A stretch of 64,000 nt of DNA, from IMG/VR virus record IMGVR_UViG_3300026484_000295, positions 1-64,000 of that record. One strand, written 5' to 3'. This DNA comes from a virus. The notes under the pieces are model-generated. The model made no database searches. It was not told where the DNA came from and worked only from the letters and a program-made list of their open reading frames with translations. The number at the start of each line of letters is the position of its first letter. Position 1 is the stretch's first letter. The position numbers were made by a program, and so were the translations under genes. Shown here in pieces: positions 1 through 64,000 of this stretch.

Positions 1-142
1 CAGTATCTGTACTTTCAGTATCTGTACTTTCAGTATCTGTACTTTCAGTATCTGTACTTTCAGTATCTGTACTTTCAGTATCTGTACTTTCAGTATCTGT
101 ACTTTCAGTATCTGTACTTTCAGTATCTGTACTTTCAGTATC
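1..142. repeat. 15-bp tandem repeat (CAGTATCTGTACTTT), at least 9 copies, encoding TESTD on the minus strand
   Basis: Perfect head-to-tail units with no spacers; truncated by the window start. Confidence 0.97.
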
Positions 143-688
143 CTCGATTATATCTGTATCTGTATCTTCGATTATATCAGTTTTAGTATTATCTACAATT
201 GAAGAATTCGAAGTTCTATCAAAATTTTCATCAATATTCTCTAAACTTCTAGGTCTAAATTTTACTTCTCTTAAATCAGCTTCAACATTAACTTCTGTAT
301 TTGCCGAAGTTAAAAATTCACCTGGAAGGTATGCAGAAGATTCCGGTATCTCATTTCCGGCTTCAGTATTAATATCATCAGGGTTTTCTTCATCTTCCTC
401 TAATATTTTTTCAATAGATTTTTTTAATTCTGATTCTTCATCTAAATCTTTATTATTACCAAATAAATCTTCATATGAAAATAGAATAGTCTGTAACCCC
501 GAAACGATTATGTCAGAACCATCTATTAACTCTATAATTATTGAATCATTTGGTGAATTACCTTCTAAACCTATGACCTGTTCACCATCATAAATAATAT
601 CACCTTCTTTAAGTACTCTTTTATGACCAGAAGAATCAATTGCTATAAATTCACCATTGATCTGTGTAATTTTTCCTATAATTTTCAT
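1..688 (-). CDS. Retention-module-containing protein (N-terminus like T1SS/RTX giant adhesins) with acidic TESTD repeats; runs off the window edge
   Basis: Not in the ORF track. Manual translation from ATG 688 (GGAGG SD upstream) gives MKIIGKITQINGEFIAIDSSGHKRVLKEGDIIYDGEQVIG...DINTEAG...(TESTD)n, with no stop before position 1. Confidence 0.7.
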   Translation of the reverse strand, partial: MKIIGKITQINGEFIAIDSSGHKRVLKEGDIIYDGEQVIGLEGNSPNDSIIIELIDGSDIIVSGLQTILFSYEDLFGNNKDLDEESELKKSIEKILEEDEENPDDINTEAGNEIPESSAYLPGEFLTSANTEVNVEADLREVKFRPRSLENIDENFDRTSNSSIVDNTKTDIIEDTDTDIIEDTESTDTESTDTESTDTESTDTESTDTESTDTESTDTESTDTESTDT

Positions 689-689
689 G

Positions 690-831
690 ATTTATACCTC
701 CAAGTATATAGAGGTAGAATAATTGCGAGCAATATGATATTTACTTTCAAATACCTTATAACCTCCAGCTTTGGCTTTCGCTATCCTACCTTCAGGTTAA
801 AGATTTTTATATCTTTTTATATTTATTTATA
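690..831 (-). promoter_or_regulatory. Structured 5' leader with alternative pairings over the SD, downstream of a TATAAATA late-promoter motif (824-831)
   Basis: 695-700 pairs with 711-716 (SD-sequestering). 712-722 can instead pair with 781-791, and 759-764 pairs with 794-799. Confidence 0.45.
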
Positions 832-849
832 TTTATTTTACATTTTTTA

Positions 850-1182
850 TCATAAATGAATATTCTGATTAATTTTTCCTAGTTTTTCTAACACCAAGCC
901 AATCGAATTAACACCATTTTGTAACTCTTTTAATCGTTTCTTAAATTTATTAATAGTTCGTTTTGATGGGTCTCTAATTATATTTTGATTTAAAAATAAA
1001 TTCAATTTATTGTATGGTATTGAATAATCAATTACACCATTAGAGGTATATAAATTAAAAATATATGATTCTTCATTTTTGTTATTATGAATCCTCATAC
1101 CAATTCCAATAAATTCAGCTAGGTGATAACCATTATGATTTATTTCAAGTAGTTGTCGTGGTTGGAAATAATTTTCTATCAT
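850..1182 (-). CDS. Hypothetical protein
   Basis: 110-aa ORF with AGGAG SD. Confidence 0.75.
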   Translation of the reverse strand: MIENYFQPRQLLEINHNGYHLAEFIGIGMRIHNNKNEESYIFNLYTSNGVIDYSIPYNKLNLFLNQNIIRDPSKRTINKFKKRLKELQNGVNSIGLVLEKLGKINQNIHL

Positions 1183-1184
1183 TT

Positions 1185-1228
1185 AAAACTCCTATTTTAA
1201 TATATTTATATAAAAAAATAGGAGTTTT
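1185..1228 (-). promoter_or_regulatory. RBS-sequestering hairpin with TATAAATA late promoter in the loop
   Basis: 14-bp perfect inverted repeat (1185-1198/1215-1228) covers the AGGAG SD of 850..1182; TATAAATA (minus) at 1203-1210. Confidence 0.7.
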
Positions 1229-1975
1229 TTAATGTTTTAAAGCAATTATTTTTTCAGGATATACATCAGCAATAACTTTTAAAATATTTTTATCCTCGCT
1301 ATATTCTTTAAGCTCAGATTCAAAAATATATCCATTACTCGAATATATTCCCCATCTAGTATTATCAAGAGAATAAGATTTAAACTTAAATAACTTTTTC
1401 TCCTTTTGTTCCGCAAATGAAGCTTTCTTATAGATAATTACTTCTTTTCTATATTCTCCATCAGTAAATGTAATATATCCATCATCTGTTGTTCGAAATC
1501 TTTCGTTTTCTTTATAATTTAGCCCAATATATTTTACTAGGATTTCTAATCGCTTTTCATCAATTTCATTATAAGTTTTATATGCGTTCAAAATAATTTT
1601 AGTAGATGACTTTAAATCATCAGAAATAAAATATTCAGCGTTTAATCGTTGAGGCGCCGCATTTGTTTTTAAACAATTTATTACAATTTGAGTGTGCATA
1701 AAAACAGTATCTTCATCTAAATTTGTTTCTAAAATATTTTCTAGCTTTTGTTTTGCTGATTGTAAATCATATACAAAATTGTCATAAGGATTATCAAGCA
1801 CTCCAAATGCTCCATTTAACATTTCAAATAAATGATTTATTCTATTATTACCATAGGTATCTTTAACATAAAAGAAAGTATTTACCGAATGTAATAAATT
1901 TCTAATAGCATGTCGGAGTGTAGGTATATCTTCTGACAGAAGTTCTTCTTTTTCTAAATTAAAATTAAATTGCAT
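1229..1975 (-). CDS. Hypothetical protein (C-terminal YPE motif)
   Basis: 248-aa ORF with AAGG SD. Confidence 0.8.
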   Translation of the reverse strand: MQFNFNLEKEELLSEDIPTLRHAIRNLLHSVNTFFYVKDTYGNNRINHLFEMLNGAFGVLDNPYDNFVYDLQSAKQKLENILETNLDEDTVFMHTQIVINCLKTNAAPQRLNAEYFISDDLKSSTKIILNAYKTYNEIDEKRLEILVKYIGLNYKENERFRTTDDGYITFTDGEYRKEVIIYKKASFAEQKEKKLFKFKSYSLDNTRWGIYSSNGYIFESELKEYSEDKNILKVIADVYPEKIIALKH

Positions 1976-2137
1976 TTATTTACCTTTTGTTGTCAATTCA
2001 ATATTTTAAATCTACTTACTGTATAATAAGTTATTCTTTAATTTAAGATAATTATATTATAAAATTGCTTAAAGAGATATAAATTTAATAGTTACATGAG
2101 AAAGTTTATTTGAATTTAGTGGATAATATTATTGTTA

Positions 2138-2410
2138 TTAAAAATTTGTTGGATAACCCAAATCTTTTCCGACTTCTTTGATAAATTCTAACATACGTTT
2201 ATCTACTTTTGAAGCTTGTCTTATTACTTTTGTTTCATAGAATTTATGAGAACTATAATGTTCTATCTCTTCCATTAAATTACCGTTCTCTATAAACCAA
2301 TATCTGTTTAAATTATATTTTTTCTCTACGTATTCAATGATAATTCTAGATCTTTCCGTATTGGAAATTTCAACTTCAATTTGTTCTTTTTTTGTAGCTT
2401 TGATTTTCAT
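2138..2410 (-). CDS. Hypothetical protein
   Basis: 90-aa ORF with AAGG SD. Confidence 0.7.
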   Translation of the reverse strand: MKIKATKKEQIEVEISNTERSRIIIEYVEKKYNLNRYWFIENGNLMEEIEHYSSHKFYETKVIRQASKVDKRMLEFIKEVGKDLGYPTNF

Positions 2411-2419
2411 TTATAGACC

Positions 2420-2560
2420 TTGAATGGAATTTTGAAGAATGGGTTTTGTATGTGTTTTTCGGTCATCATCTCATAGCAATAAGCCTAGGATACTATGAGC
2501 CCCGTGTCCATTCAAAACCCTAAATTGGACAGATACTCAATTCTTCTTAAAGAATTCAGT
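2420..2560 (-). ncRNA. Putative structured RNA or cis-regulatory leader with possible pseudoknot
   Basis: Helices UGUCCA/UGGACA and CUCAUAG/CUAUGAG, loop GGGUUUUG complementary to downstream CAAAACCC, closing helix GAAGAAU/AUUCUUC; sigma70-type promoter just upstream (about 2577-2599). Confidence 0.4.
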
Positions 2561-2723
2561 ATATGTTCATATTATTATTTTACAAAAAATCTTCTTAAAT
2601 TTAGTATAAATTATTAATAAATAAGAATAGAGGTAATCAAAGAAGGTGACTATTCTTTGAAATTAGGTAGGATAAATAACCCAACTGTCCCTCTATAAAA
2701 AATTATACATTAAAGGATAAAAA

Positions 2724-3533
2724 ATGACTACTAAAAAGAAAATTACTTGTCCAGATTGTGGTGTAGAAATTAGTATTAATAATATTAAGAATCATCAAAA
2801 TAGTAAGACTTGTATGAATAATCAAAAATACATAATAGGAAATAACCGACCTGAACCAGGTATATGTCCACATTGCAATATATCTTTAGATGAATTTTCA
2901 AAGGCTAATAAAGCTAATCATGTTAGGTGGTGTGAAATGAATCCTAAAAGAAATAGTTATCTTGAGAAATTAACCAATCGAATTGGAGAGAACAATCCTA
3001 TGTTTGGTAAACCTGCATGGAATAAAGGTAAAACAAAAGAAACCGACGATAGAATAAAAAAGTCCAGCGAAGTATTATCTAAAAAATATCAATCAGGTGA
3101 ACTTACTCCTAAAAATAAAGGAGTACCAATTACTGAAGAAACAAGAGAAAAGATAAGACAAACTCAGCTACAAAATAAATACCAGCGAATATGTAAATCA
3201 ACGATTAATTATAAATGCAAAGATAGTACGATTATTAAAATGGACTCAAAATGGGAAGTAAGATTAGCAGAAGATTTGGATGAACATAATATCGATTGGA
3301 TAAGACCTAAACCTTTAAAATGGGTTGATTCACAAGGAATTGAGCACAATTATTTCCCTGACTTCTATCTTCCAGAATTTGATATTTACCTTGACCCAAA
3401 AAATGAATGGGTACGAAAAAATCAAGAAGAAAAAATTAACTATTTGATGAAACATTATGATAATATTTTCTTATTATATGAAAATGAATTAAGTTTTGAT
3501 TTTATTAAGAAGAATTTTTTAAGTGGAAAATAA
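2724..3533 (+). CDS. Free-standing homing endonuclease (Zn-ribbons, NUMOD3-like repeats, C-terminal PD-(D/E)XK nuclease)
   Basis: CPDC/CPHC; GENNPMFGK and AWNKGK NUMOD3-like segments; SKWE...YFPDFYLPEFDIYLDPK; next to tRNAs. Confidence 0.75.
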   Translation: MTTKKKITCPDCGVEISINNIKNHQNSKTCMNNQKYIIGNNRPEPGICPHCNISLDEFSKANKANHVRWCEMNPKRNSYLEKLTNRIGENNPMFGKPAWNKGKTKETDDRIKKSSEVLSKKYQSGELTPKNKGVPITEETREKIRQTQLQNKYQRICKSTINYKCKDSTIIKMDSKWEVRLAEDLDEHNIDWIRPKPLKWVDSQGIEHNYFPDFYLPEFDIYLDPKNEWVRKNQEEKINYLMKHYDNIFLLYENELSFDFIKKNFLSGK

Positions 3534-3536
3534 AAA

Positions 3537-3614
3537 TGGTACGCCCACCAGGATTCGAACCTGGGACCTACGCCTTAGAAGGGCGTTACTCTAATCCTGC
3601 TGAGTTATGGACGC
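3537..3614 (-). tRNA. tRNA-Arg(TCT)
   Basis: Cloverleaf; anticodon arm ACGCC-CTTCTAA-GGCGT; TTCGAAT T-loop; encoded CCA. Confidence 0.95.
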
Positions 3615-3891
3615 ATCGTTAAAAAAATCTCAAAATATTATAATCCATTTGGTACCATCAGATCAATTTTGAGACCCATATCGCCACCCTCTAGAAAGGT
3701 TTGTGATATAGTAGGGTTATTGCTTGTTTGCTGACCATCAGCACAATCTATATTCCAAAGAATACACATTGTGTTGGTGTTTTTATTTATACATATATTA
3801 TACAAAAGTTTACTTTAAATTCATCTTAAATTTATTAAAATTTAGAAAAAATTGTTTTTTTAGAAAAATATAATACGTAAGAAGTGGGTAA

Positions 3892-3966
3892 TGGCTCCGG
3901 ATACTGGATTCGAACCAGTGACCAAATGATTAACAGTCATCTACTCTACCGCTGAGCTAATCCGGA
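3892..3966 (-). tRNA. tRNA-Asn(GTT)
   Basis: Anticodon loop CTGTTAA; encoded CCA. Confidence 0.95.
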
Positions 3967-4073
3967 ATAATTCTTTTTAACGCAAAGTTACGTTCAATTT
4001 TATACATTGAAAACTCAAGTAATTCCTCGTTACTAACAGATATTTTTAAACATTAAATATCAAAGTATTTTAA

Positions 4074-4150
4074 TGGTGCCGATTTGAGGATTTGAACCCC
4101 AGGCCTGCTGATTACAAATCAGCTGCTCTAGCCAACTGAGCTAAATCGGC
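4074..4150 (-). tRNA. tRNA-Thr(TGT)
   Basis: GCTGA-TTTGTAA-TCAGC; encoded CCA. Confidence 0.95.
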
Positions 4151-4515
4151 ATAAATAGGGTTTTAAAGCTATGGAATATTCCTTAAAACCATTATACAAT
4201 ATAGGCTACATTTAAGTTCTTTTTATCTTTTTCCTATATTGGAGTGCCATATCACTCTACAAAAAGTTTTATTAACTCTTTATAGAATTATATTTCGTTT
4301 TTATTTATATGTATTATACAAAAATTTTTATTAATTTTATCTTAAATTTTGATTTTTTCAAAATTTATTGATTATCTTCTAATATATCACCTAAAATAGG
4401 ATTATTAAATAATTTATCAATTTTAATTCCATCATTCACTCTTATCACGTATTTTCTTTTATTAATTAGTGATTTTCATATGTTTTTAGAAATAAATAAT
4501 AAAAAGGAGGAAGAT

Positions 4516-5169
4516 TTGATATATTACATAGTTTATAAAATTACAAATTTAATTAATAATAAAATATATATTGGCGTACACAAAACTAATAATATTGATG
4601 ATGACTATATGGGGTCTGGAAAATTGATTAAAAGTGCAATAAAAAAATATGGAAAAGAAAACTTTAAAAAAGAAATTATCGAGGTATTTGACAATTCAGA
4701 AGATATGTTTAATAAAGAAAAAGAGTTAGTTAATGAATCATTTATTAATGATAAAAATACATATAATATTGTTGAAGGTGGATATGGTGGTTTTGACTAT
4801 GCAACGGAAATTTCCAAAAAATTTAAAAAAGGTATTTATCAAGATGATTTTCATAAAAAACTTGCAGATATTAGTCGTGGAAACTTTAAAAACAATAAAA
4901 AATTAGCAAAAAAAGCCTCTGAATTAAGTCATAGTCCTGAGGCTATTAAAAAAAGAAATGAAACTCGTAGGAAAAATAAGAAATCAAATGATTATAGAAT
5001 GTGGATAACAAATGATATTGAAAATAAATATATTTTAAAAATAGAACCTATTCCTACTGGCTGGAGAAAAGGAAAAATTCAACGAAAAGAAGCATGTCCT
5101 CATTGTGGAATAAAAATGGGTGTTTGTGGAGCTTTTTATAAACATATCGAAAATTGTGATGGTGATTAG
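4516..5169 (+). CDS. GIY-YIG (Seg-like) homing endonuclease
   Basis: IVYKITNLINNKIYIGVH...YMGSG...E..YN motifs; likely TTG start at 4516 after AGGAGG (track start 4480). Confidence 0.88.
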   Translation: MIYYIVYKITNLINNKIYIGVHKTNNIDDDYMGSGKLIKSAIKKYGKENFKKEIIEVFDNSEDMFNKEKELVNESFINDKNTYNIVEGGYGGFDYATEISKKFKKGIYQDDFHKKLADISRGNFKNNKKLAKKASELSHSPEAIKKRNETRRKNKKSNDYRMWITNDIENKYILKIEPIPTGWRKGKIQRKEACPHCGIKMGVCGAFYKHIENCDGD

Positions 5170-5201
5170 TTTAGAACGGATTTGAAGAATAATTCAAATA
5201 A

Positions 5202-5287
5202 TGGTGTCGAGAGAGGGATTTGAACCCTCACGGTCTATGACCACTGGATTTTAAGTCCAGCGCGGCTACCAGTTACGCCATCCCGAC
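5202..5287 (-). tRNA. tRNA-Leu(TAA)
   Basis: CTGGA-CTTAAAA-TCCAG; long variable arm; CCA. Confidence 0.95.
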
Positions 5288-5295
5288 ATTTTAAA

Positions 5296-5366
5296 AGAGA
5301 TAGAATCAATAGAGTGTGTTTCCTAAATTCCAAATAATTCGATGTAATCTCTATCTTTAATTCTCT
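5296..5366 (-). ncRNA. Short stem-loop RNA, paralogue of 5645..5788 lacking the tRNA module
   Basis: Shares AGAGAAUUAAAGAUA(G/A)AGAUUACAUCG 5' arm and CU(C/U)UAUUGAUU...UCUCU 3' arm, with a compensatory change. Confidence 0.6.
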
Positions 5367-5480
5367 AATAAAATTATACAAAAAAAACTCTTAAAAATAC
5401 CTTAATTTAAGTATTTCTATGAAATTTGTATTTTTATTTATTCTCTAAAAATAATTTTTTAGAAAGTTTTCATATTATTT

Positions 5481-5557
5481 TGGTCGTCCCTGGAAGATTT
5501 GAACTTCCGACCTCTCCGTTATCAGCGGAACGCTCTAACCAACTGAGCTAAGGGACG
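5481..5557 (-). tRNA. tRNA-Ile(GAT)
   Basis: Anticodon loop CTGATAA; CCA. Confidence 0.95.
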
Positions 5558-5567
5558 GTATTATCAA

Positions 5568-5642
5568 TGGTGACCCCGAGGAGAATTGAACTCCTGTAAC
5601 ATGGATGAAAACCATGGATCCTAACCGCTAGACGACGGGGCC
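5568..5642 (-). tRNA. tRNA-Glu(TTC)
   Basis: CATGG-TTTTCAT-CCATG; CCA. Confidence 0.95.
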
Positions 5643-5644
5643 AC

Positions 5645-5788
5645 TTAGAGAGATCAAATCAATAAAGATATAATAAGATGCTCTACCGCTGAGCTACCTA
5701 CTATCCACTAAGAGTTAGTAGGGTTGGATTCGAACCAACGACCATCCGCTTAAAAGGCGATGTAATCTTTATCTTTAATTCTCTCTAA
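5645..5788 (-). ncRNA. Circularly permuted tRNA-Lys(UUU)-like RNA in a long terminal stem (Y RNA/YrlA-like architecture)
   Basis: Minus-strand order: stem 5' arm, anticodon arm CGC-CUUUUAA-GCG, UGGUC, T arm GUUGG-UUCGAAU-CCAAC, acceptor CCUACUA-loop-UAGUAGG, D arm GCUC-AGCGGUA-GAGC, stem 3' arm. Confidence 0.75.
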
Positions 5789-5939
5789 TATTGTTATATC
5801 GAATTGATATGTTGAAATTATACATTAAAAATACTTAATTTAAACTTAATTTTATGTTTTTAACAGTAATTAACATTATTTAACACATACACATAAATAA
5901 AATCGACATATTAAAAAAATTAATGTCAGGAGAAATTAG

Positions 5940-7037
5940 ATGAATTTTAAAAAAATGATATTATTAGTTGTCAGCAGTTTATTAATAGTAGGATGTAATA
6001 TTGATAAAAACATTAACGATATTAATGATACTGATAAACCTGATGAGATAAGATGTAAAAATGCACCAAACGTTATTCTAGATAATGATAACTATGATCC
6101 AGATTGGTTGGTTACACTAGTAACAGGTTTGGCATTGGATAGGGATTGTAAGATTAATCTTATAGGTGTAATGATTAATGGAACCGATACACATAATAAA
6201 GCAGGTCTAATGTATAATACGGTGCTTACTTATTATGGAGTATCTGATAGAATTCCTATTGGTATTAATCATCATTATCAAATGAGAACAACACCTACGA
6301 AAGCAACATCAGATACACCATATATTGATCCAGATTTTAAGGGTACTCAAAAGAGAATAACAGACTTCCCAAGTGACGGATTATTAGATTCTGAAAGACA
6401 GGATGTACAAACAACTTTATGTGCCTTGCTAGAAAAACATGATAATATTATATATGTTACTGGAGGTCATTTACAAAATTTGCAAGCCCTTATTGAAACT
6501 AAGGAGTGTAATGGTCCTGAACTTATTAGAAAGAAAATAAAAAGATTTATTTTTGGAACTGGATATAACAAAGAAACAGAAGGAGAAGCAGAAATGAATT
6601 TTTCTGAGGGTAGGTATAATACTACAGCAGCATCAATTGCAGCTAATTCTGTATTTAATTCTGGTTTAGATGCGGAAGTTCCGTTTTGGTTCCCTCATGA
6701 TGGTTTTGATAGAAGTACAACATCATGTAGAATTGGAGATCAATATAGAGATTTAGTTCATACAACAAGTCCAATGGCTTTTGTCTATGCAATTGATACG
6801 TATGGGACTTGGGGAGATCATTGTATGGGAGATAGTGAAATTCTATTAGAAGCTGCTAATATATCTATTGAAGAAAAAATTGTTACCCCTAAAAGAGAAG
6901 TTTGTATAGAATTAAATTCTAAAAATGCGATTATTTATATTAATGAGGGCAAACATTGCAATCATTATATTAGAAGTATTAATGTTGGTGGCGAATTAAA
7001 AATAGTTGGTATTTTAAATCAATTATTAAAAGAATAA
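5940..7037 (+). CDS. Lipoprotein with nucleoside-hydrolase-like fold
   Basis: Lipobox LLIVGC; NVILDNDNYDPD resembles the IU-NH DxDxxxDD motif (degenerate); G...NL and E.NF motifs. Confidence 0.55.
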   Translation: MNFKKMILLVVSSLLIVGCNIDKNINDINDTDKPDEIRCKNAPNVILDNDNYDPDWLVTLVTGLALDRDCKINLIGVMINGTDTHNKAGLMYNTVLTYYGVSDRIPIGINHHYQMRTTPTKATSDTPYIDPDFKGTQKRITDFPSDGLLDSERQDVQTTLCALLEKHDNIIYVTGGHLQNLQALIETKECNGPELIRKKIKRFIFGTGYNKETEGEAEMNFSEGRYNTTAASIAANSVFNSGLDAEVPFWFPHDGFDRSTTSCRIGDQYRDLVHTTSPMAFVYAIDTYGTWGDHCMGDSEILLEAANISIEEKIVTPKREVCIELNSKNAIIYINEGKHCNHYIRSINVGGELKIVGILNQLLKE

Positions 7038-7039
7038 TG

Positions 7040-7116
7040 TGGTACCCCGAGTAGGATTCGAACCCACAACCCCCGGAGCCGAAATCCGGCGCTCTATCCA
7101 GTTGAGCCATCGAGGC
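7040..7116 (-). tRNA. tRNA-Arg(TCG)
   Basis: CCGGA-TTTCGGC-TCCGG; CCA. Confidence 0.93.
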
Positions 7117-7282
7117 ATAACGCAGCTTTTTAAAAGCTGCAAAGAACTTGAGTTTTTTTCATCTCTAACCAAGCACCAATTTTAATTTAATAAAATCAAT
7201 GGTCGCCTTATTGGATTTTATATAAAGCCAGAGTTAATAAGTTTAACAGTATTATTATACAATCAATCATCTTAAATTAAAA

Positions 7283-7633
7283 TTAATCTTTCTTATTAGC
7301 AATATCATCTGTTGCATATAAAATAGGTTCTTTTATAGCAAGAATATATTGATGTATATTATTAAAATCTATCAATGATAAATCATCTATAAGAACCCTA
7401 TCAAATCTATGCCCTCTTAAAAAATTTAAATTTGTTGCTGCACCAATCAATAGTAGTCCACCCATATCACTTTCTATAAATTCTTTATATTCGCTACGTA
7501 TACGATATAATGTCTGTTCATTACGAATAATTACTGCGGTCTTTTTTCCCAAACTAACTAATATCTTAGCTAATTCTAATAATTCAGAGGTTTTCCCTGA
7601 CTGTCTTGCCTTATATCTTAAATTTAATATCAT
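7283..7633 (-). CDS. Small P-loop NTPase resembling a terminase ATPase domain, probably leaderless
   Basis: RQSGKT Walker A; LRGHRFDRVLIDD Walker B; ATG 7633 lies 6 nt after TGTATAAT. The track extension to 7906 overlaps a plus-strand gene. Confidence 0.55.
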   Translation of the reverse strand: MILNLRYKARQSGKTSELLELAKILVSLGKKTAVIIRNEQTLYRIRSEYKEFIESDMGGLLLIGAATNLNFLRGHRFDRVLIDDLSLIDFNNIHQYILAIKEPILYATDDIANKKD

Positions 7634-7676
7634 ATTATTATTATACATAAATAAAAGAAAAAAAGGAAAAATTATT

Positions 7677-8138
7677 ATGACTCTAAAAAAAATTATAGAA
7701 TCTGAAGAACAATTTAATAATATAGTAGAATATTTGATAGTAGGTGCTGCTATTGATGCTAATTTAATAGATTTAAATGAAAATATCACCGATAGTTGTA
7801 AAATGACTTTTGGAAATAACTTAGTAACAGATAATACGGATGAAAATACCCTAAAGAAAGCGATCGATAAATTATTAAGTGTTGATTTTAATGCTACCTC
7901 TAACAAATCTAGTTGTTTATCAGCTATTTTAACTAAATTAGGAAAAATAGATGATAAATGCGATTGTGATATGCCTGCGAAAAATGCGAAAGTGACTGCT
8001 TTAGATTCATTACAAAAATTATGGAATCAAATGATTATTAAATATGGGAAAGACTTAGCTAACCCTTCAAAAGCAGTAAAAACTTTTAATGCTATGAAAG
8101 GTATATTAGCTGATGCCTTTAAGAAATTAAAATCTTAA
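7677..8138 (+). CDS. Hypothetical protein (possible late/virion protein)
   Basis: 153 aa; AAGGA SD; ATAAATA upstream. Confidence 0.7.
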   Translation: MTLKKIIESEEQFNNIVEYLIVGAAIDANLIDLNENITDSCKMTFGNNLVTDNTDENTLKKAIDKLLSVDFNATSNKSSCLSAILTKLGKIDDKCDCDMPAKNAKVTALDSLQKLWNQMIIKYGKDLANPSKAVKTFNAMKGILADAFKKLKS

Positions 8139-8641
8139 AGGTATTTTATTTTTTTGAATTTAGTTACAGCTAATAATTGTTCTGGAAGTGGAAATTCATT
8201 TTCTCTAATAAAAGATGATGTTGATTTTTCTATTAAACTTTCAGCTCCAATTATATTTTCAAAGATATAATCATTACCTAATGAATTAGGAAGAATTCTA
8301 TTTAATTTTACTTCTGCTTCTTTGCCATTAGGGAAAATAATCAAATAAAAATTACCAACGATCAGATCAGATGGATCAACTGAATCACCAACTACTTTTT
8401 CAGTTGGATTATCATTTAATATTTGCGAAACAAGCCATTCCGATGGACTCATATTGTCTGGCTTTATAGATTCTTCGAATTTAAAGTCCTCTTGGAGACG
8501 ATTACTATCCATAATATGGTTAATGATAAACTCTTTCTCATCCTCGGTTAAATGATCAGGTAAACCCATTTCTTTCAACATTTTTTCATCATCTAACATT
8601 AAACGTATCCACGCTTCATTATTGTTTCCTATTCTACTCAT
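8135..8641 (-). CDS. Hypothetical protein
   Basis: 168-aa ORF coupled to the upstream gene. Confidence 0.75.
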   Translation of the reverse strand: MSRIGNNNEAWIRLMLDDEKMLKEMGLPDHLTEDEKEFIINHIMDSNRLQEDFKFEESIKPDNMSPSEWLVSQILNDNPTEKVVGDSVDPSDLIVGNFYLIIFPNGKEAEVKLNRILPNSLGNDYIFENIIGAESLIEKSTSSFIRENEFPLPEQLLAVTKFKKIKYL

Positions 8642-9285
8642 CAGTTATTCCTCATATTTAGTTGCTGTATGGTTATTTCAATTCTAGGTTTGTTATTACG
8701 AATATATTCAATACTTATATCTCTTTTTAATTTCCCATCTTCACCAATTATTTGGTCTAATGTGTATTGTCTATCTTTTTTATTTTTATAATCATCAGTA
8801 AAATAAAGCTTTCCATCTTCACCAAAATATTTTATTAAGAATGTATCCTTATCAGATAAATGGTTATCTACAATAGTAATTTTGCTAATTTTTTTTATTA
8901 TTTTTGCTTGTTTTGGTTTGTGTGTAATGTCAATACTATCATACACCATAATTATCCCAGCAAGCAACAAAAATATAGCATAATATATCATCCCTTTCTT
9001 AAAATCATGAATATTTCGCGGGTGTCTGTATTCTCCTTCATAATCTTTTTCAAAAGCTTCACCAGGACCGGCAGCAAGTATAATAGTTATAAAAAGGAAT
9101 ACAGTTACTGAAATTACAATCCATGGTAAACTTAAATTTACTATTGATGTATAGTGCAAAATAGCATTAACAAGTAAAAAAACTAAAACAGTAAAAAAAA
9201 TAAAATTACTATATGTTTCTTTTAAAAAAATATCATCAATTTTTATTTTTTTAAAATTAATTAATGGTCTGTTACTAACTTTCAT
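8641..9285 (-). CDS. Membrane protein (about 3 TM segments)
   Basis: Hydrophobic stretches in the N-terminal half. Confidence 0.7.
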   Translation of the reverse strand: MKVSNRPLINFKKIKIDDIFLKETYSNFIFFTVLVFLLVNAILHYTSIVNLSLPWIVISVTVFLFITIILAAGPGEAFEKDYEGEYRHPRNIHDFKKGMIYYAIFLLLAGIIMVYDSIDITHKPKQAKIIKKISKITIVDNHLSDKDTFLIKYFGEDGKLYFTDDYKNKKDRQYTLDQIIGEDGKLKRDISIEYIRNNKPRIEITIQQLNMRNN

Positions 9286-9300
9286 TAATAAACCTTCAAA

Positions 9301-10683
9301 TTAGTTTCCAAATAACTCAATAAGTGTTCTTACACCAAATCCAGTTCCACCAGCGGGATTAGTTCCAAAAGATTTATCTACAAATGCTGGTCCGGCAATA
9401 TCCCAATGCACATACTTTTTAATATTTTTCTTTTTTATAGAGTTAGTTAAAAAGAGTCCTGCTTTTTGACATCCCATATTTGGTGTTCCTGTATTAGATA
9501 AGTCTGCTAAACTATCTTTCACTCCATCCATCATATATTTATGAAATTCAGCATTCATAAATATTTCGTCAGACTTCTTACCTTTTTTTATAACTTCTTT
9601 TTTCAATTTGCCATTGAAACCTACTAATGCTGCTGCTTCATCTCCAAATTGATAAACTGCAGCTCCAGTAAGTGTTGCTAAAGAGTAGATCTTATCGATT
9701 TTCTTATTTTCCTCTTGAGCTAAACAAAGATTATCAAATAATACTAAACGGCCTTCAGCATCAGTATTTTTAACATGAACAGTTTTCCCATTTTTCATAG
9801 TCAATACATCATCTGGTTTATAAGCGCTACCATCAATCATATTCTCTGCAATAGCTAAGTAACAAACAATTTTATTATTTGAGCCAAATTTTGAAATGTA
9901 ATCCATAAAACCGATAAGGGTCATTGCACCGGCTTTATCCGCTTTCATAGTAGTCATATGATTGCCAGGTTTAATACTCAACCCACCACTATCATAAGTT
10001 AATCCTTTTCCAACTAATACAATAGTTTCTTTTGGTTTCTTTTTTGGTTTATAAGTCAATTTAATTGTCATTGCTTCATGGCGACTAGCTCTATTGACTG
10101 CCAAATGACCATTCATATCCAATTCGTCAAGGTCTTCTTCTTCATGCCAAGAAACTTTTACTTTTGTATCATCAAATAGTTGACTTACATACTCTAAAAT
10201 AGTATCACTATACATGTCTTCTGGTGTTGTATTTACTAAATCTCTAGTAATACATTGTGCTTTTGCTTTTGCAATAGATTTTTTAAGTTTATTTGTGACT
10301 TTTTTACTACAATTAATCACTATTTGTTTAAGCTTTGGTTCATCAATTTTACTCTTATATTGATTAAATTCATAATCTCCAAGAACCAAACCTTCTACAA
10401 ATTCATTGGATGCATCTGGTAAATCTAATGCTACTGTTTTAGAAGAAAGTTTTTTAAGATATTGTATGGTTTTATAACCAAGCTCTCTCCAGTCATTCGC
10501 ATCTTTAATACCCTCAATACCAATATAAAGTATATGATTCCTAATGAAAAATGTTGCCTTTTTACCTTTAAATCCGGCAGCACTCATATCTTTATTTTTA
10601 AGTTTTTTTACGTCTTTTGATTTAACAAACTTAGTAGATAAGTTTGCATTTTGATTTGATTTGTTAAATATAATTCCAGTCAT
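9301..10683 (-). CDS. pepA: Leucyl aminopeptidase, M17 family
   Basis: VGKGLTYDSGG, MKADKAG, NTDAEGRL, ATLTGA, HWDIAG motifs. Confidence 0.96.
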   Translation of the reverse strand: MTGIIFNKSNQNANLSTKFVKSKDVKKLKNKDMSAAGFKGKKATFFIRNHILYIGIEGIKDANDWRELGYKTIQYLKKLSSKTVALDLPDASNEFVEGLVLGDYEFNQYKSKIDEPKLKQIVINCSKKVTNKLKKSIAKAKAQCITRDLVNTTPEDMYSDTILEYVSQLFDDTKVKVSWHEEEDLDELDMNGHLAVNRASRHEAMTIKLTYKPKKKPKETIVLVGKGLTYDSGGLSIKPGNHMTTMKADKAGAMTLIGFMDYISKFGSNNKIVCYLAIAENMIDGSAYKPDDVLTMKNGKTVHVKNTDAEGRLVLFDNLCLAQEENKKIDKIYSLATLTGAAVYQFGDEAAALVGFNGKLKKEVIKKGKKSDEIFMNAEFHKYMMDGVKDSLADLSNTGTPNMGCQKAGLFLTNSIKKKNIKKYVHWDIAGPAFVDKSFGTNPAGGTGFGVRTLIELFGN

Positions 10684-10688
10684 TTTAA

Positions 10689-10759
10689 CCCTTTATGTAT
10701 TTTTTTATATGTTTATTATAAGTGATTATATCTTAAAATAAGATAAAATACATAAAGGG
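10689..10759 (-). promoter_or_regulatory. RBS-sequestering hairpin with a sigma70-type promoter in the loop, upstream of pepA
   Basis: 15-bp inverted repeat 10689-10703/10745-10759 covers the AAAGGG SD; TTTAAG(10737-10732)-N11-TATAAT(10720-10715) in the loop. Confidence 0.65.
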
Positions 10760-10764
10760 ATAGT

Positions 10765-11109
10765 TTAAGACTTAGAGAAATCTACTTCATCATATTCAAT
10801 AGAATCCATACAATGCCTGTCACTAGTATGGTCAATTTTACTTAAAACTTTACACAGCCATATTTCAAATTTTGTAGCTTTATTATTTTTAATTCTCCAA
10901 CCCATTCTACCGCTAATAGTATGATCTTCCGATCCACCTAAAATATTATTTCCTGCTTGATCAATACTTAATGCAATACTTAATGCACGATCTTTCATTT
11001 TTTTATCTTCTAATAATACTGAAATCAAAAATAAAACTATATATAATACTGCAAATACAATCAAAAATATTGAAAAAAATATATCTAAAATATAAACAAA
11101 ATAAATCAT
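10765..11109 (-). CDS. Phage membrane protein
   Basis: N-terminal TM; DQAGN..LGG..D.TISGR motif common in phage tail-region proteins. Confidence 0.65.
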   Translation of the reverse strand: MIYFVYILDIFFSIFLIVFAVLYIVLFLISVLLEDKKMKDRALSIALSIDQAGNNILGGSEDHTISGRMGWRIKNNKATKFEIWLCKVLSKIDHTSDRHCMDSIEYDEVDFSKS

Positions 11110-11690
11110 TATACTGTTGTACCTCTATATGTTTCCAAAATAACAACAAGATTTAGATTCACATTTCCAGTTGGTGAATCAACCGTCATTTTAATTTTAA
11201 ATATATTTGGTATTTTCGCAGTATCAGATGAAATCATCATTAAACCTGTAGTATTTGTTCCAAGAATTAATGCCTTATTAACAAATCTATCAATAACAAT
11301 ATCAACTGGATACTTAATATAACCCCCAGTATTTGTAGTATTTTCAACTAAAACATTATCTATAAGATCATAATTACCATCTCTTTCTGGCTTTGGCATA
11401 GGTTGGTTTGCTGGAAGAATAATTTCCATAGTTACGCAGTCACCAACTACAGCATCTTCCCACATTAAATATCCATCTTTAAGATAAATATCGTCGATAA
11501 ATTGTCCTTCAATACTTAATTGATTTAAAGCGTCAGTATTACGAAATAATAATTTCTCACCAGCACCACGAACACCATTAGTCATATCATCAAAATTACT
11601 AGTATAATATAATCGACTATTTTCTTGTCTCGATGAAACGTATAATTTTTTAGTCCCATCTAATTGAACAAACGTGCTATTTTTAGCCAT
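11109..11690 (-). CDS. Putative virion structural protein
   Basis: Beta-rich 193 aa in the minus-strand structural operon. Confidence 0.55.
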   Translation of the reverse strand: MAKNSTFVQLDGTKKLYVSSRQENSRLYYTSNFDDMTNGVRGAGEKLLFRNTDALNQLSIEGQFIDDIYLKDGYLMWEDAVVGDCVTMEIILPANQPMPKPERDGNYDLIDNVLVENTTNTGGYIKYPVDIVIDRFVNKALILGTNTTGLMMISSDTAKIPNIFKIKMTVDSPTGNVNLNLVVILETYRGTTV

Positions 11691-11699
11691 AATAACTCC

Positions 11700-13619
11700 T
11701 TAATTATAATACGTAGTAGAATCAATTTCTACTATATCATTATAAGTTTCTTTTTTTAAATTAATATTCGACCTAAATTTATGATAAGATTTTCTCGGAC
11801 GTGAATATCGTCTTCTAGCATCATCAAACCACTCCATTTTTATCATCTCAGTTTCTTCATCAGTAGTAATATACAAATCTGTTTTAGCTGGAATAGTATA
11901 AAATGTATTTTTACCAGTATGGTAATCTTGAAATCTAACATTAATTTCATTATTAGATCCATTTCTTAATTTCCAAACATTACATTCTTCATTATTGAGT
12001 TCAATTTTACCTAAAGCATATGCTCGAATACCATTATATTTTGTTTTCAAACCAAAACAACCATTTTTACCTATTTGTTTAAATTTAGACTCAATAGTTT
12101 CTGGAGTAAAAATTATAATTTTATCTGTCATTGGAAAATTAACATTTAATACAATATCATTAAAATCATTATCTCCACCATTAGGCAGATCTTCAATTCG
12201 TATATTTGTTCCACCAATACCGTCCGATTCATATATAAAGTGGTCTTTACCATCATAATTTAATAATGGGTCTGAAAAATACACAGGTAAATCCGATGCA
12301 ACATCATCAATAAGTAATGTTGGATACGTTGATGAGTTATCGAAAGAAATTACTGATGAGTCATTTACTATATCCGCTCCATTAGCAATAATAAAAAAGT
12401 CATATTCATTACTAGCTAAACTAGTTATTGGTTCATCTTTAGATATAACACTACTATCAGAAAATAATAATGTAACTGATTTTGGCTTCCCATTTAAATC
12501 AACAGTATAAGAGCCGATTGAACTTTTAAAACTTCCTGATGATGAAATAAATTTAAGACCCGTTGATGCGTAATAATGAGGTTCAACCCATCTATCTGAC
12601 CAATCTGGAAGTTCTAAATTTGTTAAATCGAACATTTGATCTAAAAATTTAATATACCTAACATTTTTTACTTTCATATAAAAATGATTCGGGTTCCAAT
12701 CAGTCCAATCATTATATTCAATTAATTCAATAGTAAAAACACCCAACTCATCATTATTAAATATTTTAAATTCCGAATATGTTGTTCCATCAAGGTTTTG
12801 ATAATTAGATGGTATTACTAATTTTGCGCCATCTGATTGTTGGACAAGCCTAGTATCAATACTTAATTCATATAAATTAATTTTTTTATCCAAAATAATA
12901 CCTATTTTATCACTCCAATCCCAGTTAGCCCATTCACCACCAACAATTTTATTTTCATTCCACCATAAATACGCACCATACCATTCTTCGGTATTAGAAC
13001 ATGCTGTTTGATTTTCATACCATGTATCCATGAAATTTTGAAGATCTAACGTATTAATATTGGTAACGTATCCATCAACATAAATATTTACTGCTGAATC
13101 ACCGGCATCGGATAATAATTCAAAAATTGGGTCGGTTAAACGATATTCAAAATTTAATGTAATCTCTTTATCTTGCTTTAAATATTGCCAAGGCATAACT
13201 ATACCTTGGGATTTAATTCGATATTTTATTGATTTATTTTTTGCTGAAATTCTAAATGTATCTACTTTGCCTTTAAATGTTTTAAAAACAGTTCCACCTT
13301 TTGAAATACAAAAAATATCTTCAAGATAATAAAATCTTTCAATTTTTGTATTTTCTGTTTGTATCTCTTCAGATACTTTATTAATGGTATTTTGATCTAT
13401 TACTTCAGAAAAAACTTCTGAGGATGATACTTCTTGACCCATATCATCAATCAACTCTATCTTTTTTTCATCGATTAATACATCTAATTCATTCTTTGCA
13501 CTTACATAATCTATATCAAAGTCGGCAATAATTTTTCGGGTATCACCGGCAGCGATAGTTAAATCTAAACTATAAATTGGCACTAATTGGTTTATTATAT
13601 TTTTTATATATACTGTCAT
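11700..13619 (-). CDS. Putative virion protein with DUF4114-like Ca-binding segment
   Basis: IRIEDLPNGGDNDFNDIVLNV motif; operon context. Confidence 0.55.
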   Translation of the reverse strand: MTVYIKNIINQLVPIYSLDLTIAAGDTRKIIADFDIDYVSAKNELDVLIDEKKIELIDDMGQEVSSSEVFSEVIDQNTINKVSEEIQTENTKIERFYYLEDIFCISKGGTVFKTFKGKVDTFRISAKNKSIKYRIKSQGIVMPWQYLKQDKEITLNFEYRLTDPIFELLSDAGDSAVNIYVDGYVTNINTLDLQNFMDTWYENQTACSNTEEWYGAYLWWNENKIVGGEWANWDWSDKIGIILDKKINLYELSIDTRLVQQSDGAKLVIPSNYQNLDGTTYSEFKIFNNDELGVFTIELIEYNDWTDWNPNHFYMKVKNVRYIKFLDQMFDLTNLELPDWSDRWVEPHYYASTGLKFISSSGSFKSSIGSYTVDLNGKPKSVTLLFSDSSVISKDEPITSLASNEYDFFIIANGADIVNDSSVISFDNSSTYPTLLIDDVASDLPVYFSDPLLNYDGKDHFIYESDGIGGTNIRIEDLPNGGDNDFNDIVLNVNFPMTDKIIIFTPETIESKFKQIGKNGCFGLKTKYNGIRAYALGKIELNNEECNVWKLRNGSNNEINVRFQDYHTGKNTFYTIPAKTDLYITTDEETEMIKMEWFDDARRRYSRPRKSYHKFRSNINLKKETYNDIVEIDSTTYYN

Positions 13620-13628
13620 AAAATTCTC

Positions 13629-14861
13629 CTAATATTCTTCTGTCCACACAAAAGATGCAAAAACATCAGAACTAGAATATAATGTTTTTGCACAAAGTGT
13701 AATAGCTGGAGCATTCGTCCCATCAAAATTAACACATGATAAAATTTTCTCTAATTCATCCAAATCTGTCATTTTTTCAACAGAACCGGCAGCTAAGAAT
13801 CCACTCGTAATCACTTCACCACCAGAAATCGCCGTACTAGATATATCATATTCAACACTAGAATTACTCGATATATTATTCCACATTGGAGAAGTTAGTA
13901 TTGCTCCAGTACGAATTTCAAAATAAATATCTCTATCTAATCCAAATACAGATATTTTTCTTAGAGTTGCTACAATTCTATTTACTATATTATTAATAGT
14001 CAATTGGGGTTTAATACTCAAAATAGGTATTAATGCAGTACTACAATTTGTTGGAGCAATATTATTTGATATAGAAAATTGTGAAATATTAGCTCTACCA
14101 TTTCCTTCTGTCATTACAGCAACTGCCGTTTGTTTTATTTCAGCAACATTAATACCTGATAAATTTTTGATTTCAAACCTAACAGGTAGTGAAGCCGTAC
14201 TCATAAAAACAGTATTTGATGAATTTGTAAATTTAAACTCATGAACGTATATAATTTCGCCGTCTATTAATAAACCTGCTCTAACTTTACCCGTTCCCAT
14301 CCATTCAATATCAAAAACAAATACTTGATCTTTAGAAAAATCAACACTAATTGTACTAGAGCCGGATCCATTTAATTGATCTAAATTCCAAGATGTTTGT
14401 GGTATCACTAATTCAGTAATATTTGAAGTAGCCTTACTCCTAACAACAATTGATACTGTTGAATCCGTACTATCAATATAAACACCATTATTATCATCAA
14501 AATAACCAATTTTTTTAGTTATACCATTAACAGGCATTCCTAAATTACCAGATATAAAAATAAGTTGCGACTTACCTAATCTTGCACGATTATAAATCTT
14601 TGATTGTCTAATAACTTTATCGCCTATTGATGCATTAACATTCATTTTTAAAGAACTCTGTTCTGGTAGATAAGTGTCAGTTCCTGTTCCACCAATAATG
14701 GTGTGCCATAAATTGTCTTGTTTATTATAAGTTAATTGACTTTCAAATAATGTTGTTACATTTGAAATTCTCATCCTTCCATACGCATCAAATTGATGCT
14801 CTTCTTTAGCTATATTAACTTCTCCGTCAATCGTTACTCCGCCGAATGGTAAATATGACAT
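13629..14861 (-). CDS. Putative virion beta-sandwich (lectin-like) protein
   Basis: DAYGRMRIS N-terminus, FDIEWMGTGKVRAG, TASLPVRFEI, W.E C-terminus, a pattern typical of large-phage structural proteins. Confidence 0.6.
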   Translation of the reverse strand: MSYLPFGGVTIDGEVNIAKEEHQFDAYGRMRISNVTTLFESQLTYNKQDNLWHTIIGGTGTDTYLPEQSSLKMNVNASIGDKVIRQSKIYNRARLGKSQLIFISGNLGMPVNGITKKIGYFDDNNGVYIDSTDSTVSIVVRSKATSNITELVIPQTSWNLDQLNGSGSSTISVDFSKDQVFVFDIEWMGTGKVRAGLLIDGEIIYVHEFKFTNSSNTVFMSTASLPVRFEIKNLSGINVAEIKQTAVAVMTEGNGRANISQFSISNNIAPTNCSTALIPILSIKPQLTINNIVNRIVATLRKISVFGLDRDIYFEIRTGAILTSPMWNNISSNSSVEYDISSTAISGGEVITSGFLAAGSVEKMTDLDELEKILSCVNFDGTNAPAITLCAKTLYSSSDVFASFVWTEEY

Positions 14862-14873
14862 CGATTATCTCCT

Positions 14874-15350
14874 TTATATTATGAACCATTGTAAGCCATC
14901 AGAAATGACTGTTAATGTTGCATACTGTGTATTAATTTCTACTCCAGACTGACCATCTATAAGTTCATTATTAGTGGCAACAATATAAACTTTATTATTA
15001 CCTGATGAAATACGCTTAATATTATATATATTCTCTTTTACTGAACTTGCGGATGGTAGACTTATATAAATTTCTTTGGTAGATGCATCAGCTAAAATAA
15101 CATAATCATCGTTATCAACCATATAGTCATCTGTTATCTTTTCAATCGAATGTGCTCTTGATATAGTAACCCACTTAAAATCTTCTTGACCTTCATTTTG
15201 TTCTATACTAAATAAAAATTTACTTTTGGTTCTATCAAAAGCAATTTCCGATTCATAAGATGGGATTGAATCAACGTTATAATTTACTGGTAATCCAATC
15301 CCTTTAAGTGGTCTTAAAAATTGATGAAAAACCTGTTCTCTTTGTGCCAT
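14874..15350 (-). CDS. Putative tail-fibre-associated protein
   Basis: VILADAS...I.LP...IDG...L.VISDG.QW.I domain of fibre proteins. Confidence 0.6.
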   Translation of the reverse strand: MAQREQVFHQFLRPLKGIGLPVNYNVDSIPSYESEIAFDRTKSKFLFSIEQNEGQEDFKWVTISRAHSIEKITDDYMVDNDDYVILADASTKEIYISLPSASSVKENIYNIKRISSGNNKVYIVATNNELIDGQSGVEINTQYATLTVISDGLQWFII

Positions 15351-15427
15351 AAATATCTCCCCATGAAACTTTCTTTTATTTATTCATTAATCGTAAAAAA
15401 AATTGTATATATTGTATAATATTTTGA

Positions 15428-15733
15428 ATGAAAGAGAATCTTATACAAATAGGTAAAATCTTATATATTATTATAGATTATAAACAATATGCAAAGATAA
15501 TAAAAGGTGAGATTATTAACTTAACTAATGATAATTTCTGTATTAATACATTTGAAATGGGGAAAAATAAAGGGACTTTTGTTTTTAGTTTTACGCAACC
15601 CAATATATTTATTTCAGACAATAAGGGTGATGCCAACCTTATATTTCACGCGATCAATTTTAGAAGTCAAAACTATGAGGATACACCGGATATTTTAGAA
15701 TCGAAAAAAAAATATCCGGAATTATGGATTTAA
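15428..15733 (+). CDS. Hypothetical protein, probably leaderless, ending KYPELWI
   Basis: TGTATAAT 7 nt before the ATG. Confidence 0.65.
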   Translation: MKENLIQIGKILYIIIDYKQYAKIIKGEIINLTNDNFCINTFEMGKNKGTFVFSFTQPNIFISDNKGDANLIFHAINFRSQNYEDTPDILESKKKYPELWI

Positions 15734-16945
15734 CTATTGTGTTGTACCTGTGGCATCAACCCAATCAGTACCATTCCACCAAATAGGTATATTTAAATCA
15801 GTATCAAAATACATAGTACCAATAACTATACCCGACGGTCTATCAAGAGAATTCCCAGATCTAACCTGTGTTTCATTATATAAGTTCTGCACTTTATTAG
15901 ATGAATATACTGTGGTTGTACTAGGAGTTTCATCATCAATCGAAACTGAAGAAGTTACAGTACTTATATTTGAACTAGTAATTATAGCCTCAATTACACC
16001 ATCACCATTTTCAACAAAAAGTCCAGCAGGATATGTTTTAGAGTCAATTGTTGCACCTTCACCTAAATAAGTTAAATCTCTCCATTCGTTCACCTTTGAA
16101 TCTTTAAACTTTATTAAACCACTATCAGTCTGTATAAATGTTTTTGCATATATATAATCACTGCAAAATATGGCATTATCTGTACCTATATACCCATGAA
16201 ATTGCGTGTTTGATGGAATAGATACACCGTTTGATAATCTAGGGCCAGTCATAGTAACCATCTTATATTCTGACGGGTGTGGACTAGGATTATGTTTCAT
16301 ATTAAAAACTACAGACGGATTACCATCGCTATCAGTATGTTCCAATGTAGTATTTTCAAAATCAAAAGTTCCAGTAGAATCCATATTTGGTATTATGGGT
16401 GTTAGTATTTTTTTATCTACAATATTGAATTCTAATTTAGATATATCTCCTTTATCATATGTATCCTCAGAAAGAGAGCCAAATTTAAAATATTTAAAAT
16501 CGCCTATTGGCAAAGATACTTTAATATTGGATATAGTTTCAGTATTCTCTAATCTAGTAGTAGCAAAAATAATCCAATCGATATTATTTTCTGAACAATA
16601 AAAATTTATAACGGGAGTGTATTGCCAATTTTTAGATGTTAATTTTATTCGGTTAAATTCTTGAGCAGATGCAAAAGTAAAATAAACAAAATTTCCATCG
16701 GGGGTATTGTCTAAAGCATTAAGAGTTACAAAAGCTGTACTTCCATCAATTAGATTTTCAATATTCCCTGATACTATATCAAATGTACTTGTTACATTAA
16801 TCAAAGTACGTCTATCTCCTGAATTATAGGCTGTATTGGCAGGCACTATTTCATCCGAACTATATACGATTCCATCTGATGTAATATCTAATGGCATACC
16901 ATTATACTCAAAACTTTTTGGTCTGAAATCACTTAAATATATCAT
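15734..16945 (-). CDS. Putative tail fibre / receptor-binding protein
   Basis: Discoidin-like N-terminal region; C-terminal RP...GTMYFDTDLNIPIWWNGTDWVDATG; start ATG overlaps the upstream TGA. Confidence 0.6.
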   Translation of the reverse strand: MIYLSDFRPKSFEYNGMPLDITSDGIVYSSDEIVPANTAYNSGDRRTLINVTSTFDIVSGNIENLIDGSTAFVTLNALDNTPDGNFVYFTFASAQEFNRIKLTSKNWQYTPVINFYCSENNIDWIIFATTRLENTETISNIKVSLPIGDFKYFKFGSLSEDTYDKGDISKLEFNIVDKKILTPIIPNMDSTGTFDFENTTLEHTDSDGNPSVVFNMKHNPSPHPSEYKMVTMTGPRLSNGVSIPSNTQFHGYIGTDNAIFCSDYIYAKTFIQTDSGLIKFKDSKVNEWRDLTYLGEGATIDSKTYPAGLFVENGDGVIEAIITSSNISTVTSSVSIDDETPSTTTVYSSNKVQNLYNETQVRSGNSLDRPSGIVIGTMYFDTDLNIPIWWNGTDWVDATGTTQ

Positions 16946-18822
16946 AAAATTCTCCAATCATTATTTATAAATACCAACTCAAATGTTTCATCATTTGTAT
17001 TCACTATTAGTGGTGAGGATGATTTCATAAAGGTATTATTCGATTCAATAGTTAAATTATTTACTGAAAAATCCCCTGATAAACAATGTATTAATATTCT
17101 ATCAAAATTACTAACATTACTATCCGGCAATATAAGCGTTATAGGATTATTTGTAACATCAACATAATATCTTGAGCCAATCACCGCTGTAGCATCAGAA
17201 TTTAAGATAACATCAAATTGTAGCTGATGTATTAGATTTAATTTTAATTCTAATTCTGATTTTAACTGATTATCTGCTGATGTTCTCGTACTAACTTCAT
17301 CATTAAAATCAGACACCATTGTATCAATTCTATCAGTAAGGTTATTATCTGATGTGGTTCGATTTACTTGTTCTGTAATTATTTTATTATCTAAATCAGT
17401 TTTATTATCTTTTATTATAGTTTCTATTTTTAATAATGTATTATAATCAGTACTTACATCATCTAAAATGGATATTTTTGAATTATTAATATCGTTCGTT
17501 ATATCGATATATGATTTTAAACCGGATCCATTAGGGTCTGTAAAAATATATTTACTAGAATAAACACCACCTTCACTTTTAACTTGGTTTTTAATATCTG
17601 TATAACTAAAAGATGAAAGTGTATCTGCATTTGTGGCTGCATCCACCTTTATAGCTTTAACATTTAATTTAACATCATTATTACTAAAAAATCCATCTGC
17701 TTCGTTTGTTGTTAAATTTGATGATGCATTAGTTAATATTCTACTTCTAGTAGTAGAAATAATATTTTCAGCAGTATTACCATTTAATGTATCTGCTTCT
17801 TTAGCATTATTAACTTTCGTTGTTAAGATTTCAGCCCGAAATTCAGTTATGGTTTTATTATCATTTGCATCACCAAAACGTACCGCTCTGCTTGCAGTAT
17901 TAGAGTTTAGTGCTGCAACTTTATCACTAAAATCCGTACTATTAATAACCCAAGTCTTATATTCCGTCCCTGTATAAATTTCACTACTCGAAACTACAAA
18001 TCTAGTAGCTTTATAAATTTCCGAATTACTATCTGTCTTTAATTCATCTTTTAATTCATCCCAAGATTTTGTATTCCCATTTGTCATCTTTAAACCATTA
18101 GCAGTAAATGCGTTGTAAACTAGCACCTCTTTTGCTTGTTCAGAGCTAAGAATATAATCTCGTAATTCTATTAAATTATAATCAACTGTACCATATTTTA
18201 TATGATTTGACGCATATACAATTAGTTCAGTTTCCCCTACTAAATCACCATTATTTCTTTTTAATTTAAGAGCCTGATTTGCTTCTTTTACTACTAACTC
18301 AGCTTGTGATGTATTATCTAATAGATGTGCATTATCAGCATTAACAGCGGTCCTTACATCTAAAGTATCTTCAGTTTTTCCAGCTAAAAGAGCAGAGTCT
18401 CTTACACGTCTTAAATTTACATCACTCATCAAACTTGCAACAGTAAATGTAGGTGAGTCAGGTAATTCTCCCGCTTTTAAACGTCTAGAAATATCTACTT
18501 CTAAATTAAATGGTTCTAATCCTCTAACCATTTCTGTATTATAAACACTAAGGGTATTTTCTGTTTTATATACTGGATCACCGTTGGTGTTTACCGTTGG
18601 TTCACCATTAATATCGACACTTCTTATTTTTTCAGTATTATCCGAAAAAACTGAATGATTAACATTAAGAGAACTTTCTGTTTTTCCACCTAATTTAGTT
18701 GAATCTAAAACACTTAAATTACGTTCGTATTTTCCACCTAATTTAGCGGCATCTCCTACTCTTTTTGTACCAAAATAAATTTTATTAAATTCAGTTATTA
18801 TTCTATCAAAAATTAATCTCAT
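16942..18822 (-). CDS. Putative long tail fibre protein
   Basis: Repeated (N/D)A..L.G spacers, coiled coil and C-terminal fibre domain. Confidence 0.65.
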   Translation of the reverse strand: MRLIFDRIITEFNKIYFGTKRVGDAAKLGGKYERNLSVLDSTKLGGKTESSLNVNHSVFSDNTEKIRSVDINGEPTVNTNGDPVYKTENTLSVYNTEMVRGLEPFNLEVDISRRLKAGELPDSPTFTVASLMSDVNLRRVRDSALLAGKTEDTLDVRTAVNADNAHLLDNTSQAELVVKEANQALKLKRNNGDLVGETELIVYASNHIKYGTVDYNLIELRDYILSSEQAKEVLVYNAFTANGLKMTNGNTKSWDELKDELKTDSNSEIYKATRFVVSSSEIYTGTEYKTWVINSTDFSDKVAALNSNTASRAVRFGDANDNKTITEFRAEILTTKVNNAKEADTLNGNTAENIISTTRSRILTNASSNLTTNEADGFFSNNDVKLNVKAIKVDAATNADTLSSFSYTDIKNQVKSEGGVYSSKYIFTDPNGSGLKSYIDITNDINNSKISILDDVSTDYNTLLKIETIIKDNKTDLDNKIITEQVNRTTSDNNLTDRIDTMVSDFNDEVSTRTSADNQLKSELELKLNLIHQLQFDVILNSDATAVIGSRYYVDVTNNPITLILPDSNVSNFDRILIHCLSGDFSVNNLTIESNNTFMKSSSPLIVNTNDETFELVFINNDWRIL

Positions 18823-18832
18823 TTATATTTCC

Positions 18833-19483
18833 TTAAATATTTTGATTGATATTATCATCAGCAATATTCTCATTAAATCTATCAATTAATGATTGTTGGT
18901 AACTATCCAATGAATCTGAAACAAAATAATCGATAGCAATTTGTTCAGATTCTATTTTAGCATTATTTATCAATCTAGTATAATCATCTTTTATATTTTG
19001 AAGTGACCAATCTTCTAATAACTTAGCATTGACATTATTGATATACTTTAATATTAAATTATCAGTTTCTTGCTTTTTATAAAAATCGGTAATAAGGTTC
19101 CCACCAAGAATATCCTTAGATATTTCAGCTAAGTTTTTTCCTTCTAAAGTTGCAGCATTCACGTTACTAAGATCAACTAATGGATACCACCAAAACGTAC
19201 CATCGGTCGGTACATTCCCTTTATTCTGATTTTGTTTTGATACGTACATCGATCCATTATAACCAACAATATCATCGACTAAATACTTATATTCAGAATC
19301 CCACACGGCAACCTTTACACCTGAGGTAGTATCTGTTGTACTTGTATTACTATCCATCACAACAGTACCATCTGAACTTTGAATACGGGATATATACCAT
19401 TGCCCATCATCCCAGTCAAGTATAATTTTTGCTTCTTGTGCCATATCTGGTATTACAATATTGAGATTCGTTTCATCTGCCAT
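18833..19483 (-). CDS. Virion protein with carbohydrate-binding (ChtBD3/CBM5-12-like) motif
   Basis: WDSEYKYLVDDIVGYNGSMY...N.GNVP...WW. Confidence 0.5.
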   Translation of the reverse strand: MADETNLNIVIPDMAQEAKIILDWDDGQWYISRIQSSDGTVVMDSNTSTTDTTSGVKVAVWDSEYKYLVDDIVGYNGSMYVSKQNQNKGNVPTDGTFWWYPLVDLSNVNAATLEGKNLAEISKDILGGNLITDFYKKQETDNLILKYINNVNAKLLEDWSLQNIKDDYTRLINNAKIESEQIAIDYFVSDSLDSYQQSLIDRFNENIADDNINQNI

Positions 19484-19580
19484 ATTTTTGCACCTCATTA
19501 ATTATTTCTATTATTTATTACTAACATTAATATTTTTGTATAATGTTTAAGATATTCAATAAAGTAAAAGGTATATTAGT

Positions 19581-20114
19581 GTGGCAAAACGTAAAAGCAT
19601 AAAAAAGAAAATTCTAAATAAGCCAAGACCATTAGCTCAAACATATATTGAAGATATTTTTGACTTTGAAAATATAGAAAATAAAGATGAAATTGTTATA
19701 GAAAACAACATTGATTCAATCGATAAAAAATTAATTTCAGAAGAGGAATTATTAAATAATAAACAATTTAACTACAAATTGGATGTTATTATTTCGAGAA
19801 TCGAATTTGAAAAATCTTTTGCATTTCTTTTTGATTATATTAAAAGTAGCCAATTATATCAAATATATCATATTGATGAAAAAAGAGATGAATATGATAT
19901 AATATTAGATAAAATTAGCCTTCATTATATTAAACGATTAGCTAAAATAAATTTAAATTATAATGAATATAAAAATATTTTATTTTATTTTGATAATCTT
20001 AAAACATTATATGGATTATTTAAAAGAGCTTCTATTAATGAAAAAGAGAAACTTAATAAAATACTAAAGAAAATTAATAGCATGCATGACTATGTCAGTA
20101 GATTATTATTTTAA
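19581..20114 (+). CDS. Hypothetical protein
   Basis: 177-aa ORF, GTG start. Confidence 0.65.
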   Translation: MAKRKSIKKKILNKPRPLAQTYIEDIFDFENIENKDEIVIENNIDSIDKKLISEEELLNNKQFNYKLDVIISRIEFEKSFAFLFDYIKSSQLYQIYHIDEKRDEYDIILDKISLHYIKRLAKINLNYNEYKNILFYFDNLKTLYGLFKRASINEKEKLNKILKKINSMHDYVSRLLF

Positions 20115-20155
20115 AAATATAAGATTGTATAATTATAATATAAAATGGAGGATGT

Positions 20156-20959
20156 ATGAGTAAATTAGAAGAATTAATTAATGAATTAACAGACGATGAA
20201 CTTGAATATTTGCAAGAAACAGTATTTACTGAAGATGGGGAAGTCATATCAAAAAAAGATTTTGAAAAGATACTACATTATGAAACGACCATGGAATCAC
20301 AGCAAGACGCCGTACAATTCGCTCTTAAAATCAACCTTAATAGTATCTATGGAGTTCAAATTATGCCACATTTTAAATTTGCTGATGAATGGCAAGCATT
20401 AGGTGCTTCAACCACTTTAACAGGAAGAATTTTATCAAAATACGGACTTATTGAAACCATAGAGCAATTTTTTAATCCTGAAAGAGAAAGTAGATTCGAA
20501 TTTCCATTACTTGATAATATTATTGTTGCTGCCGATGATGATGAATTCTTTGAAAATCCAGAATCACAAAAATTAAGAAGTGCAGTAATTTCCGATACTG
20601 ATAGTGTAACAAAAGATGCAACAATTGAAACGGATTTATTCGGCGTTATTAGATTTGATGATTTAGAGACAAAAGCATCACATATTACAACCGAAAACAA
20701 TAAAGAATATTTTTATTTTGATACTCCATTACAGGTTACAAATTATATTGACAATAAAGTAGTTTTTGATGAAGTTCAATATCTATATGCGCATAAAGTT
20801 GAGAAGGAAGTTTTTAAAATAGAATTAGAGGATGGCAGTTCGATTAAAGTAACTGAAGACCACTCTATAATGGTTTTAGATGAGAATGGAGAACCAACTA
20901 TTAAAAAGAAACCATCAGAATTATCAGTAGATGATATATGTATGGTTTACAATAAATAG
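20156..20959 (+). CDS. Family B DNA polymerase middle fragment (motif B to DTD of motif C) fused to split intein N-half
   Basis: QFALKINLNSIYG (motif B), TLTGR, SDTD|SV; IntN aa150-267 (from nt 20603) with IKVTEDHS block B. Confidence 0.92.
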   Translation: MSKLEELINELTDDELEYLQETVFTEDGEVISKKDFEKILHYETTMESQQDAVQFALKINLNSIYGVQIMPHFKFADEWQALGASTTLTGRILSKYGLIETIEQFFNPERESRFEFPLLDNIIVAADDDEFFENPESQKLRSAVISDTDSVTKDATIETDLFGVIRFDDLETKASHITTENNKEYFYFDTPLQVTNYIDNKVVFDEVQYLYAHKVEKEVFKIELEDGSSIKVTEDHSIMVLDENGEPTIKKKPSELSVDDICMVYNK

Positions 20960-20967
20960 GGCAAGTT

Positions 20968-21684
20968 ATGTTTAAATGTATGTGTGGTAAGACATATAAA
21001 ACTGAAAAAGGACACTTAAATCATATATCATCTTGCAAATATAATAATATAGATTTAAAAAAAATTTATAGATTAGGTCTTATTATCCATGAAAATAATA
21101 AATTCTTATTCCATGTACACTTTGGGAAAATTAATAAATTGAAAAAAGAAAGTAATTATACTAAAAGTGAAGCTGAGGAAATATTACTAAAAGAAAATAT
21201 TTTTAAATATCGAAAATCACTTTGGGATATATTAGAAATATGGCAAGATGAATTATTGCCAAGTGAATATCGAATATTTACAGGATGGGCATTTAAAACA
21301 TATAAAGATATTACATTATTATCTTTAAAAAATACTCTTGGTAACACAAAAGTAATTTATCGTTTTAATTTAGAAAATACAAATAAGATGATTAAAAAAC
21401 GTATAGATGATAGCTTACTATATATTCACAGTAATAAGACCTTTTATAATGATTTTGATTTTGTAGAAGCTTTAATTACTGGAAATATTTCCATGTATTA
21501 TGTTCTATTCAATGATTGGCTTGCATCAGAATGGTTTGGACGTTTGGAATCAGATTTACAACATGAATTAGAATATTATGTGTCCATAGCTTCTAAAATT
21601 ATTATCGAACGTTTATCACACAATGAATTTGATGAATTGCAACAATTAGCAAATTCAGACACTCCAATAATTTATGCGATGTAA
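20968..21684 (+). CDS. C2H2-like zinc-finger protein
   Basis: FKCMCGKTYKTEKGHLNHISSC. Confidence 0.6.
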   Translation: MFKCMCGKTYKTEKGHLNHISSCKYNNIDLKKIYRLGLIIHENNKFLFHVHFGKINKLKKESNYTKSEAEEILLKENIFKYRKSLWDILEIWQDELLPSEYRIFTGWAFKTYKDITLLSLKNTLGNTKVIYRFNLENTNKMIKKRIDDSLLYIHSNKTFYNDFDFVEALITGNISMYYVLFNDWLASEWFGRLESDLQHELEYYVSIASKIIIERLSHNEFDELQQLANSDTPIIYAM

Positions 21685-22117
21685 TATGAAATATGTATCC
21701 GGTGAATCTATATATACATGGTTTTTTAATATGTCAGGTGAACTCAAATATCATAAAGCAATAATAGAAAATTATGAATATATGGATGGAATGCAATGGG
21801 AAGTAATCGATACTTATAAATGCTACTATTTAAAACCTGAAAAAAAATTTTATATATTCACAAAACATAAAAGAAACTATATAAGAGTACAGGGACATAT
21901 GATACACAAGGATAAGCTAACAGCTAAGATCATTTTCTTACAATCAATTTTAAAAAAATTCGAAATAAATACATCAACAAGCGAAGAATTAAAAGTTATA
22001 ATTAATTATGCAAGTAACACTCTTAGTCAATATCTTAATAAATACCCTGAAAAGATTTTAGCGGCTTTACAAGTATCTAAAATAACTGATTCGTCAGATT
22101 TTTCTATTTGGAGATAA
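21674..22117 (+). CDS. Hypothetical protein
   Basis: 147-aa ORF in operon. Confidence 0.65.
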   Translation: MRCNMKYVSGESIYTWFFNMSGELKYHKAIIENYEYMDGMQWEVIDTYKCYYLKPEKKFYIFTKHKRNYIRVQGHMIHKDKLTAKIIFLQSILKKFEINTSTSEELKVIINYASNTLSQYLNKYPEKILAALQVSKITDSSDFSIWR

Positions 22118-22623
22118 TTATGGGAATGTATGACACCTTTGAAGTTAATAAGACAATAACATGTCCTCATTGTTCTAAAAATTTTCAATTGACACAAGGA
22201 TTACAAAGTAAGAATTTTGAAAAAGTATTAGAATACTACGAAATCGGTGATTTTATTGAATACGATGATAAATCATATATCACCGGCGAATATGATTGGT
22301 GCCCACATTGTAATAATACAGTCGATTTATATATTGGTATATACAAAGGTATTTATATTGGTATAGAACAAAATAAAGATATTATTAATGAAAAAATAGC
22401 TAATGTAGATATACTAAATTTTTATAAAAAATCATTTAAAAAATATAAGGAAACAGATATAAAATATCGTAAAATATATAATAGTATATCAAATACTATT
22501 GAACTTTTTAGTAAATCAAATAAAAATAAATTTATGTTAGGACTATTGTTGACTAAAGAAGATGTATTTGATTATAGTATTATTACTACATTAAAAAATA
22601 TTATTAATAAATTTAAAGGATAA
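22108..22623 (+). CDS. Zinc-ribbon protein
   Basis: MGMYD...CPHC...QSK...CPHC. Confidence 0.65.
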   Translation: MEIIMGMYDTFEVNKTITCPHCSKNFQLTQGLQSKNFEKVLEYYEIGDFIEYDDKSYITGEYDWCPHCNNTVDLYIGIYKGIYIGIEQNKDIINEKIANVDILNFYKKSFKKYKETDIKYRKIYNSISNTIELFSKSNKNKFMLGLLLTKEDVFDYSIITTLKNIINKFKG

Positions 22624-22678
22624 TTTAAGCAAATTTTCTTTATAATTTGTAAATTAATTAAAAAGAAGGATTAAAATA

Positions 22679-23233
22679 ATGATTGGAGCATTAAAAACAT
22701 TAGGAACTGTATTAACAATTGCGTCGACTGCATCATTTGGCAAAGACCTTTATGATAAACATAAAGATAAAAAAAGAGCCAGACAAATTAATGAGGTACA
22801 TAATTTTATTAGTTCATTAGATTTAGAAGCTTTACAAGATGCAATCGAAAGTAAAAATGAAGAAGCACTTATTGATGCAGTTGAGGACATAATTATAGCT
22901 GCTGAAACTGTAAAAAGTAAATCAGAATTAGAAGAACTAGCAGAAGATGCACAAGAATTAGCCACAAATATCATAGATAAAGTGTCTAAGGTAACATCTA
23001 CTGTTATAGATAAAGTCCAAGATAAAATTAATGATTATGAATTAGAAAAAGATATTGATCGTCCCACATATAAAGAATTTAAAAAATTAAAAAAACCTCT
23101 TGCCCTATATGCTAATGATGGTACACAATATATAATAACAGTAGATATGGTTAATGTATTTACTAATAACAAAACTAAGTCCGTAACTTACATTGTAGAT
23201 CCAAATGAAAGTATTATAGAAAAATTAGATTAA
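22679..23233 (+). CDS. Hypothetical protein
   Basis: 184 aa; TTTAAG-N11-TATAAT promoter at about 22625-22647; AAGGA SD. Confidence 0.75.
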   Translation: MIGALKTLGTVLTIASTASFGKDLYDKHKDKKRARQINEVHNFISSLDLEALQDAIESKNEEALIDAVEDIIIAAETVKSKSELEELAEDAQELATNIIDKVSKVTSTVIDKVQDKINDYELEKDIDRPTYKEFKKLKKPLALYANDGTQYIITVDMVNVFTNNKTKSVTYIVDPNESIIEKLD

Positions 23234-24372
23234 TGTTTAATTTTTCTACGCTTACCGATACCAATATTAGCTAATTTAGATTTTAATGTTAAATTGGTAT
23301 CCCCTGTTACTACACCATTCATTATCATATCGTAGGTTTCTAACCATCCAAATTTTTCAAAACTTTCACCCACATCCTTTGCAGGAGATGTAAATTTTGG
23401 ATATGAAACAACCCATTCAGGAATATTAGCTTTCAATACCGCTTTACCTAATTCCAATCCTTTTAAATCTGTATCCCACTTAAAATTTATTTTATCTTTA
23501 TCTAAAACAAACATAAGTTTCTTTTTTTGAAAATTAAAAGATTTTAAAATTTCCATTTGCTCATGAGTTATATTTTTAGATAAAACAGCCATACCATCAA
23601 AAATCCATGCATCAACTAAAGATTCTGTTATAAAAATCTGTTTAATATCTTCTGATTTAAATAACTTATCAAGCCCATAAATTATTCTCCCACGATCATT
23701 ATAATCCTCATCCGAAGGAGGATATAAATATTTGGTTTTTGTGGGAAAAAGTGCTCTTGCAGCAAATGAAATAAGTTTTCCATCAAAATAAATTGGGAAA
23801 ATTAATCTATTACTATAATCCCCTTCCAAACAAATAAATAATTCTTTAGAGGACGATATATCTTCCAAACCATGATTTTTAAGGTATTCTTTAGCTTTTT
23901 TTCTATTTTCAATAAATCTTTTTCTATATTGTATTGATATTTTATCTTTTTTCATCTTCAAGTTAATCGACACATCAGGTAATTCAATTTCCTTATATGT
24001 TATAAGTTCTATTTTATCATCATCAACTTCATCTTTTAATTCTTCTTGATCTTTTAATTCAGCTTTTGGAAATAATTTCTCTTTTTTAATTTCAAGAAGA
24101 ATAGCTCCTACTTTTTTCCATGCTGATTTTGATATAAAATTAGCTAAAGTATTAATATTTGAGCCAGTAAATCTATGTTTTCGACCACAATTAAAACATT
24201 GAAATCCTATTTCATCATGCTGAAATAAAAAGTGACTTCTTGGATTTTTACTACGACCATCATGACAATATGGACAACCTGTTAAGTTTTGTCGCCACCC
24301 TTTCGATGATGTATTACCCATTCTAAAATATTGAGTTATAAATCCTTCCTGTTTAATCCCGTAATTTATCAC
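23230..24372 (-). CDS. DNA primase (T4 gp61-like)
   Basis: CPYCHDG...CFNCG Zn finger; RLIFP; ARAL...KY; TOPRIM FITES..DA, DKD, KDVGE. Confidence 0.88.
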   Translation of the reverse strand: MINYGIKQEGFITQYFRMGNTSSKGWRQNLTGCPYCHDGRSKNPRSHFLFQHDEIGFQCFNCGRKHRFTGSNINTLANFISKSAWKKVGAILLEIKKEKLFPKAELKDQEELKDEVDDDKIELITYKEIELPDVSINLKMKKDKISIQYRKRFIENRKKAKEYLKNHGLEDISSSKELFICLEGDYSNRLIFPIYFDGKLISFAARALFPTKTKYLYPPSDEDYNDRGRIIYGLDKLFKSEDIKQIFITESLVDAWIFDGMAVLSKNITHEQMEILKSFNFQKKKLMFVLDKDKINFKWDTDLKGLELGKAVLKANIPEWVVSYPKFTSPAKDVGESFEKFGWLETYDMIMNGVVTGDTNLTLKSKLANIGIGKRRKIKH

Positions 24373-24700
24373 TTAATTCCTTTAATATATCTGCTAATTT
24401 ATTTTTTAAATATTTCTTATATTTTACAATTTTAGTCATTTTCTCAAACTTCCCAGAGATAATTTTTTTATCAGTTATAGAAAATTTAATCTTTGATAAA
24501 GAATCTGTATTTTCAAACGTTACAACTGATTTAATAAAGGACCAGGATACAATTACATAATTATATCCCTCTATTTCAAAAACACCAAAACGATATAAAC
24601 TTTTAGTATTTTTATTAATTTTTTTATGATTGATGTCGATACCTGATAAAATTAAAGCATTTATTAAAGTATCGAGGTATTTTTTATCTTTCTCAGTCAT
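24353..24700 (-). CDS. Hypothetical protein
   Basis: 115-aa ORF in operon. Confidence 0.65.
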   Translation of the reverse strand: MTEKDKKYLDTLINALILSGIDINHKKINKNTKSLYRFGVFEIEGYNYVIVSWSFIKSVVTFENTDSLSKIKFSITDKKIISGKFEKMTKIVKYKKYLKNKLADILKELSDKLRD

Positions 24701-25023
24701 ACACTTCCTTCTTTTATTTTAAGTAAATGTGAATTATTTCCCGAACCCATTATCATAAAAGCTATTTCAGGATAGTCTTTATCAAAATTTGAAATTAATC
24801 TATTTTTTGCTATTAAACTTAAAGGTGTCAAATCTAAAATTAAATGTTCTTCATTAGTATATAGCATATCAAATATATCATATTTTTTTAATACTATGTC
24901 GGTTAATACAATTAAAATATAATCATTAAAACGTTCTAAAAATTTAGCATTATCAATCATTATATTCTTTATATCATTAGATATTGTATTAAGGGTATGC
25001 CTTTTAATTTCAATTATTAACAT
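24697..25023 (-). CDS. Hypothetical protein
   Basis: 108-aa ORF in operon. Confidence 0.65.
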   Translation of the reverse strand: MLIIEIKRHTLNTISNDIKNIMIDNAKFLERFNDYILIVLTDIVLKKYDIFDMLYTNEEHLILDLTPLSLIAKNRLISNFDKDYPEIAFMIMGSGNNSHLLKIKEGSV

Positions 25024-25024
25024 T

Positions 25025-25483
25025 TTAATACATTATATTATGTTGAATTTTATGAAGATCAATTATACCTTTAACTTTCCAATCAAATGCAGACAATTCC
25101 TTTTCCTTTGTCTGCATGGCATGAATAGTTTGTTCCATTTTACGTAATAATGATTTAGTCGCTTTATATTCTGACAGTTTTCTAATTTCCCGTTCATAGT
25201 CTTTAGTAGTTTTTAATAGTTCGGGAAAACCATCATAATCTTCTGCTATACTGTGAAATTGTTGTGAATGCCATGATTCAAATTCTGTCTCTAAATCAGC
25301 ATACATCAATCTAATCTTAAACATTATCTTTGTAAGTTTTGATTGATGGAAAGATGCAAGAGCGATAGACTCTTGCAATTTTTCAAGATCAATTTTTGGA
25401 TCTAATGAAAAATTCATTATTTCGGTTAGATCATCAAATTCATAATCAGTTAGGACTTCTTGAAGAAATTCTAATTGCGACAT
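25025..25483 (-). CDS. uvsY: Recombination mediator, UvsY-like
   Basis: Helical protein of about 150 aa with LKT.KD..EI and W.VK..ID..K C-terminal pattern. Confidence 0.55.
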   Translation of the reverse strand: MSQLEFLQEVLTDYEFDDLTEIMNFSLDPKIDLEKLQESIALASFHQSKLTKIMFKIRLMYADLETEFESWHSQQFHSIAEDYDGFPELLKTTKDYEREIRKLSEYKATKSLLRKMEQTIHAMQTKEKELSAFDWKVKGIIDLHKIQHNIMY

Positions 25484-25531
25484 ATACTTTTCCTTATTTT
25501 AAATATAAGGTAATTTTACATTTTTTATTAA

Positions 25532-25867
25532 TTATTCTTCACTAAAATAAGTTACATTTAGATCATCTAATTCAAAACCATAATTTGCAGCAGCTTGTTC
25601 TAAATCTAATACTGTGTAATTTTCACTAGTTTTAACTTTTCTTATTGCTGTTAAAGCATTTGTATGTAGAAAAGTATCAAATGCATCAAACATAAATTGT
25701 TTATCAACTCCTGCTTTTTCTGCGTACGATTCAATAACACTCATTGTAATATCGCCAGGCTTTACGGTTTTATTAATCTCTTTTACAACCTCTTGAAATT
25801 TCTTAGCTTGTTTTTGTAACGAAGCCGTTGTTGATTTGATTGTATTCTTTTTTCTAAACATGAACAT
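25532..25867 (-). CDS. Hypothetical protein
   Basis: 111 aa; GAGG SD. Confidence 0.7.
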   Translation of the reverse strand: MFMFRKKNTIKSTTASLQKQAKKFQEVVKEINKTVKPGDITMSVIESYAEKAGVDKQFMFDAFDTFLHTNALTAIRKVKTSENYTVLDLEQAAANYGFELDDLNVTYFSEE

Positions 25868-25943
25868 ACGATTAATCCTCTCTTTAATATATTTCTTTTA
25901 TTTATTCATTTTTTTGTAAAATATCTCTAAATAAAAATAAGGC

Positions 25944-27311
25944 TTGAAAATGAAAATAATAAACAATGAATTATTTGAAAAACCTAGTTGTAAATTTAAA
26001 TTTCTAGCAAAAGAAGGGTTTAATATACCTAATTTTTATGAAGTTGAATCAACCGATGAAATTTTTGTTATATATAAAAATTATACAGAGAGTAAACGCG
26101 AGAGCTTATCTTATGATATAGATGGGTTAGTTGAAGAAATTAACGATTATGAAATTCAAGAAAAATTAGGCTATGAACCAAATGGTTTAAATCCAAAATT
26201 TGCTACAGCTATAAAATTCGACAGTATATCTAAAAGTACAGAATTAATAGATATAAGATGGACTGTTGGTATGACCGGAAAAATTATTCCTACTGCCATT
26301 TTAAATCCTATAGACATTATGGGAGTAACCATTACCAAAGCATCAATGCATAATTTTGATTATTTAATGGATTATATAAACAAATATAAAATCGGCATTG
26401 GAAGTAAAATGATAGTTGCGAGAAAAGGTGATGTTATACCACAAATAATAGGTGTTGCAAATAATAAAAAATTATCAGATATCCAAATACCTAACTTATG
26501 CCCTATATGTAATGAAAAAATACATAAATTTTCAGTTGATTTGATTTGTGAAAACCCATTTTGCGAAGCTAAAACTAAAGGAATTTTTACTAATTTCTTT
26601 GGTACGTTGGATATAAAAGGACTAAGTGAAAAATTTATAGATAAAGCTATCGAACAATTTAATATTAAAACGATCGATGATCTCATGAAACTTACAATTG
26701 ACGATATAGAATCGCTTGAAGGATTTGCCAGAAAATCAGCAGAAAAAGCGTATAATGCTATTCATAGTGTTAAAGAAGTGAGTCCAGAACAATTCATGGC
26801 ATTATTAAACATACCCAATCAAGGTGTTCGGGTCTTTGAGAATTTATTATCTGAAACCCCAATAGAAAAATTACTAGATCCAAATTTTAAAGCTGAAGAT
26901 TTATTAGATACTAAAGGAATTGCAGAAAAAACAGCTCATGCTATATATGATGGCATCCAAATGAATTTAGAAAGAATACGTGAAAATGCTGAACATTTTA
27001 CTATAATAGTAAAGAAAAATAAAACTCACCATTCTAGTAAAATTACAGGAAAATCTTTTTGTATAACTGGTACATTGAATAAAGGTAAAAGAAAAGATTA
27101 TGAAAATTCAATCAAATCTATGGGAGGTTTAGTTTCTAGTGTTAATAAGTCATTAAATTATTTAGTTACAAATGACCCAGAAACAACTTCTAGTAAAATG
27201 ACTAAGGCATTAAAACTTAATGCAGAATGGCATAACAACGGTGAAGATAGATCAATACAAATAATTAATGAAGATGATTTAATAAATTTAATAGGAGATA
27301 CTAATGAGTAA
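25944..27311 (+). CDS. ligA: NAD-dependent DNA ligase, C-terminal portion only
   Basis: YDIDGLV, PKFATAIKF, VGMTGKIIP, ASMHN, KGDVIP, CPIC..C..C Zn finger, HhH, BRCT (GKSFCITGTL); lacks domain Ia and KxDG. Confidence 0.85.
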   Translation: MKMKIINNELFEKPSCKFKFLAKEGFNIPNFYEVESTDEIFVIYKNYTESKRESLSYDIDGLVEEINDYEIQEKLGYEPNGLNPKFATAIKFDSISKSTELIDIRWTVGMTGKIIPTAILNPIDIMGVTITKASMHNFDYLMDYINKYKIGIGSKMIVARKGDVIPQIIGVANNKKLSDIQIPNLCPICNEKIHKFSVDLICENPFCEAKTKGIFTNFFGTLDIKGLSEKFIDKAIEQFNIKTIDDLMKLTIDDIESLEGFARKSAEKAYNAIHSVKEVSPEQFMALLNIPNQGVRVFENLLSETPIEKLLDPNFKAEDLLDTKGIAEKTAHAIYDGIQMNLERIRENAEHFTIIVKKNKTHHSSKITGKSFCITGTLNKGKRKDYENSIKSMGGLVSSVNKSLNYLVTNDPETTSSKMTKALKLNAEWHNNGEDRSIQIINEDDLINLIGDTNE

Positions 27312-27768
27312 GATGGAAGAAATAGAAGTAAATGAAGCACCAGAAGAGGGATTAACAGATTTACAAGTATATGGTATATCTGGAACTGTTGTACAACTTT
27401 TAGGATTAGTTAAGAAATATTCGATACTTGCACAAATGCAAAAAGAAATAATGAATAAATTACCACAAACACAACCAATAATGAGAGAGATTTATCAATT
27501 TGAGGAAACTAAATTGATAATGGATATTCGTACACAATTTGATATGGTATTTGTTTATACTTTAGATAAAACAATTGTAAATAATTTTCAAATATTGAGA
27601 GATGGATTTGAATCGGCAATTTTATTTTTAACTACAAATTTACAAGATGTTACCAATTTTACAGATAAAAATTATATTGAAATTCTTGATGAATTTACAG
27701 ATAAATTGACTGCTTTAGCTGATGCTATAGCTACAAAATCTATTTACGAATCAAATTTTAAAATTTAA
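27304..27768 (+). CDS. Hypothetical protein
   Basis: 154 aa; AGGAG SD. Confidence 0.75.
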   Translation: MSKMEEIEVNEAPEEGLTDLQVYGISGTVVQLLGLVKKYSILAQMQKEIMNKLPQTQPIMREIYQFEETKLIMDIRTQFDMVFVYTLDKTIVNNFQILRDGFESAILFLTTNLQDVTNFTDKNYIEILDEFTDKLTALADAIATKSIYESNFKI

Positions 27769-27814
27769 TTTTTTTGTAAAATATCAATAATAGAATTATA
27801 AAAGAAGGAAAATA

Positions 27815-28783
27815 ATGAGTAATTTAAAAGACCAAATATGGGTTGCGAAATATGCACCATCAAACTTAAATGAAACTATCATGACCGATGAAATTAAAGA
27901 AAAAATGGAAGATTTTGTTAGAACAAAAAACATTCCTAATCTTCTTTTTGCTGGTCCTGCTGGAACAGGAAAAACAACAACAGGTAAAGTATTATTAGAT
28001 TCATTAGGTGTTGATAGCGGTGATATTATGTTCTTAAATGCGTCTGATGTAAATAGCGTAGATGCTGTAAGGAATATGATTAAGCCATTTGCTATGAGTA
28101 TGAGTATAAATCAAGAACTACCAATCAGATTTGTTTTTCTTGATGAAGCAGATCATTTATCACCTCAGGCACAAGCAGCGTTAAGAAATCTTATCGAATC
28201 TAGTTACAATTCTGCTCGATTTATTTTAACAGCAAATTATCCTAAAAAAATTATTCCTGCTTTACATAGTAGATTACAGGGATTCACTCTAGAAAAACCA
28301 GCTTTAGAGCCTATATTAGAGAGAGTTATAACAATATTAGAAAATGAAGAAGTCGAAATAGAAAATGAAGATGATCTAGTAAGTTTAATTAAAAACAATA
28401 GTACTGATATTAGAAAATTAATTCAATTATTACAACAAAATACTATTGATACAGAAGAAGGTAAAATTCTACGCATAGTTATTAAAGAAAGTGGTGGATC
28501 AAAACTTTTTGATGATTATAGTAAATTATTCTGTAAAGGTGATGCTAAAGCATTGCGAAATTTAGTATTTTCTAAATTTACTGATAGTGATTGTGCTGAA
28601 TTTTGGGATTTAATGGTGGATGATATTATTAAATCACCTGAAAAATACGAGGATGTTGGAGCTGGTCTTGATAATATCATTTATAATTTAAATGAAGGTC
28701 AAAAAACACATGAAATTGTAGCAAACAAACAGTTGAATGTACTAGGATTCACTCTTTTAGCATTAATTGATGAGGAAGAGTAG
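27815..28783 (+). CDS. Clamp loader ATPase subunit (RFC/gp44-like)
   Basis: WVAKYAP, GPAGTGKTT, LNASD, FLDEAD, AQAALR, LHSR. Confidence 0.93.
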   Translation: MSNLKDQIWVAKYAPSNLNETIMTDEIKEKMEDFVRTKNIPNLLFAGPAGTGKTTTGKVLLDSLGVDSGDIMFLNASDVNSVDAVRNMIKPFAMSMSINQELPIRFVFLDEADHLSPQAQAALRNLIESSYNSARFILTANYPKKIIPALHSRLQGFTLEKPALEPILERVITILENEEVEIENEDDLVSLIKNNSTDIRKLIQLLQQNTIDTEEGKILRIVIKESGGSKLFDDYSKLFCKGDAKALRNLVFSKFTDSDCAEFWDLMVDDIIKSPEKYEDVGAGLDNIIYNLNEGQKTHEIVANKQLNVLGFTLLALIDEEE

Positions 28784-28785
28784 TA

Positions 28786-29403
28786 ATGATTTATATCAGT
28801 ATAGATTTAGAAACAACGGGCTTAGATCCAGATACTTGCCAAATTTTAGAATTTGGTGCTGTTTTAGAAGATACTAACAATATCAAACCATTAGATGAAT
28901 TACCAACTTATCATGCATATATCAAACACCCAGGTGGAAATATTTCTGGAAATATATATGCTTTAGATCTTAATAAAGAAATTATTAGTAACCTTAAAAA
29001 TGAAAAAGATCTAAAAGACAAATACAATTTTATAAAAGTTGAAGATTTAGCCGATGATTTTCTTGCATGGTGTAAAATACAAGGATTAGAAATTAAAGAA
29101 AACACATACGATAATAAGACAAACTATTCATGTACTATCAATGTGGCTGGGAAAAATTTTGCTGGATTTGATCGTAAGTTTTTAGAAAACGTACCAGATT
29201 TTACTAAGAAAATACGTATGAGACAAAGAGTAATTGATCCTGCTATTTTATTTATTGATTGGGAAAATGATACTTCGGCTCCACATTTAGAATTATGCAA
29301 ACAAAGGGCAGATATATCTGGAATTGTTACACACTTAGCAGTTGATGACGCAATGGATGTAATTAAATTATTACGAACCCAGTATGCTAATAGACCGAAT
29401 TGA
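28786..29403 (+). CDS. DEDDh 3'-5' exonuclease (DnaQ/oligoribonuclease-like)
   Basis: IDLETTGLD, AGKNFAGFD, HLAVDD. Confidence 0.88.
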   Translation: MIYISIDLETTGLDPDTCQILEFGAVLEDTNNIKPLDELPTYHAYIKHPGGNISGNIYALDLNKEIISNLKNEKDLKDKYNFIKVEDLADDFLAWCKIQGLEIKENTYDNKTNYSCTINVAGKNFAGFDRKFLENVPDFTKKIRMRQRVIDPAILFIDWENDTSAPHLELCKQRADISGIVTHLAVDDAMDVIKLLRTQYANRPN

Positions 29404-29668
29404 AATATTAAACAGTTTTAAGGGCAAATCACTAGACATTTATTTAAAATTAATATACATATTGCCAAGCCATGAAGGTTTGGATGATTTTATAAAAGAT
29501 AATAGTATACGTGGTTCTAATAATTTTAGTCTTTTTCAAAGTCATTTGAATATTTTAAATCATATACCAATCAAGTTCAATAATACACCAAACTACCATT
29601 CCAATAATAATTCTGGTGTATTATTAATATTTGGTGGTACTGAATGGATAACTATTTCTACTATATAG
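29384..29668 (+). CDS. Hypothetical protein
   Basis: 94-aa ORF. Confidence 0.5.
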   Translation: MLIDRIEILNSFKGKSLDIYLKLIYILPSHEGLDDFIKDNSIRGSNNFSLFQSHLNILNHIPIKFNNTPNYHSNNNSGVLLIFGGTEWITISTI

Positions 29669-30380
29669 ATAATGTTTCATAAGATTTTATTATATATCTA
29701 ATAGCTTGAGATTCACTTAATTGTATTTTAATTCTATTTTCATCTAATAAGATAAGTGGTACAACATCTCTTTTCCAATACTTTGTACCTTGTATATCAT
29801 CATAAGTATATAATATAATATCTAAATCAAATGTTGCCATATTATGTTGTATTATATATTCAGTTAATGGTTGATCTACCCCCAATACAGCCTTAACAAC
29901 TGATCTATTTTCAGAATCAATATATTGAGCAACGGTACGGCCAACATATCTATAAACACTAATAGTAATATCTCCTACTGGAGGAGAATTTTCAAATGAC
30001 AAAATTCCATTGGTATAATCAAATAAAGGTTGAGATGGGTGAGAAGTTGGTATTTTTACACCATTCGCAAAAACATTAATAGAATAATCAATACCATATG
30101 ATGGTGGTATCAATCCATTAATAAGTTCAGAATCAATTATTAACTTCCAAGCTTTACGATCTTGTACTGTTGTATCCTTAGTCATAATAATATTCTCTAA
30201 ATATTCTATATTATTTAAAGTTGTATCTGGTATAGATGGAATATAATCAATCCAAACTTCTTTTGCATGCGGATAAATTAATAGGCCATCATCCTCTTCA
30301 AACCATTGTTTGTTATTCGATGTATGTTGCTTATTAACTATTTTTTTATGTGAATAATTTATTTTTGTTATATCTCTCAT
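29661..30380 (-). CDS. Putative virion structural protein
   Basis: FDYTNGILSF...YRYVG; follows 30383..32359. Confidence 0.6.
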   Translation of the reverse strand: MRDITKINYSHKKIVNKQHTSNNKQWFEEDDGLLIYPHAKEVWIDYIPSIPDTTLNNIEYLENIIMTKDTTVQDRKAWKLIIDSELINGLIPPSYGIDYSINVFANGVKIPTSHPSQPLFDYTNGILSFENSPPVGDITISVYRYVGRTVAQYIDSENRSVVKAVLGVDQPLTEYIIQHNMATFDLDIILYTYDDIQGTKYWKRDVVPLILLDENRIKIQLSESQAIRYIIKSYETLSI

Positions 30381-30382
30381 TT

Positions 30383-32359
30383 CTATCTCCAATTATCTGA
30401 AATTTCTTCAATTTCATTTATTTCAATATCATTATATAGAACAATTTTTAGAAAGTACCCATAATTAGAATCTACTGTTGAATTTGTACCGATTGTCCAA
30501 CCGATTTCAAGTCGATTACCAATCTTATCAATATCAGTTGCACAACCTGTACCATCTACGGTACTATTATTTGCAAAATCCTGAGCATCATATAAAACAT
30601 TTAAATTCAACCACCCTGTTAGTGATGGAAATTTAATAAATATATCAAAGTCTATACCTAAATTGCCCAATGTTAATATTTTAATACGTCCGTTAGAATT
30701 AGATTTTAATAGCGATTGGAATGATCTATAATAAAACTGGTCGTCAGATGAAAATCCACTATAATCTACTGCAAGTCCGTATTTAGCATAATCTGTGTTT
30801 GCTTTTTTAAGTTTGCCTAAAAATTGTTGTGCATTGTATTGTGTTAATAATTCTTCACTATCCCATATATTTTTCGAACCAATTATAGTCGCATCATCAA
30901 AATTCGTTGAATCTGGCAAACGATAATCTTCATCTTTAAATGTCTCTTTCAATAAATTTGAATTATCATTAATATTATTAGTATCTATTAACAGATCTAA
31001 TCTGTATGATGTAGTAGGTCCCCATCCTGTGGTAACTTTCCCACCTTTAGCATATATTTCTACTTTATCACGCATTACACCCACTCCAACAAACTTGATC
31101 ACATAATCAGTCAAAATTAAAGTATCATTCCAATTAGGTACTAATTCTCCAGCCAAATTACTAGCTGGATCATTCCATACAATATTACTTGCATTAGAAT
31201 ATGCCATTGATAAATTTAAGGGGTAATCCCAATAAGTATTAGCAAAAATATTTTCAGATGTTAAACTAAGACCAAATTCAATATTTTTATTTAAAAACTC
31301 TATACCAGAAATGCTTTTTGCATTTCCTGTTTTTAAATAAAAATTATCGATAGTAGTATTAACAACAGTACTATCATAATCATAAAATATTTCGGATGTA
31401 TTAGTTAAGTAGTCTCCACCTGCTACATCAGTATGTTTAACATAAAATGAGTGTTTACCTGGGGAAATTGATGCCTGTCCAGATATAGTACCTATATTTA
31501 ATTCGCCTGTTCCTCGTTGCCATTTTTTAAAATCGTTATAACGTTCAATATTATTTATTGTTAAAATGTGCGTATCACTACGATATAAATCTTTATTTGG
31601 ATTTACTGTAATACTAGTACTCGTTCCATCATTAAGAGTTATTGTTTGGTTGATATCCGGTAAAAAACCTTGAACTGTACCATAATAATCTCTGCTAGAT
31701 TCATTAAAATTGTTGAATAAATCAATACCATCATCAACTTCTATCCCATCATACACAGCAACAATAGTACCTTGATCTGCTCTACCAAATTGTAGCTGTT
31801 GTTTATCTTTTACCGTGTATCCATGTATGGGCAATTCAGCAGATAGTTTATTATCAGTTATAATATAGGATATATAATCACCGTCAGATAAATCACCTAG
31901 ACGCAATCTTTCAGAAATCTGATCATTTTGTTTAGCTATTCTACCAGATTTAAAACCGCCGACAACATCAATCACTAAATCCCCAAATAGAGGTGATGCT
32001 TCTGCAGGCGCTAAATCCTTCAATGCTTCATTGATTTCATCTACCGCCGTTGATATTTTTGTTGTAGTACTAAATTCAAATAAACCATCCGGATAATATT
32101 CGCCGTCCCTTGTAAAACCAATTTCATCTGAGCCTAATAAAACAACTTCTAATATATGTGGTTCATAAGGTAGTCCAGTCTGAGGATCCAATTTTAGATT
32201 AACACTTTGAAATTTTCCAATAGAAGTATTATACCAAATCCTGCCTAATCGCCACTCTGATTCGGGTGGTACAGCATCTAAAGTTTCTGGTACTAAATTT
32301 TTAATTTTAGCATTTGGGCTCATATTTAGATGTTGTTTTAAATAAAAATCTGCTGACAT
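30383..32359 (-). CDS. Putative virion structural protein
   Basis: 658 aa, beta-rich; GRIWYN; ATAAATA upstream. Confidence 0.6.
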   Translation of the reverse strand: MSADFYLKQHLNMSPNAKIKNLVPETLDAVPPESEWRLGRIWYNTSIGKFQSVNLKLDPQTGLPYEPHILEVVLLGSDEIGFTRDGEYYPDGLFEFSTTTKISTAVDEINEALKDLAPAEASPLFGDLVIDVVGGFKSGRIAKQNDQISERLRLGDLSDGDYISYIITDNKLSAELPIHGYTVKDKQQLQFGRADQGTIVAVYDGIEVDDGIDLFNNFNESSRDYYGTVQGFLPDINQTITLNDGTSTSITVNPNKDLYRSDTHILTINNIERYNDFKKWQRGTGELNIGTISGQASISPGKHSFYVKHTDVAGGDYLTNTSEIFYDYDSTVVNTTIDNFYLKTGNAKSISGIEFLNKNIEFGLSLTSENIFANTYWDYPLNLSMAYSNASNIVWNDPASNLAGELVPNWNDTLILTDYVIKFVGVGVMRDKVEIYAKGGKVTTGWGPTTSYRLDLLIDTNNINDNSNLLKETFKDEDYRLPDSTNFDDATIIGSKNIWDSEELLTQYNAQQFLGKLKKANTDYAKYGLAVDYSGFSSDDQFYYRSFQSLLKSNSNGRIKILTLGNLGIDFDIFIKFPSLTGWLNLNVLYDAQDFANNSTVDGTGCATDIDKIGNRLEIGWTIGTNSTVDSNYGYFLKIVLYNDIEINEIEEISDNWR

Positions 32360-32442
32360 ATATGCTCTCCGTTTTTATATCATTTTTATATATTTATTCA
32401 TTTTTTTGTAAAATATTATTAATTCAATTAAAGAGGAACTAT

Positions 32443-33171
32443 ATGAAAAAAGAAACACTAGACGAATTAACTAAATTACAAGATGCCCTAAATGAGTTGA
32501 TAACTCCAAATTGGAAATCTAATCGCAATGAATTAGATTTTATGGTTGCAAACCATCAGGAAATGGCAGAATTGATTGATACTGAATATATTGATACTGA
32601 TGGACAAAAGCATGCATTAGGTTGGAAATGGTGGAAAGGTGCAGAGGGTCAAAGAACTATGGATTATGTTGATTGGGATTCAATGCATGAGGGTGTGAAA
32701 AATAATATTAAAATCGAATTAACCGATCTACTATTTTTTACACTTTCTCAAAAGGTACTTGGAGACCTGACAGGTGAAGATGAAACTATACAACTTAGTG
32801 AGAATGATTGGATTAACTTTGTAAGCATTTCAGCAAACAATTTACTACAACGTCCTGGTGCAGCTTTAATGCTAATCTTAGAATTAGCAAATAAAATCGG
32901 CTTCAATATAAGTGCGTATTATATAGCAAAACATACTTTAAATCATATCAGGCAACTATCAGGCTATAAAGATGGGACATATGTAAAGGTTAATAAAGGT
33001 ATTGAAGACAATGAATTATTACACTCTGTTATTGAGCATATTTCTATCAATGACATAGATAATAACTTTGTAAACATAGCCGATAAAATTATTGATGATA
33101 CATATGATATTTTTAATGTTGATAATAAAGATAGAATGACTATTCTAAAATGGAAAAATATTCTAAAATAA
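32443..33171 (+). CDS. dut: Dimeric all-alpha dUTPase (Campylobacter/trypanosomatid type)
   Basis: E.AEL.D, WKWWK, IELTDLLFF, K..LN..RQ..GYK.G.Y.K...EDNE; start ATG 32443 after GAGG. Confidence 0.88.
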   Translation: MKKETLDELTKLQDALNELITPNWKSNRNELDFMVANHQEMAELIDTEYIDTDGQKHALGWKWWKGAEGQRTMDYVDWDSMHEGVKNNIKIELTDLLFFTLSQKVLGDLTGEDETIQLSENDWINFVSISANNLLQRPGAALMLILELANKIGFNISAYYIAKHTLNHIRQLSGYKDGTYVKVNKGIEDNELLHSVIEHISINDIDNNFVNIADKIIDDTYDIFNVDNKDRMTILKWKNILK

Positions 33172-33181
33172 AGGCAAAGGT

Positions 33182-33607
33182 ATGGAAGATAAAAATCTTG
33201 AAGAATTATCAGAGAACGAAATAGTTGATGCATTGATTACACCTATACAACCTCCAGCTAATTCTTTAGAAGAAAGCGGAGATGAATTGAGAGCTATGGG
33301 TTTTAGAGATATTTCGGAGGCTGATGATAAACAAGTCATGGAAGAAGCTATGAAAAATATTCAGATTACTAAGCTTTTATCAGATGCATCTCGAGGAACA
33401 AAAGACAAAAAATCTATTAAAGATTACTTAGAACAACATATTAAATTTTTAGAAAGTGTGTCTCCAGGTAAATCATTAACAGACATTATTGAAAAAATAA
33501 CTGTTGAACATGCAAAAGCAATTTTAAAAACAACAGCAAAACAATCTGATGTTCCAGATGCAGTAATAAAAAAACATTTGAAAACATTGAAGAAAAAATA
33601 TACTTAA
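33182..33607 (+). CDS. Hypothetical protein
   Basis: 141-aa ORF. Confidence 0.7.
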   Translation: MEDKNLEELSENEIVDALITPIQPPANSLEESGDELRAMGFRDISEADDKQVMEEAMKNIQITKLLSDASRGTKDKKSIKDYLEQHIKFLESVSPGKSLTDIIEKITVEHAKAILKTTAKQSDVPDAVIKKHLKTLKKKYT

Positions 33608-33656
33608 TTGTATAATTATATATGAAAACAAATTAAAAACAAAAAGGATTTAAAAA

Positions 33657-33953
33657 ATGGCAATAGAATTTGATACAGAAGTTATGGAAAATGCAATGAG
33701 AGCATCACTAATTATCGCTCAACAAGAAGAAATTTTAAATGAAGCTTTAGGTACTCTTGCAGCAGATTTTGGTGTAAGTAAAGGTATCGCTAAAAAAATA
33801 ATTAAAGCTTTTGCAGCAGATAAAATTGAGAAAACTCAAGAAAAAATGGAAGATGAAAGAAGTGCATTAGCAAACGCAGATTTAATGTTAGAAGCTGTTG
33901 AAAATATGTCTTTTGAACCAGAAGATTTATTAGATGAAGAAACTGAAAACTAA
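33657..33953 (+). CDS. dsDNA-binding protein, T4 DsbA-like
   Basis: Short helical protein with ..FGV.K....KIIK pattern and acidic tail. Confidence 0.45.
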   Translation: MAIEFDTEVMENAMRASLIIAQQEEILNEALGTLAADFGVSKGIAKKIIKAFAADKIEKTQEKMEDERSALANADLMLEAVENMSFEPEDLLDEETEN

Positions 33954-33975
33954 AATTTAAAGCAAGGTTTATTTT

Positions 33976-34806
33976 ATGAAAAATATCAAACATAATCAAT
34001 CTCATACTAACGAATATGAGATTGAAATCCCTATACCAGTAACAAAGCCTAAAAATATATCTGTCTTTGACGATCAACAAAGAAATATAGCGGTTTTGCG
34101 TATATATGGTGAAATTGATGAACCCTCAGAATATATTGAAGAACTATCAAAATTAAATAATTTATCACATCAATATGATGTTATTGAAATTACACTTAAT
34201 TCACCAGGTGGAAGTCTTAATACTGCTGTCGATTTAGCTTCAATTATTAATAACTTTCAGCATGTTGTGACTATTGGTAAAGGTGAAGTGGCTTCTGCTG
34301 CATTTATGATTTGGACTATGGGAGATATTAAGGTCGTTACTGATTACTCTATGTATATGGCTCATAGAGAATCATATGGCATGTATGGTAAAACTTCAGA
34401 ACATAAAGCTGCTGCCAATGTTTTTGGTGAAGTATATGAAGAATTATTTGAAGATTGTTTTGGTAATATTTTAACTAAAGAAGAAAAACAAATTGCAGAA
34501 AGAAGCGAAGCATGGATTTCCTATAAAGACTTACTATCTCGTCCAGGTGTAATTTCGTATGACAGTTATATTGAACCGGCTAATCCATATTCTATTATGG
34601 ACACTTATATTTCAAATGATGGTAAAATGTTTATGTTTGATAATGAAATCGGAGCATTTAGAACTATCAAAATTAAATATGGTAATGAGATTATTACCGA
34701 TATGACCGATTATCTTTATGGAATTACAGCAATTACAAAATTACCAAAGATTAAAAATAAACCTTCTAAAAATGTAAAATTAAAGAAAAAGAAGGATAAC
34801 AAATGA
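33976..34806 (+). CDS. ClpP-like protease (S14/S49 superfamily)
   Basis: IYGEI, LNSPGG, VASAA (Ser), MAH (His). Confidence 0.82.
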   Translation: MKNIKHNQSHTNEYEIEIPIPVTKPKNISVFDDQQRNIAVLRIYGEIDEPSEYIEELSKLNNLSHQYDVIEITLNSPGGSLNTAVDLASIINNFQHVVTIGKGEVASAAFMIWTMGDIKVVTDYSMYMAHRESYGMYGKTSEHKAAANVFGEVYEELFEDCFGNILTKEEKQIAERSEAWISYKDLLSRPGVISYDSYIEPANPYSIMDTYISNDGKMFMFDNEIGAFRTIKIKYGNEIITDMTDYLYGITAITKLPKIKNKPSKNVKLKKKKDNK

Positions 34807-35693
34807 TACCAAACCAACCAGTAAAAGTAGATGTCGAAGAAGCACAAGATTTAGCAAATATTAAAACATCAAAAATTAAAATAGGACTAGATGATATAGA
34901 CAATTTTATCAAAGATGAAATTAAAGATAGTTTTTATATGAAATTTTCTAATGGAGATTTTGAAAAATCATGGTCAGAGTATAAATCAATTCCTGTATTT
35001 TTAGCAAAAGGAAATATTTATGATCTGGTACCGGAAGGTATTTCTAAAGAGACACATTATGTATTACGTTTAGTTGCAACATGGCATGTTGAAAAAGCAT
35101 TAAATGCTTTAAAATTCGATACTGATAATGATGATAATCTTAAAATAGATACCTCTATGGGTAATATTGGTACAGCGGGACGTATAGCAAAAATATGGGC
35201 AGGAAATACTTTAGATTCTGAAAATATTAGAGAATATGGTGATGGAAGATTTACAAAAATGCCAAGACTTGCAGCATTTCCAGCATCTGAAAAAGATAGA
35301 AAACGACCTGTTACTGTTAATATTGAAAATGCTGGAATTGGAAGTGTATGTTCCCACCACTTCCTACCATTCAGTATTACGAATGATAATAATAGCAGAA
35401 TAGTAATTTCATACATTCCAAAAGATAAACTATTAGGCTTAAGTAAAATCGGCAGATTTGTAGAGTGGTGTTTAAATAGGCCGTCATTGCAAGAAGAGGT
35501 AACTGCACTAATTCATGAAAAAATTTCTAAAATTGCAGAAACTGAAGATGTGTACGTTGGTCTTTTTAATATTGTTCACAGTTGTGAAACTACTCGTGGT
35601 GCAAAACAATATTCTACTACTACAACTGAAGATTATAGCGGTGTATTTGATGACCCGATTATGAGAAGTACTATTTTAGATGGAATCAAATAA
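34803..35693 (+). CDS. folE: GTP cyclohydrolase I
   Basis: SVCSHHFLPF, GLSKIGR, RPSLQEEVT, HSCETTRG. Confidence 0.93.
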   Translation: MIPNQPVKVDVEEAQDLANIKTSKIKIGLDDIDNFIKDEIKDSFYMKFSNGDFEKSWSEYKSIPVFLAKGNIYDLVPEGISKETHYVLRLVATWHVEKALNALKFDTDNDDNLKIDTSMGNIGTAGRIAKIWAGNTLDSENIREYGDGRFTKMPRLAAFPASEKDRKRPVTVNIENAGIGSVCSHHFLPFSITNDNNSRIVISYIPKDKLLGLSKIGRFVEWCLNRPSLQEEVTALIHEKISKIAETEDVYVGLFNIVHSCETTRGAKQYSTTTTEDYSGVFDDPIMRSTILDGIK

Positions 35694-36147
35694 AATACAG
35701 ATAGGAGGTTATGATACTCATAACCTCAGCGACAATTCAGTTTTTTTTGCATCAAAACATAAAAAATCAAAAATATCTTTCATTATACATAGCATTACAA
35801 TTATAAATGATTCAGAAATATTTAAAATTTTATTAAAAAATAAGTTTATTATTCGTATAATGAAGTTTAAAGATGAACAAACACAACAACCATCACTTGT
35901 TATAGACTTTGTTGACACAATATCAAATCAAATTAAGTCTAAACCCAATAAAATATTTTATAATGGTGTTGGTGTTGGTGGATTTTTATTTGAATTAAAT
36001 TATATTTCCCAATGGGAAATACCTATTATTGATAAGCTATTAAGATCTTTCGTTATAGGTTCTAAAGAAGATTTTTTGGAAATTATCAAATCATATAATC
36101 TATTTTTAAATAGTGAAACACAATTATTCATCGAAACCCATTTTTAA
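35680..36147 (+). CDS. Hypothetical protein
   Basis: 155-aa ORF. Confidence 0.6.
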   Translation: MESNKIQIGGYDTHNLSDNSVFFASKHKKSKISFIIHSITIINDSEIFKILLKNKFIIRIMKFKDEQTQQPSLVIDFVDTISNQIKSKPNKIFYNGVGVGGFLFELNYISQWEIPIIDKLLRSFVIGSKEDFLEIIKSYNLFLNSETQLFIETHF

Positions 36148-36874
36148 AAGGTATAAATTGAACTATTCACCATATTCATTTTCCAAAATTAACACTTACA
36201 AACATTGCCAAAAAAAATTTGAATGGACTTACGTAAATAAAAAAAATATCGATAAAAATTATAGTGATCCTACATATTTTCAACGAGGACGCTTCATACA
36301 TCAATATATCGCAAAACGGTTATTAGGTCAAAATATAGAAATAAATGGTTATTCATCAATAGAAATAGATGATAAATTAGATTTGATAGACCGGGCAGAT
36401 AAAGCATTGGAAAATGAATATATAAATATAACGTTCGATTTTGATATTACGGAAGTAGAACAACCTATTAAATTAGATAAATCTTGTAAAATTTCTAAAT
36501 CAAAAAAAGATAGCATGTTTACGGGTTTTATAGATTATTATGCAGTACATGATAACTTAGGTACAATCGTTGACTGGAAAAGTGGAAAATTTAGAGATAA
36601 TCCAAGTTTTGAACAATTACAATTATACTCTATATGGCTAATAGAAAAATACCCACAAATAGATGAAATCGATTTACTTTATTATTATATCGAACATAAT
36701 AAATTTAATATCTTAACAATAGATAAAGAAGCGGTTATTAAATTTCGAGATAGTCTATTATATGATATTTCTACGATAGAAAAAACTGATACTTTTTCTA
36801 TTAATCCATCTAAACAATGTGTGTATTGTCCTTTTTTTGAATCTTGTTTAGATGAATTTAATATTCTAATTTAA
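36113..36874 (+). CDS. Cas4/AddB-like PD-(D/E)XK exonuclease
   Basis: SFSKI..Y..C, G..IH, E, GFID, IVDWKSGK, QL..Y, C-terminal CVYCPF..C. Confidence 0.85.
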   Translation: MKHNYSSKPIFKRYKLNYSPYSFSKINTYKHCQKKFEWTYVNKKNIDKNYSDPTYFQRGRFIHQYIAKRLLGQNIEINGYSSIEIDDKLDLIDRADKALENEYINITFDFDITEVEQPIKLDKSCKISKSKKDSMFTGFIDYYAVHDNLGTIVDWKSGKFRDNPSFEQLQLYSIWLIEKYPQIDEIDLLYYYIEHNKFNILTIDKEAVIKFRDSLLYDISTIEKTDTFSINPSKQCVYCPFFESCLDEFNILI

Positions 36875-37213
36875 ATTATATTGTTCTTGAATTAGAGCAG
36901 ATAATGCATTTTTAAGTATATCTTCATATTTACTTTTCGATGCTGGTCCTGCTAGATTACCATAAACTTTACCTTTTTTCATAAATAAAACTGCTGGTAA
37001 TGTATTCATCTGAAAATAAGAAGCTACTTTGTGTTGTTCTAATATACGACATAGATAAATATCTACTTTCCCTTTTAAACGTTCATCAAATTCTTTAAAT
37101 ATTTCTAGAATCCGAGTTTTAGTTGGTATATCATCTGAATAAAATAATATATATTGTGCTTTATCTTCTAATAAAAATGCATCAACATTTTCATCTGTTA
37201 AATCTTTTATCAA
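36866..37213 (-). CDS. Thioredoxin-fold protein lacking CxxC
   Basis: LTDEN.D, FYS, cis-Pro TLPAVLF.K.GK; the CxxC position reads DIPT. Confidence 0.65.
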   Translation of the reverse strand: MIKDLTDENVDAFLLEDKAQYILFYSDDIPTKTRILEIFKEFDERLKGKVDIYLCRILEQHKVASYFQMNTLPAVLFMKKGKVYGNLAGPASKSKYEDILKNALSALIQEQYNLN

Positions 37214-37287
37214 TTCTATCTCCTTTGTTATATAGATTAATTTTACATTTTTTTGTAAAATATTAAAAAAGAAAATAAGGAAAATAT

Positions 37288-39819
37288 ATGAATAACCTTT
37301 CTAAAAAGGCAACAGATTATTTAAAACATTTAAATGACTTGGATATTGCATGGTTTGAAGATAAAAATTCAAAGTTTGTTATGCTATTTGAAAAACCTTC
37401 ACAAGTTAAAGCTATAAAACCTGTTATGGGCTCTACAAAAGATACAAAACATATTAAAAATATTTCTCTTGCTGGCCATACAATGAGACTAAAGAATTTT
37501 GATGAATATAATACTAAACTAAAGGACAAATCATGGTATAAAATGGTTAAAGATAAAGATTTACCGTTTATACCTGATAACTATGAGTTAGTTGTTAAAG
37601 AAAAATCAACAGGTAAATTTAAAACCGATTATCAAGAAATGGTTTTAAATGCCAAGCGGGCATTTGATGAAGCTGATTGGATTGTTTTAGGTGTTGATCC
37701 TGATAATGAAGGGTGTGCATTAGGGATGGAAGTTATTATGAAATGTAATGCTGAAGATAAAGTAATCGGTATGGTTAATATGTCCAAACTTGATTTTCAT
37801 TCATTAAAAGAAGAAGTTAAAACTTTAGATAAAATACCTTTTTGGAATATGGCTCAGAGTGGTTTTGCTAGAGGAGAGTTTGACTGGGCTTTTGGTTTAA
37901 ATAATACTATTTTAGCATCGGTATTATTAGGCGGTGGACAAACATATCATATCGGCGGCGTAAAATCACCAGTTATAAGAATGGTAGTAGATAGATTGAA
38001 TCATATTAAAAATTTTAAGCCTGTTAAATACTGGAGATTTGGAGGGTTAGCAAAACATAAAGAATCTGGTGTAGAATTTAATTATATTATAAAAATTAAA
38101 CAAGATGATACAGACATTATCAAAACTCAAAAAAATATAGATAAACTTGAGAAGGAATTAGAGTCCATCGATAAAGATAATGAAATCAATAAAGATAAAG
38201 TTTCGTCATTATATAATGAATTAGGCAAATTAAGATGGAAATTAAATGAATCGGTTAAAGAATTTGAGAGTTCAGAGAGAGATATTTATTCAAGTAAAAT
38301 GAGAAAAAAAGTTGAAAATGCTATAAAAGAGGGTATGAATTTTAAAGTGAGTAAATACGTACAAAAAAATAATCTCACTCAAAATCCACCTTTAGCATAT
38401 TCATTAACCGACTTACAATCGGAGGCAGGAAATTTACATAATTTTACTCCTGCAAAAACATTGGCTACAGCACAGAAATTATATGAAGGTCAATGGCAAT
38501 CTTATCCTAGAACAGATAATAGATATTACGCAAGTGGTGAAATGTCAAATATTAAAAAAATAATACCAAATTTATTGAATTTATCATCATTTAAAAATGT
38601 TAATATTCCTACCCCGTTTAAAGTAAAAACCGGAGTATTTAATAGTGCGAAAGTATCAGCCCACACAGGTTTGGCACCAACAGCAAAAGAAATGACTGAT
38701 AAATCATTATCCGGAGAACAAAAAATTATTTTTGATATGGTTGCGACAAGATACCTTATTCAATTCATGGATAAATTTGAATACTATAAAGTAGAAATGG
38801 ATGCCGATATTGATGATGATATATATCTGACTACCTTCCAAAATATCCAAACTAAAAAAGGTTGGAGAGAATTATATAATCCGGCTAATATGTACGGTTT
38901 TACTTATGTAGAACAACAAACTTTACCAACAATGAAAAAAGGCGATGACATCGAAATCATCACAATAGAAAAAGAATCATTAGAAACCAAACCAAAACCT
39001 ATGTTTAGTGAATTCAGTTTATTAAAAGGCATGGAAAATATTTCTCGTATATATCCAGAATTAGAAGGATTAGAAAAAGGTATAGGAACTCCGGCTACAA
39101 GAGCAAGCATATTAGATGCTTTATTTAAATCAAAATATCTAATTAAAAAAGGCAGAGTCATTGATGCAAGTGAAAAAGCAATAATACTTACAAATTTATT
39201 ACCTGATGAAATGACTAACCCTAAATTAAGAGCTGATATGGAAGCAAAACTTAATCAGATCGTTGATGGTAGTTTGACAAAAAAAGAGTATGAATTAGAG
39301 TTTAAGAAAATGGTTGAAGAACAGGCTAAAAAATTATATGAAATAGGCAAAAAACATAAAATTGAAATAATTGATAAAGCTACTTTACCTCCTAGTGAAG
39401 CACAATTAAAATTTGCAAAAACTATGGAGAAAGAATTAAATATAAAAATTCCTAAAGAAGCTCTAGAACTTAAAGATGAATTAACCAAATGGCTTAAAAA
39501 ACATGAAAAGAAGATGCCTAATTTGCTTTCTGATAAACAGGTTGCATTTTTAACTGAATATGGTCAGGATGATGAAGAAATCATAGCAATATTAGAAGCC
39601 AATGCTAAAAGAGAAATGACAAAAGAACAAAAATTCAAAGCATCTAAATGGTTAGGAACTTATATGCGAACTAGTGAATATCAGAAAAAGAGAGCTGCAA
39701 AAGCAGCTGCTACTAGAAAACGTAATAGAGAAGCTAAAATGAAAGCTATGGGCATTGAAACCCCAACAGTTTCTATAAAACGTCCACGTAAAAAGAAAGA
39801 GAAAAAAGAAAATAAATAA
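37288..39819 (+). CDS. Type IA DNA topoisomerase (Topo III-like)
   Basis: EKPS, GH, DPDNEG TOPRIM, AQKLYE, SYPRTD active Tyr, AH.GLAPT, GIGTPATRASI. Confidence 0.93.
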   Translation: MNNLSKKATDYLKHLNDLDIAWFEDKNSKFVMLFEKPSQVKAIKPVMGSTKDTKHIKNISLAGHTMRLKNFDEYNTKLKDKSWYKMVKDKDLPFIPDNYELVVKEKSTGKFKTDYQEMVLNAKRAFDEADWIVLGVDPDNEGCALGMEVIMKCNAEDKVIGMVNMSKLDFHSLKEEVKTLDKIPFWNMAQSGFARGEFDWAFGLNNTILASVLLGGGQTYHIGGVKSPVIRMVVDRLNHIKNFKPVKYWRFGGLAKHKESGVEFNYIIKIKQDDTDIIKTQKNIDKLEKELESIDKDNEINKDKVSSLYNELGKLRWKLNESVKEFESSERDIYSSKMRKKVENAIKEGMNFKVSKYVQKNNLTQNPPLAYSLTDLQSEAGNLHNFTPAKTLATAQKLYEGQWQSYPRTDNRYYASGEMSNIKKIIPNLLNLSSFKNVNIPTPFKVKTGVFNSAKVSAHTGLAPTAKEMTDKSLSGEQKIIFDMVATRYLIQFMDKFEYYKVEMDADIDDDIYLTTFQNIQTKKGWRELYNPANMYGFTYVEQQTLPTMKKGDDIEIITIEKESLETKPKPMFSEFSLLKGMENISRIYPELEGLEKGIGTPATRASILDALFKSKYLIKKGRVIDASEKAIILTNLLPDEMTNPKLRADMEAKLNQIVDGSLTKKEYELEFKKMVEEQAKKLYEIGKKHKIEIIDKATLPPSEAQLKFAKTMEKELNIKIPKEALELKDELTKWLKKHEKKMPNLLSDKQVAFLTEYGQDDEEIIAILEANAKREMTKEQKFKASKWLGTYMRTSEYQKKRAAKAAATRKRNREAKMKAMGIETPTVSIKRPRKKKEKKENK

Positions 39820-39861
39820 TTCTTTTTTTCTCTATAAATAAATTAAAAAAGGATTGTATGA

Positions 39862-40170
39862 ATGACACTGCTTGAATTAAATGAATCCCTTTCTCTAAAT
39901 TTTGAAAACGGCATTATTGTATATTTGGATAAATCGAATAAAACGTTTAGATTTATGGATCCAAAAGATAGTAAACGTCGAGGTTTAACAACAACTATAA
40001 AAAATAAAAACGATTATAAAAAACTAACACGTTATTATAAAATTGATAGCAGCTTTGATGAGTTTGTACCTTTGAGTAATGAATTTAAGAAAAATAATAA
40101 GTCAAATGAAATGAGAAAAGTTTTAGCTGCTATGCAAAATGATATTCTTAAATTAACTAAAGGTATATAA
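39862..40170 (+). CDS. Hypothetical late protein
   Basis: TATAAATA at 39833-39840; 102 aa. Confidence 0.65.
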   Translation: MTLLELNESLSLNFENGIIVYLDKSNKTFRFMDPKDSKRRGLTTTIKNKNDYKKLTRYYKIDSSFDEFVPLSNEFKKNNKSNEMRKVLAAMQNDILKLTKGI

Positions 40171-40172
40171 TA

Positions 40173-41126
40173 ATGGCTTATGGGCATTATTCTCGACGTT
40201 ATTCATATGAAAGTCCATCACCGGTAGAAGTATCAGATACCGATATAAAGACCTTATTTGATACTCTTAAAGAACAAATAGAAAATAATAAATTAAAAGA
40301 TATAAGATCAACATTATCTAAACTAAAATTATCTTCAAATGAAAAATATAAAGATTATGTCGGGTTTAATGCTGTAATTATAGCTTATATACACGCATTA
40401 AAAATAGGCAGTAATAAAGCAATAAATAGTTTAGAAAAAACTATTTTTAAAAAAAATTTTACATTTGATGGGTTAAATATTATATCGCTTTCTAAAATTC
40501 TAAAAAATGATTTTAAATTATTTATAGATCAATATCTGATACATAAAAACGCAATATACACAATAAATGATAATGAAACTATTACCTTTTTATTCTTAAA
40601 TTATCCTACTGAAACAGAAATAATTATTCAAAATGGTAAAATTAGTAAATTTATAAAAGGGCAGGATAGATTAAATGTAATACTATCAATAATTAAGTAT
40701 TCTAAGTTATTTGAAACTATTGTAACTAGTTTAACAACTTTGTATGGTATCGAATACGTAGATAAATTCTCGATTAAATATGATACTTTGAAAAAAATTC
40801 ATGATGAAATAATCTTAAAACCAAAAAACCTCTTAAAGTCTCTATTAAATGATTTTTACTATATTATATATAGAGAATTTATAACTGCAGATATTTTAAG
40901 TTATGATTTAGAACATAAATTATTATTAGAAATTACACAAAAAAATTATATTGACTCTATACTAAATATAAGTGAAAAAAAACTTTTTGAATTATTATAT
41001 TCAATTAAAGATCCTGTATTGCGCACTAATTTTATAGTTAGTTCTGAAAAAGTATTATCATTAATTATTAAAAATGGAGATAATACACTCATCCCTGATG
41101 AAATAAAGGACATATTTCTTTTTTAA
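40173..41126 (+). CDS. Hypothetical protein
   Basis: 317-aa ORF. Confidence 0.7.
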   Translation: MAYGHYSRRYSYESPSPVEVSDTDIKTLFDTLKEQIENNKLKDIRSTLSKLKLSSNEKYKDYVGFNAVIIAYIHALKIGSNKAINSLEKTIFKKNFTFDGLNIISLSKILKNDFKLFIDQYLIHKNAIYTINDNETITFLFLNYPTETEIIIQNGKISKFIKGQDRLNVILSIIKYSKLFETIVTSLTTLYGIEYVDKFSIKYDTLKKIHDEIILKPKNLLKSLLNDFYYIIYREFITADILSYDLEHKLLLEITQKNYIDSILNISEKKLFELLYSIKDPVLRTNFIVSSEKVLSLIIKNGDNTLIPDEIKDIFLF

Positions 41127-41176
41127 AAAAATTGTAAAATATTATACAAATAACACAGTATAATAAGGTATTTACA

Positions 41177-42331
41177 ATGACACTATCTCACAAAAAAATA
41201 AAATCTATTAAAAAAGTTAAATATTATGATAAAGTATATGATATAACTATGAAGTCCAATCCACACACATTTTTTGCTAATAATATTCTAGTCCATAACA
41301 GTTGTTATTTTAGAATAATGGAGGCAGAAAATTTAGATGAAGCTCAAAAAATTGGTGCCGATGTTGTAAAAGCATGTGATGAAGGTAGCATTCCTATGCT
41401 GGTTAAAGATATTTTTAATGGTGATGATGTCATGAGATCCGATTTTGAGGCTATTGCACGTTCAACTTTATCATACGGTAAAAAGAAACAATATGCGTTT
41501 CTAAAAGGTTGGGAAGACGGCGAAGTACTTCCAAAACCAAAATTAGGTATTACCGGTCTATCTATTAAAAGATCTGATTCACCTAAACAACTATCTATGG
41601 AAATGAAACCATTCTTTACTGAAATTATGAAAGGATTAAAACACGAAGAAATTAAAGAAGCTATGGATAAAATCGAAGGCGATTATGACGATCTAAGCTT
41701 ATACGATTTATCCGCAAAACGTTCAGCAAACAATTTAGGTAAATATTTAAAAGCATTCAATTATGAAATTGAATATAAATCTAGGCCCTATAATATAGAA
41801 AAAATTGATGAATTTTTAAAAGAAGAGTATCAAGATATAAAAATTAAAATAGATGATAAAATATATTTTGATTTTATGAGAGAAGGTAAAGGACGTTATT
41901 CATTAGAAGATGGCAATTTAATAAAGGATGTTAATGGTGAAATTTATATTGAAGCAAAGGTAAAAATGGTTGTTCCATTTCATATTAAAGCATCAATTTT
42001 ATATAACTATCTATTAGATGAATATAATTTATCGTCTGAATTTAATCAAATATTAAATGGCGAAAAAATTAAACTTTTTTACATTAAACCTACAAAAATA
42101 AATATCAAATATACAAATAGTGATGGTGAAGTATTTGATATGATACAAGAATTTGATTGTATTGCATTCCCTTCTAGTTCTAAACACATACCAACATTTA
42201 TTAATGATTTTACTCCAGATAAAAAGAGAATGTTGGAAACTTATTTCTTTGGTAAAATGGAAACCATTTTTGATGTTATTGGGTTTAGTAAAGAAAAACT
42301 TGAAAATATAGCTATGGATTCACTATTCTAA
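41177..42331 (+). CDS. Split intein C-half fused to family B DNA polymerase C-terminal fragment
   Basis: IntC aa1-41 VYDITM...HTFFANNILVHN|S; then SCYF, KKKQYA, ITGLSIKRSDSP, PFHIKAS..YN, GEKIK..Y. Confidence 0.92.
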   Translation: MTLSHKKIKSIKKVKYYDKVYDITMKSNPHTFFANNILVHNSCYFRIMEAENLDEAQKIGADVVKACDEGSIPMLVKDIFNGDDVMRSDFEAIARSTLSYGKKKQYAFLKGWEDGEVLPKPKLGITGLSIKRSDSPKQLSMEMKPFFTEIMKGLKHEEIKEAMDKIEGDYDDLSLYDLSAKRSANNLGKYLKAFNYEIEYKSRPYNIEKIDEFLKEEYQDIKIKIDDKIYFDFMREGKGRYSLEDGNLIKDVNGEIYIEAKVKMVVPFHIKASILYNYLLDEYNLSSEFNQILNGEKIKLFYIKPTKINIKYTNSDGEVFDMIQEFDCIAFPSSSKHIPTFINDFTPDKKRMLETYFFGKMETIFDVIGFSKEKLENIAMDSLF

Positions 42332-42339
42332 ACGTATAA

Positions 42340-42726
42340 TTAAAAACTATATACGTTTAGACTATCTATAAATTCATTCCATTCTTCAATACTATTATTA
42401 CTGAATTGTTCAGCATTCGCTTTATCAAATGTAAATCCAATATTAGGAACTTTCTCTAAAATACGCTTATAAAAGTTTATATCTTCAAACGTATTTTTAA
42501 TTGAAATTTTTACATTTGTTTTTTTTAATTTATTTAATGTTGTTATTATTGTAGACATACGTTCACCACGTTTAAAACCGGTTACTTTTTCCGACAAATC
42601 ACCTACTATAAAATATTTTATACCATGTTCATTAGCGGTTTCTAATTCTTGCATTAATTTTAAATTAATACTCTCAATTTCTTCATTAAATTTATATAAA
42701 CCTAGTACAGTATTTAATTCATTCAT
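42340..42726 (-). CDS. Hypothetical protein (weak AP-endonuclease-2/TIM-barrel-like pattern)
   Basis: VKISIKN...NIGFTFD; metal ligands not evident. Confidence 0.45.
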   Translation of the reverse strand: MNELNTVLGLYKFNEEIESINLKLMQELETANEHGIKYFIVGDLSEKVTGFKRGERMSTIITTLNKLKKTNVKISIKNTFEDINFYKRILEKVPNIGFTFDKANAEQFSNNSIEEWNEFIDSLNVYSF

Positions 42727-42855
42727 AATAATCCTCTTGTTTAGTCCTAATTTGTATTATTATTTAGTTAAGTTTTTTACTTTATTATAAAGTTTATTTC
42801 TATATATTTTAAAGGAATTTTACAAAATGTTATTTTTAATCCCTTTAAAATATGA

Positions 42856-43821
42856 CTATTTATAGAGCCAAGATTTAATAATTTCTTTCTGTTTTTGACT
42901 AAGATCAACATAAAAAATTTCCACCTCAACGATAAAATCACCAATTTTATCTTTATTAATTGACTTAATACCTTTTTCTTTAAAAACTAATTTCTTTTTA
43001 TTTTTTATATCATTCATATCAACAGTAATCTGTTCATTAATACCATCAATAACAATTTCATCTTCTATTAAAATATCTAATACATTAAGTTTTAAAGTTT
43101 TATATATATCTAAACCATCTCTTCTAAATTCACTATCATTAATAATATTAAGTTCAATATATAAATCACCCCGTATATTATTAATTTTATTAGCCTTACC
43201 CCTCATAACTAGACGGGTATAATTGTCGACTCCTGATGGTATAACACAATTTAATTTTATAATCTCTTCTTTAAAACCTAGACCATTACAACTATTACAC
43301 GAATCTATTTTTGTATATCCTACACCTTTACAGTTTGTGCATAATATATTTGTGGTGATAAAACCACTTTTACTTTGAATAGTGCCATTGCCGTCACAAC
43401 TTGGACAGGGTTTAAAATTACCACCATACCCTGTACATACCTTACATTCAATCTTTTGCTTAAATTCAAATGGTATTTCAGTACCAACGATTGATTCATA
43501 GAAATTAATTTCCATTTGAATCACTTCATCTTTTTTAAAAGTTTTTTTTAATTTCTTTTTGATTTCTTTCTTTGGTTGACTAAAAATTGTATGTATATTT
43601 TTATGATTATTATAACTATAATAAAGTTTATCATAATCATAACGTTTTTGTGGATTTGAAAGAATATTATAAGCTTCATTAACTGTTTTAAAAATACTTT
43701 CAGAATTCTTATCTTTATTTAAATCCGGATGATATTTTTTTGCTAATTTTCTATACTTATATTTTATATCCTCTAATAAAGCATTAGGAGATATTTCTAA
43801 AATAGCATAATAATCAATCAT
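42856..43821 (-). CDS. dnaJ: DnaJ co-chaperone
   Basis: DYY.IL, YHPD, four CxxCxGxG repeats, GDLY; start ATG 43821 after GGAG. Confidence 0.93.
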   Translation of the reverse strand: MIDYYAILEISPNALLEDIKYKYRKLAKKYHPDLNKDKNSESIFKTVNEAYNILSNPQKRYDYDKLYYSYNNHKNIHTIFSQPKKEIKKKLKKTFKKDEVIQMEINFYESIVGTEIPFEFKQKIECKVCTGYGGNFKPCPSCDGNGTIQSKSGFITTNILCTNCKGVGYTKIDSCNSCNGLGFKEEIIKLNCVIPSGVDNYTRLVMRGKANKINNIRGDLYIELNIINDSEFRRDGLDIYKTLKLNVLDILIEDEIVIDGINEQITVDMNDIKNKKKLVFKEKGIKSINKDKIGDFIVEVEIFYVDLSQKQKEIIKSWLYK

Positions 43822-43898
43822 AGTTACTCCATTTTTAAGATATTTATTTAAGGGAATCAACATAAGTATTAATTTTGCAATATTTTTGCCATTTTAGT

Positions 43899-43925
43899 TT
43901 AAGTTTTTTGCACTATAACCGATAT
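43899..43925 (+). promoter_or_regulatory. Sigma-28 (FliA) promoter of the flagellin gene
   Basis: TTAAGTTT-N11-ACCGATAT versus consensus TAAAGTTT-N11-GCCGATAA. Confidence 0.8.
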
Positions 43926-43986
43926 TGTAATTGTAAGAGAAATATATTCTTTATTATATCATATTTCTCTTTAAATAAAACTTAAA

Positions 43987-44023
43987 TGGAAAAGGAAATT
44001 CCACTTTACACAATGGAGGTGTA
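43987..44023 (+). promoter_or_regulatory. Two CsrA-type ANGGA hairpins in the flagellin 5' UTR, the second containing the SD
   Basis: TGGAA-AAGGAAA-TTCCA (43987-44003) and TACAC-AATGGAG-GTGTA (44007-44023). Confidence 0.7.
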
Positions 44024-44025
44024 TT

Positions 44026-44829
44026 ATGTTTAATTTAGGACAAGCTCAATCAATTTTAGGAATTAACAATTCAAACGATCATATTTATAGATTGAATGAA
44101 CAGTTACAAACAGGTAAAAGAATCAACAAAGCAGCTGATGATGCTTCTGGGATGGCAATCGCAAATCAATTAAGATCACAAGCAAATGGTCTGGGACAAG
44201 CAATTAGAAATTCTAATGAAGCTATTTCATTAACAAATATTGCGGATGGTGCATTAGAAGAATATACAAAAATTATTATGGAAGTTAGAGATAAAGCTGC
44301 ACAAGCTATTTCAGATTCAAACTCTACTGAGTCTAGAACAGCACTTCAAAATGATATTAATGAATTAATTAAATCAGCTGAAGCTATAGCAAACGACACA
44401 TCATATAACGGTATTAAACTGTTAGACGGCACATTTACAAATAAAGTATTCCAAACTGGTGCATATAGTGGACAAACAACTTCAATCTCAATTTCAAGTA
44501 CTAAAACTGCTGATTTAGGTATCGATGGATTAACTGTTGATAGTGCTACAAACGCAGCAACTGCGTTAGATGATATTGATGCAGCATTGAAATCATTAGA
44601 TGGAATTAGAAGTGGTATTGGTTCTGTAACACAAGGTCTTGAATCAAAAGTTAGAAATATGGAAGCAACACAACAAAATGTTTTAGCAGCAGAATCTAAT
44701 ATTAGAGATGTTGATGAAGCAGCTGCAAAAGCAGAATTAGATAATTGGACAGTAAGAAATCAAGCATCAATGTTTGCATTTCAAATGGCTGCAAGACAGC
44801 AACAAAATATTTTAAGATTATTCCAATAA
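44026..44829 (+). CDS. Flagellin (minimal D0/D1 type)
   Basis: TGKRINKAADDASGMAIA, ADGAL, SR.ALQ..I, TSYNGIKLLDG.F, FQTGA, RSGIGS, AAESNIRDVD, QQNILRLFQ. Confidence 0.95.
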   Translation: MFNLGQAQSILGINNSNDHIYRLNEQLQTGKRINKAADDASGMAIANQLRSQANGLGQAIRNSNEAISLTNIADGALEEYTKIIMEVRDKAAQAISDSNSTESRTALQNDINELIKSAEAIANDTSYNGIKLLDGTFTNKVFQTGAYSGQTTSISISSTKTADLGIDGLTVDSATNAATALDDIDAALKSLDGIRSGIGSVTQGLESKVRNMEATQQNVLAAESNIRDVDEAAAKAELDNWTVRNQASMFAFQMAARQQQNILRLFQ

Positions 44830-44832
44830 TTA

Positions 44833-44863
44833 TTTAGGACGGGGTTAATAACCCCGTCCTAAA
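44833..44863 (+). terminator. Strong GC-rich hairpin after flagellin (attenuator or stabiliser; no U tract)
   Basis: TTTAGGACGGGGTT-AAT-AACCCCGTCCTAAA, perfect 14 bp. Confidence 0.65.
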
Positions 44864-44883
44864 ATACAAATAGGAGAATTATT

Positions 44884-45150
44884 ATGGGTGAATATGCAAA
44901 TAGTGTCGACAGTTTTTTAATACTATTTTACAACCAGTTATCAAAAAAAATGAGCGAACTAAAATCAATTAAAAATATTAAAGAAAGAGAAGAATTAAAA
45001 TCCAAAATGTTGGAAGCTTTAGATATGCTTACAATGAGTGCACAAGATGAAAAATTTAAAAATTTTTCAGAATTTTTGGCAACCAAAATCATTTTAAATA
45101 AATTTGATGAAGTAAAAGAAATATGTGATACTGTTAAACAAGGAGTTTAA
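44884..45150 (+). CDS. FliS-like flagellin chaperone (divergent, shortened)
   Basis: LILFYNQL...K.LEAL..L..S......F..FL......DEV..I...VK helical pattern matches FliS; directly follows flagellin. Confidence 0.55.
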   Translation: MGEYANSVDSFLILFYNQLSKKMSELKSIKNIKEREELKSKMLEALDMLTMSAQDEKFKNFSEFLATKIILNKFDEVKEICDTVKQGV

Positions 45151-45152
45151 TC

Positions 45153-45461
45153 ATGATAGATTCAATCGGAAAAATTAATCAAACGTTCAATATTCAAGCA
45201 CAAAGCAAAGTAAATATTCAACCGGAACAAAAAGCGGATTTGAGCAATTTAAATAATGAAATTCAAACAATCAATGAATTAGTTGAAAATAAAAATATCA
45301 AAGTGGAATTAAATGAAGATATTAATATGATACAAGTCAAAGAATTAGATAAAACAGGGGAAATAGTTTTAAAATCTATTCCACCTGAAGATTTTATAAA
45401 AAGGGTAAAATATTTCAAAGAAAATATATTACCAACTCTAATGATGGATGAAAGGGTCTAA
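45153..45461 (+). CDS. flaG: FlaG family protein
   Basis: NIKVELNED...QVKELDKTGEIVLKSIPPED...LMMDERV. Confidence 0.85.
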   Translation: MIDSIGKINQTFNIQAQSKVNIQPEQKADLSNLNNEIQTINELVENKNIKVELNEDINMIQVKELDKTGEIVLKSIPPEDFIKRVKYFKENILPTLMMDERV

Positions 45462-46225
45462 TTTTTAGATTTTAATTTTTCAAAAGCAAGTTTTTCTGCT
45501 TTAACGTCTATATTATTAGATAGCTTTAACTCCGATGGAAAAGTATTTTCTATATAAGGTATTAAAACTGGAGGAACGAATTCTTTCCATTCATCAGATT
45601 CATCCATAATAGCCTTTCGTATTTCCGTCCCACTCATACAAATACTCTCTTTTAATCTATCAACGATATGTATTTGGATAGTATTTTCACCATATTCATT
45701 ATTTAGAGCATCAAACCAACTAGCATCATGCTTAGATCCAGCATAATAATGATTTGGTTTTGGTAAATTCATACCATCAATTTTACCAAATACAAAAGAA
45801 GCCCAAGCGATTTTAGAAACTGTACCAAGATCTTTAAGTTCAACAATTTTTAGTTTAGATTTCTTCCCCGTTACACCGAATACTTTTTCAATCATTTCTC
45901 GTCTTTGTTTTGGTGTAAATGGATTATTGATATTACCACTTTCTTGAATTGAACCTAAACCAACAATAACAATATCCATCTCTTTCATCATACGGGAAAT
46001 CAATTCAAAGTGACCTTCATGCGTAGGTTGCATTCTCATTACAGCCAAGCCAATATTTTGTTTCATTTCAACATTTATAATTTCCAATTCATCATCTTGA
46101 TAATTTTCTTTTAATATCTTGATAGCTTCTATCTCTGAGATCGATTTAACGTCTTCTGTTTCAATATACGTAGAATTGAATTCATCTTCATATTTGAAGT
46201 TAATAGTATATGTGTTTATAATCAT
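45458..46225 (-). CDS. Nicotinamide-nucleotide adenylyltransferase (NadM-like)
   Basis: RMQPTHEGH, GLGS.QE....NPF....R..MI, SGTEIR. Confidence 0.85.
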   Translation of the reverse strand: MIINTYTINFKYEDEFNSTYIETEDVKSISEIEAIKILKENYQDDELEIINVEMKQNIGLAVMRMQPTHEGHFELISRMMKEMDIVIVGLGSIQESGNINNPFTPKQRREMIEKVFGVTGKKSKLKIVELKDLGTVSKIAWASFVFGKIDGMNLPKPNHYYAGSKHDASWFDALNNEYGENTIQIHIVDRLKESICMSGTEIRKAIMDESDEWKEFVPPVLIPYIENTFPSELKLSNNIDVKAEKLAFEKLKSKN

Positions 46226-46306
46226 TTTTTCTCCTTAGTTATACCTTTTAACTTTAGTTAAATACTATAACAGTTTTTCTTTATTATACATAATTTTAAT
46301 CTAAAA

Positions 46307-46681
46307 TTATTTTAATTCACATCTAGAAATATGAAATGTGGAACTTTCTATATGTCCTTGCTTTCTATTATACACTTGCCATCCATTATCAGGATCGTTA
46401 AAAACTTCATATGTTTTACTCGGATAAATCCTTATCCCACCTTGAGGCGATAAACATATTAAAGATGGGTAATTATTTCTAACAAGATTAAGAGCTTTTT
46501 CTCTAAAATCAAATGATTTAAAAAAAAACATTTTAATAATTAAAAAAACAATCAATGTTGGAACAAGGACTATAACCCATGATCTACATAACAAACCAAA
46601 ATCTGTAGTACAAAATATATTAATTTTCTTAAATATTATATCAATAATATTAATGTTATTATTTTTATTTTTGATAGTCAT
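46307..46681 (-). CDS. Membrane protein
   Basis: Single TM segment; 124 aa. Confidence 0.6.
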   Translation of the reverse strand: MTIKNKNNNINIIDIIFKKINIFCTTDFGLLCRSWVIVLVPTLIVFLIIKMFFFKSFDFREKALNLVRNNYPSLICLSPQGGIRIYPSKTYEVFNDPDNGWQVYNRKQGHIESSTFHISRCELK

Positions 46682-47903
46682 TTTTAATCTCCGCTATTAA
46701 TTGTTCTCTTGTATTGACCGATGGATTTTCAATTACAAGATTTAATAATTTAATTAATTCATCACCAATTTCTGTACCTTGTAATCCAAGATTAATTAAA
46801 TCATACCCATTCACTTTTAATTGACTAATTTTATACGGTTCTTCATCAACCGTACCTACCTTATTTTTAAGGGCTTTTAGAGTGATTAAACCTTCTTTAT
46901 GATTATTCTCCTTATTAAGAATTTTAAACGTATTTAAAAGTCTCTCACACAAATCAAACTTACCATTTGCTAATCTAAGAAGTGCTTTAACCGTTGCTTG
47001 ATCTGAAAAATCTTTTCCTTCAAAATCATCTTGAAAAGTGATGAATAAAGTGTATAACTCTTTATATTCAGAACTCAATTTAAGAATTTGAATATCCCCT
47101 TTCATTTTAAGTAATAATGGCAAGTAATCAAATGTCTTAAACATATCTTCAAGTACTCTTTGATGAACTTCATCATCCTTAATAAATCTATGAAAAATTC
47201 TCATATCATGCAGAGCTCCAATGACAAAGTTTAAAGAATATGAGTCCTTTTTAAGGATTTTAAACATAGAGTCTAACTCTTGATAAATCCTCTCAATCGA
47301 AACAACAGAGTCATCATAAGTATAAATGGCGGCTTCTAATTGGTCTCTTGTAGTAGTAAAACCGAGACTATCAAAGCGTGATAGAAATCTTATAAATCGG
47401 ATAGAACGAAGATTGTCCTCTTTAATCCGTTTAGTTGCATCTCCAACAAATCTAATAATTCTATTATCAGAGTCCTGAATACCACCGGTTGGATCAAAAA
47501 ATTCATTTGTAATTGGGTTATACCCACAGGCATTAATAGTGAAATCTCTCCTACTTGCATCAGCATCAAAATTATCAGCAAAAGCAATGGTGGCATTTCT
47601 ACCATCGCAAGAGACATCATATCGATACCGTGTTACTTCATATAATTCTTTGTCGAGTTTAATAGATACAGTTCCATGTGCTTCACCAGTTGGTATAACA
47701 TTTTTAAATAGTTTATTAGTTATTTCTATTGGACAATTTGTTGCAAAATCAATATCTTTTGGACTAATACCAAGATATAAATCTCGAACAGGCCCACCAA
47801 CTATAAGACATTCGTACCCTGCATTCATAAACGTTTTGGTAATAAAAATACTATGTGCTTTGAAAGGTTCTGGAAGTTGATCGAAATATCGTTTAAAATT
47901 CAT
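46665..47903 (-). CDS. cca: CCA-adding tRNA nucleotidyltransferase
   Basis: VGGPVRD, DIDFAT, G..HGTV, DGR, RRDFTINA, EDNLR..R.RF. Confidence 0.9.
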   Translation of the reverse strand: MNFKRYFDQLPEPFKAHSIFITKTFMNAGYECLIVGGPVRDLYLGISPKDIDFATNCPIEITNKLFKNVIPTGEAHGTVSIKLDKELYEVTRYRYDVSCDGRNATIAFADNFDADASRRDFTINACGYNPITNEFFDPTGGIQDSDNRIIRFVGDATKRIKEDNLRSIRFIRFLSRFDSLGFTTTRDQLEAAIYTYDDSVVSIERIYQELDSMFKILKKDSYSLNFVIGALHDMRIFHRFIKDDEVHQRVLEDMFKTFDYLPLLLKMKGDIQILKLSSEYKELYTLFITFQDDFEGKDFSDQATVKALLRLANGKFDLCERLLNTFKILNKENNHKEGLITLKALKNKVGTVDEEPYKISQLKVNGYDLINLGLQGTEIGDELIKLLNLVIENPSVNTREQLIAEIKNDYQK

Positions 47904-47956
47904 TATCTTCCTTTAAGTTTTTATTTTATATTATATTGTTATTAAACTTAAAATTA

Positions 47957-47964
47957 TATAAATA
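47957..47964 (+). promoter_or_regulatory. T4-type late promoter TATAAATA upstream of cheY
   Basis: Exact TATAAATA 20 nt before the ATG; the same octamer precedes the fibre operon (57393-57400) and the holin (59822-59829). Confidence 0.55.
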
Positions 47965-47984
47965 GTTAAAAAAGGAGGATTTAA

Positions 47985-48344
47985 ATGAAAGTATTAGTAT
48001 TAGATGATAGCAAAACAATGTTAAGAATCATCACAAACACTTTAGCTAGAATAGGACATAAAGATGTTGTTACTGCTGAAGATGGGGTGCAAGGTTTAGA
48101 AAAGTTTAAAAATGATAAATTCGATATAATTTTAACCGATTGGAATATGCCAAATATGGATGGTTTAGCTTTTGTTAAAGCTGTACGAAAAATGAATGAT
48201 GATATACCAATCGTTATGATAACAACGGAGGGTGGAAAAGCTGAAGTAATTACAGCTTTAAAAGCTGGCGTGAACAATTATGTCGTTAAACCATTCACTC
48301 CACAAGTGCTTAAAGAAAAATTAAAAGATATACTTGGAGAATAA
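47985..48344 (+). CDS. cheY: Chemotaxis response regulator CheY
   Basis: LDDS, TDWNMP (phospho-Asp), ITTEGGKAEVITALKAGVNNYVVKPFTPQVLKEKL, closely matching Campylobacterota CheY as recalled. Confidence 0.93.
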   Translation: MKVLVLDDSKTMLRIITNTLARIGHKDVVTAEDGVQGLEKFKNDKFDIILTDWNMPNMDGLAFVKAVRKMNDDIPIVMITTEGGKAEVITALKAGVNNYVVKPFTPQVLKEKLKDILGE

Positions 48345-48920
48345 TTAAATTTCTCTCAAGTATTTTTTTTCTAGTAATTTTAATAATCCAAATTCAAAAC
48401 CCTGAAAATCACCAAATTCAATAAATTCATTTTCTTTTCTAATTTCATTCATTAAATTAACTTCTATTTCTAACTCTTTATCTACACCATCTTTAATAGG
48501 CATAATCATTGTAAAAGGATTAATAGTATTATCACGAATAAATTTTGTACATCTACTAATTTTCCAAACTGGAAAATTATCTGATTCTTCATCAATTTCA
48601 AAGTATAAATAGCTATGCTCTAAGCCATCATCTTCTTCATAAAATTCATTGAATGCAACTGTAAATGGAGTATCTTCAGGAAAGCCTTCCATCCTTTTTA
48701 CCATATCATCCAACTCTATATTTAAATCTATTTTCCAATCACGTTTAAAGTAATCAATAGGTATTTCTTGTTTAATATCTAAACCTGCTAAACAAATGAT
48801 AAATTTATCTTCTATTTTAATAGGGGATATTACATAATTGAATAATCTTTTATGTCTAAACACTTTCCCTATCATATCTTCCATCTTAAATAAATTAGAT
48901 TCCACCTTAATTCTTCTCAC
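48345..48920 (-). CDS. Hypothetical protein
   Basis: 191-aa ORF. Confidence 0.65.
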   Translation of the reverse strand: MRRIKVESNLFKMEDMIGKVFRHKRLFNYVISPIKIEDKFIICLAGLDIKQEIPIDYFKRDWKIDLNIELDDMVKRMEGFPEDTPFTVAFNEFYEEDDGLEHSYLYFEIDEESDNFPVWKISRCTKFIRDNTINPFTMIMPIKDGVDKELEIEVNLMNEIRKENEFIEFGDFQGFEFGLLKLLEKKYLREI

Positions 48921-49890
48921 TATCTAATCGTTTTTGTTCTCTATTTGAATCTTTAAATGACCATTCATCATATATGTGGCTTTTCATACCACGAGACTTA
49001 ATTCTATTAATAGGCATTTCATAATATTTTTTAACTAGATGATCAATAAATTCATCAACAGCAGTCATATCATCTCCAAACCCTTCACCTTTTTGAGCCA
49101 TTTCTTCCATCACTTTTTGTTCAGTAGCTAAAAAAGAAAGCATCTCATGTTGGACAAATGATGGATTGATACCGAGTTGTTCAAGCCATTCTTGATTCGG
49201 TTCATTGATATGATGTATTTGTCTACAACTTCTTAAAGACTGATAAAAACATCTACGTAAATTATAATCAACATCTGCTTTTTCCATATCAACTTCATCC
49301 CAATTTTCCAATCCAAAAGTTTCAACAATATCATCATATGCATCTTGATACATACCTATTTCTTTAATAGCCTGTTCCACATGAACTCTACCATCAACCA
49401 TCTTAGATTTTATTTCTTCAATATCAATATCGATACGCTCTAAATCCAATTGTCTATAATCATCCGTTGGATATTTTGTACCTTCACCAACTTCTGATGC
49501 TAAAATTTCATCTCTACGTAATAATTTACGCTTTAAATCATTTTGTTGTTTTAGTAATCTAAATTGTGATTCTGATAGCGCGCCTCTTTTAGATTCTATC
49601 TGTGCATGTATTTGACGTATATTTCTTTCTGGTGTTGCTTCAGATAGAGTAAGTCCTAATGATACTAATTGAGTATTTGTTTTAGAAAACGCATTTAATC
49701 CTCTATTTATTTCTGTCATACGCTCTGCTATTTTACTCATTTTCGCATCATCAATAGTAACCATAGAAAAGTCTTCTGACCCTGCTCTTGTTGTTATTGT
49801 ATGAAATTCAGAACTTGTAAATTTTTCTAATAGATTATTTTCAGATGTTGTAAGATTTGAAGTAGTATCTTTTTTTATAATATCACTCAT
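48907..49890 (-). CDS. Coiled-coil protein downstream of the fibre cluster
   Basis: 327 aa; TP.R..RQ..A.IE.K..AL heptads. Confidence 0.7.
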   Translation of the reverse strand: MSDIIKKDTTSNLTTSENNLLEKFTSSEFHTITTRAGSEDFSMVTIDDAKMSKIAERMTEINRGLNAFSKTNTQLVSLGLTLSEATPERNIRQIHAQIESKRGALSESQFRLLKQQNDLKRKLLRRDEILASEVGEGTKYPTDDYRQLDLERIDIDIEEIKSKMVDGRVHVEQAIKEIGMYQDAYDDIVETFGLENWDEVDMEKADVDYNLRRCFYQSLRSCRQIHHINEPNQEWLEQLGINPSFVQHEMLSFLATEQKVMEEMAQKGEGFGDDMTAVDEFIDHLVKKYYEMPINRIKSRGMKSHIYDEWSFKDSNREQKRLDSEKN

Positions 49891-49979
49891 TTATTCCTTT
49901 CCTTTTATTTAATTTTTATTATATTTTACAAAAAAATAAAAGGAAAGTACTAGGAGAGAAAAGATAAATTTAAAGAGTA

Positions 49980-50699
49980 TTAATTGCCTCTTTGACTATC
50001 ATATTTATAAGTGTCTTTAACGAGTTTATTAATTTTTTCTTCTCTTTCTATAATTTCATTAATTTTTTCAATTCCATTTGAAAGATCGGCTCTCATTTTG
50101 GTTTCATCAGATAAAAGTTTTGACGATAATTTATCCATTTTATCTTTATATGGCTTTATAAGTTTTTTTGACTCATCACGTAAATTCCATTCATTTGCTA
50201 AATAATATAAAACGGTTTGAGCTACAACTTTACTATCCGCTAAATCATCTTCAACATCAATTATATTTCCACGAATATTATTTCTTAGTACAGATTTAGC
50301 ACTTATTTTTTTAATTGTTTTATAAGCTTCTTTATATGGTTTTACGTCTTCACTTGTAAAGTTTTTTTGAGAACGATCATCCGCATCATCCGGTGATACT
50401 ATTGGTGTCCCGTCTTCATTTACTTGTCCAGGATTATTTTCAATACGTAATTTATCACCTGTTCCACCAATTTCAAATGCTGGAGCATTGTATGCACCTT
50501 CTTCTCTTGGTCCATTTATAGCTTCTATAAAGTTATCGTCAACTGGTTGTATATTAAATTCCTGTACTGATGAAATCATATCATCTGGAAGTTCTACGAC
50601 GTTCCACCCAGATATATCTCCACCAAGTGCAATATTATCACCTTGTGGAGTAGTACCACCTATCGTTTCAATATTATTTGTTTTAAATATTCCTACCAT
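49980..50699 (-). CDS. Fibre partner or chaperone, paralogue 3
   Basis: GG..P.G..I...GW and D.EDDL.D.K shared with 52346 and 55049. Confidence 0.6.
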   Translation of the reverse strand: MVGIFKTNNIETIGGTTPQGDNIALGGDISGWNVVELPDDMISSVQEFNIQPVDDNFIEAINGPREEGAYNAPAFEIGGTGDKLRIENNPGQVNEDGTPIVSPDDADDRSQKNFTSEDVKPYKEAYKTIKKISAKSVLRNNIRGNIIDVEDDLADSKVVAQTVLYYLANEWNLRDESKKLIKPYKDKMDKLSSKLLSDETKMRADLSNGIEKINEIIEREEKINKLVKDTYKYDSQRGN

Positions 50700-50710
50700 T
50701 ATATTTCCTC

Positions 50711-52330
50711 CTAGTTACCTGAATTAGCATCAAAATGATGTAAATGATATGACATATTACCAAAATAAGATGCATTTTGAGGTGTAGATGTATTATATTT
50801 TCTAATTTGTCTCCAACCACACCATCCATATCCCCATCCACCAGCAACAGTTATAGACGTTCCGTTACCCGATGAAGCCGAATGTGAAAAATAGTTTCCT
50901 GTATTTCCAAAATATGATGAATTACTAGGACTAGCAATGGTAATAACTTCAATTGAACCTTTTGGATTCCACCAACCGCCAAAGATAAAGCCTTTGATAC
51001 CATCAGTATTACCAACGTTACACCATCTGTGCCATCTTAAGCCACCAAAATAAGTTCCGTTTGATGGTGTTGAAATAGTGATATAATCCATATCTTTTGA
51101 TACACCCCACCACCACCAATGTTGTCTTCCACCGGCATTAACACCTTTAGTTCCATCAGTAATATGTGTTTGAGACCATTTTCTACCTCTATATGCCGTA
51201 CCAAAATTCTTTGAATTTGAAGGAGTAGTAATTGTTACATATTCAATATCTGATCTAGCAGACCACCAACTATTCCATCCTCCTGAAAATACACCTCTTA
51301 CACCGTCCGATACACCTTGAGCACCAACAGCTCTCCAAGTAGCATTTCCAAAATATTGTCCATTACCAGGTGTAGCAAATGTAACGTATTCATAAGTAGA
51401 AGACCATTGGTGACCCGGCCAACCACCTGTATGCCACAACCCTCTATTTCCACCAGTTACACCAATCGGTGAAAGAGTCATTTGTCTCGGAGCCCCAAAA
51501 AATTTAGCATTCATAGGAGTACTTATCTGCACATAAGTATATTCATTAGGACCTTGACCACATTTCCATCCTCTAGACATAACCATTCTATCACCTTGGA
51601 AACCCTTAACAATACGTCCTAATTTTACAGCATTATTAACATCATATACTAATTGTCCAAATTTTGCATTTGAACTATCAAATTTACCAATACTACGTTT
51701 AACAACGGCAGTACCCGTAGATTTATTCAATATAATAACACCTGTTGGTATTTTTGAAACATCATCCTCATTAGAATTAACCGTATAGATAAATGAATCT
51801 TTAGTAATATGATATTTCCCTCTATCACCAAGATAAATAGATCGATCTCTAATATAAAGTGTTTTGAATCTTAATGAAAACGAACCAAGATCAAACATTT
51901 CATTTCTTGATGGTGTGATATTACCAGAAGTTGAAAATTTTTCTTCAACTGTTAGTGCACCACTAATTGTACCACCAGATTTATCAAATTTATCATCTAA
52001 ATTTACATACCCTAGTACCCAATCTTTGATTTCTTGAATACTCTTTCCACCTATTTTACTGACATTAAAACCCCAGTCAGTACCATTAAATAGTTTCAAT
52101 GTATTCGTTGACGTATCAAACCACATTTGACCAGGTAATGAATTTTCAGGTTCATCTTCACTTGCTAAATTTTCAAGTATCTTAATAAAATTTTGGTTTA
52201 AATCTTCAATATATGATTCCGCACCCCTACCTATTAATGCAGTTGATACGACATCTTTTAAGATTTCTTTTGAACTAATATCAGCTATTACTTCATTTTG
52301 AGTATTCTTAACTGTAATTACCGTTGTCAT
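50711..52330 (-). CDS. Tail fibre / receptor-binding protein with propeller-like repeats, paralogue 3
   Basis: LENLA...P....GQMW N-terminus; repeats EY.TI.TP.N...FG. Confidence 0.75.
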   Translation of the reverse strand: MTTVITVKNTQNEVIADISSKEILKDVVSTALIGRGAESYIEDLNQNFIKILENLASEDEPENSLPGQMWFDTSTNTLKLFNGTDWGFNVSKIGGKSIQEIKDWVLGYVNLDDKFDKSGGTISGALTVEEKFSTSGNITPSRNEMFDLGSFSLRFKTLYIRDRSIYLGDRGKYHITKDSFIYTVNSNEDDVSKIPTGVIILNKSTGTAVVKRSIGKFDSSNAKFGQLVYDVNNAVKLGRIVKGFQGDRMVMSRGWKCGQGPNEYTYVQISTPMNAKFFGAPRQMTLSPIGVTGGNRGLWHTGGWPGHQWSSTYEYVTFATPGNGQYFGNATWRAVGAQGVSDGVRGVFSGGWNSWWSARSDIEYVTITTPSNSKNFGTAYRGRKWSQTHITDGTKGVNAGGRQHWWWWGVSKDMDYITISTPSNGTYFGGLRWHRWCNVGNTDGIKGFIFGGWWNPKGSIEVITIASPSNSSYFGNTGNYFSHSASSGNGTSITVAGGWGYGWCGWRQIRKYNTSTPQNASYFGNMSYHLHHFDANSGN

Positions 52331-52345
52331 TTTTTCTCCTCTCCC

Positions 52346-52951
52346 TTATAGTTTCTTAGTTAAATAATAGTTATCTACTATTTTAGCTATTTCTACTTCT
52401 AAGTCTACAATTTCTTCTATTTTTTCTAAATCATTCTCAATAGTTGATAATGATTTTATACTACTTGAAATAGCTTCTTGAATTGAAGGAAAAATATCTT
52501 TGAACTTACTTTTAGATTTTTCATTCTCATCTTTATCATTCCAATCATCAACTGCAAATACCATTAAAGATTGAACTAATTTTTTAAGATCCACTAAATC
52601 ATCTTCAACGTCTTTCATTTCCCGTACTTTTGCACGAGTTACAAGTTTCAATTTAATATTATTTATAAAGGATTTTGCAACTTCCATATCACTTTTATCT
52701 TTTTCAGATAAATTAAAATTTGTAGATTCTGGAGCACCGTCATCTTCTTCTACTTGCGTTGATAGCAATTTTAAACCATTCGCTATAATAGCATCAACAG
52801 CAATAAAATCAAATTCATTATAATTATGAATTTTCTCCATTGGACAATCTGCTAAATTCCAACCTTCATAATATGCTAACCCTATTTCAATTCCCTGAGG
52901 GTGAACTCCACCAACTCCAGGGATAATATTTTCTTTATATATCACATACAT
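52346..52951 (-). CDS. Fibre partner or chaperone, paralogue 2
   Basis: IYKENIIPGVGGVHPQGIEIG; KDVEDDLVDLK. Confidence 0.6.
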   Translation of the reverse strand: MYVIYKENIIPGVGGVHPQGIEIGLAYYEGWNLADCPMEKIHNYNEFDFIAVDAIIANGLKLLSTQVEEDDGAPESTNFNLSEKDKSDMEVAKSFINNIKLKLVTRAKVREMKDVEDDLVDLKKLVQSLMVFAVDDWNDKDENEKSKSKFKDIFPSIQEAISSSIKSLSTIENDLEKIEEIVDLEVEIAKIVDNYYLTKKL

Positions 52952-52962
52952 CTTATATCTCC

Positions 52963-55035
52963 TTAATTACCCGAAAATGCTGCTGGGTATCTTAACCCGA
53001 TTGTAGCATTGCCAAATTTTGTTGCAGTACCACCATTAGCATACGAAATACTGTCTAGTGTTCTAGAATAACTACTACCACCTGCTGCTACCATTATAGA
53101 ATCATTTGAAACTGGTGTTGTTGAGTGTCTAGAATATGTTAAGTTACCAAATTGACTAGAATTACTAGGTGTTGCCAATGTTAATTTTTCTATACTATTC
53201 AAGTTGCTACCATTATAATGACCTCCGGCCCATAGACCATGAATACCATTAGATGATGCACCAGTCCAACCTCTACTTTGTTGCATTTTACCAAAAATAA
53301 TTGCATTTGATGGAGTTGATAAACTTACATATCTAAATTCCTGATTCGACCATCCATTAACACCTCTATCAAAAATTGCTTTTGTACCATCCGATACAGC
53401 CGCATTCCAATATGATGATGTTCCTAAATTTCCGTATTGTACAGCGTTCATTGGTGTTGCAAAGAGTACATAATTAGAAATCGTTTGATTGTATCGCCCA
53501 CCAAATATAACAGCTCTGTTACCGTCTGATGCAGCTTCAGCTCTCCAACCACCATAAAATCTTCCAAAATTCACAGCATTCATTGGTGTGGCAATCGTAA
53601 CATATTGAATACCCGTATAATTATGTTGGTGAAACGATAATCCTCTTGTTGAATCTGAAGCTCCTGCTGAATGACCTCCGGTTCTACATGTACCGAAATT
53701 TACGGCATTAGCTGGCGTAGGAATATTTATTTTTTGGATAATACCATGGTTCCATGAACCCATAAAAATACCTATATCACCTTTAAAACTATAATTATTT
53801 CCACCTATTACTGAACCATATTTTGAATCTTGTGATAAGGTTCTGAAAGTGCCGTTTGATGTACTAGCTTTAAAATTTGATTTTTTAACTATAGCTTCCC
53901 CTGTAGCTCTATTAAGTATTAATGAACCTGCTGGAACATTTGTAACAGAATCTGTTTCTTTTTCAACAGTATAAACAAATGAATTTTTATTAAATTCTTT
54001 ACCCACACCCATATAAATTGATGCATTTTCTGATAAGTGTAATGATCTATATCTTTTTGAAGGAGAACCTAAATCTTGAATTTCATTACCTGTCGGTATA
54101 ATATCCTTAGCTGGATGTAATGTATTGGATAATACTATTGAACCATTAATAGTTCCACCTGTTCGATCATATTTAACAGATAAATCAACACCTGATAGTA
54201 TATAACTTCTAAGTGATGTTAAATCTTTTCCATCTAAAGTTTCTGCTGATAAACTCCATGTATCGCCATCCCAAACTAATAAATTTGAATTAGGCATAGG
54301 ATTGCCATTTGAATTCGTTAAAGAGGTTAATGCTGTATGAGGACCCATACCTTCCGATGGAACTAATGATTCAAATGCTACTTGTGCATATGCATGTTTC
54401 TTTTCATCATAACCCTTTAAATCTTCTGATATAATACCAAATTTACCAGTACCAATCGCAGCATATGGATAACGCCAGTTCCTTTTCACTTTATGCCATG
54501 CTTTAGATTTTAATAAATCCATTCGTTTATTTAAATCCTTATTAGTGCCAATTGCATCGTATGAAACCATTATAAACATATCGTTTTCAGCAATAGTTCC
54601 AAGTTTTCTAGCCAACTGTGTTCTAGCCGCATTTGAACCATATGTATCATAATACCCAATAGATTTAACTTTTGTTCTAAAATTGGAATCAAAGATAACT
54701 AATGCTATACCTCTTCGATTTTTAATTCTAATCCCAGTATTACCTGCAAATTGTATATATCTACTAGCATTATAATTTAATCCTGTACCTCGTACATTAA
54801 TAATATTAGAGCCCTTTTTAGAATACCATAACTGACCAACAACAGGATTAGTAGGAGCTTTTTTTGAGGCAAAGTTTTCCAATAAAGCATAGAAGTTTTC
54901 ATTAACTTCTTTTAAATATGTTTCTGTACCCTTACCAAAAAGATTTATAGGTGTTGTTGAACTATCAATCGTTCCATCATTTATAGATGCAACAACCTTA
55001 TTTGATGTGTTTCGTATTTCAATATTTCCAGCCAT
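52963..55035 (-). CDS. Tail fibre / receptor-binding protein, paralogue 2, with inserted ILEI (GG-type lectin)-like domain
   Basis: LLENFA...GQLW; RGIALVIFD...YDTY...VSYDA...RYPYAAIG insert; TP.NA..FG repeats. Confidence 0.75.
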   Translation of the reverse strand: MAGNIEIRNTSNKVVASINDGTIDSSTTPINLFGKGTETYLKEVNENFYALLENFASKKAPTNPVVGQLWYSKKGSNIINVRGTGLNYNASRYIQFAGNTGIRIKNRRGIALVIFDSNFRTKVKSIGYYDTYGSNAARTQLARKLGTIAENDMFIMVSYDAIGTNKDLNKRMDLLKSKAWHKVKRNWRYPYAAIGTGKFGIISEDLKGYDEKKHAYAQVAFESLVPSEGMGPHTALTSLTNSNGNPMPNSNLLVWDGDTWSLSAETLDGKDLTSLRSYILSGVDLSVKYDRTGGTINGSIVLSNTLHPAKDIIPTGNEIQDLGSPSKRYRSLHLSENASIYMGVGKEFNKNSFVYTVEKETDSVTNVPAGSLILNRATGEAIVKKSNFKASTSNGTFRTLSQDSKYGSVIGGNNYSFKGDIGIFMGSWNHGIIQKINIPTPANAVNFGTCRTGGHSAGASDSTRGLSFHQHNYTGIQYVTIATPMNAVNFGRFYGGWRAEAASDGNRAVIFGGRYNQTISNYVLFATPMNAVQYGNLGTSSYWNAAVSDGTKAIFDRGVNGWSNQEFRYVSLSTPSNAIIFGKMQQSRGWTGASSNGIHGLWAGGHYNGSNLNSIEKLTLATPSNSSQFGNLTYSRHSTTPVSNDSIMVAAGGSSYSRTLDSISYANGGTATKFGNATIGLRYPAAFSGN

Positions 55036-55048
55036 TTTTTACTCCTTC

Positions 55049-55696
55049 CTAACCTATCTTTTTTATCTTTTCAATATAATTAGATTTAACAATTCTTGAA
55101 ATAAATGTTTCATCTTTTATGATTTTTGGTATTTTATTTAAAAATTTAGTATCATTTACTCTAATATCTTTTTCATTTATCGTTGATACTAAACTGTCCA
55201 TCAACTCTTTCATAGGAAAATTAGCTTTTTCAGATTCTGATTTCATTTCATAATCTTCTAAGATATATCTCAATAAAAATTCTATTAAAAGTTTAGTATC
55301 CGATAAATCATCCTCAAAATCTTTAAATTGTCTTATCTTAGAACGTGTTATAAATTTTAATTCTAATTTATCTATATATTCTTTAGATAATGAGATTAAT
55401 TTTAATTCTTCTTCGCTTGAACCGAATTGTTCATTTTCTAAAGCTATTTCATTTGGCATGATATCCATATCTTCCTGTATAGGCTGATATGTTTCATTAT
55501 TCAACATCATACCTACGGCTATTGATTTAGGGATAGGATATAGTTTAAATTCTGAATATTTATCAAATTCTTCTTCAACCATAGCACATAATTTCCACCC
55601 ATTATATTCAGCCATACCTATTTCTATACCATCAGGATTAACTCCACCAACTAAAGGTATAACATTTTCTTTATATATTGCATATATTATATTCAT
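55049..55696 (-). CDS. Fibre partner or chaperone, paralogue 1
   Basis: IYKENVIPLVGGVNPDGIEIG; KDFEDDLSDTK. Confidence 0.6.
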   Translation of the reverse strand: MNIIYAIYKENVIPLVGGVNPDGIEIGMAEYNGWKLCAMVEEEFDKYSEFKLYPIPKSIAVGMMLNNETYQPIQEDMDIMPNEIALENEQFGSSEEELKLISLSKEYIDKLELKFITRSKIRQFKDFEDDLSDTKLLIEFLLRYILEDYEMKSESEKANFPMKELMDSLVSTINEKDIRVNDTKFLNKIPKIIKDETFISRIVKSNYIEKIKKIG

Positions 55697-55709
55697 AATT
55701 TTAATCTCC

Positions 55710-57350
55710 TTAATTTCCTGAAGCGCCAGAAGGTCTAGACCCTCTTCGCATCGTCATATTTCCAAAATTAATAGAATTCATAGGTGTTTGGATAGTTACT
55801 GATTCCATAGTATTATCCCACCATGTTGCTGCAGATACACCAGTTATACCATTTGATAAACCTATTCCCGCACTATTTCTACTTCTTCTAGTTCTTCCAA
55901 AATCAATACCATTACTAGGAGTAGCTATGGTAATATATTCAATATAATTATTAGTCCAATTACCATCCCATCCACCAAAATATAGGCCTTTAATAGTATC
56001 TGTTAGTGCTGATCCAGCTGGTCCTCTATGTCTTCTAGTACTACCAAAATAAATTGAATTTTTTAAAGTTTGAATAGTAATGTATTCTAATCTACTAGAC
56101 CATCCTCTTCTTGAATAACCACCAAATACTCCTCTTGTTCCAGAAGATACTGCCGATCCCCAATATCCTTGTTTAATAGTTCCAAATTTAGATGAATTAC
56201 CAGGTGTTTCTATTGTAATATAGGTTGCGATATAATGGTGTCCTCTAGGACCTGGTGTTCGAGCATTATAACCTGGACCAATGATACCCTTTGTCCCATC
56301 CGATACTGATGATGATCCATAATTCTCATAACCGATAGTTCCAAAATATGTAGCATTACTAGGAGAAGCAAAAGTAACATAGTCCATTTTTCCATTATGT
56401 GACCCATGCGAACCATTCCAACCACCTTGGAAAACTCCTCTTATTCCACTAGACATACCTGCACCCATATGACTTCTACCATATGTTAGATTTCCAAATG
56501 ATTGACCATTACCAGGTGTAGAGATAGTTATTTTTTCAATTGATGCATTACGATGACCACCAACAGAACCCCAACCTCCGGCTATCAATCCAATATCACC
56601 TAAAAATCTAAATTTATTCCCACCTATAACAGCTGAGTTTTGTTTATCATCAGCTAGTTTTCTAAATGTTTTATTATTAGCACCAAAAATACCAGTTGAT
56701 TTCTTAATAATAGCTTCACCTGTTTCCTGATGTAAAATAATTGCTCCTACTGGAAATTTTGACACATCAGAATTATCATTTTCAACAACATATACGAAGT
56801 TATTAGATTTAAACTTTAAACCTTTAGACTTATCACCTAACGTAATACCATCTTCTTTTAAATAAATATTTCTAAATCTATTATTTTTTCCACCAAGATT
56901 TGATTGTTCTGTTACAACGGGTAAAATTGATTTTTGAATTTGTACTGCTCCTGAAATATCTACTTCACCAGTAATAGTACCGCCAGTTTTAGATAATTTT
57001 CCAGTTGTATCCAATCCGGATAAAACATACTCACGCACACCGTCTAGTGTTTTTCCACCAATTTTATCGGCATTTGAAAGCCACTCAGAATTAGTTCTGT
57101 AATTAATTCTGTTATTAGCTTTGTCATACCATATCTGTCCTTCAACAGCTCCATCATTAGTAGATGCTTGAGGTGGTGTACTTTCACCTGCAAAATTTTC
57201 TAATAATTTAACAAAGTTGTCATTTATATCACCAATAAAATTTTCTACATTTTCACCAATTAGTGATGTTTCAAATGTTGAATTTATAGTATTTTCGGCA
57301 ATAGTGGCAATTTCTTGATTTTCAGTATTATATACTTTAATTTCAGCCAT
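55710..57350 (-). CDS. Tail fibre / receptor-binding protein with propeller-like repeats, paralogue 1
   Basis: LLENFAG...GQIWYD; EYITI.TP.N..FG repeats; TATAAATA upstream. Confidence 0.75.
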   Translation of the reverse strand: MAEIKVYNTENQEIATIAENTINSTFETSLIGENVENFIGDINDNFVKLLENFAGESTPPQASTNDGAVEGQIWYDKANNRINYRTNSEWLSNADKIGGKTLDGVREYVLSGLDTTGKLSKTGGTITGEVDISGAVQIQKSILPVVTEQSNLGGKNNRFRNIYLKEDGITLGDKSKGLKFKSNNFVYVVENDNSDVSKFPVGAIILHQETGEAIIKKSTGIFGANNKTFRKLADDKQNSAVIGGNKFRFLGDIGLIAGGWGSVGGHRNASIEKITISTPGNGQSFGNLTYGRSHMGAGMSSGIRGVFQGGWNGSHGSHNGKMDYVTFASPSNATYFGTIGYENYGSSSVSDGTKGIIGPGYNARTPGPRGHHYIATYITIETPGNSSKFGTIKQGYWGSAVSSGTRGVFGGYSRRGWSSRLEYITIQTLKNSIYFGSTRRHRGPAGSALTDTIKGLYFGGWDGNWTNNYIEYITIATPSNGIDFGRTRRSRNSAGIGLSNGITGVSAATWWDNTMESVTIQTPMNSINFGNMTMRRGSRPSGASGN

Positions 57351-57450
57351 TATACTTTCTCCTTAAACTTATAAGTTACTCCAATTTTTAATTATTTATA
57401 CTCTTTAAAACCTTTTTTGTAAAATAAAAATAATTCAATTTAAATAAGAG

Positions 57451-58596
57451 GTGAAAATGAAAAATTTAATATTAGATTTCGCAAATCTAACTGCTATCAC
57501 TCGTTTTGGTGCTATGTCAAAAGACTCTTCAACACTAATGATGAGTGATGAAGAATGGATAAATTATTTCTTAGATACTATGCTGGTTAGTATCGCAAAC
57601 TATGTAAACGTATTAAAAGCAGATAGAGTCATACTGACATTAGAAAGTAGATCATGGAGAAAAACATACTATCCACTTTATAAAGCTAATAGAGATGCAG
57701 GAAAAGAGGCCGATGATAAATTAGACTTGTTTTATGAAGCTGTAAATAAAGCTGCAGATTTTATGAAAGATTTTACAAATGCTATCGTTTTACGAGCTGA
57801 TGAAGCAGAGGGAGATGATATAATTGCCGTTCTAGCTCAAAAATTTTCTACTGAAGGTGATACCACCATAATAGTTTCTACCGATGGAGATTTTAAACAA
57901 TTACTAAGATATAAAGGGGTTAAAATTTTTAACCCTATTAAAAAAATATATGTATCTGGTGGATATTCACATTTAGATTATATTACTAAATTAGTTAAAG
58001 GTGATGCAGGAGACAATGTTCCATCATCGTATCCCCGTATTAAAAAAGATATTTTAGAATCTATTGCTACAGATGAATCCCGCTTAGAAAGTGAATTTGA
58101 TAAAGTAGATAAAATGATTGAGAGACAAAGATATTACATAAGTAACTTTTTAGAAATTGACAATATTCCAGATGATTTAACTGAAGAAGAATGGTCTGAA
58201 GTACTATCAATAGCTAGAGAAAAAAAAGATAAAATAAAAGATGATGTTAAATTAGCAAAAAAAGAAAATAATTTTAAAGACGATGAAAAATTACAAATGA
58301 AAGATAAGCACCTAAAAGACATTATTAAATTGGCTAAAAAAGAGGATATAACTGAAAGTAAACTATTCAATGTTATAAATTCATTTAGGGATGGATTTAA
58401 AAGAAATGAAAAATTAATTTGTTTAAAAATAGATAATATTCCTGAACACGTAACTGATGCAATCCTCAATGAATTAAATAAAGATCATTCACAAACAAAA
58501 CAGTCAGAATTTTTAAAGTTTGTAAGGAAACATAAATTACGTGAATTTGCATTTGGTTTTGAGTGGAATACATTAAAAAATATAAAATCAGTTTAA
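57451..58596 (+). CDS. rnh: 5'-3' exonuclease / T4 RNase H-like (FEN family)
   Basis: LILD, SWRK..YP.YKANR, EAEGDDIIA, STDGDFKQL, KGDAGDNVP. Confidence 0.9.
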   Translation: MKMKNLILDFANLTAITRFGAMSKDSSTLMMSDEEWINYFLDTMLVSIANYVNVLKADRVILTLESRSWRKTYYPLYKANRDAGKEADDKLDLFYEAVNKAADFMKDFTNAIVLRADEAEGDDIIAVLAQKFSTEGDTTIIVSTDGDFKQLLRYKGVKIFNPIKKIYVSGGYSHLDYITKLVKGDAGDNVPSSYPRIKKDILESIATDESRLESEFDKVDKMIERQRYYISNFLEIDNIPDDLTEEEWSEVLSIAREKKDKIKDDVKLAKKENNFKDDEKLQMKDKHLKDIIKLAKKEDITESKLFNVINSFRDGFKRNEKLICLKIDNIPEHVTDAILNELNKDHSQTKQSEFLKFVRKHKLREFAFGFEWNTLKNIKSV

Positions 58597-58625
58597 TTTA
58601 AGTTAAAACTTTTTATAATCATTAT

Positions 58626-59564
58626 ATGAATAATCCTTTCAAAAATAAATTTGTGGTCAATCTACATCATGCTGATTTTGACGGTGCAGTATCTGGTTCA
58701 TGTGTAAAAAGCTGTTTAGGCGAAAGTGTAATCTCTAAAAGTGTAGCTATAGCAAAAGCAGAATCAGAAATAAGAAAAATTATAAATGATGTTGATGTAA
58801 TCTTATTAACAGATTTAGGTTTATATCCAGATGATAAAAATAACGACTTAATAGATAAAATTAAAGATAATAAAATAATCATTTATGACCACCATATTAA
58901 TTCAGCATCAGAAAATATGTTTGCAAACTTACCAAAAACAAGTGTAAGTGTTTTAGAAAATGATATTTGTGGTGCAACATTAACATGGATAAAGATGATA
59001 GAATATTTCCCTTCTAATTCCTTTTTATACGAATTGGAAGATATCGTTTATTTGAGCGATGTCTATGATATGTGGCGTATAGATAATAAAGACTTTGAAT
59101 ATGCTGTTAAGATTAATGATTTATTAGACTATCAGATTGGATACAACCCAGATCAGTTTAGAGATCGATGGTTAAAAAATCCGAATCCATTTAAATTAAC
59201 AAAAAAAGAACATAAAATAATCGATACAAAACAAATAAGAGGTGAAAGAAATTTAAAAGAATTAGAAGAAAATGCTATTATTTTTGAATATAAAAATATT
59301 ATAGTCGTTTTATCAGAAGCATCATCACCAACCGATTTTATAAAAATGAAATTTATGAATTATATTTTAGATGAAGAAAATGTTGATATGTTTATATTTA
59401 AATATCCCAATACGACGCAATGTTCTGTGAGAATACCATCAGCATCATCAATATCGGACTTAAATGATTGGTATAATGACTTTGGGTGTAAGGGCCATTC
59501 ACACGCTGGCGGAATACCAGTAAATGAATACCCAAAATTAGAGAAAATACTAAAAACTATTTAG
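58626..59564 (+). CDS. DHH-family phosphoesterase
   Basis: HHADFDG, TD, YDHH, CGA, D.YD.W, GHSHAGG. Confidence 0.85.
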   Translation: MNNPFKNKFVVNLHHADFDGAVSGSCVKSCLGESVISKSVAIAKAESEIRKIINDVDVILLTDLGLYPDDKNNDLIDKIKDNKIIIYDHHINSASENMFANLPKTSVSVLENDICGATLTWIKMIEYFPSNSFLYELEDIVYLSDVYDMWRIDNKDFEYAVKINDLLDYQIGYNPDQFRDRWLKNPNPFKLTKKEHKIIDTKQIRGERNLKELEENAIIFEYKNIIVVLSEASSPTDFIKMKFMNYILDEENVDMFIFKYPNTTQCSVRIPSASSISDLNDWYNDFGCKGHSHAGGIPVNEYPKLEKILKTI

Positions 59565-59790
59565 TAACTTTTTCTTTCATTAAAACTACAGCAGCTTCAA
59601 TTGCCAAGTTCAACATATGCGATGCAAAATCAATCCCAAGTTCCTTAGCTTCAGCTATAACTTTTTCTCTTTTTTGCGCTCCAGTCAATTTATCATTTAA
59701 TGCTACATTATTTACAAGATCTTTTATTTTTCCAAAAATATCTGCACCAATAATATAATTCATTACTTTATCTAATAACCATTTCCACAT
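59557..59790 (-). CDS. Putative holin (LL-H-like)
   Basis: G.QK...V......GI......L.LAIEAAV..MK pattern; late promoter upstream. Confidence 0.5.
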   Translation of the reverse strand: MWKWLLDKVMNYIIGADIFGKIKDLVNNVALNDKLTGAQKREKVIAEAKELGIDFASHMLNLAIEAAVVLMKEKVTK

Positions 59791-59805
59791 TTTTAATCTC
59801 CTTAT

Positions 59806-59839
59806 TAATGTTGGGTATAATTATTTATACCCAACATTA
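59806..59839 (-). terminator. 15-bp hairpin overlapping a TATAAATA late promoter
   Basis: TAATGTTGGGTATAA / TTATACCCAACATTA. Confidence 0.6.
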
Positions 59840-59842
59840 TAT

Positions 59843-62800
59843 TTATCTAGTTCTTGCTGATTGAGCACCTAATATTTTTTTAGTTTCGGTAGTCAATAAT
59901 GTATTTGCTTCTGTTTTTGAATATGTTTGAGAAGCATCAGTAACTGATAAATCATTACCATTAGCATCTGTAAATACATAATTAATATCTGTAATACCTT
60001 CACCAATATTACTTATATGATTATCTAACCAAGCACTGATCTCATATGATGTTGCACTATCCATACCAGCTAAATAATTTGCACCATCTTTAATTAAAGT
60101 ATCGATTTGTATTTTTGTATAATATCTAACACCATCTGGCATATCTATTGAAATATTCAATCTATCAAACCATTTTTGTATATCATCACTATTAATACTA
60201 TCAATACCATTTGCTAATTGTAATGATTTTCTTATAATTTCAATAATTTCAGCTTTATTATAGTTTCCTGTTAAATCTGGAATAGGTCTAAATTCATCTG
60301 CTCTTGGATAAGTATTACCAAATTCATCAGTACCATCTTGAACTTCATACCCTAAAGCACTAAACGTACCTGGATCCGATGGATTAATATTATCAATCCA
60401 AGCTTCTAAACCAATATTAGTACTGTCACCCGTATGGAATAATCGCAACATATCATCAGTAACATCAGTACCATTTTCTAAAATATTCTGTGTTATTCTC
60501 TGTAAACCTTCTATTAAAATCAATTTAATTTCTAATTTAGTAAAATATCCAGATGCATCACCCTTAATAGTTGATATTAAAGACTTCATTTTAGAAGCCC
60601 AATTATCCAATCTTAGTTTAGTCACTCTTACAGCTTCATCCATATTTGTAGTAGTAACATATTTTATATTATCCGTATAATCTTTAGGATTCCATCCTAA
60701 TTGTACCGCATGCCCACCATATTTTTCAGAATACATAGCATCAATTCTATACCACCCGGCTACAGCAAAATCGTAAGAATATGCTGTATCTCTACAACAA
60801 TATTTATTTGATGCAATTTTCTCTTCATTTATATAAATTGCATGTGGATCATCACCATTCATTTTAACATAATCTAATTTAAAAGGTTTTTCAACAAATA
60901 TCCAAGTTGTATATATAGCATGATAATTATGAACATTACCCCAAACAGTTGGACCAGCAATATAACCTTTATTCCAAACTTTTCCTAATCTATCAGTATA
61001 AGTTTTTGTAAAATCTACTACTTTTACTTCTTTTTCTGCTAACGGAGTTCTACCATTTTCTATAAAATCTTTTTTAAGATCTAAATGTCTTGTTCCTAAC
61101 CAACCATCAAATCTAGTACCTTTAAAAGCCCAGTTCTCAAGTTTATCAGAACCAACTGGTGGAAGAATTCTAGCAGATGAAGCTAAAACTAACCCTTCAT
61201 AAATCAATTCTAACGATTCTGCTCTAGAATAAATTTCCGTGTCAGCATCCAATGATAAATCTTTTACCGATAATCGTCTAATCCATCTATCAAGTGTTTC
61301 ATCATCTAGCATTGTCTCACTTACAATAGATTTTAAAACTGTTACTAAAAATTTCATAAATTCTGCTTTTGTATAAGGTCCTTCCATATTTTCAACAAAT
61401 GAATTTACCATTCCAGTTATTTCCTCTCTTGTAGGTCTAGCTCCAGCTGTAAATGCATCAGTTGTATTATAATCTGTTAAACCAAGAATAGTATCTATTA
61501 AAAGACTTGTTGAAATATCTTTAGTAAATACATTAGCACTTAAATCGGCTAAATTAATATTAGTCGTTTCAAGACTTTGAGTTAATTCTTCATCTTTAGT
61601 ATCCATATCCTTTCGTACTGAAGCTTCAACTTTTGCTATATTATCATAAATTAAATTTGCCGTCGTATTAATATAACTCGTTGTTTGATCGAATCTTAAA
61701 TTAGTAGCAACCGAAAACTCATCTAAATCTTTAAATCCTTTTTCAACATTGGCTTCTAAATCTTCAATTCTTTTTCTTTGATCATTAGCATCAATTCTTA
61801 AATCAAAAATATCTCTAGTATTAATTTCATCATATAATAAACCATCCGGTCTATAAGTTGTTCTAGACACCATAGAACCACCGGCTTTATAATCTGCTGA
61901 GAATAACCAATTTAACATAACTTTAAATTTTGCCTTTCTATCTCTACCAACTGATGAAGTTTCTAATGTTGCAGCATTTTCATCAACAAGTGTGAAACCC
62001 GAAATATCATCTGCAAAATCTTCTATATCTTCAGATACATGTATTCCATTAATAAAGAATGATGTCCCATTATCATTAAATTCTGGATGATATACACCTT
62101 GATTTCTTCTATTTACAATAGCAACCGGAATTGCATATACGTAATTATTATGAGATAAATTCGTTGGCTCTTCTACGGTAAATAGAGCATCATCAAATAA
62201 TTTTCCTTCTTTATACAATAATGAATTTGGATTACTTGCTTGAATTAATGTTCCACCAGCAAATATTTGTAAGGTTTCAGTAATTGGTTGTCCAGTTGCA
62301 TCTTCTCCAACTTCTTGTGTAACAATTCTACTAGTAACTGGAGATTTCCCTTGGAATCTTAATCCTTCAGACATATATGGTGATGTCCCTTTAAAAAAGT
62401 TATTAAATAAGTTCAACCCAACAATTCTAGTTCTATATCTTATTTGTACTAATTTATCACCGTCAAAATAAAGGTTATGGTCTGCATTATGAAAAATAGT
62501 TTTTCTTTCTTCATCACTTAATTCGGATAATTTCCATCCTCTACCAATAGTATTATCTTCAACAAATGTTTCATCAATAAGTTTCTTTTCTTTATCTGTA
62601 ACAGAATCAAATGCAGTTCCATCATAATAGTTATACACAATATTACTTTTTTGAAATGATTGACAATATTGTTTCGCTCCATCTGGAATTGCTGCTGTCT
62701 CACCATTAACAGTATCATAAAATATATGATCAAAAATAACAGTATCAATATTATCAGATGTAGACCCTTGATATTGTACATTTCCAAATGGGAATATAAA

Positions 62801-64000
62801 ATCTGTTTCATCAACGGCTTCATGCCAAACTTCAATAAATACCAAATCTTTTCTTTCTAGTACAACAATATCAATAAGATCGAATTCATCATTACGTCTA
62901 ATAGTAACTTCTTGACCAATTTCCTCAAGCATAGTTAAAGTTAAGTCCTGACCCTCTTGAATATAATCTAGTCCTTCAATCCAATTAATTTCTTCATATA
63001 TAACTTCAAATGGGATTTCAGCCCCATCATCTTCTTCAATATTAAAATCGATAGCAAATGTAATTTGTCCACCTTCAGAAATAACACGTTTAGATGTAAA
63101 CTCTTCAGCACCAGTAGATAATAATCTTACAACAACTTGGTCTCTATCTTTGGTATCTAATATAGTAAATGTTTTACCAAATCGGTAATAACCTACTTTT
63201 GGTACTGTTATATCTTCCCATGTATTTTGTAGTTCTGTCTCAACACCATTAATATTACGTGTTATAAAGAATCCTTCATCATTTTCTTCAACCATAAAAG
63301 TTCTAGTATATTTGTAATAATAAACAATATTTCCATCTTCATCTAATAATGGATTTCCATCTTCACCATACTTTACAAGTTTTAAAACAAACTGATCTAA
63401 ATCTGATGATAATATATCAATAACTTTTTGTTTTTCTGACGGTGTTAAAATCATCGTATTGGTCATATTATTAATGTATTCTTCATTTAGATCATTAACC
63501 ATATCATCAACCATAATTTCTTTAGCTTTTTGTAAGTAAGAAACAACTTTTACATCATCTAAATTTAAAATATTATTTCCATCATTATCAACAATAAAGT
63601 ATTCTAATGATACATTGTCCGATAGTGATAATTGTTCTGCATTTTTAGCCCACTCAATATCAAAATTACTAAACCAATTACCTGTTAAATCAGAATCAAT
63701 TTCTAAATATTGTCTTAATAACTCTTTTTGCAAATCATCCGATTCTCGTAATAAGCTTCGTTTTAATATAGGATTTCCTAATGAATCAACTTTAGTTTGT
63801 CCAATAAATTTATAAAATTTTAAATTTTCTTTATCAAAGACTACATCACCATTTTTAAGTACTTTACCTTCGGGTAAAGTTTCACCCATAATCCATGTAT
63901 ATTCATGTCCTTCAATAACTTGTGGTACAACAATATCAAATTTATTTTTATTAATATCAAATGGCACAGTTACCTTTGGTTGTGGTTCTTTAGTAATAAA
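59843..64000 (-). CDS. Large virion protein with PA14-like domain; open to the window edge
   Basis: NGDDPHAIYIN...GWYRI...YSE..GG..VQLGW (PA14); DLVFIEVWHE and YAIP.A.V.RRNQG.YHP.FN fibre-like segments; no stop between 63967 and 64000. Confidence 0.75.
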   Translation of the reverse strand, partial: FITKEPQPKVTVPFDINKNKFDIVVPQVIEGHEYTWIMGETLPEGKVLKNGDVVFDKENLKFYKFIGQTKVDSLGNPILKRSLLRESDDLQKELLRQYLEIDSDLTGNWFSNFDIEWAKNAEQLSLSDNVSLEYFIVDNDGNNILNLDDVKVVSYLQKAKEIMVDDMVNDLNEEYINNMTNTMILTPSEKQKVIDILSSDLDQFVLKLVKYGEDGNPLLDEDGNIVYYYKYTRTFMVEENDEGFFITRNINGVETELQNTWEDITVPKVGYYRFGKTFTILDTKDRDQVVVRLLSTGAEEFTSKRVISEGGQITFAIDFNIEEDDGAEIPFEVIYEEINWIEGLDYIQEGQDLTLTMLEEIGQEVTIRRNDEFDLIDIVVLERKDLVFIEVWHEAVDETDFIFPFGNVQYQGSTSDNIDTVIFDHIFYDTVNGETAAIPDGAKQYCQSFQKSNIVYNYYDGTAFDSVTDKEKKLIDETFVEDNTIGRGWKLSELSDEERKTIFHNADHNLYFDGDKLVQIRYRTRIVGLNLFNNFFKGTSPYMSEGLRFQGKSPVTSRIVTQEVGEDATGQPITETLQIFAGGTLIQASNPNSLLYKEGKLFDDALFTVEEPTNLSHNNYVYAIPVAIVNRRNQGVYHPEFNDNGTSFFINGIHVSEDIEDFADDISGFTLVDENAATLETSSVGRDRKAKFKVMLNWLFSADYKAGGSMVSRTTYRPDGLLYDEINTRDIFDLRIDANDQRKRIEDLEANVEKGFKDLDEFSVATNLRFDQTTSYINTTANLIYDNIAKVEASVRKDMDTKDEELTQSLETTNINLADLSANVFTKDISTSLLIDTILGLTDYNTTDAFTAGARPTREEITGMVNSFVENMEGPYTKAEFMKFLVTVLKSIVSETMLDDETLDRWIRRLSVKDLSLDADTEIYSRAESLELIYEGLVLASSARILPPVGSDKLENWAFKGTRFDGWLGTRHLDLKKDFIENGRTPLAEKEVKVVDFTKTYTDRLGKVWNKGYIAGPTVWGNVHNYHAIYTTWIFVEKPFKLDYVKMNGDDPHAIYINEEKIASNKYCCRDTAYSYDFAVAGWYRIDAMYSEKYGGHAVQLGWNPKDYTDNIKYVTTTNMDEAVRVTKLRLDNWASKMKSLISTIKGDASGYFTKLEIKLILIEGLQRITQNILENGTDVTDDMLRLFHTGDSTNIGLEAWIDNINPSDPGTFSALGYEVQDGTDEFGNTYPRADEFRPIPDLTGNYNKAEIIEIIRKSLQLANGIDSINSDDIQKWFDRLNISIDMPDGVRYYTKIQIDTLIKDGANYLAGMDSATSYEISAWLDNHISNIGEGITDINYVFTDANGNDLSVTDASQTYSKTEANTLLTTETKKILGAQSARTR

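What the first reader, a model, noticed from the sequence alone, without database searches (positions are those of the whole stretch)
5645..5788. Circularly permuted tRNA-Lys(UUU) inside a Y-RNA-like stem
Seen (minus strand): a 9-bp terminal helix, an AAUUAA/UUGAUU helix and an AUAAAGAU/AUCUUUAU helix enclose tRNA parts in permuted order. These are anticodon arm (loop CUUUUAA), variable region, perfect T arm, a 7-bp acceptor stem closed by a 12-nt loop with no CCA, then the D arm. A CAUC direct repeat marks the permutation point. Established: bacterial YrlA Y RNAs have a loop-closed acceptor stem and T-before-D order on a Ro60-binding stem, and tRNA-Lys(UUU) is the target of PrrC and PARIS AriB. 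Inference: either a phage Y RNA that unusually keeps an anticodon arm, a non-chargeable decoy for anticodon nucleases, or a permuted tRNA matured by ligation. Standard tRNA scanners would likely miss it.
Basis: partly seen in the sequence, partly recalled or inferred. Interest (0 to 1): 0.85.

Follow-up and report, generated by a model that had tools for sequence, protein, structure and literature searches.

The report
Phage Y-RNA-type sealed tRNA mimic
A giant hydrothermal-vent phage carries, at the head of one of its tRNA operons, a 144-base RNA that imitates a whole lysine tRNA but cannot be charged with an amino acid; it is a variant of the known YrlA "Y RNA" family that partners the Ro60 protein, not a new kind of tRNA.

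Summary
At 5645-5788 (minus strand) a 23-bp stem encloses, in permuted order, an anticodon-like hairpin (CUUUUAA), variable region, T arm, a 7-bp acceptor stem sealed by 12 nt, and a D arm. An independent metagenome contig spans it unchanged.

It is not unique. Pattern scans found over 100 modules with this architecture in viral and bacterial DNA, with strong covariation. 44 of 52 viral and 34 of 45 bacterial loci have a Ro60 (TROVE) gene beside the module, same strand. This is the YrlA Y RNA family: the family's UUAC linker is YrlA's published YUAY, and the "anticodon arm" is its published "V" stem-loop.

What I add: connectivity and dimensions put that hairpin in the anticodon-arm position (split 2+3-bp stem, 7-nt loop), and its "anticodon" varies widely, so Lys is not defining. 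Acceptor stems are often capped by stable tetraloops and ordinary same-anticodon tRNAs often coexist, so a decoding tRNA is unlikely.

The window copy is atypical: inside a tRNA operon, below Rfam's YrlA cut-off, no Ro60 gene in the 172 kb held (61% of the genome). This scan has noted such Ro60-linked tRNA-mimic RNAs before on other DNA. A new variant of a known kind; function inferred.

The parts
5817..5844 (-). sigma-70-like promoter candidate TTTAAA-16 nt-TATAAT upstream of the element
   Evidence: 10/12 match; consensus scan only, number of sites in the region not above shuffles
5793..5798 (-). second -10-like box TATAAC directly before the stem; it aligns with TATAAT before the sister hairpin
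5780..5788 (-). outer helix, 5' strand UUAGAGAGA
5779..5779 (-). single bulged A, 13 nt 5' of the UUAC linker (37/59 family members have a bulge at 13-14 nt)
5765..5778 (-). middle and inner helices, 5' strand (UUAAA + GAUAAAGAU)
5760..5765 (-). UUACAU linker; its UUAC is the conserved YUAY of YrlA (family consensus GUUACUU)
5745..5759 (-). anticodon-arm-like hairpin: C29-G30-C31, loop CUUUUAA (5756-5750), G39-C40-G41, then G42-A43 which pair with U27-C28
5740..5744 (-). variable region UGGUC (G46 and C48 equivalents)
5723..5739 (-). T arm GUUGG-UUCGAAU-CCAAC
5697..5722 (-). 7-bp acceptor stem CCUACUA/UAGUAGG sealed by the 12-nt cap ACUCUUAGUGGA (5715-5704); no CCA
5680..5696 (-). U8-A9 and D arm GCUC-AGCGGUA-GAGC
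5677..5679 (-). A26, U27, C28: the lower two pairs of the split anticodon stem (27:43, 28:42)
   Evidence: 100% paired in 47 sequences, four Watson-Crick types
5670..5676 (-). 3' linker UUAUUAU between position 28 and the stem
5645..5669 (-). stem, 3' strand (AUCUUUAUU, GA bulge, UUUGA, UCUCUCUAA)
5568..5642 (-). tRNA-Glu(UUC), starting 2 nt after the stem; its RNase P cut would set the 3' end of the element (inference)
5296..5366 (-). sister hairpin with the same stem arms and UUACAUCG linker but no tRNA module, just 5' of tRNA-Leu; a YrlB-like second 'handle' RNA

Best explanation
The element is a YrlA-class Y RNA, a stable non-coding RNA whose two ends pair into a long stem and whose apex folds as a sealed tRNA look-alike.

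Biogenesis (inferred): it is transcribed as the leader of a tRNA operon (element, then tRNA-Glu, then tRNA-Ile) and freed when RNase P cuts the 5' end of tRNA-Glu 2 nt downstream.

Structure (shown by covariation across the family): the T arm, D arm, variable region and loop-closed acceptor form the tRNA body. A 3-bp hairpin with a 7-nt loop stacks on two pairs made with the strand that leaves the D arm. This gives a 5-bp anticodon stem that is open between positions 28 and 29, and the long stem leaves through that opening via the conserved UUAC(U/A)U linker.

Function (inferred from the family's gene neighbourhood and from published Ro60/Y RNA work): the stem and linker act as the handle for a Ro60-type ring protein, encoded either in the missing 39% of this phage genome or by the host. 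The sealed tRNA-Lys(UUU) look-alike is the effector module that engages tRNA-recognising factors without entering translation. The sister hairpin at 5296-5366 would be a second RNA using the same handle, as YrlB is to YrlA.
For: Architecture and homology:
- Rfam YrlA gives a full-length match, E 5e-7.
- The family model gives 88.7 bits, against 21-29 bits for ordinary tRNAs in the same genome. Members not used in training score 53-98 bits and pairs of adjacent tRNAs score 49 bits or less.
- The same permuted order with a split stem is found in 11 loci from scan 1, more in scan 2, 54 in scan 4 and 47 in bacterial genomes.

Covariation:
- 96.2% of cells are paired against 25-46% in slid registers; the covariation score is 0.73 against 0.08-0.14; 0/500 shuffles reach it; the 27-28:42-43 helix is 100% paired with four pair types.
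- On a set not selected for anticodon-stem pairing, 67/87 and 53/58 cells pair, against about one third when slid.

Ro60 link of the family:
- TROVE is found in 13/22 records and in 6/7 complete ones, always on the same strand and 0.1-8 kb away.
- It is the only recurrent neighbour.
- It lies in 44/52 viral and 34/45 bacterial held loci, mostly 17-1000 nt downstream of the module.

Features the window shares with Ro60-linked members:
- The UUACAUCG linker is identical to that of L021, whose record has TROVE about 0.5 kb downstream.
- The single bulge lies 13 nt 5' of UUAC, as in 37/59 members.

Sealed, not charged:
- Caps across the family include UUCG, GCAA, C-GCAA-G, GAAA and GUAA, and the discriminator position varies.
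- Ordinary tRNAs of the same anticodon sit in the same arrays, and their anticodon stems differ from the module's.

Published basis: YrlA has T-before-D order, a closed acceptor, a YUAY motif and a 'V' stem-loop (PMC4201824). A phage Ro60 binds Y-like RNAs encoded upstream of its gene (PMC12135203).
Against: - No TROVE or DUF2828 gene was found in the 172 kb held. The DUF2828 search had no positive control, and only 61% of the genome is held.
- The element scores 39.2 bits against Rfam's YrlA cut-off of 69.
- Its stem is a regular A/U-rich duplex. It lacks the GG[U]RG bulged helix of most Ro60-linked members and lacks GNCGAA, although that motif is at chance level in the family too.
- Five other array-embedded members also lack TROVE in their records, one of them a 401-kb record rated complete. 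A Ro60-free mode therefore exists or the partner is the host's.
- No transcript, end or binding datum exists for this element: the RNA contigs laid gave no usable cover.
- The window row was one of the 47 used to train the family model.
Confidence: 0.65

Rival explanations
1. Ro60-independent decoy. The sealed tRNA-Lys(UUU) look-alike, made in quantity from a tRNA promoter, soaks up or inhibits host enzymes that read the anticodon arm of tRNA-Lys (anticodon nucleases such as PrrC, RloC or PARIS AriB, or modification enzymes). The long stem only protects its ends.
For: - The loop is exactly CUUUUAA on a 5-bp stem with the full tRNA body.
- No Ro60-like gene is found in the held genome or in a complete 401-kb relative carrying a module.
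- Phage loops keep anticodon-loop signatures more strictly than bacterial ones: U33/R37/A38 at 96/98/94% against 91/87/81%, and 36-37 as UA or GG in 94% against 53%. Positions 34-35 vary freely, as an arms race would predict.
- AriB targets are Lys(UUU), Thr(UGU) and Asn(GUU) (PMC12409363), all of which occur among the loops.
Against: - The loop identities seen (23 'anticodons', including Pro, Gln, Ile, Leu and Ser) are not enriched for known nuclease targets in any way I could show.
- G37 follows G36 even where real tRNAs have A37 (the Gln-like loops), so the loops do not strictly copy real tRNAs.
- The window has G39, whereas E. coli AriB needs U39.
- The family as a whole is Ro60-linked.
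- No cleavage or binding data exist.
Confidence: 0.2
2. Processed permuted tRNA. RNase P opens the acceptor cap at 5704|5703, the 3' side is trimmed and receives CCA, and the result is a two-piece tRNA-Lys held together by the stem (or re-ligated) that can be charged and supplies the Lys(UUU) tRNA this AT-rich phage otherwise lacks.
For: - M. smegmatis YrlA, which has a 7-bp acceptor stem, is cut by RNase P and receives CCA in vivo (PMC4201824).
- The window copy has a 7-bp stem, a roomy 12-nt cap and an A at the discriminator position.
- No ordinary tRNA-Lys is present in the 172 kb held, while Asn, Thr, Ile, Glu, Leu and Arg tRNAs are.
Against: - Relatives seal the stem with 2-4-nt caps and stable tetraloops, and the discriminator varies.
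- Ordinary tRNAs of the same anticodon coexist in the same arrays: Lys in L005, L016, L022, L026 and L031; Thr in L089; Asn in L129.
- No RtcB or Rnl2 match in the held genome; the Rnl1 search had no positive control and is uninformative.
- A 23-bp helix leaving the anticodon stem at 28|29 is hard to reconcile with ribosome binding (inference).
- 39% of the genome, where an ordinary tRNA-Lys could lie, is missing.
Confidence: 0.07
3. Processing or stability leader only. The stem plus tRNA-like fold is a cis element that directs RNase P or RNase III cleavage or stabilises the tRNA precursor, with no function of its own in trans. Alternatively it is a decaying remnant of a tandem tRNA duplication.
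For: - Both copies of the stem sit right after a -10-like box and right before a tRNA.
- The sister hairpin folds weakly on its own (z -0.76).
- RNA-library contigs bridge tRNA-Ile and the sister hairpin, as read-through would (weak, because DNA may be present in the library).
Against: - Family-wide covariation in every helix, including the sealed acceptor and the split anticodon stem, rules out a decaying remnant.
- Most family members are not next to tRNAs but next to Ro60 genes.
- The compensatory change between the two window stems argues for selection on the stem itself.
Confidence: 0.06

Closest known systems
YrlA Y RNAs of bacteria and phages (Rfam RF02553; Chen et al. 2014, PMC4201824; structure preprint 10.1101/312249)
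   Same: A long stem made by the 5' and 3' ends; T arm before D arm; a loop-closed acceptor stem between them; a conserved YUAY before a stem-loop that precedes the T arm; tRNA tertiary-pair nucleotides kept (U8, A14, G15/C48, G18-G19, G46, T-loop UUCGAAU). The wider family found here lies beside Ro60 genes on the same strand.
   Different: The window copy lies inside a tRNA operon, not within 4 kb of a Ro60 gene; none is found in the 172 kb held. It scores 39 bits against Rfam's cut-off of 69. It lacks GNCGAAN0-1G. Its stem is an almost regular 23-bp A/U duplex. The published model calls the hairpin a variable ('V') arm and states that YrlA 'lacks the anticodon loop'. Here the connectivity (39-41 run straight into 42-43, which pair with 27-28), the 5-bp total stem and the 7-nt U33/R37/A38 loop place it in the anticodon-arm position.
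Thermus phage phiLo Ro60 with Yrl1/Yrl2 (PMC12135203)
   Same: Phage-encoded Y-like RNAs, two per locus, that share a handle. That work shows binding to the phage Ro60 and complexes with host PNPase.
   Different: Yrl1 and Yrl2 are described as stem-bulge-stem RNAs with a CGAA motif. No tRNA-like or anticodon-like module is mentioned in that paper. They lie directly upstream of the Ro60 gene.
Permuted tRNA genes of Cyanidioschyzon merolae and some archaea (established knowledge; not tested against sequences here)
   Same: The 3' half is encoded before the 5' half, the acceptor strands are joined by an intervening loop, and the transcript ends pair with each other.
   Different: Those are matured through a bulge-helix-bulge cut, a circular intermediate and RNase P/Z into ordinary chargeable tRNAs. 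Here relatives' caps are often stable tetraloops, the break point is 28|29 inside the anticodon stem, the ends form a long conserved handle, and no splicing endonuclease, RtcB or Rnl2 was found in the held genome (the Rnl1 search was uninformative).
T4 stable RNAs rnaC and rnaD (species 1 and 2) in the T4 tRNA cluster
   Same: Small stable RNAs of 139 and 119 nt of unknown function, co-transcribed with phage tRNAs in a cluster that also holds a GIY-YIG seg endonuclease. The window has the same layout.
   Different: They are not homologous and not permuted. The family model gives at most 13 bits, on rnaC's T arm only, and Rfam gives no YrlA match.
Phage tRNAs that evade PARIS/AriB (T5 tRNA-Lys, Thr, Asn; PMC12409363, PMC11464382)
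   Same: A phage-encoded RNA carrying the tRNA-Lys(UUU) anticodon loop in a tRNA cluster. The window has G39 where the sensitive E. coli tRNA has U39.
   Different: The T5 tRNAs are ordinary, chargeable tRNAs that replace cleaved host tRNAs. This RNA has a sealed acceptor and cannot replace anything in translation.

Membership tests
YrlA (Y RNA-like A) | Near-invariant T-arm-like and D-arm-like stem-loops, T before D | tested here: met
   GUUGG-UUCGAAU-CCAAC, then GCUC-AGCGGUA-GAGC. Aligned to the YrlA model columns and to the family model.
YrlA (Y RNA-like A) | Acceptor-like stem between T and D closed by a loop, no free CCA | tested here: met
   CCUACUA-[12 nt]-UAGUAGG with 7/7 pairs and no CCA. 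The stem covaries in the family, 98.7% paired.
YrlA (Y RNA-like A) | Conserved YUAY that begins the 'V' region, and a stem-loop upstream of T | tested here: met
   UUAC at 5765-5762 followed by the CGC-CUUUUAA-GCG hairpin. The family consensus is GUUACUU. The definition is in PMC4201824.
YrlA (Y RNA-like A) | Long stem formed by the 5' and 3' ends | tested here: met
   23 pairs with two bulges; z -4.55 for the whole fold.
YrlA (Y RNA-like A) | GNCGAAN0-1G motif near the 5' end (proposed Ro60 contact) | tested here: not met
   There is no G.CGA anywhere in 5830-5645 on the minus strand. The motif is also at chance level in Ro60-adjacent members with the GUUACUU linker (1/54 viral, 1/47 bacterial), so this has little weight.
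YrlA (Y RNA-like A) | Encoded within about 4 kb of a Ro60/TROVE gene on the same strand | tested here: not met
   No TROVE by Pfam, by an HMM of phage TROVE ORFs with filters off or by a phage Ro60 protein query in the 172 kb held. The genome is about 61% complete and the contig starts only 5.6 kb downstream of the element.
YrlA (Y RNA-like A) | Reaches Rfam's gathering score for RF02553 | tested here: not met
   39.2 bits against 69. All nine other members tested also fall below it, at 31-53 bits, including ones next to TROVE.
YrlA (Y RNA-like A) | Bound by Ro60/Rsr | not testable with these tools
   Needs a pull-down or EMSA.
Canonical tRNA-Lys(UUU) | Free 5' and 3' acceptor ends with CCA (encoded or added); standard order of the arms | tested here: not met
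   ARAGORN and the Rfam tRNA gathering threshold do not call it. The tRNA model gives 25.5 bits, on the 3' two-thirds only. The acceptor is sealed.
Canonical tRNA-Lys(UUU) | Anticodon loop C32-U33-UUU-A37-A38 on a 5-bp stem, with a UGGUC-type variable region | tested here: met
   CUUUUAA; pairs U27:A43, C28:G42, C29:G41, G30:C40, C31:G39; variable region UGGUC. The 5' strand of the stem is interrupted between 28 and 29.
Permuted tRNA genes matured to functional tRNAs | Intervening sequence between the acceptor strands is removed by RNase P/Z and the transcript ends are joined by a ligase | tested here: inconclusive
   Against: tetraloop caps and a variable discriminator in relatives, and no RtcB or Rnl2 match in the held genome, with the Rnl1 search uninformative. 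For: the window's own 12-nt cap and 7-bp stem resemble M. smegmatis YrlA, which is cut by RNase P and receives CCA. No RNA-end data exist.
T4 rnaC/rnaD stable RNAs | Sequence or structure similarity to T4 species 1 or 2 RNA | tested here: not met
   The family model gives 12.7 and 8.4 bits on T4 70908-71171, and there is no shared Rfam family.

The most novel reading that the evidence does not exclude
The stem-loop that the YrlA literature calls a variable arm is really a complete, nicked anticodon arm whose 'anticodon' is free to change. YrlA-type RNAs, above all the phage ones, would then present a full, programmable, unchargeable tRNA to enzymes that read anticodon loops (defence nucleases or modification enzymes). 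The window copy would be a tRNA-Lys(UUU) bait that works in a tRNA operon without a phage-encoded Ro60.
Probability: 0.15. Interest if true: 0.8.

Novelty: new variant of a known kind. Interest (0 to 1): 0.45.

Why it matters
The role of the tRNA-like half of bacterial and phage Y RNAs has been open since 2014. This work shows three things: (1) the family's extra hairpin has the position and size of an anticodon arm; (2) its loop obeys anticodon-loop rules (U33, purine 37, A38, and 36-37 coupled as UA or GG) while positions 34-35 roam; (3) phage copies obey these rules more strictly than bacterial ones. Together these give a concrete, testable lead: the mimic may be read by anticodon-recognising enzymes, which are the main weapons and targets in the tRNA-centred conflict between phages and bacteria. 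In practical terms, Rfam's YrlA model and tRNA scanners miss these RNAs, so phage tRNA arrays are under-annotated. For this particular phage the result is sobering: it has a sealed mimic, not a novel permuted decoding tRNA.

Tried and rejected
- **Close relatives of this phage.** A viral scan for the window's own stem motif returned only chance matches in coding sequence, apart from one doubtful B-like hairpin in L166. I could not test Ro60 linkage in a close relative.
- **Expression.** Three metatranscriptome runs were laid. The pieces on 5725-5760 run on into unrelated sequence and come from other organisms' tRNAs, and one apparent 'joint' 5645>5723 carries 24 foreign letters. There is no usable cover of the element, which is no evidence either way.
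- **MAFFT alignment A2.** It put acceptor strands out of register, so I did the pair statistics by fixed offsets in Python and on a cleaner alignment, A3.
- **ARAGORN 'ordinary tRNAs' with 16/17 identity to a module's arm.** These are the module itself being mis-called and were discounted.
- **Lys/Thr/Asn match to AriB targets.** This seemed striking after scans 1-2. It was rejected as an artefact of patterns that demanded a Lys-type body, once the motif-based scan showed 23 loop identities.
- **GNCGAA as a Ro60 test.** It is at chance level in the family.
- **Uninformative searches.** The DUF2828 search and the Rnl1 search had no positive control. The review PMC10870794 is not held.
- **T4 rnaC/rnaD homology.** Rejected.
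- **Not done.** A leave-one-out model for the window row; instead, non-training members were scored.
Full report
**What is there**

- A perfect 9-bp outer helix (UUAGAGAGA/UCUCUCUAA), an A/U middle helix of ambiguous register, and an inner helix (GAUAAAGAU/AUCUUUAUU) together make a stem of about 23 bp with two small bulges.
- Inside the stem, in this order: a UUACAU linker; CGC-CUUUUAA-GCGGA; UGGUC; a perfect T arm; CCUACUA; a 12-nt cap with no CCA; UAGUAGG; UA; a D arm; A-U-C; and a UUAUUAU linker.
- The element ends 2 nt before tRNA-Glu(UUC). It heads a run of tRNA-Glu and tRNA-Ile, then a second hairpin and tRNA-Leu.
- ARAGORN and Rfam at gathering thresholds see only the seven ordinary tRNAs.
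- The fold is far better than shuffles (z -4.55).
- A permissive Rfam scan gives a full-length YrlA match (39.2 bits, E 5e-7, cut-off 69). The T, acceptor and D columns align, but the Ro60-stem columns do not.

**Not an artefact**

The window is the first 64 kb of a 172-kb viral contig rated 61% complete, from hydrothermal-vent metagenomes. Earlier notes of this scan call it a T4-like jumbo phage of Campylobacterota; I did not test that. A contig of 11.8 kb from a different DNA study covers 5619-6150 without a gap and without a difference inside the element. The 'two tRNA halves mis-joined' refutation therefore fails.

**It is a family**

I ran three pattern scans.
- A scan of viral contigs asking for a Lys loop, the variable region, a T loop and a D arm at the permuted distance gave 32 loci. 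Eleven had the same sealed-acceptor architecture; the rest were ordinary neighbouring tRNAs.
It also added a second type with no loop, in which the strand after the D arm makes all five pairs.
It gave 105 unique sites: 74 with a sealed acceptor, 71 also with a D arm, 54 of the looped type and 9 of the loopless type.
- The same pattern in bacterial genomes hit its limit too, with 47 looped modules in Actinomycetota, Bacteroidota, Acidobacteriota, Paenibacillus, Bradyrhizobium and others.

**The structure is supported by covariation**

Registers were fixed only by distance from the invariant T loop and D arm, on 29 modules that were not selected for anticodon-stem pairing.
- Positions 29-31 pair with 39-41 in 67/87 cells, and 27-28 pair with 42-43 in 53/58. 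In eight slid registers the figures are 23-42/87 and 13-27/58.
- On a 47-sequence alignment, 96.2% of cells pair (25-46% when slid). The covariation score is 0.73 (0.08-0.14 when slid) and 0/500 shuffles reach it. The 27-28:42-43 helix is 100% paired with all four Watson-Crick types. The acceptor stem is 98.7% paired, with changes on both sides at all seven pairs.
- Those 47 sequences were chosen for pairing, so the percentage is inflated; the variety of pair types is not.

The anticodon-like stem is therefore a 2+3-bp stem, open on its 5' strand between 28 and 29, where the long stem leaves. In the window the CAUC direct repeat lets GAUG pair with either copy. The family shows that the copy after the D arm is the partner.

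**What the family is**

- TROVE, the Ro60 domain, is present in 13 of 22 records carrying a module and in 6 of 7 rated complete. It is always on the module's strand and 0.1-8 kb away.
- It is the only gene family that recurs beside the module.
- With a profile of these phage proteins, a TROVE ORF lies inside the held locus for 44/52 viral and 34/45 bacterial looped modules. It is usually 17-1000 nt downstream on the same strand.

That is the defining context of YrlA Y RNAs (PMC4201824). The object class is thus known. It has also been met repeatedly by this scan on other DNA, typically as several RNAs sharing one handle beside a phage Ro60-like gene, one of them carrying a sealed tRNA mimic. 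A phage Ro60 has been shown to bind two Y-like RNAs encoded upstream of it and to form complexes with host PNPase (PMC12135203).

**What I think is new**

The published model takes the long stem as the anticodon stem and the hairpin as a variable arm, and states that YrlA 'lacks the anticodon loop' (10.1101/312249). Three observations argue otherwise.
- Connectivity: the hairpin's 3' strand runs without a break into the two nucleotides that pair with 27-28, followed by NGGUC (44-48) and the T stem. The long stem is attached through linkers of about 5 and 5-9 nt.
- Dimensions: the stem is always 3+2 = 5 bp and the loop 7 nt.
- Loop rules: in 54 viral modules sampled without regard to the loop, U33 is kept in 96%, a purine at 37 in 98% and A38 in 94%. 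Positions 36-37 are UA (34), GG (17), CA (2) or GU (1) and never UG or GA, although about 11 and 12 would be expected if the two positions were independent. Positions 34-35 take 23 different combinations. Bacterial modules obey these rules less strictly (91/87/81%, with UA or GG in 53%).

I read this as a complete tRNA mimic with a nicked anticodon arm.

- The Lys(UUU) identity of the window copy is one of many, so the PrrC/AriB link is not supported by the family. An apparent match to the AriB target set Lys/Thr/Asn (PMC12409363) vanished when the sampling bias was removed. The window also has G39 where AriB needs U39.
- A decoding, permuted tRNA is unlikely. Caps are often UUCG, GCAA, C-GCAA-G, GAAA or GUAA, or only 2-3 nt, and the discriminator varies. 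Ordinary tRNAs with the same anticodon sit in the same arrays and have different anticodon stems. The held genome shows no RtcB or Rnl2 match, and the Rnl1 search had no positive control.
- I keep a small probability for partial processing. M. smegmatis YrlA, with a 7-bp stem like this one, is cut by RNase P and receives CCA. The window's cap is a roomy 12 nt after an A. No ordinary tRNA-Lys is seen in the 172 kb held.

**How the window copy differs from the mainstream**

- It is embedded in a tRNA operon.
- It scores below Rfam's cut-off, but so do all nine other members tested, at 31-53 bits.
- Its stem is A/U-rich and regular rather than the GG[U]RG bulged helix plus internal loop.
- No Ro60-like gene is found in the held genome by four searches.

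It does share with Ro60-linked members the UUAC linker, identical over UUACAUCG to L021, whose record has TROVE about 0.5 kb downstream. It also shares a single bulge 13 nt 5' of that linker (37/59 members have one at 13-14 nt). Five other array-embedded modules also lack TROVE in their records, one of them a 401-kb record rated complete. Those mostly lack YUAY. The family model gives the window 88.7 bits (it was in the training set), 53-98 bits to members outside the training set, and 49 bits or less to adjacent tRNA pairs.

**The sister hairpin**

The region 5366-5296 repeats both stem arms (about 85% identity) and the UUACAUCG linker, with one compensatory change (AUAAAG/CUUUAU against AUAGAG/CUCUAU). 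It has a short A/U-rich interior instead of the tRNA module. It sits just 5' of tRNA-Leu and, like the main copy, follows a -10-like box. It folds weakly alone (z -0.76). Two RNAs with one handle and different bodies is the YrlA/YrlB pattern and the pattern of earlier notes in this scan.

**Verdict**

The element is a YrlA-class Y RNA-type sealed tRNA mimic, a new variant of a known kind by its place in a tRNA operon, its stem, and its full Lys anticodon loop. The covariation evidence supports its structure. Its biogenesis by RNase P at tRNA-Glu, its partner (Ro60 of the phage's unseen part or of the host) and its action on tRNA-reading factors are inferences. T4's rnaC and rnaD, which occupy the same kind of place in a tRNA cluster with a GIY-YIG gene, are not related to it.

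Noticed in passing
window 5697-5722 (minus strand): The 12-nt acceptor cap contains a near-copy (UUAGUGGA) of the acceptor 5' strand (UAGUAGG). CUACUAA can therefore pair with UUAGUGG around a 3-nt loop, while AUAGUAGG pairs with CUUAUUAU after the D arm. The MFE fold prefers this alternative to the tRNA-like fold. It could be a conformational switch or a duplication scar.
   Followed up: no
window 4480-5169 (+): A SegE-like GIY-YIG homing-endonuclease ORF lies inside the tRNA cluster on the opposite strand, as segB does in T4's tRNA cluster. Homologues sit in the tRNA arrays of L031 and L129.
   Followed up: partly
window 5318-5549: Contigs from two metatranscriptome libraries of different studies (228 and 201 nt, about 3% divergent) bridge tRNA-Ile, the spacer and the 5' arm of the sister hairpin. 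This would fit read-through from tRNA-Ile in a related phage, but DNA in the libraries cannot be excluded.
   Followed up: no
L111:6547-6834 (minus strand): Two modules, one with an Asn-like loop and one loopless, flank a tRNA-Glu directly upstream of a TROVE ORF. The family model also finds second copies in L132, L150, L062, L122 and L003. Tandem Y RNAs are common in this family.
   Followed up: partly
L022:2767-3145 and L089:6477-6635: Phage tRNA arrays that carry the module also encode a tmRNA (L022, between the TROVE gene and the tRNAs) or a permuted tmRNA (L089).
   Followed up: no
viral against bacterial looped modules (loci L168-L286 and L287 onward): Phage modules keep anticodon-loop rules more strictly than bacterial ones, and the G36-G37 class (UUUGGGA, AUCUGGA and similar) is common in phages (17/54) but rare in bacteria (3/47). 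This is unexplained.
   Followed up: partly
L150 (record G018, 401 kb, rated complete) and L129 (G015): These are huge phages with modules inside tRNA arrays but no TROVE found by Pfam or by a phage Ro60 query. Their modules lack the YUAY linker. They may be a Ro60-independent branch.
   Followed up: partly
L069, L206, L219, L260, L269, L273: ARAGORN calls the module itself an ordinary tRNA (stem strand + hairpin + T arm + acceptor strand), for example tRNA-Thr at L069:2305-2373. Such modules are probably mis-annotated as tRNAs in public phage records.
   Followed up: no

Follow-up and report, generated by a model that had tools for sequence, protein, structure and literature searches.

How can a phage use a family-B DNA polymerase (PolB) whose catalytic core is split over two open reading frames (ORFs) lying ~20 kb apart, and could the intein half that each ORF carries restore a continuous chain? 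The question is raised by IMG/VR record IMGVR_UViG_3300026484_000295, which comes from an uncultured jumbo phage and of which the first 64,000 nucleotides (henceforth the window) contain both genes (20156..20959 and 41177..42331; these and the features described with them are on the plus strand). Both ORFs are present in the sequence exactly as an earlier note on this DNA had described them. Our six-frame HMM searches covered the whole 172-kb record, and the genomes used for comparison were a 290-kb sister genome (90% identical) and the JGI record Ga0611983_000027 (~70-80% identical), in which the gap between the PolB halves is 20 kb and 28 kb, respectively. CheckV estimated the completeness of our record at 61% and that of the sister genome at 87%, i.e. 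both are incomplete. We consider it very probable, judging from the sequence, that the two genes encode the cognate halves of a naturally split class 1 oxyester intein (Ser1, Ser+1) placed in motif C of a T4/RB69-type family-B polymerase, and that they represent the uncoupled end-state of this intein allele.

The N-half ORF (20156..20959; 267 aa, stop codon at 20957-20959) begins with a 149-aa middle fragment of PolB (the N-extein, 20156..20602), which comprises the second fingers helix with motif B (KINLNSIYG) and the palm up to motif C, and terminates in ...AVISDTD. This fragment matches positions 144-237 of the PF00136 profile and positions 497-553 of phrog_262, and was aligned to residues 533-580 of an unsplit 889-aa PolB. 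The following 118 aa (IntN, 20603..20956) contain Ser1 (Ser150 of the ORF), a histidine at the NX-motif position (His213) and block B in the form VTEDHS (Thr233-Glu-Asp-His236), and were matched by TIGR01445 (intein_Nterm) at 20606-20875 with 41.6 bits against a cut-off of 24.5 (E 3e-11 in the six-frame search of the 172-kb record). The closest solved chain annotated as a DNA polymerase in a PDB search with IntN was 9hth_A (E 1.7e-4). Among 18 aligned relatives, residues S150, H213, T233, D235, H236 and S237 are invariant. The NX motif is defined as a conserved His preceded by Arg or Lys (PMC10189870); the preceding residue is Ala here, members of the lineage have Ala, Ser or Glu, and distant relatives, PTm1 and PA5oct among them, have Arg. 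As the earlier note had remarked, IntN has one Cys near its end: this sole Cys of the intein is residue 263 of the 267-aa ORF, and the position varies (C/V/I/L/T) among relatives.

The C-half ORF (41177..42331; 384 aa), whose ATG at 41177 is the first start codon past the upstream stop, opens directly with a 41-aa IntC (41177..41299). Its sequence contains block F (VYDI) and HTFFANNILVHN, with block G terminating in ILVHN (His40-Asn41), and is followed by SCYF, whose Ser is Ser+1. TIGR01443 (intein_Cterm) matched at 41231-41302 with 26 bits against a cut-off of 15.6 (E 3e-6, same six-frame search), so that both Hint-domain models, by which the earlier note had proposed to check the halves, score above their curated cut-offs at exactly these sites. 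Across 19 relatives the IntC residues V20, D22, F32, F33, N35, H40 and N41, as well as S42 (Ser+1) and Y44 of the extein, are invariant. IntC has no Cys, and the C-extein has one at position +2. This C-extein (41300..42331, 343 aa) begins with Ser+1 and provides what remains of the palm, including the KKxY motif, as well as the thumb and a C-terminal tail (...DSLF); it matches positions 599-851 of the 856 in phrog_262, was aligned to residues 637-886 of the unsplit 889-aa PolB, and aligns to residues 704-791 of RB69 gp43, with GKKKQYA aligned from RB69 residue 704 onward.

Placed side by side, the two fragments occupy consecutive positions in phrog_262, with motif B, motif C and KKxY in colinear order, and in the unsplit 889-aa PolB the YGDTDS sequence falls between the ranges aligned to the N and C pieces. 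Pfam Intein_splicing matched the N half at profile positions 35-94 and the C half at 119-155, in each case below the gathering score, as would be expected of half a domain. With Ser1, a block B TxxH, and blocks F and G ending in His-Asn followed by Ser+1, the halves have the sequence features of a class 1 intein, and with Ser at positions 1 and +1 and no conserved Cys they appear to belong to the cysteine-less oxyester type. We found ~70 protein clusters for the N half and ~50 for the C half with the same lengths as here, and, at 50-98% identity, more than 50 clusters keep both ORFs intact. In the aligned sets of metagenomic relatives the splice residues Ser1, His213, Thr233, His236, His40, Asn41 and Ser+1 are invariant, and motif B, DTD, KKxY and the C-terminal tail are kept. 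Compared with the sister genome, dN/dS is 0.04 for the N-extein, 0.11 for IntN and 0 for IntC (5 synonymous and no non-synonymous differences), a substitution pattern indicating that both halves are under purifying selection.

Although on separate genes, the halves are predicted to be able to assemble into one Hint fold. Co-folding of IntN with IntC, which the earlier note had suggested, supports the pairing with a score of 0.80, compared with 0.00 for the best of three controls, with at least 96% contact agreement between runs and a partner pLDDT of at least 78. Of 80 solved complexes 58 reach this mark, as do 2 of 110 mismatched pairs, a benchmark that holds only roughly here since our own alignments were used, and the pass may reflect likeness to already solved split-intein complexes rather than binding of this copy. 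The net charges are complementary (-12 for the acidic IntN and +6 for the basic IntC). The earlier note had regarded a different IntC elsewhere in the genome as evidence against this pairing, and one does exist at 73623..74855 of the record, also with Ser+1; moreover, the sister genome yields four IntC-type matches against only two IntN-type HMM matches. The PolB IntN might then pair with the IntC of topoisomerase II or of a helicase-like gene, or promiscuously, and not specifically with that at 41177. We regard this as extremely unlikely, because the second IntC belongs to topoisomerase II and is matched in the sister genome by a partner of its own (a GyrB-type N half that ends in EGD and is followed by a Cys1 IntN), and its presence leaves the pairing intact. 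Further, the PolB IntC and the other IntCs show no sequence relatedness (phmmer E>1), the acidic charge of the topoisomerase IntC (-9) has the same sign as that of the PolB IntN and the opposite sign to that of the PolB IntC, and in PA5oct and PTm1 the homologues of the PolB IntN and of the PolB IntC form a pair.

How the halves would act can be proposed as follows. The two genes, each preceded by a ribosome-binding site and a promoter-like motif, would be translated separately, and the acidic IntN would capture the basic IntC and fold with it into one Hint domain. Ser150 would then attack the carbonyl of Asp149 in an N-O acyl shift, aided by Thr233 and His236 of block B and by His213; transesterification would pass the N-extein to Ser+1, cyclisation of Asn41, aided by His40, would release the intein, and an O-N shift would leave a peptide bond in ...SDTD-SCYF..., with SAVISDTDSCYFR as the predicted junction peptide. 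The expected product is a 492-aa chain containing the second fingers helix (motif B), the palm (motif C and KKxY), the thumb and the C-terminal tail. Since the chain would be joined between the second catalytic Asp and the Ser after it, no polymerase centre would be possible before splicing. The central proposal of the earlier note, a Ser1/Ser+1 split intein that would rebuild motif C as SDTD-SCYF, has thus held on every computational test.

It could be argued that the Hint halves have lost splicing and serve as a heterodimerisation module that docks the polymerase fragments non-covalently. Poor or absent splicing is common among purified split-intein precursors (PMC11923092), the NX-motif His is preceded by Ala and not by Arg or Lys as reported (PMC10189870), and the co-fold speaks for association and not for chemistry. 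However, a module that only docks would be free to lose the residues needed for chemistry alone, and the invariance of these (Ser1, the block B Thr and His, the penultimate His, the terminal Asn and Ser+1) down to ~26-30% identity counts against such a loss; in addition, a 159-aa Hint domain left unspliced would part the catalytic Asp of motif C from the residue that follows it. We therefore judge docking without splicing to be unlikely. The other alternative concerns the remainder of the polymerase. Splicing would give only the last ~490 residues of PolB, and searches with PF03104, PF10108, PF00136, phrog_262, blastp, phmmer, a custom HMM and hhalign, run on our record (172 kb) and on the sister genome (290 kb) and covering ~306 kb of the lineage, did not find the PolB N-terminal domain, the 3'-5' exonuclease or motif A (DxxSLYPS). 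The record does contain a DNA_pol3_alpha (DnaE-type) fragment at 156933-157163 (24.1 bits) and an RNase_T (DnaQ-type) exonuclease at 28786..29403, beside the clamp loader, and a split Pol III alpha has been described in jumbo phages (PMC7824862). PolB may thus not be the sole replicase, and the fragments could even be non-functional relics of a broken PolB in a phage that replicates with a split DnaE-type enzyme and a DnaQ-type exonuclease and truly lacks the PolB N part. This we consider very unlikely: the ORFs have stayed intact throughout the clusters described above, the exteins have a dN/dS of 0.04, and the polymerase motifs and tail are conserved. Since both records are incomplete, they do not establish that the phage lacks the N piece, and PTm1 shares the break and has a separate N piece. 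We favour instead a spliced product that would pair, without an intein, with a separate piece carrying the N-terminal, exonuclease and motif A regions, as in PTm1. PolB is, by its sequence, broken a further time before motif B, in this case with no intein, and the third piece presumably lies outside the sequenced parts or is unrecognisable.

The DNA between the halves holds ~27 ORFs of at least 90 aa. The earlier note had counted more than 20 unrelated genes on both strands; number and strands agree, but 'unrelated' was partly wrong, as several are replication genes (a primase-like gene, the C part of an NAD ligase, a clamp loader, the RNase T-type exonuclease and a topoisomerase IA). Neither flanking ORF has a nuclease match in Pfam, in PHROG or against the endonucleases of related loci, in agreement with the earlier note that no endonuclease gene abuts either half. 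Directly downstream of the IntN gene, the ORF at 20968..21684 (238 aa) has no Pfam or PHROG match and only 8 representatives among 1.84 billion proteins; its AF2 model is all-alpha (pLDDT 91) with no PDB match at E<=0.001, and it has no similarity to Vsr-like, Hef-like or GIY-YIG endonucleases, so that none of these tests marks it as an endonuclease. Directly upstream of the IntC gene, the ORF at 40173..41126 (317 aa) likewise has no Pfam or PHROG match and no similarity to the endonucleases of related loci, and its model (pLDDT 64) was too poor for use; its position is kept in relatives, and in the JGI record an ortholog precedes the C half. Nothing in the whole record was matched by a profile built from the Vsr-like endonucleases of related loci. 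Upstream of the N-half gene lie TTGTATAAT (20125-20133), TATAAT (20134-20139) and a Shine-Dalgarno GGAGGA (20147-20152), and upstream of the C-half gene TTGTAAAAT (41132-41140), TATAAT (41159-41164) and a Shine-Dalgarno AAGG (41165-41168). In the window, 11 ORF starts have the sequence TTGTAwAAT at a distance of 15-70 nt upstream, among them those of the primase, ligase, clamp loader, topoisomerase IA and both PolB pieces, and TGTAAAAT was counted 24 times against 13.5 expected. These promoter-like motifs may act as promoters.

The intein allele itself (DTD|S, Ser1/Ser+1) has been seen in phages before; what is unusual here is only that the halves lie so far apart with no homing nuclease. In tblastn and blastp searches the PolB+IntN and IntC+PolB genes of PA5oct/MIJ3 (MK797984, LR588166), of which MIJ3 has been published as a split PolB intein (Imam et al. 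2019, PMC6892783), and of PTm1 share the DTD|S junction, the TEDHS block B and the ILVHN|S end. The PolB+IntN of PA5oct/MIJ3 is 31% identical over 80% of the query, with Ser1/Ser+1 and near-identical blocks F and G (VYDI..., NNILVHN|S). In these phages, however, the N gene encodes the whole PolB N part (804 aa), and a Hef/HNH-type homing endonuclease gene lies in the 1.7 kb between the halves, whereas here the halves are 20 kb apart, no endonuclease was found and there is an extra break before motif B. Closer in this last respect is the Tenacibaculum phage PTm1 (AP019524; ORF-236, ORF-239 and ORF-241, annotated 'intein-containing split DNA polymerase precursor'), the three-piece PolB of which has a middle piece of 264 aa, in which ~57 aa precede motif B and the C-terminal part is an IntN of this allele, and a C piece that begins with an IntC ending ...ILVHN|S. 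Its pieces lie in order within 7 kb, and a Vsr-like endonuclease gene separates IntN from IntC, the halves being 1-2 kb apart as in PA5oct/MIJ3; in our record 20 kb lie between the middle and C pieces, and no first piece was found. In having a break without an intein, PolB also recalls the gp43 of T4-like Aeromonas phages, which is encoded by two genes (A/B; Petrov and Karam, as cited in PMC2677866).

Several cysteine-less split PolB inteins have been described as tools, namely Aes123 PolB1 (CL/CLm), CP21 PolB1, LCGC14 PolB2, GOM-OPS-1 PolB2 and PolB16 OarG (PMC11923092, PMC12707363, PMC10189870), and the first of these, cited in the earlier note, is confirmed as a split PolB intein in PMC11923092 and PMC12707363. 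They likewise belong to the Ser1/Ser+1 oxyester class, come from T4-like phage or metagenomic PolB, have an IntN of 115-120 aa and an IntC of 39-46 aa, and conserve the NX-position His, and PolB16 has the same DTD N-extein. They differ in that sequence similarity is low and that Arg or Lys precedes the NX His instead of Ala. The suggestion that it is a candidate Cys-independent splicing tool fits the cysteine-less class but is not new, since class and allele had been described. The layout recalls the uncoupled split inteins of cells, i.e. Nanoarchaeum equitans PolB, the distantly split polymerase to which the earlier note rightly pointed, and cyanobacterial DnaE (summarised in PMC2677866): the halves are at separate loci with no endonuclease between them, and an essential replicative polymerase needs trans-splicing. 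Those, however, are cellular genomes, and DnaE is a family-C polymerase, whereas this is a phage genome with several other split genes. The locus shares with the 'fractured genes' of Dassa et al. 2009 (PMC2677866) the interruption of phage-type replication genes by split inteins, but the free-standing homing endonuclease between adjacent halves that defines such genes is absent here. Five distant relatives (L040, L045, L048, L051 and L053) have exactly the fractured-gene layout, with a Vsr-like endonuclease.

The locus thereby completes an evolutionary series for one intein allele, which in relatives runs from the unsplit, intein-free PolB (889 aa) through adjacent halves with a Vsr-like, HNH or Hef-like endonuclease, as other jumbo phages keep them, and adjacent halves without one, to the uncoupled halves described here. 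We would place it at step IV, the uncoupled end-state, of Dassa et al. 2009, who predicted a later stage of endonuclease loss and uncoupled halves and could illustrate it with cellular genomes only (PMC2677866). The uncoupled layout is stable, being kept from 98% down to ~50% protein identity. PolB is not alone in this: topoisomerase II is also split in the lineage, with halves 117 kb apart on opposite strands, the NAD ligase is broken without an intein, and a helicase-like gene and a terminase-like gene carry intein halves too. On balance, we lean towards the view that a widespread clade of uncultured jumbo phages (~300-350 kb) replicates on permanently fractured, scattered genes with several split inteins that are orthogonal to one another and include at least one without cysteine, and that this is, as far as our searches show, the first viral uncoupled end-state of the fractured-gene model. 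The lineage would then supply natural split inteins long evolved for finding their partners from separate transcripts, including a cysteine-free PolB pair with a partner-charge pattern opposite to that of the topoisomerase IntC of the same genome. With the catalytic Asp of motif C at the splice junction, polymerase activity would have to wait for splicing; and if the wider view is true, several split inteins would have to fire for infection to proceed, and the clade would hold a natural set of orthogonal splicing pairs.

The two intein halves that the earlier note had described are both present as claimed. The ORF at 20156..20959 (267 aa) carries 149 polymerase residues, which include motif B as KINLNSIYG and end in SDTD, and continues from Ser150 into a 118-aa IntN with VTEDHS as block B and a single Cys, at residue 263. 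The ORF at 41177..42331 (384 aa) opens with a 41-aa IntC ending in ILVHN, which is followed by SCYF. Profile searches recognised both halves: NCBIfam intein_Nterm matched at 20606-20875 (41.6 bits against a cut-off of 24.5), its only match in the record, and intein_Cterm matched at 41231-41302 (26 bits against a cut-off of 15.6), while of the Pfam Intein_splicing profile the N half matched positions 35-94 and the C half positions 119-155. No second IntN was found in the record by phmmer or with a small HMM. The IMG/VR record itself, of which the window forms the first 64 kb, is linear and 172,404 bp long (27% G+C; 61% complete by CheckV), and from 15.9 to 172 kb it is colinear, at ~90% nucleotide identity, with a sister genome, IMGVR_UViG_3300026521_000003 (289,880 bp; 87% complete). 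The two jointly represent ~306 kb of one jumbo phage, and contigs of relatives reach up to 347-496 kb.

Both halves are widely conserved. In a large protein collection the N-half gene is represented by ~70 clusters (265-268 aa) and the C-half gene by ~50 clusters (381-384 aa), at 50-98% identity for both halves and with identical architecture in all. Among aligned relatives, Ser1, His213 (which occupies the NX-motif position known from Ser1 inteins), Thr233, Asp235 and His236 are invariant in IntN, as are Val20, Asp22, Phe32, Phe33, Asn35, His40, Asn41 and Ser+1 on the C side. In comparison with the sister genome, dN/dS is 0.11 for IntN, 0.04 for the exteins and 0 for IntC, where all 5 changes are synonymous. 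IntN is acidic (net charge -12) and IntC basic (+6). When IntN (residues 145-267) and IntC (residues 1-46) were co-folded with our own alignments supplied, the pair scored 0.80 against 0.00 for the best of 3 controls, with at least 96% contact agreement between runs and a partner pLDDT of at least 78, and passed a mark attained by 58 of 80 solved complexes and by 2 of 110 mismatched pairs. Since our own alignments were used and split-intein complexes have already been solved, this modelled pass shows likeness to such complexes and is no proof of binding. Overall, the split intein is real, conserved and very probably functional, and both its allele and its chemical class have been described before.

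The same architecture was found by tblastn in PA5oct-like Pseudomonas phages, Tenacibaculum phage PTm1, Salicola phage SCTP-2, CP21-type Campylobacter phages and RaK2-like Klebsiella phages, and the MIJ3 case was published by Imam et al. 2019 (PMC6892783). In PA5oct, the gene for PolB+IntN (804 aa), one for a Hef-like homing endonuclease and the IntC+PolB gene are contiguous. In PTm1, where the annotation reads ‘intein-containing split DNA polymerase precursor’, a stretch of 7 kb holds all three pieces of the polymerase, and a Vsr endonuclease separates IntN from IntC. Both phages align with the intein studied here at the junction residues and in blocks A, B, F and G. The intein is of the Ser1/Ser+1 type, and its lone Cys is not conserved among relatives. 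The suggestion that it is a candidate Cys-independent tool is not new, because cysteine-less Ser1/Ser+1 split PolB inteins, namely Aes123 PolB1/CL, CP21, LCGC14, GOM-OPS-1 and PolB16, are already characterised tools, with an IntN of 115-120 aa and an IntC of 39-46 aa (PMC12707363, PMC10189870, PMC11923092).

The separation of the halves by 20 kb and by more than 20 genes on both strands was borne out (~27 ORFs), but these genes are not all unrelated, as had been supposed, since several of them belong to replication. Among the products of the intervening ORFs are a primase-like protein, an NAD ligase C part, a clamp-loader ATPase, an RNase T-type exonuclease, a dUTPase, a ClpP-like protease, GTP cyclohydrolase I, a PD-(D/E)XK/Cas4-like nuclease, thioredoxin and a type IA topoisomerase. 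The halves are 20 kb apart in the sister genome too, and in JGI record Ga0611983_000027 (N half 70% and C half 82% identical) they lie at 16185-16985 and 45225-46373, a distance of 28 kb taken from two protein look-ups on that one record, with the same neighbours. The starts of both PolB pieces, like those of the genes for the primase-like protein, the ligase, the clamp loader and topoisomerase IA, are preceded at a distance of 30-57 nt by the motif TTGTAwAAT (window positions 20125, 25914, 27774, 37253, 41132, 57417 and others); TGTAAAAT was observed 24 times against 13.5 expected, a count that none of 100 shuffles reached, and the motif may be a class-specific promoter element. The window also holds cell-like genes at 44026..44829 (+), 42856..43863 (-), 46665..47903 (-) and 9301..10683 (-), which comprise those for flagellin, DnaJ, an M17 leucyl aminopeptidase and a nucleotidyltransferase of the CCA-adding/poly(A) polymerase type. 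The flagellin gene is full length (Flagellin_N, E 6e-38, plus Flagellin_C) and the DnaJ gene has all three domains.

As the earlier note had also held, no endonuclease gene was found beside either half: Pfam and PHROGs were negative on the flanking ORFs. Because Pfam overlooks the annotated Vsr-like endonuclease of PTm1, the four flanking ORFs were compared directly with the endonucleases of related loci, and no similarity was found; a Vsr-like endonuclease profile likewise gave no match in the record. The ORF after the IntN gene (20968..21684) is modelled confidently as an all-alpha fold with no PDB match, and for the ORF that precedes the IntC gene (40173..41126 (+)) the model was poor (pLDDT 64). 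The latter ends in ...IKDIFLF; an array of otherwise dissimilar ORFs at 236-244 kb of the sister genome shares a ...DIF(I/V)F tail, and the PolB C piece ends in ...DSLF. These ends may be sliding-clamp-binding tails.

The N piece of the polymerase corresponds to positions 497-553 and the C piece to positions 599-851 of PHROG 262 (DNA polymerase, 856 positions). Against an unsplit 889-aa relative they correspond to 533-580 and 637-886, with its YGDTDS falling between, and the C piece aligns with residues 704-791 of RB69 gp43, around the KKRY motif. By these alignments, splicing would restore motif C as SDTD-S in a 492-aa chain, for which the predicted tryptic junction peptide is SAVISDTDSCYFR. 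Only ~57 aa of the N piece precede motif B, and its start coincides with that of the middle piece of the PTm1 polymerase (ORF-239); a third piece with the N-terminal domain, exonuclease and motif A is therefore required. The start of the N piece (20156..20330) has no IntC and marks a third, intein-less break. The third piece was not found in the ~306 kb of the lineage by six-frame searches of both genomes with PF03104, PF00136, PF10108 and phrog_262, by blastp or phmmer with the PTm1 N piece (ORF-236) and the PA5oct N part, by a custom HMM from 15 N parts, or by hhalign of an 8-sequence profile against all frames of at least 150 aa (best probability 4.8%), and searching the large protein collection with a profile brought up mainly distant unsplit PolBs and gave no lead. 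A motif-A-like string at 239346-239810 of the sister genome was judged a chance occurrence in low-complexity sequence, and the 658-aa ORF at 30383..32359 has no Pfam or PHROG match and by eye looks structural, not polymerase-like. Since both genomes are incomplete, the third piece may lie in unsampled DNA.

We considered whether the PolB fragments could instead be relics. The phage has a stand-alone RNase T/DnaQ-type exonuclease (28786..29403 (+), directly after the clamp-loader gene) and a short DnaE-type fragment (record 156933-157163 (+); DNA_pol3_alpha, 24.1 bits), and may therefore possess a second, family-C polymerase system, so that PolB need not be its sole polymerase. This would fit decay of PolB, but the fragments are under strong purifying selection, and we regard relics as improbable.

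Fracture extends to other genes of the lineage. A second IntC does exist, outside the window at record 73623..74855 (-), where, as an acidic domain of 49 aa, it leads the TOPRIM/TOPRIM_C half of a type II topoisomerase, with the insertion at the EGD|SA TOPRIM motif. Its GHKL/GyrB half ends in EGD followed by a 95-aa Cys1 IntN and lies 117 kb away on the opposite strand (sister genome 176790-178418 (+), or 730-2358 of its stretch L031). Being unrelated in sequence, oppositely charged and provided with its own partner, this IntC poses no threat to the PolB pairing. The topoisomerase C half is adjoined by an ORF of 573 aa that is weakly similar to Hef-like endonucleases (record 71895..73616). Two more intein pieces lie in sister-genome sequence that the record lacks: an ORF at sister genome 225480-226097 (L027:5480-6097) is led by a 37-aa IntC with Ser+1 and an extein without Pfam match, and a terminase-like ORF at 279367-280167 (L015:1216-2016) has ~110 aa of Hint sequence with TxxH and ...SHN|C, pointing to an atypically split intein; just upstream, at 275793-277970, is an ORF with strong homology to Hef-like endonucleases (E 2e-60 to PA5oct gp312). 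No intein accompanies the break in the NAD-dependent DNA ligase: the ORF at 25944..27311 (+) starts at adenylation-domain profile position 177 and has OB, HhH and BRCT domains, and a 267-aa ORF with KxDG (profile positions 4-164) lies ~176 kb away (sister genome 185859-186659; L037:1192-1992).

In distant IMG/VR relatives of the locus (~30% identity) the intein halves are 0-1 kb apart. In five, the intervening ORF (~317-360 aa) is homologous to the Vsr-like endonuclease of PTm1 (E 1e-16 to 1e-29), whereas in L050 the halves have no gene between them; in many other relatives PolB is an unsplit protein of 889 aa that lacks an intein. In the relatives L045, L050, L051 and L053 a related split intein interrupts motif C two residues closer to its N-terminal end (YGD|TDS), and its +1 residue is Thr in place of Ser, which places the allele at two neighbouring sites (DTD|S and D|TDS). 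At L124:1867-2910 (-) (ENA contig k141_943576), in a relative with a C half 74% identical to that of the record, a divergent SegE-like GIY-YIG endonuclease gene (26.5 bits against a cut-off of 25) adjoins the IntC gene; none of this kind was found in the window. Uncoupling is the proposed end of the fractured-gene pathway of Dassa et al. (PMC2677866). What is new here is only the layout, uncoupled and free of an endonuclease in a phage, together with the multiply fractured replication module that surrounds it; the layout is the uncoupling step which those authors proposed.

Follow-up and report, generated by a model that had tools for sequence, protein, structure and literature searches.

Flagella serve as phage receptors and immune targets, and they carry a large energy cost. 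The circuit that places flagellin under sigma-28 and CsrA-FliW is textbook knowledge. In B. subtilis, flagellin synthesis from hag is coupled to export via FliW, and the hag leader, reportedly described by Yakhnin in 2007 and Mukherjee in 2011, is said to combine a sigma-D promoter with the CsrA sites BS1 and BS2 and to work alongside a Hag-FliW-CsrA partner switch. The 5'UTR of C. jejuni flaA forms a pair of stem-loops (SL1 and SL2) that both carry ANGGA in the loop, with SL2 lying over the ribosome binding site (RBS) (Dugar et al. 2016, PMC4894983). CsrA binds both stem-loops and mutations of the GGA motifs derepress translation; the flaA mRNA also titrates CsrA, for which FliW is the main antagonist (PMC4894983). 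SELEX with C. jejuni CsrA returned the consensus mAwGGAs, usually in hairpin loops (PMC6692469). Phage-encoded flagellins are already documented in the TldR phages, temperate phages that remodel host flagella through a prophage flagellin, FliC-P, and an RNA-guided repressor, TldR (PMC10705468, PMC13418256).

The locus described here lies in a window, meaning the whole stretch of DNA that was analysed, made up of positions 1-64,000 of an IMG/VR virus record 172 kb long. The record is ~28% GC and ~61% complete. Its phage identity was evident from PHROG virion structural proteins (phrog_1645, E = 1.9e-87), a tail-fibre connector, a T4-type clamp loader, an NAD ligase and a head protease, and the window also contained cargo typical of huge phages, including DnaJ, a CCA-adding enzyme, an NMN adenylyltransferase and a split-intein piece of polB. 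The best explanation, which we hold with moderate confidence, is that the window is part of a T4-like huge phage with a captured flagellin/FliS-like/FlaG cassette, and that the flagellin gene appears to keep bacterial late-flagellar control, namely the sigma-28 promoter and CsrA/FliW leader of the host.

The phage flagellin gene (44026-44829, plus strand) encodes 267 aa comprising the N- and C-terminal conserved helical regions only (Pfam Flagellin_N, 5.7e-38; Flagellin_C, 1e-15). Its neighbours were dnaJ, orf88, flaG and the genes for NMN adenylyltransferase and the CCA-adding enzyme. The dnaJ gene (42856-43863, minus strand) is divergent from the flagellin gene, and the 162-nt gap between it and the flagellin start at 44026 houses the promoter match discussed below. 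Directly 3' of the flagellin stop codon lies a perfect GC-rich hairpin of 14 bp (44833-44863, plus strand) that has no U-tract on the plus strand. Strong post-stop hairpins were present in most relatives, and this one may serve as a 3' stabiliser or as a partial terminator before orf88-flaG.

The next gene, orf88 (44884-45150, plus strand), encodes a small four-helix protein of 88 aa that had no Pfam match and is FliS-like by fold only. Its AlphaFold model was a four-helix bundle (pLDDT 84.5), and FliS chaperones were among the best PDB matches in Foldseek (5xef, 6lea_A and 3k1i_A; TM 0.75-0.78, rmsd 2.3-2.4 Å, E ~0.4-1.3). Nine orf88 homologues searched against Pfam at E values up to 5 yielded neither FliS nor any common family. 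An ORF of ~90-100 aa followed the flagellin gene in most relatives. Lying as it does between the flagellin gene and flaG, orf88 may fairly be read as a candidate FliS-like chaperone gene. The flaG homologue itself (45153-45461, plus strand) matched Pfam FlaG at 2.9e-07, above the curated cut-off. A chaperone together with FlaG would fit a flagellin destined for export via the host flagellar apparatus.

Two further features of the cassette and its surroundings were observed. A CheY-like single-domain response regulator (47985-48344, plus strand; Pfam Response_reg, 5e-30) is encoded 2.5 kb downstream of the flagellin cassette, with a counterpart in equal relative position in the relatives L043 and L045; a CheY encoded by a phage next to such a cassette could influence chemotaxis or the flagellar motor of the host. 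In addition, flagellins of the phage clade start with MF(N/S)(V/L)(S/G)QA.. and bacterial ones with MGFRINTN, and the phage proteins (44026-44070 in the window, and the relatives) are ~6 residues shorter ahead of the RIN.AADDASGMAI block than bacterial flagellins. The shorter N-terminus indicates that the N-terminal export and D0 segment is altered across the phage clade.

Flagellin homologues of 267-269 aa were numerous (55-91% identity, on contigs of up to 496 kb), and many contigs of 1-5 kb encoded flagellins 60-82% identical to that of the window; 38 viral contigs with flagellin relatives were found. The close relatives were obtained through exact-protein look-ups. Scans of metagenome and genome contigs returned mostly distant bacterial flagellins and no further close phage relatives. 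INPHARED held no relative by DNA, where the sole matches were 86-nt stretches of dnaJ in Pseudomonas jumbo phages, and by protein only distant flagellins in unannotated phage records. The loci compared represent about a dozen distinct lineages, and the conservation counts given here are over 12. Like the window, the relatives had gene content of the huge-phage type (DnaJ, SmpB, FtsH, RecA, topoisomerase and CCA enzyme), and the cassette of flagellin, ~95-aa ORF and, often, FlaG occurred in varying neighbourhoods among them.

In a FastTree phylogeny of 142 flagellins, the phage proteins formed a single clade with a support of 100, placed in an unresolved fork with the flagellins of Campylobacterota and Thermodesulfobacteriota. 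Members of the phage clade range down to ~50% amino acid identity. From the sequences, the pattern fits one old capture followed by descent inside the phage lineage. A related huge-phage contig, L212, encodes a FliL homologue (6389-6810) a few kb downstream of its flagellin gene, which indicates that some members of the clade carry additional flagellar genes.

An earlier first-pass annotation of the window had placed a host sigma-28 promoter and two CsrA-type hairpins upstream of a phage gene, which it did not name as a flagellin. Reading of the sequence bore out its promoter motif, TTAAGTTT-N11-ACCGATAT, in coordinates and letters: the sigma-28 (FliA)-type promoter spans 43899-43925 on the plus strand, with TTAAGTTT as the -35 element (43899-43906), an 11-nt spacer and ACCGATAT as the -10 element (43918-43925). 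We scored such sites over 14 positions of the -35 TAAA(GTTT) and -10 (G)CCGATA(A/T) octamers, ~11 nt apart. The promoter scored 13/14 and was the sole match at that level to TAAAGTTT-N10-12-xCCGATA in the 172-kb record. Weaker matches of 12/14 numbered ten, one of them the promoter site shifted by a base, and shuffles gave 2 to 15; with a single strong match and the weaker ones at the shuffle rate, the motif does not represent a general phage promoter class. In the 64-kb window, TAAR-N15-CCGATAT had one exact match, the promoter site, and three matches with one mismatch allowed against 4.15 expected, i.e. chance, while CCGATAT alone occurred six times against 5.3 expected, without enrichment. 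No sigma-70-like site was flagged on the plus strand of the 162-nt gap. Transcription from sigma-28 promoters usually starts 6-8 nt past the -10 element, and at this usual distance the predicted start falls at 43931-43933 (plus strand), giving a 5'UTR of ~95 nt.

The same kind of site accompanied the orthologous flagellin genes of the relatives. In 9/12 independent lineages, a sigma-28 match of 12-13/14 lay within 150 nt upstream of the flagellin start; among 400 random 150-nt windows drawn from these loci, that score was never or hardly ever attained (Fisher combined p ~3e-14). Overall, a sigma-28 match was found in 9-10 of the 12 lineages; L048 had a perfect -10 element (GCCGATAA) with a weak -35, and a sister clade (L003, L005) had a weaker match with a weak -10. 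The gene upstream of flagellin varied by lineage (dnaJ, small ORFs, a DNA methylase or an LRR protein). Since the motif was kept while the upstream neighbour differed, the promoter element travels with the flagellin gene.

Profile searches of the 172-kb record found no match to CsrA, FliW, FliS or Sigma70_r2, and the related virus records G001 (290 kb), G002 (complete, 155 kb, with terminal repeats) and G003 had no match to CsrA, FliW or Sigma70_r2. As the phage records searched gave no match to these regulators, CsrA, FliW, FliS and sigma-28 would have to come from the host. Alternatively, a phage-encoded sigma or another phage transcription factor might recognise the site instead of host FliA: huge T4-like phages have late transcription factors of their own that could escape detection by Pfam Sigma70_r2, and because the record is ~61% complete such a factor could sit in the missing part. 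However, neither the record nor its three relatives, one of them complete, had a Sigma70_r2 match, the motif occurred once in 172 kb and at the flagellin gene only, as no general phage promoter class would, and it equals the motif of bacterial flagellin genes, being found also at those of Sulfurimonas, Helicobacter and Sulfurospirillum. We regard recognition by a phage factor as highly improbable and take host sigma-28 as the probable reader of this promoter in what follows.

The minimum free energy (MFE) fold of the predicted RNA from 43931 to 44040 contained three hairpins. The first, absent from the earlier annotation, is a 5'-proximal hairpin of 11 bp (43935-43971, plus strand; arms 43935-43945 and 43961-43971, 15-nt loop) that probably lends stability to the predicted mRNA at its 5' end. 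A 5'-proximal hairpin of different sequence was present in the relatives L045, L050, L043, L210, L046 and L005. The other two are the 5-bp hairpins with ANGGA loops that had been annotated before, the second containing the Shine-Dalgarno sequence (SD), and both stood in the MFE fold inside the originally annotated 43899-44025. HP1 (43987-44003, plus strand), a candidate upstream CsrA site, pairs UGGAA with UUCCA (43987-43991/43999-44003) around the loop AAGGAAA. HP2 (44007-44023, plus strand), a candidate RBS-occluding CsrA site, pairs UACAC with GUGUA (44007-44011/44019-44023) around the loop AAUGGAG, which holds the SD GGAGG (44015-44019) 7 nt ahead of the AUG.

The GGA motifs of the leader are thus at 43994-43996 in the HP1 loop and at 44015-44017 in the SD within the HP2 loop. 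Their spacing of 21 nt is inside the range that a CsrA dimer can bridge. Against the C. jejuni mAwGGAs consensus, HP2 (AAUGGAG) fits at 7/7 positions and HP1 (AAAGGAA) at 6/7. An Rfam scan of 43700-44950 at E values up to 1 found no family over the leader and only chance-level matches elsewhere. The leader as a whole was no more stable than its shuffles (z = -1.07, with 22/200 shuffles folding as well), and the case for the small hairpins therefore rests on comparison.

HP1 was seen in ~5/12 phage lineages. Five stems of unrelated sequence present the loop AAGGAA within the phage clade (UGGAA/UUCCA, UAAA/UUUA, GGAAC/GUUC(U), GGAC/GUCC and CCUC/GAGG), with relatives L040, L042, L045/L050 and L005 among those that carry it. 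In an alignment (A3) of 28 phage and Campylobacterota leaders, 84% of HP1 cells were paired and 40 cells had changed on both sides; covariation was 0.72 against 0.24 in shuffles, with 0/500 shuffles reaching 0.72, and shifted registers paired at 24-43%. The pairing values are somewhat inflated, since the A[AT]GGA used for each leader was the one whose stem paired best. MAFFT placed the 1-nt difference in HP1-loop length of the window outside the loop, leaving the window and L002 one column out of register. As this misregister counts against the structure, the HP1 count is conservative for those two rows.

HP2 was assessed as at least four Watson-Crick pairs enclosing a loop of at most 9 nt with the SD GGA in it. 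A stem of this type surrounded the SD GGA in 8/12 lineages against 2.3 expected from flank shuffles (P ~2e-4), and its variants were UACAC/GUGUA, AUUAC/GUAAU, AGAC/GUCU, UCAC/GUGA and AACAC/GUGUU. The closest relative, L002 (91% amino acid identity), differed from the window by eight substitutions in 43899-44025, all of them in loops or linkers; both promoter boxes (-35 and -10), the stems and the GGA motifs were spared, and the three that fell within the 11-bp hairpin were all in its loop. By our own estimate, with the elements making up about half of the region, the chance of sparing all of them is ~0.004.

These patterns bear on two other accounts of the control region. Neutral decay would have wiped out 8-nt boxes in AT-rich intergenic DNA, which argues against the promoter and leader being a non-functional leftover of the horizontal transfer that brought flagellin into the phage, even though the elements are exactly those expected alongside a captured bacterial flagellin gene. 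The sigma-28 boxes were kept in 9-10 of 12 lineages of a clade that reaches ~50% amino acid identity, the stems show compensatory change, and the L002 substitutions spare every element, leaving such a leftover very unlikely.

The second account accepts a working sigma-28 promoter and has the hairpins act without CsrA, through masking of the SD, through mRNA stability, or by recruiting some other RNA-binding factor or a small RNA. An extended SD (GGAGGUG) overlaps the 3' arm of HP2, and conservation there could partly reflect ribosome binding. Each hairpin is weak, the leader has shuffle-level stability, and several lineages lack HP1. Yet the GGA of HP2 is in the loop rather than the stem in those 8/12 lineages, and the AAGGAA loop is identical on five unrelated phage stems and recurs as AAGGA(A/T) in many bacterial flagellin leaders. 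A constant loop on unrelated stems is the pattern of a loop recognised by a protein, and it fits the CsrA consensus. Hairpins without CsrA are an unlikely alternative, and we continue to favour the combination of a sigma-28 promoter with CsrA-type sites.

Bacterial flagellin leaders had the same architecture. In Sulfurimonas, other Campylobacterales, Sulfurospirillum and Helicobacter, flagellin genes were preceded by TAAAGTTA-N11-(A/G)CCGATAT, then a hairpin with an AAGGA(A/T) loop, then a GGA-containing SD, and AAGGA(A/T) loops were widespread among Campylobacterota flagellin leaders. Thermodesulfobacteriota leaders had the same HP1 and an even closer SD context, (A/C)A(U/C)GGAGG. The first-pass annotation had read the layout as that of Campylobacter flaA leaders, with FliA transcription and translational control by CsrA/FliW. 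The match in design held up, while specificity to Campylobacter did not, given the Thermodesulfobacteriota leaders; judged by sequence, the sigma-28 and GGA-hairpin layout is a widespread bacterial design and not a Campylobacter signature. Its claim that a host promoter and CsrA-type hairpins had been retained agrees with our results: the gene that follows is a flagellin and is accompanied by the elements, and these show conservation and covariation across related phages and bacterial flagellin leaders.

Assignment of a host by leader layout alone was rejected, as the layout is also found in Thermodesulfobacteriota. The host is probably Sulfurimonas-like or another member of the Campylobacterota, based on the low GC content, on where the phage proteins fall in the flagellin tree and on the many flagellins of Sulfurimonas type from the same series of samples. 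Among candidate hosts, Sulfurimonas genomes contained FliW in 29/31, FliA above cut-off in 27/31 and CsrA in 3/5. Several Sulfurimonas flagellin leaders (L132, L133, L140, L143 and L207) also shared a second hairpin, AGAGC-(N3-5)-GCUCU followed by ACCC, between the AAGGA hairpin and the SD, and the phage leaders are without it.

A similar arrangement was observed on an unrelated virus. The 50.5-kb IMG/VR contig L020, whose flagellin is distant (~30% identity), has at 3860-3915 the layout of the window, with TAAAGTTT-N11-TCCGATAT, the hairpin AAAGC-AAGGAU-GCUUU and the SD hairpin AUAUC-ACGGAGG-AUAU. Other flagellins carried by phages may share this wiring, or host DNA may be part of the contig.

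Taken together, the elements suggest how phage flagellin might be controlled. Host RNA polymerase with sigma-28 (FliA) would initiate at ~43932 from the promoter at 43899-43925, producing a leader of ~95 nt with a protective 5' hairpin and two GGA-loop hairpins whose GGAs are 21 nt apart. A host CsrA dimer would bridge HP1 and HP2 and cover the SD, and host FliW would lift this block during flagellin export. Synthesis of phage flagellin would then be confined to host cells whose flagellar system is active and export-competent, and would keep step with secretion. From the sequence features, the flagellum-assembly checkpoint of the host probably switches on and doses the phage flagellin. The suggestion made previously that the gene fires only past completion of the hook-basal body is a reasonable one by analogy with the known circuit. 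Counting against the CsrA part, HP1 was absent from over half of the lineages and HP2 from a third.

Abundant phage flagellin mRNA could titrate CsrA as well. This sponge idea, also raised in the first-pass annotation, follows the flaA precedent and is speculative. A stronger version would make the transcript mainly a regulatory RNA: produced off numerous replicating phage genomes from a host sigma-28 promoter, its two-site leader and the FliW-binding flagellin it encodes would together soak up host CsrA and FliW. If so, the post-transcriptional network for host flagella and metabolism would be reprogrammed in infection or in a carrier state, and the phage would both sense and rewrite the motility state of its host. 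We think this quite improbable, and control of flagellin output by host sigma-28 and CsrA/FliW is the reading we retain.

T4-like phages often shut off host transcription, and so a promoter relying on host sigma would need a period in which the sigma-28 holoenzyme still works. Such a promoter squares better with a carrier or plasmid-like state than with rapid lytic growth.

What appears new here is that a huge-phage clade, probably infecting Campylobacterota, has a flagellin that seems to keep the full host control region under selection. None of the regulators had a match in the phage records searched. This clade of T4-like environmental phages seems to reach the flagellum by a different route than the TldR phages: they bring a minimal flagellin, a candidate chaperone and FlaG, and would leave control to host sigma-28 and, probably, CsrA-FliW. 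If true, the timing of a viral gene would follow the host's completion of an organelle, and viral mRNA could be a competitor for a global regulator of the host. The design of a sigma-28 promoter with two GGA hairpins appears conserved enough to outlast long residence in viral genomes, and could therefore be a usable marker for guessing host regulatory dependence.

Of the systems described at the outset, TldR/FliC-P phages share with this one a flagellin carried on a phage, presumably to change the host filament. They are temperate phages of Enterobacter that silence host fliC by TldR and a guide RNA, whereas the present one is a T4-like huge phage, the genes flanking its flagellin had no Pfam or NCBIfam match suggesting TnpB/TldR, and its control appears to plug into the host sigma-28/CsrA circuit. 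The B. subtilis hag leader resembles the phage leader in having two CsrA sites, candidate ones in the phage, with one over the SD. It differs in belonging to another phylum and in its chromosomal fliW-csrA operon, whereas the phage records searched matched neither FliW nor CsrA. The layout is shared with C. jejuni flaA, where, as here, a sigma-28-type promoter and two stem-loops with ANGGA in the loop, the second on the RBS, precede a flagellin. Compared with flaA, the gene in the window belongs to a phage; its leader is ~95 nt instead of 45 nt and has an extra 11-bp 5' hairpin and the SD GGAGG, and its flagellin is a minimal one of 267 aa with a shortened N-terminus.
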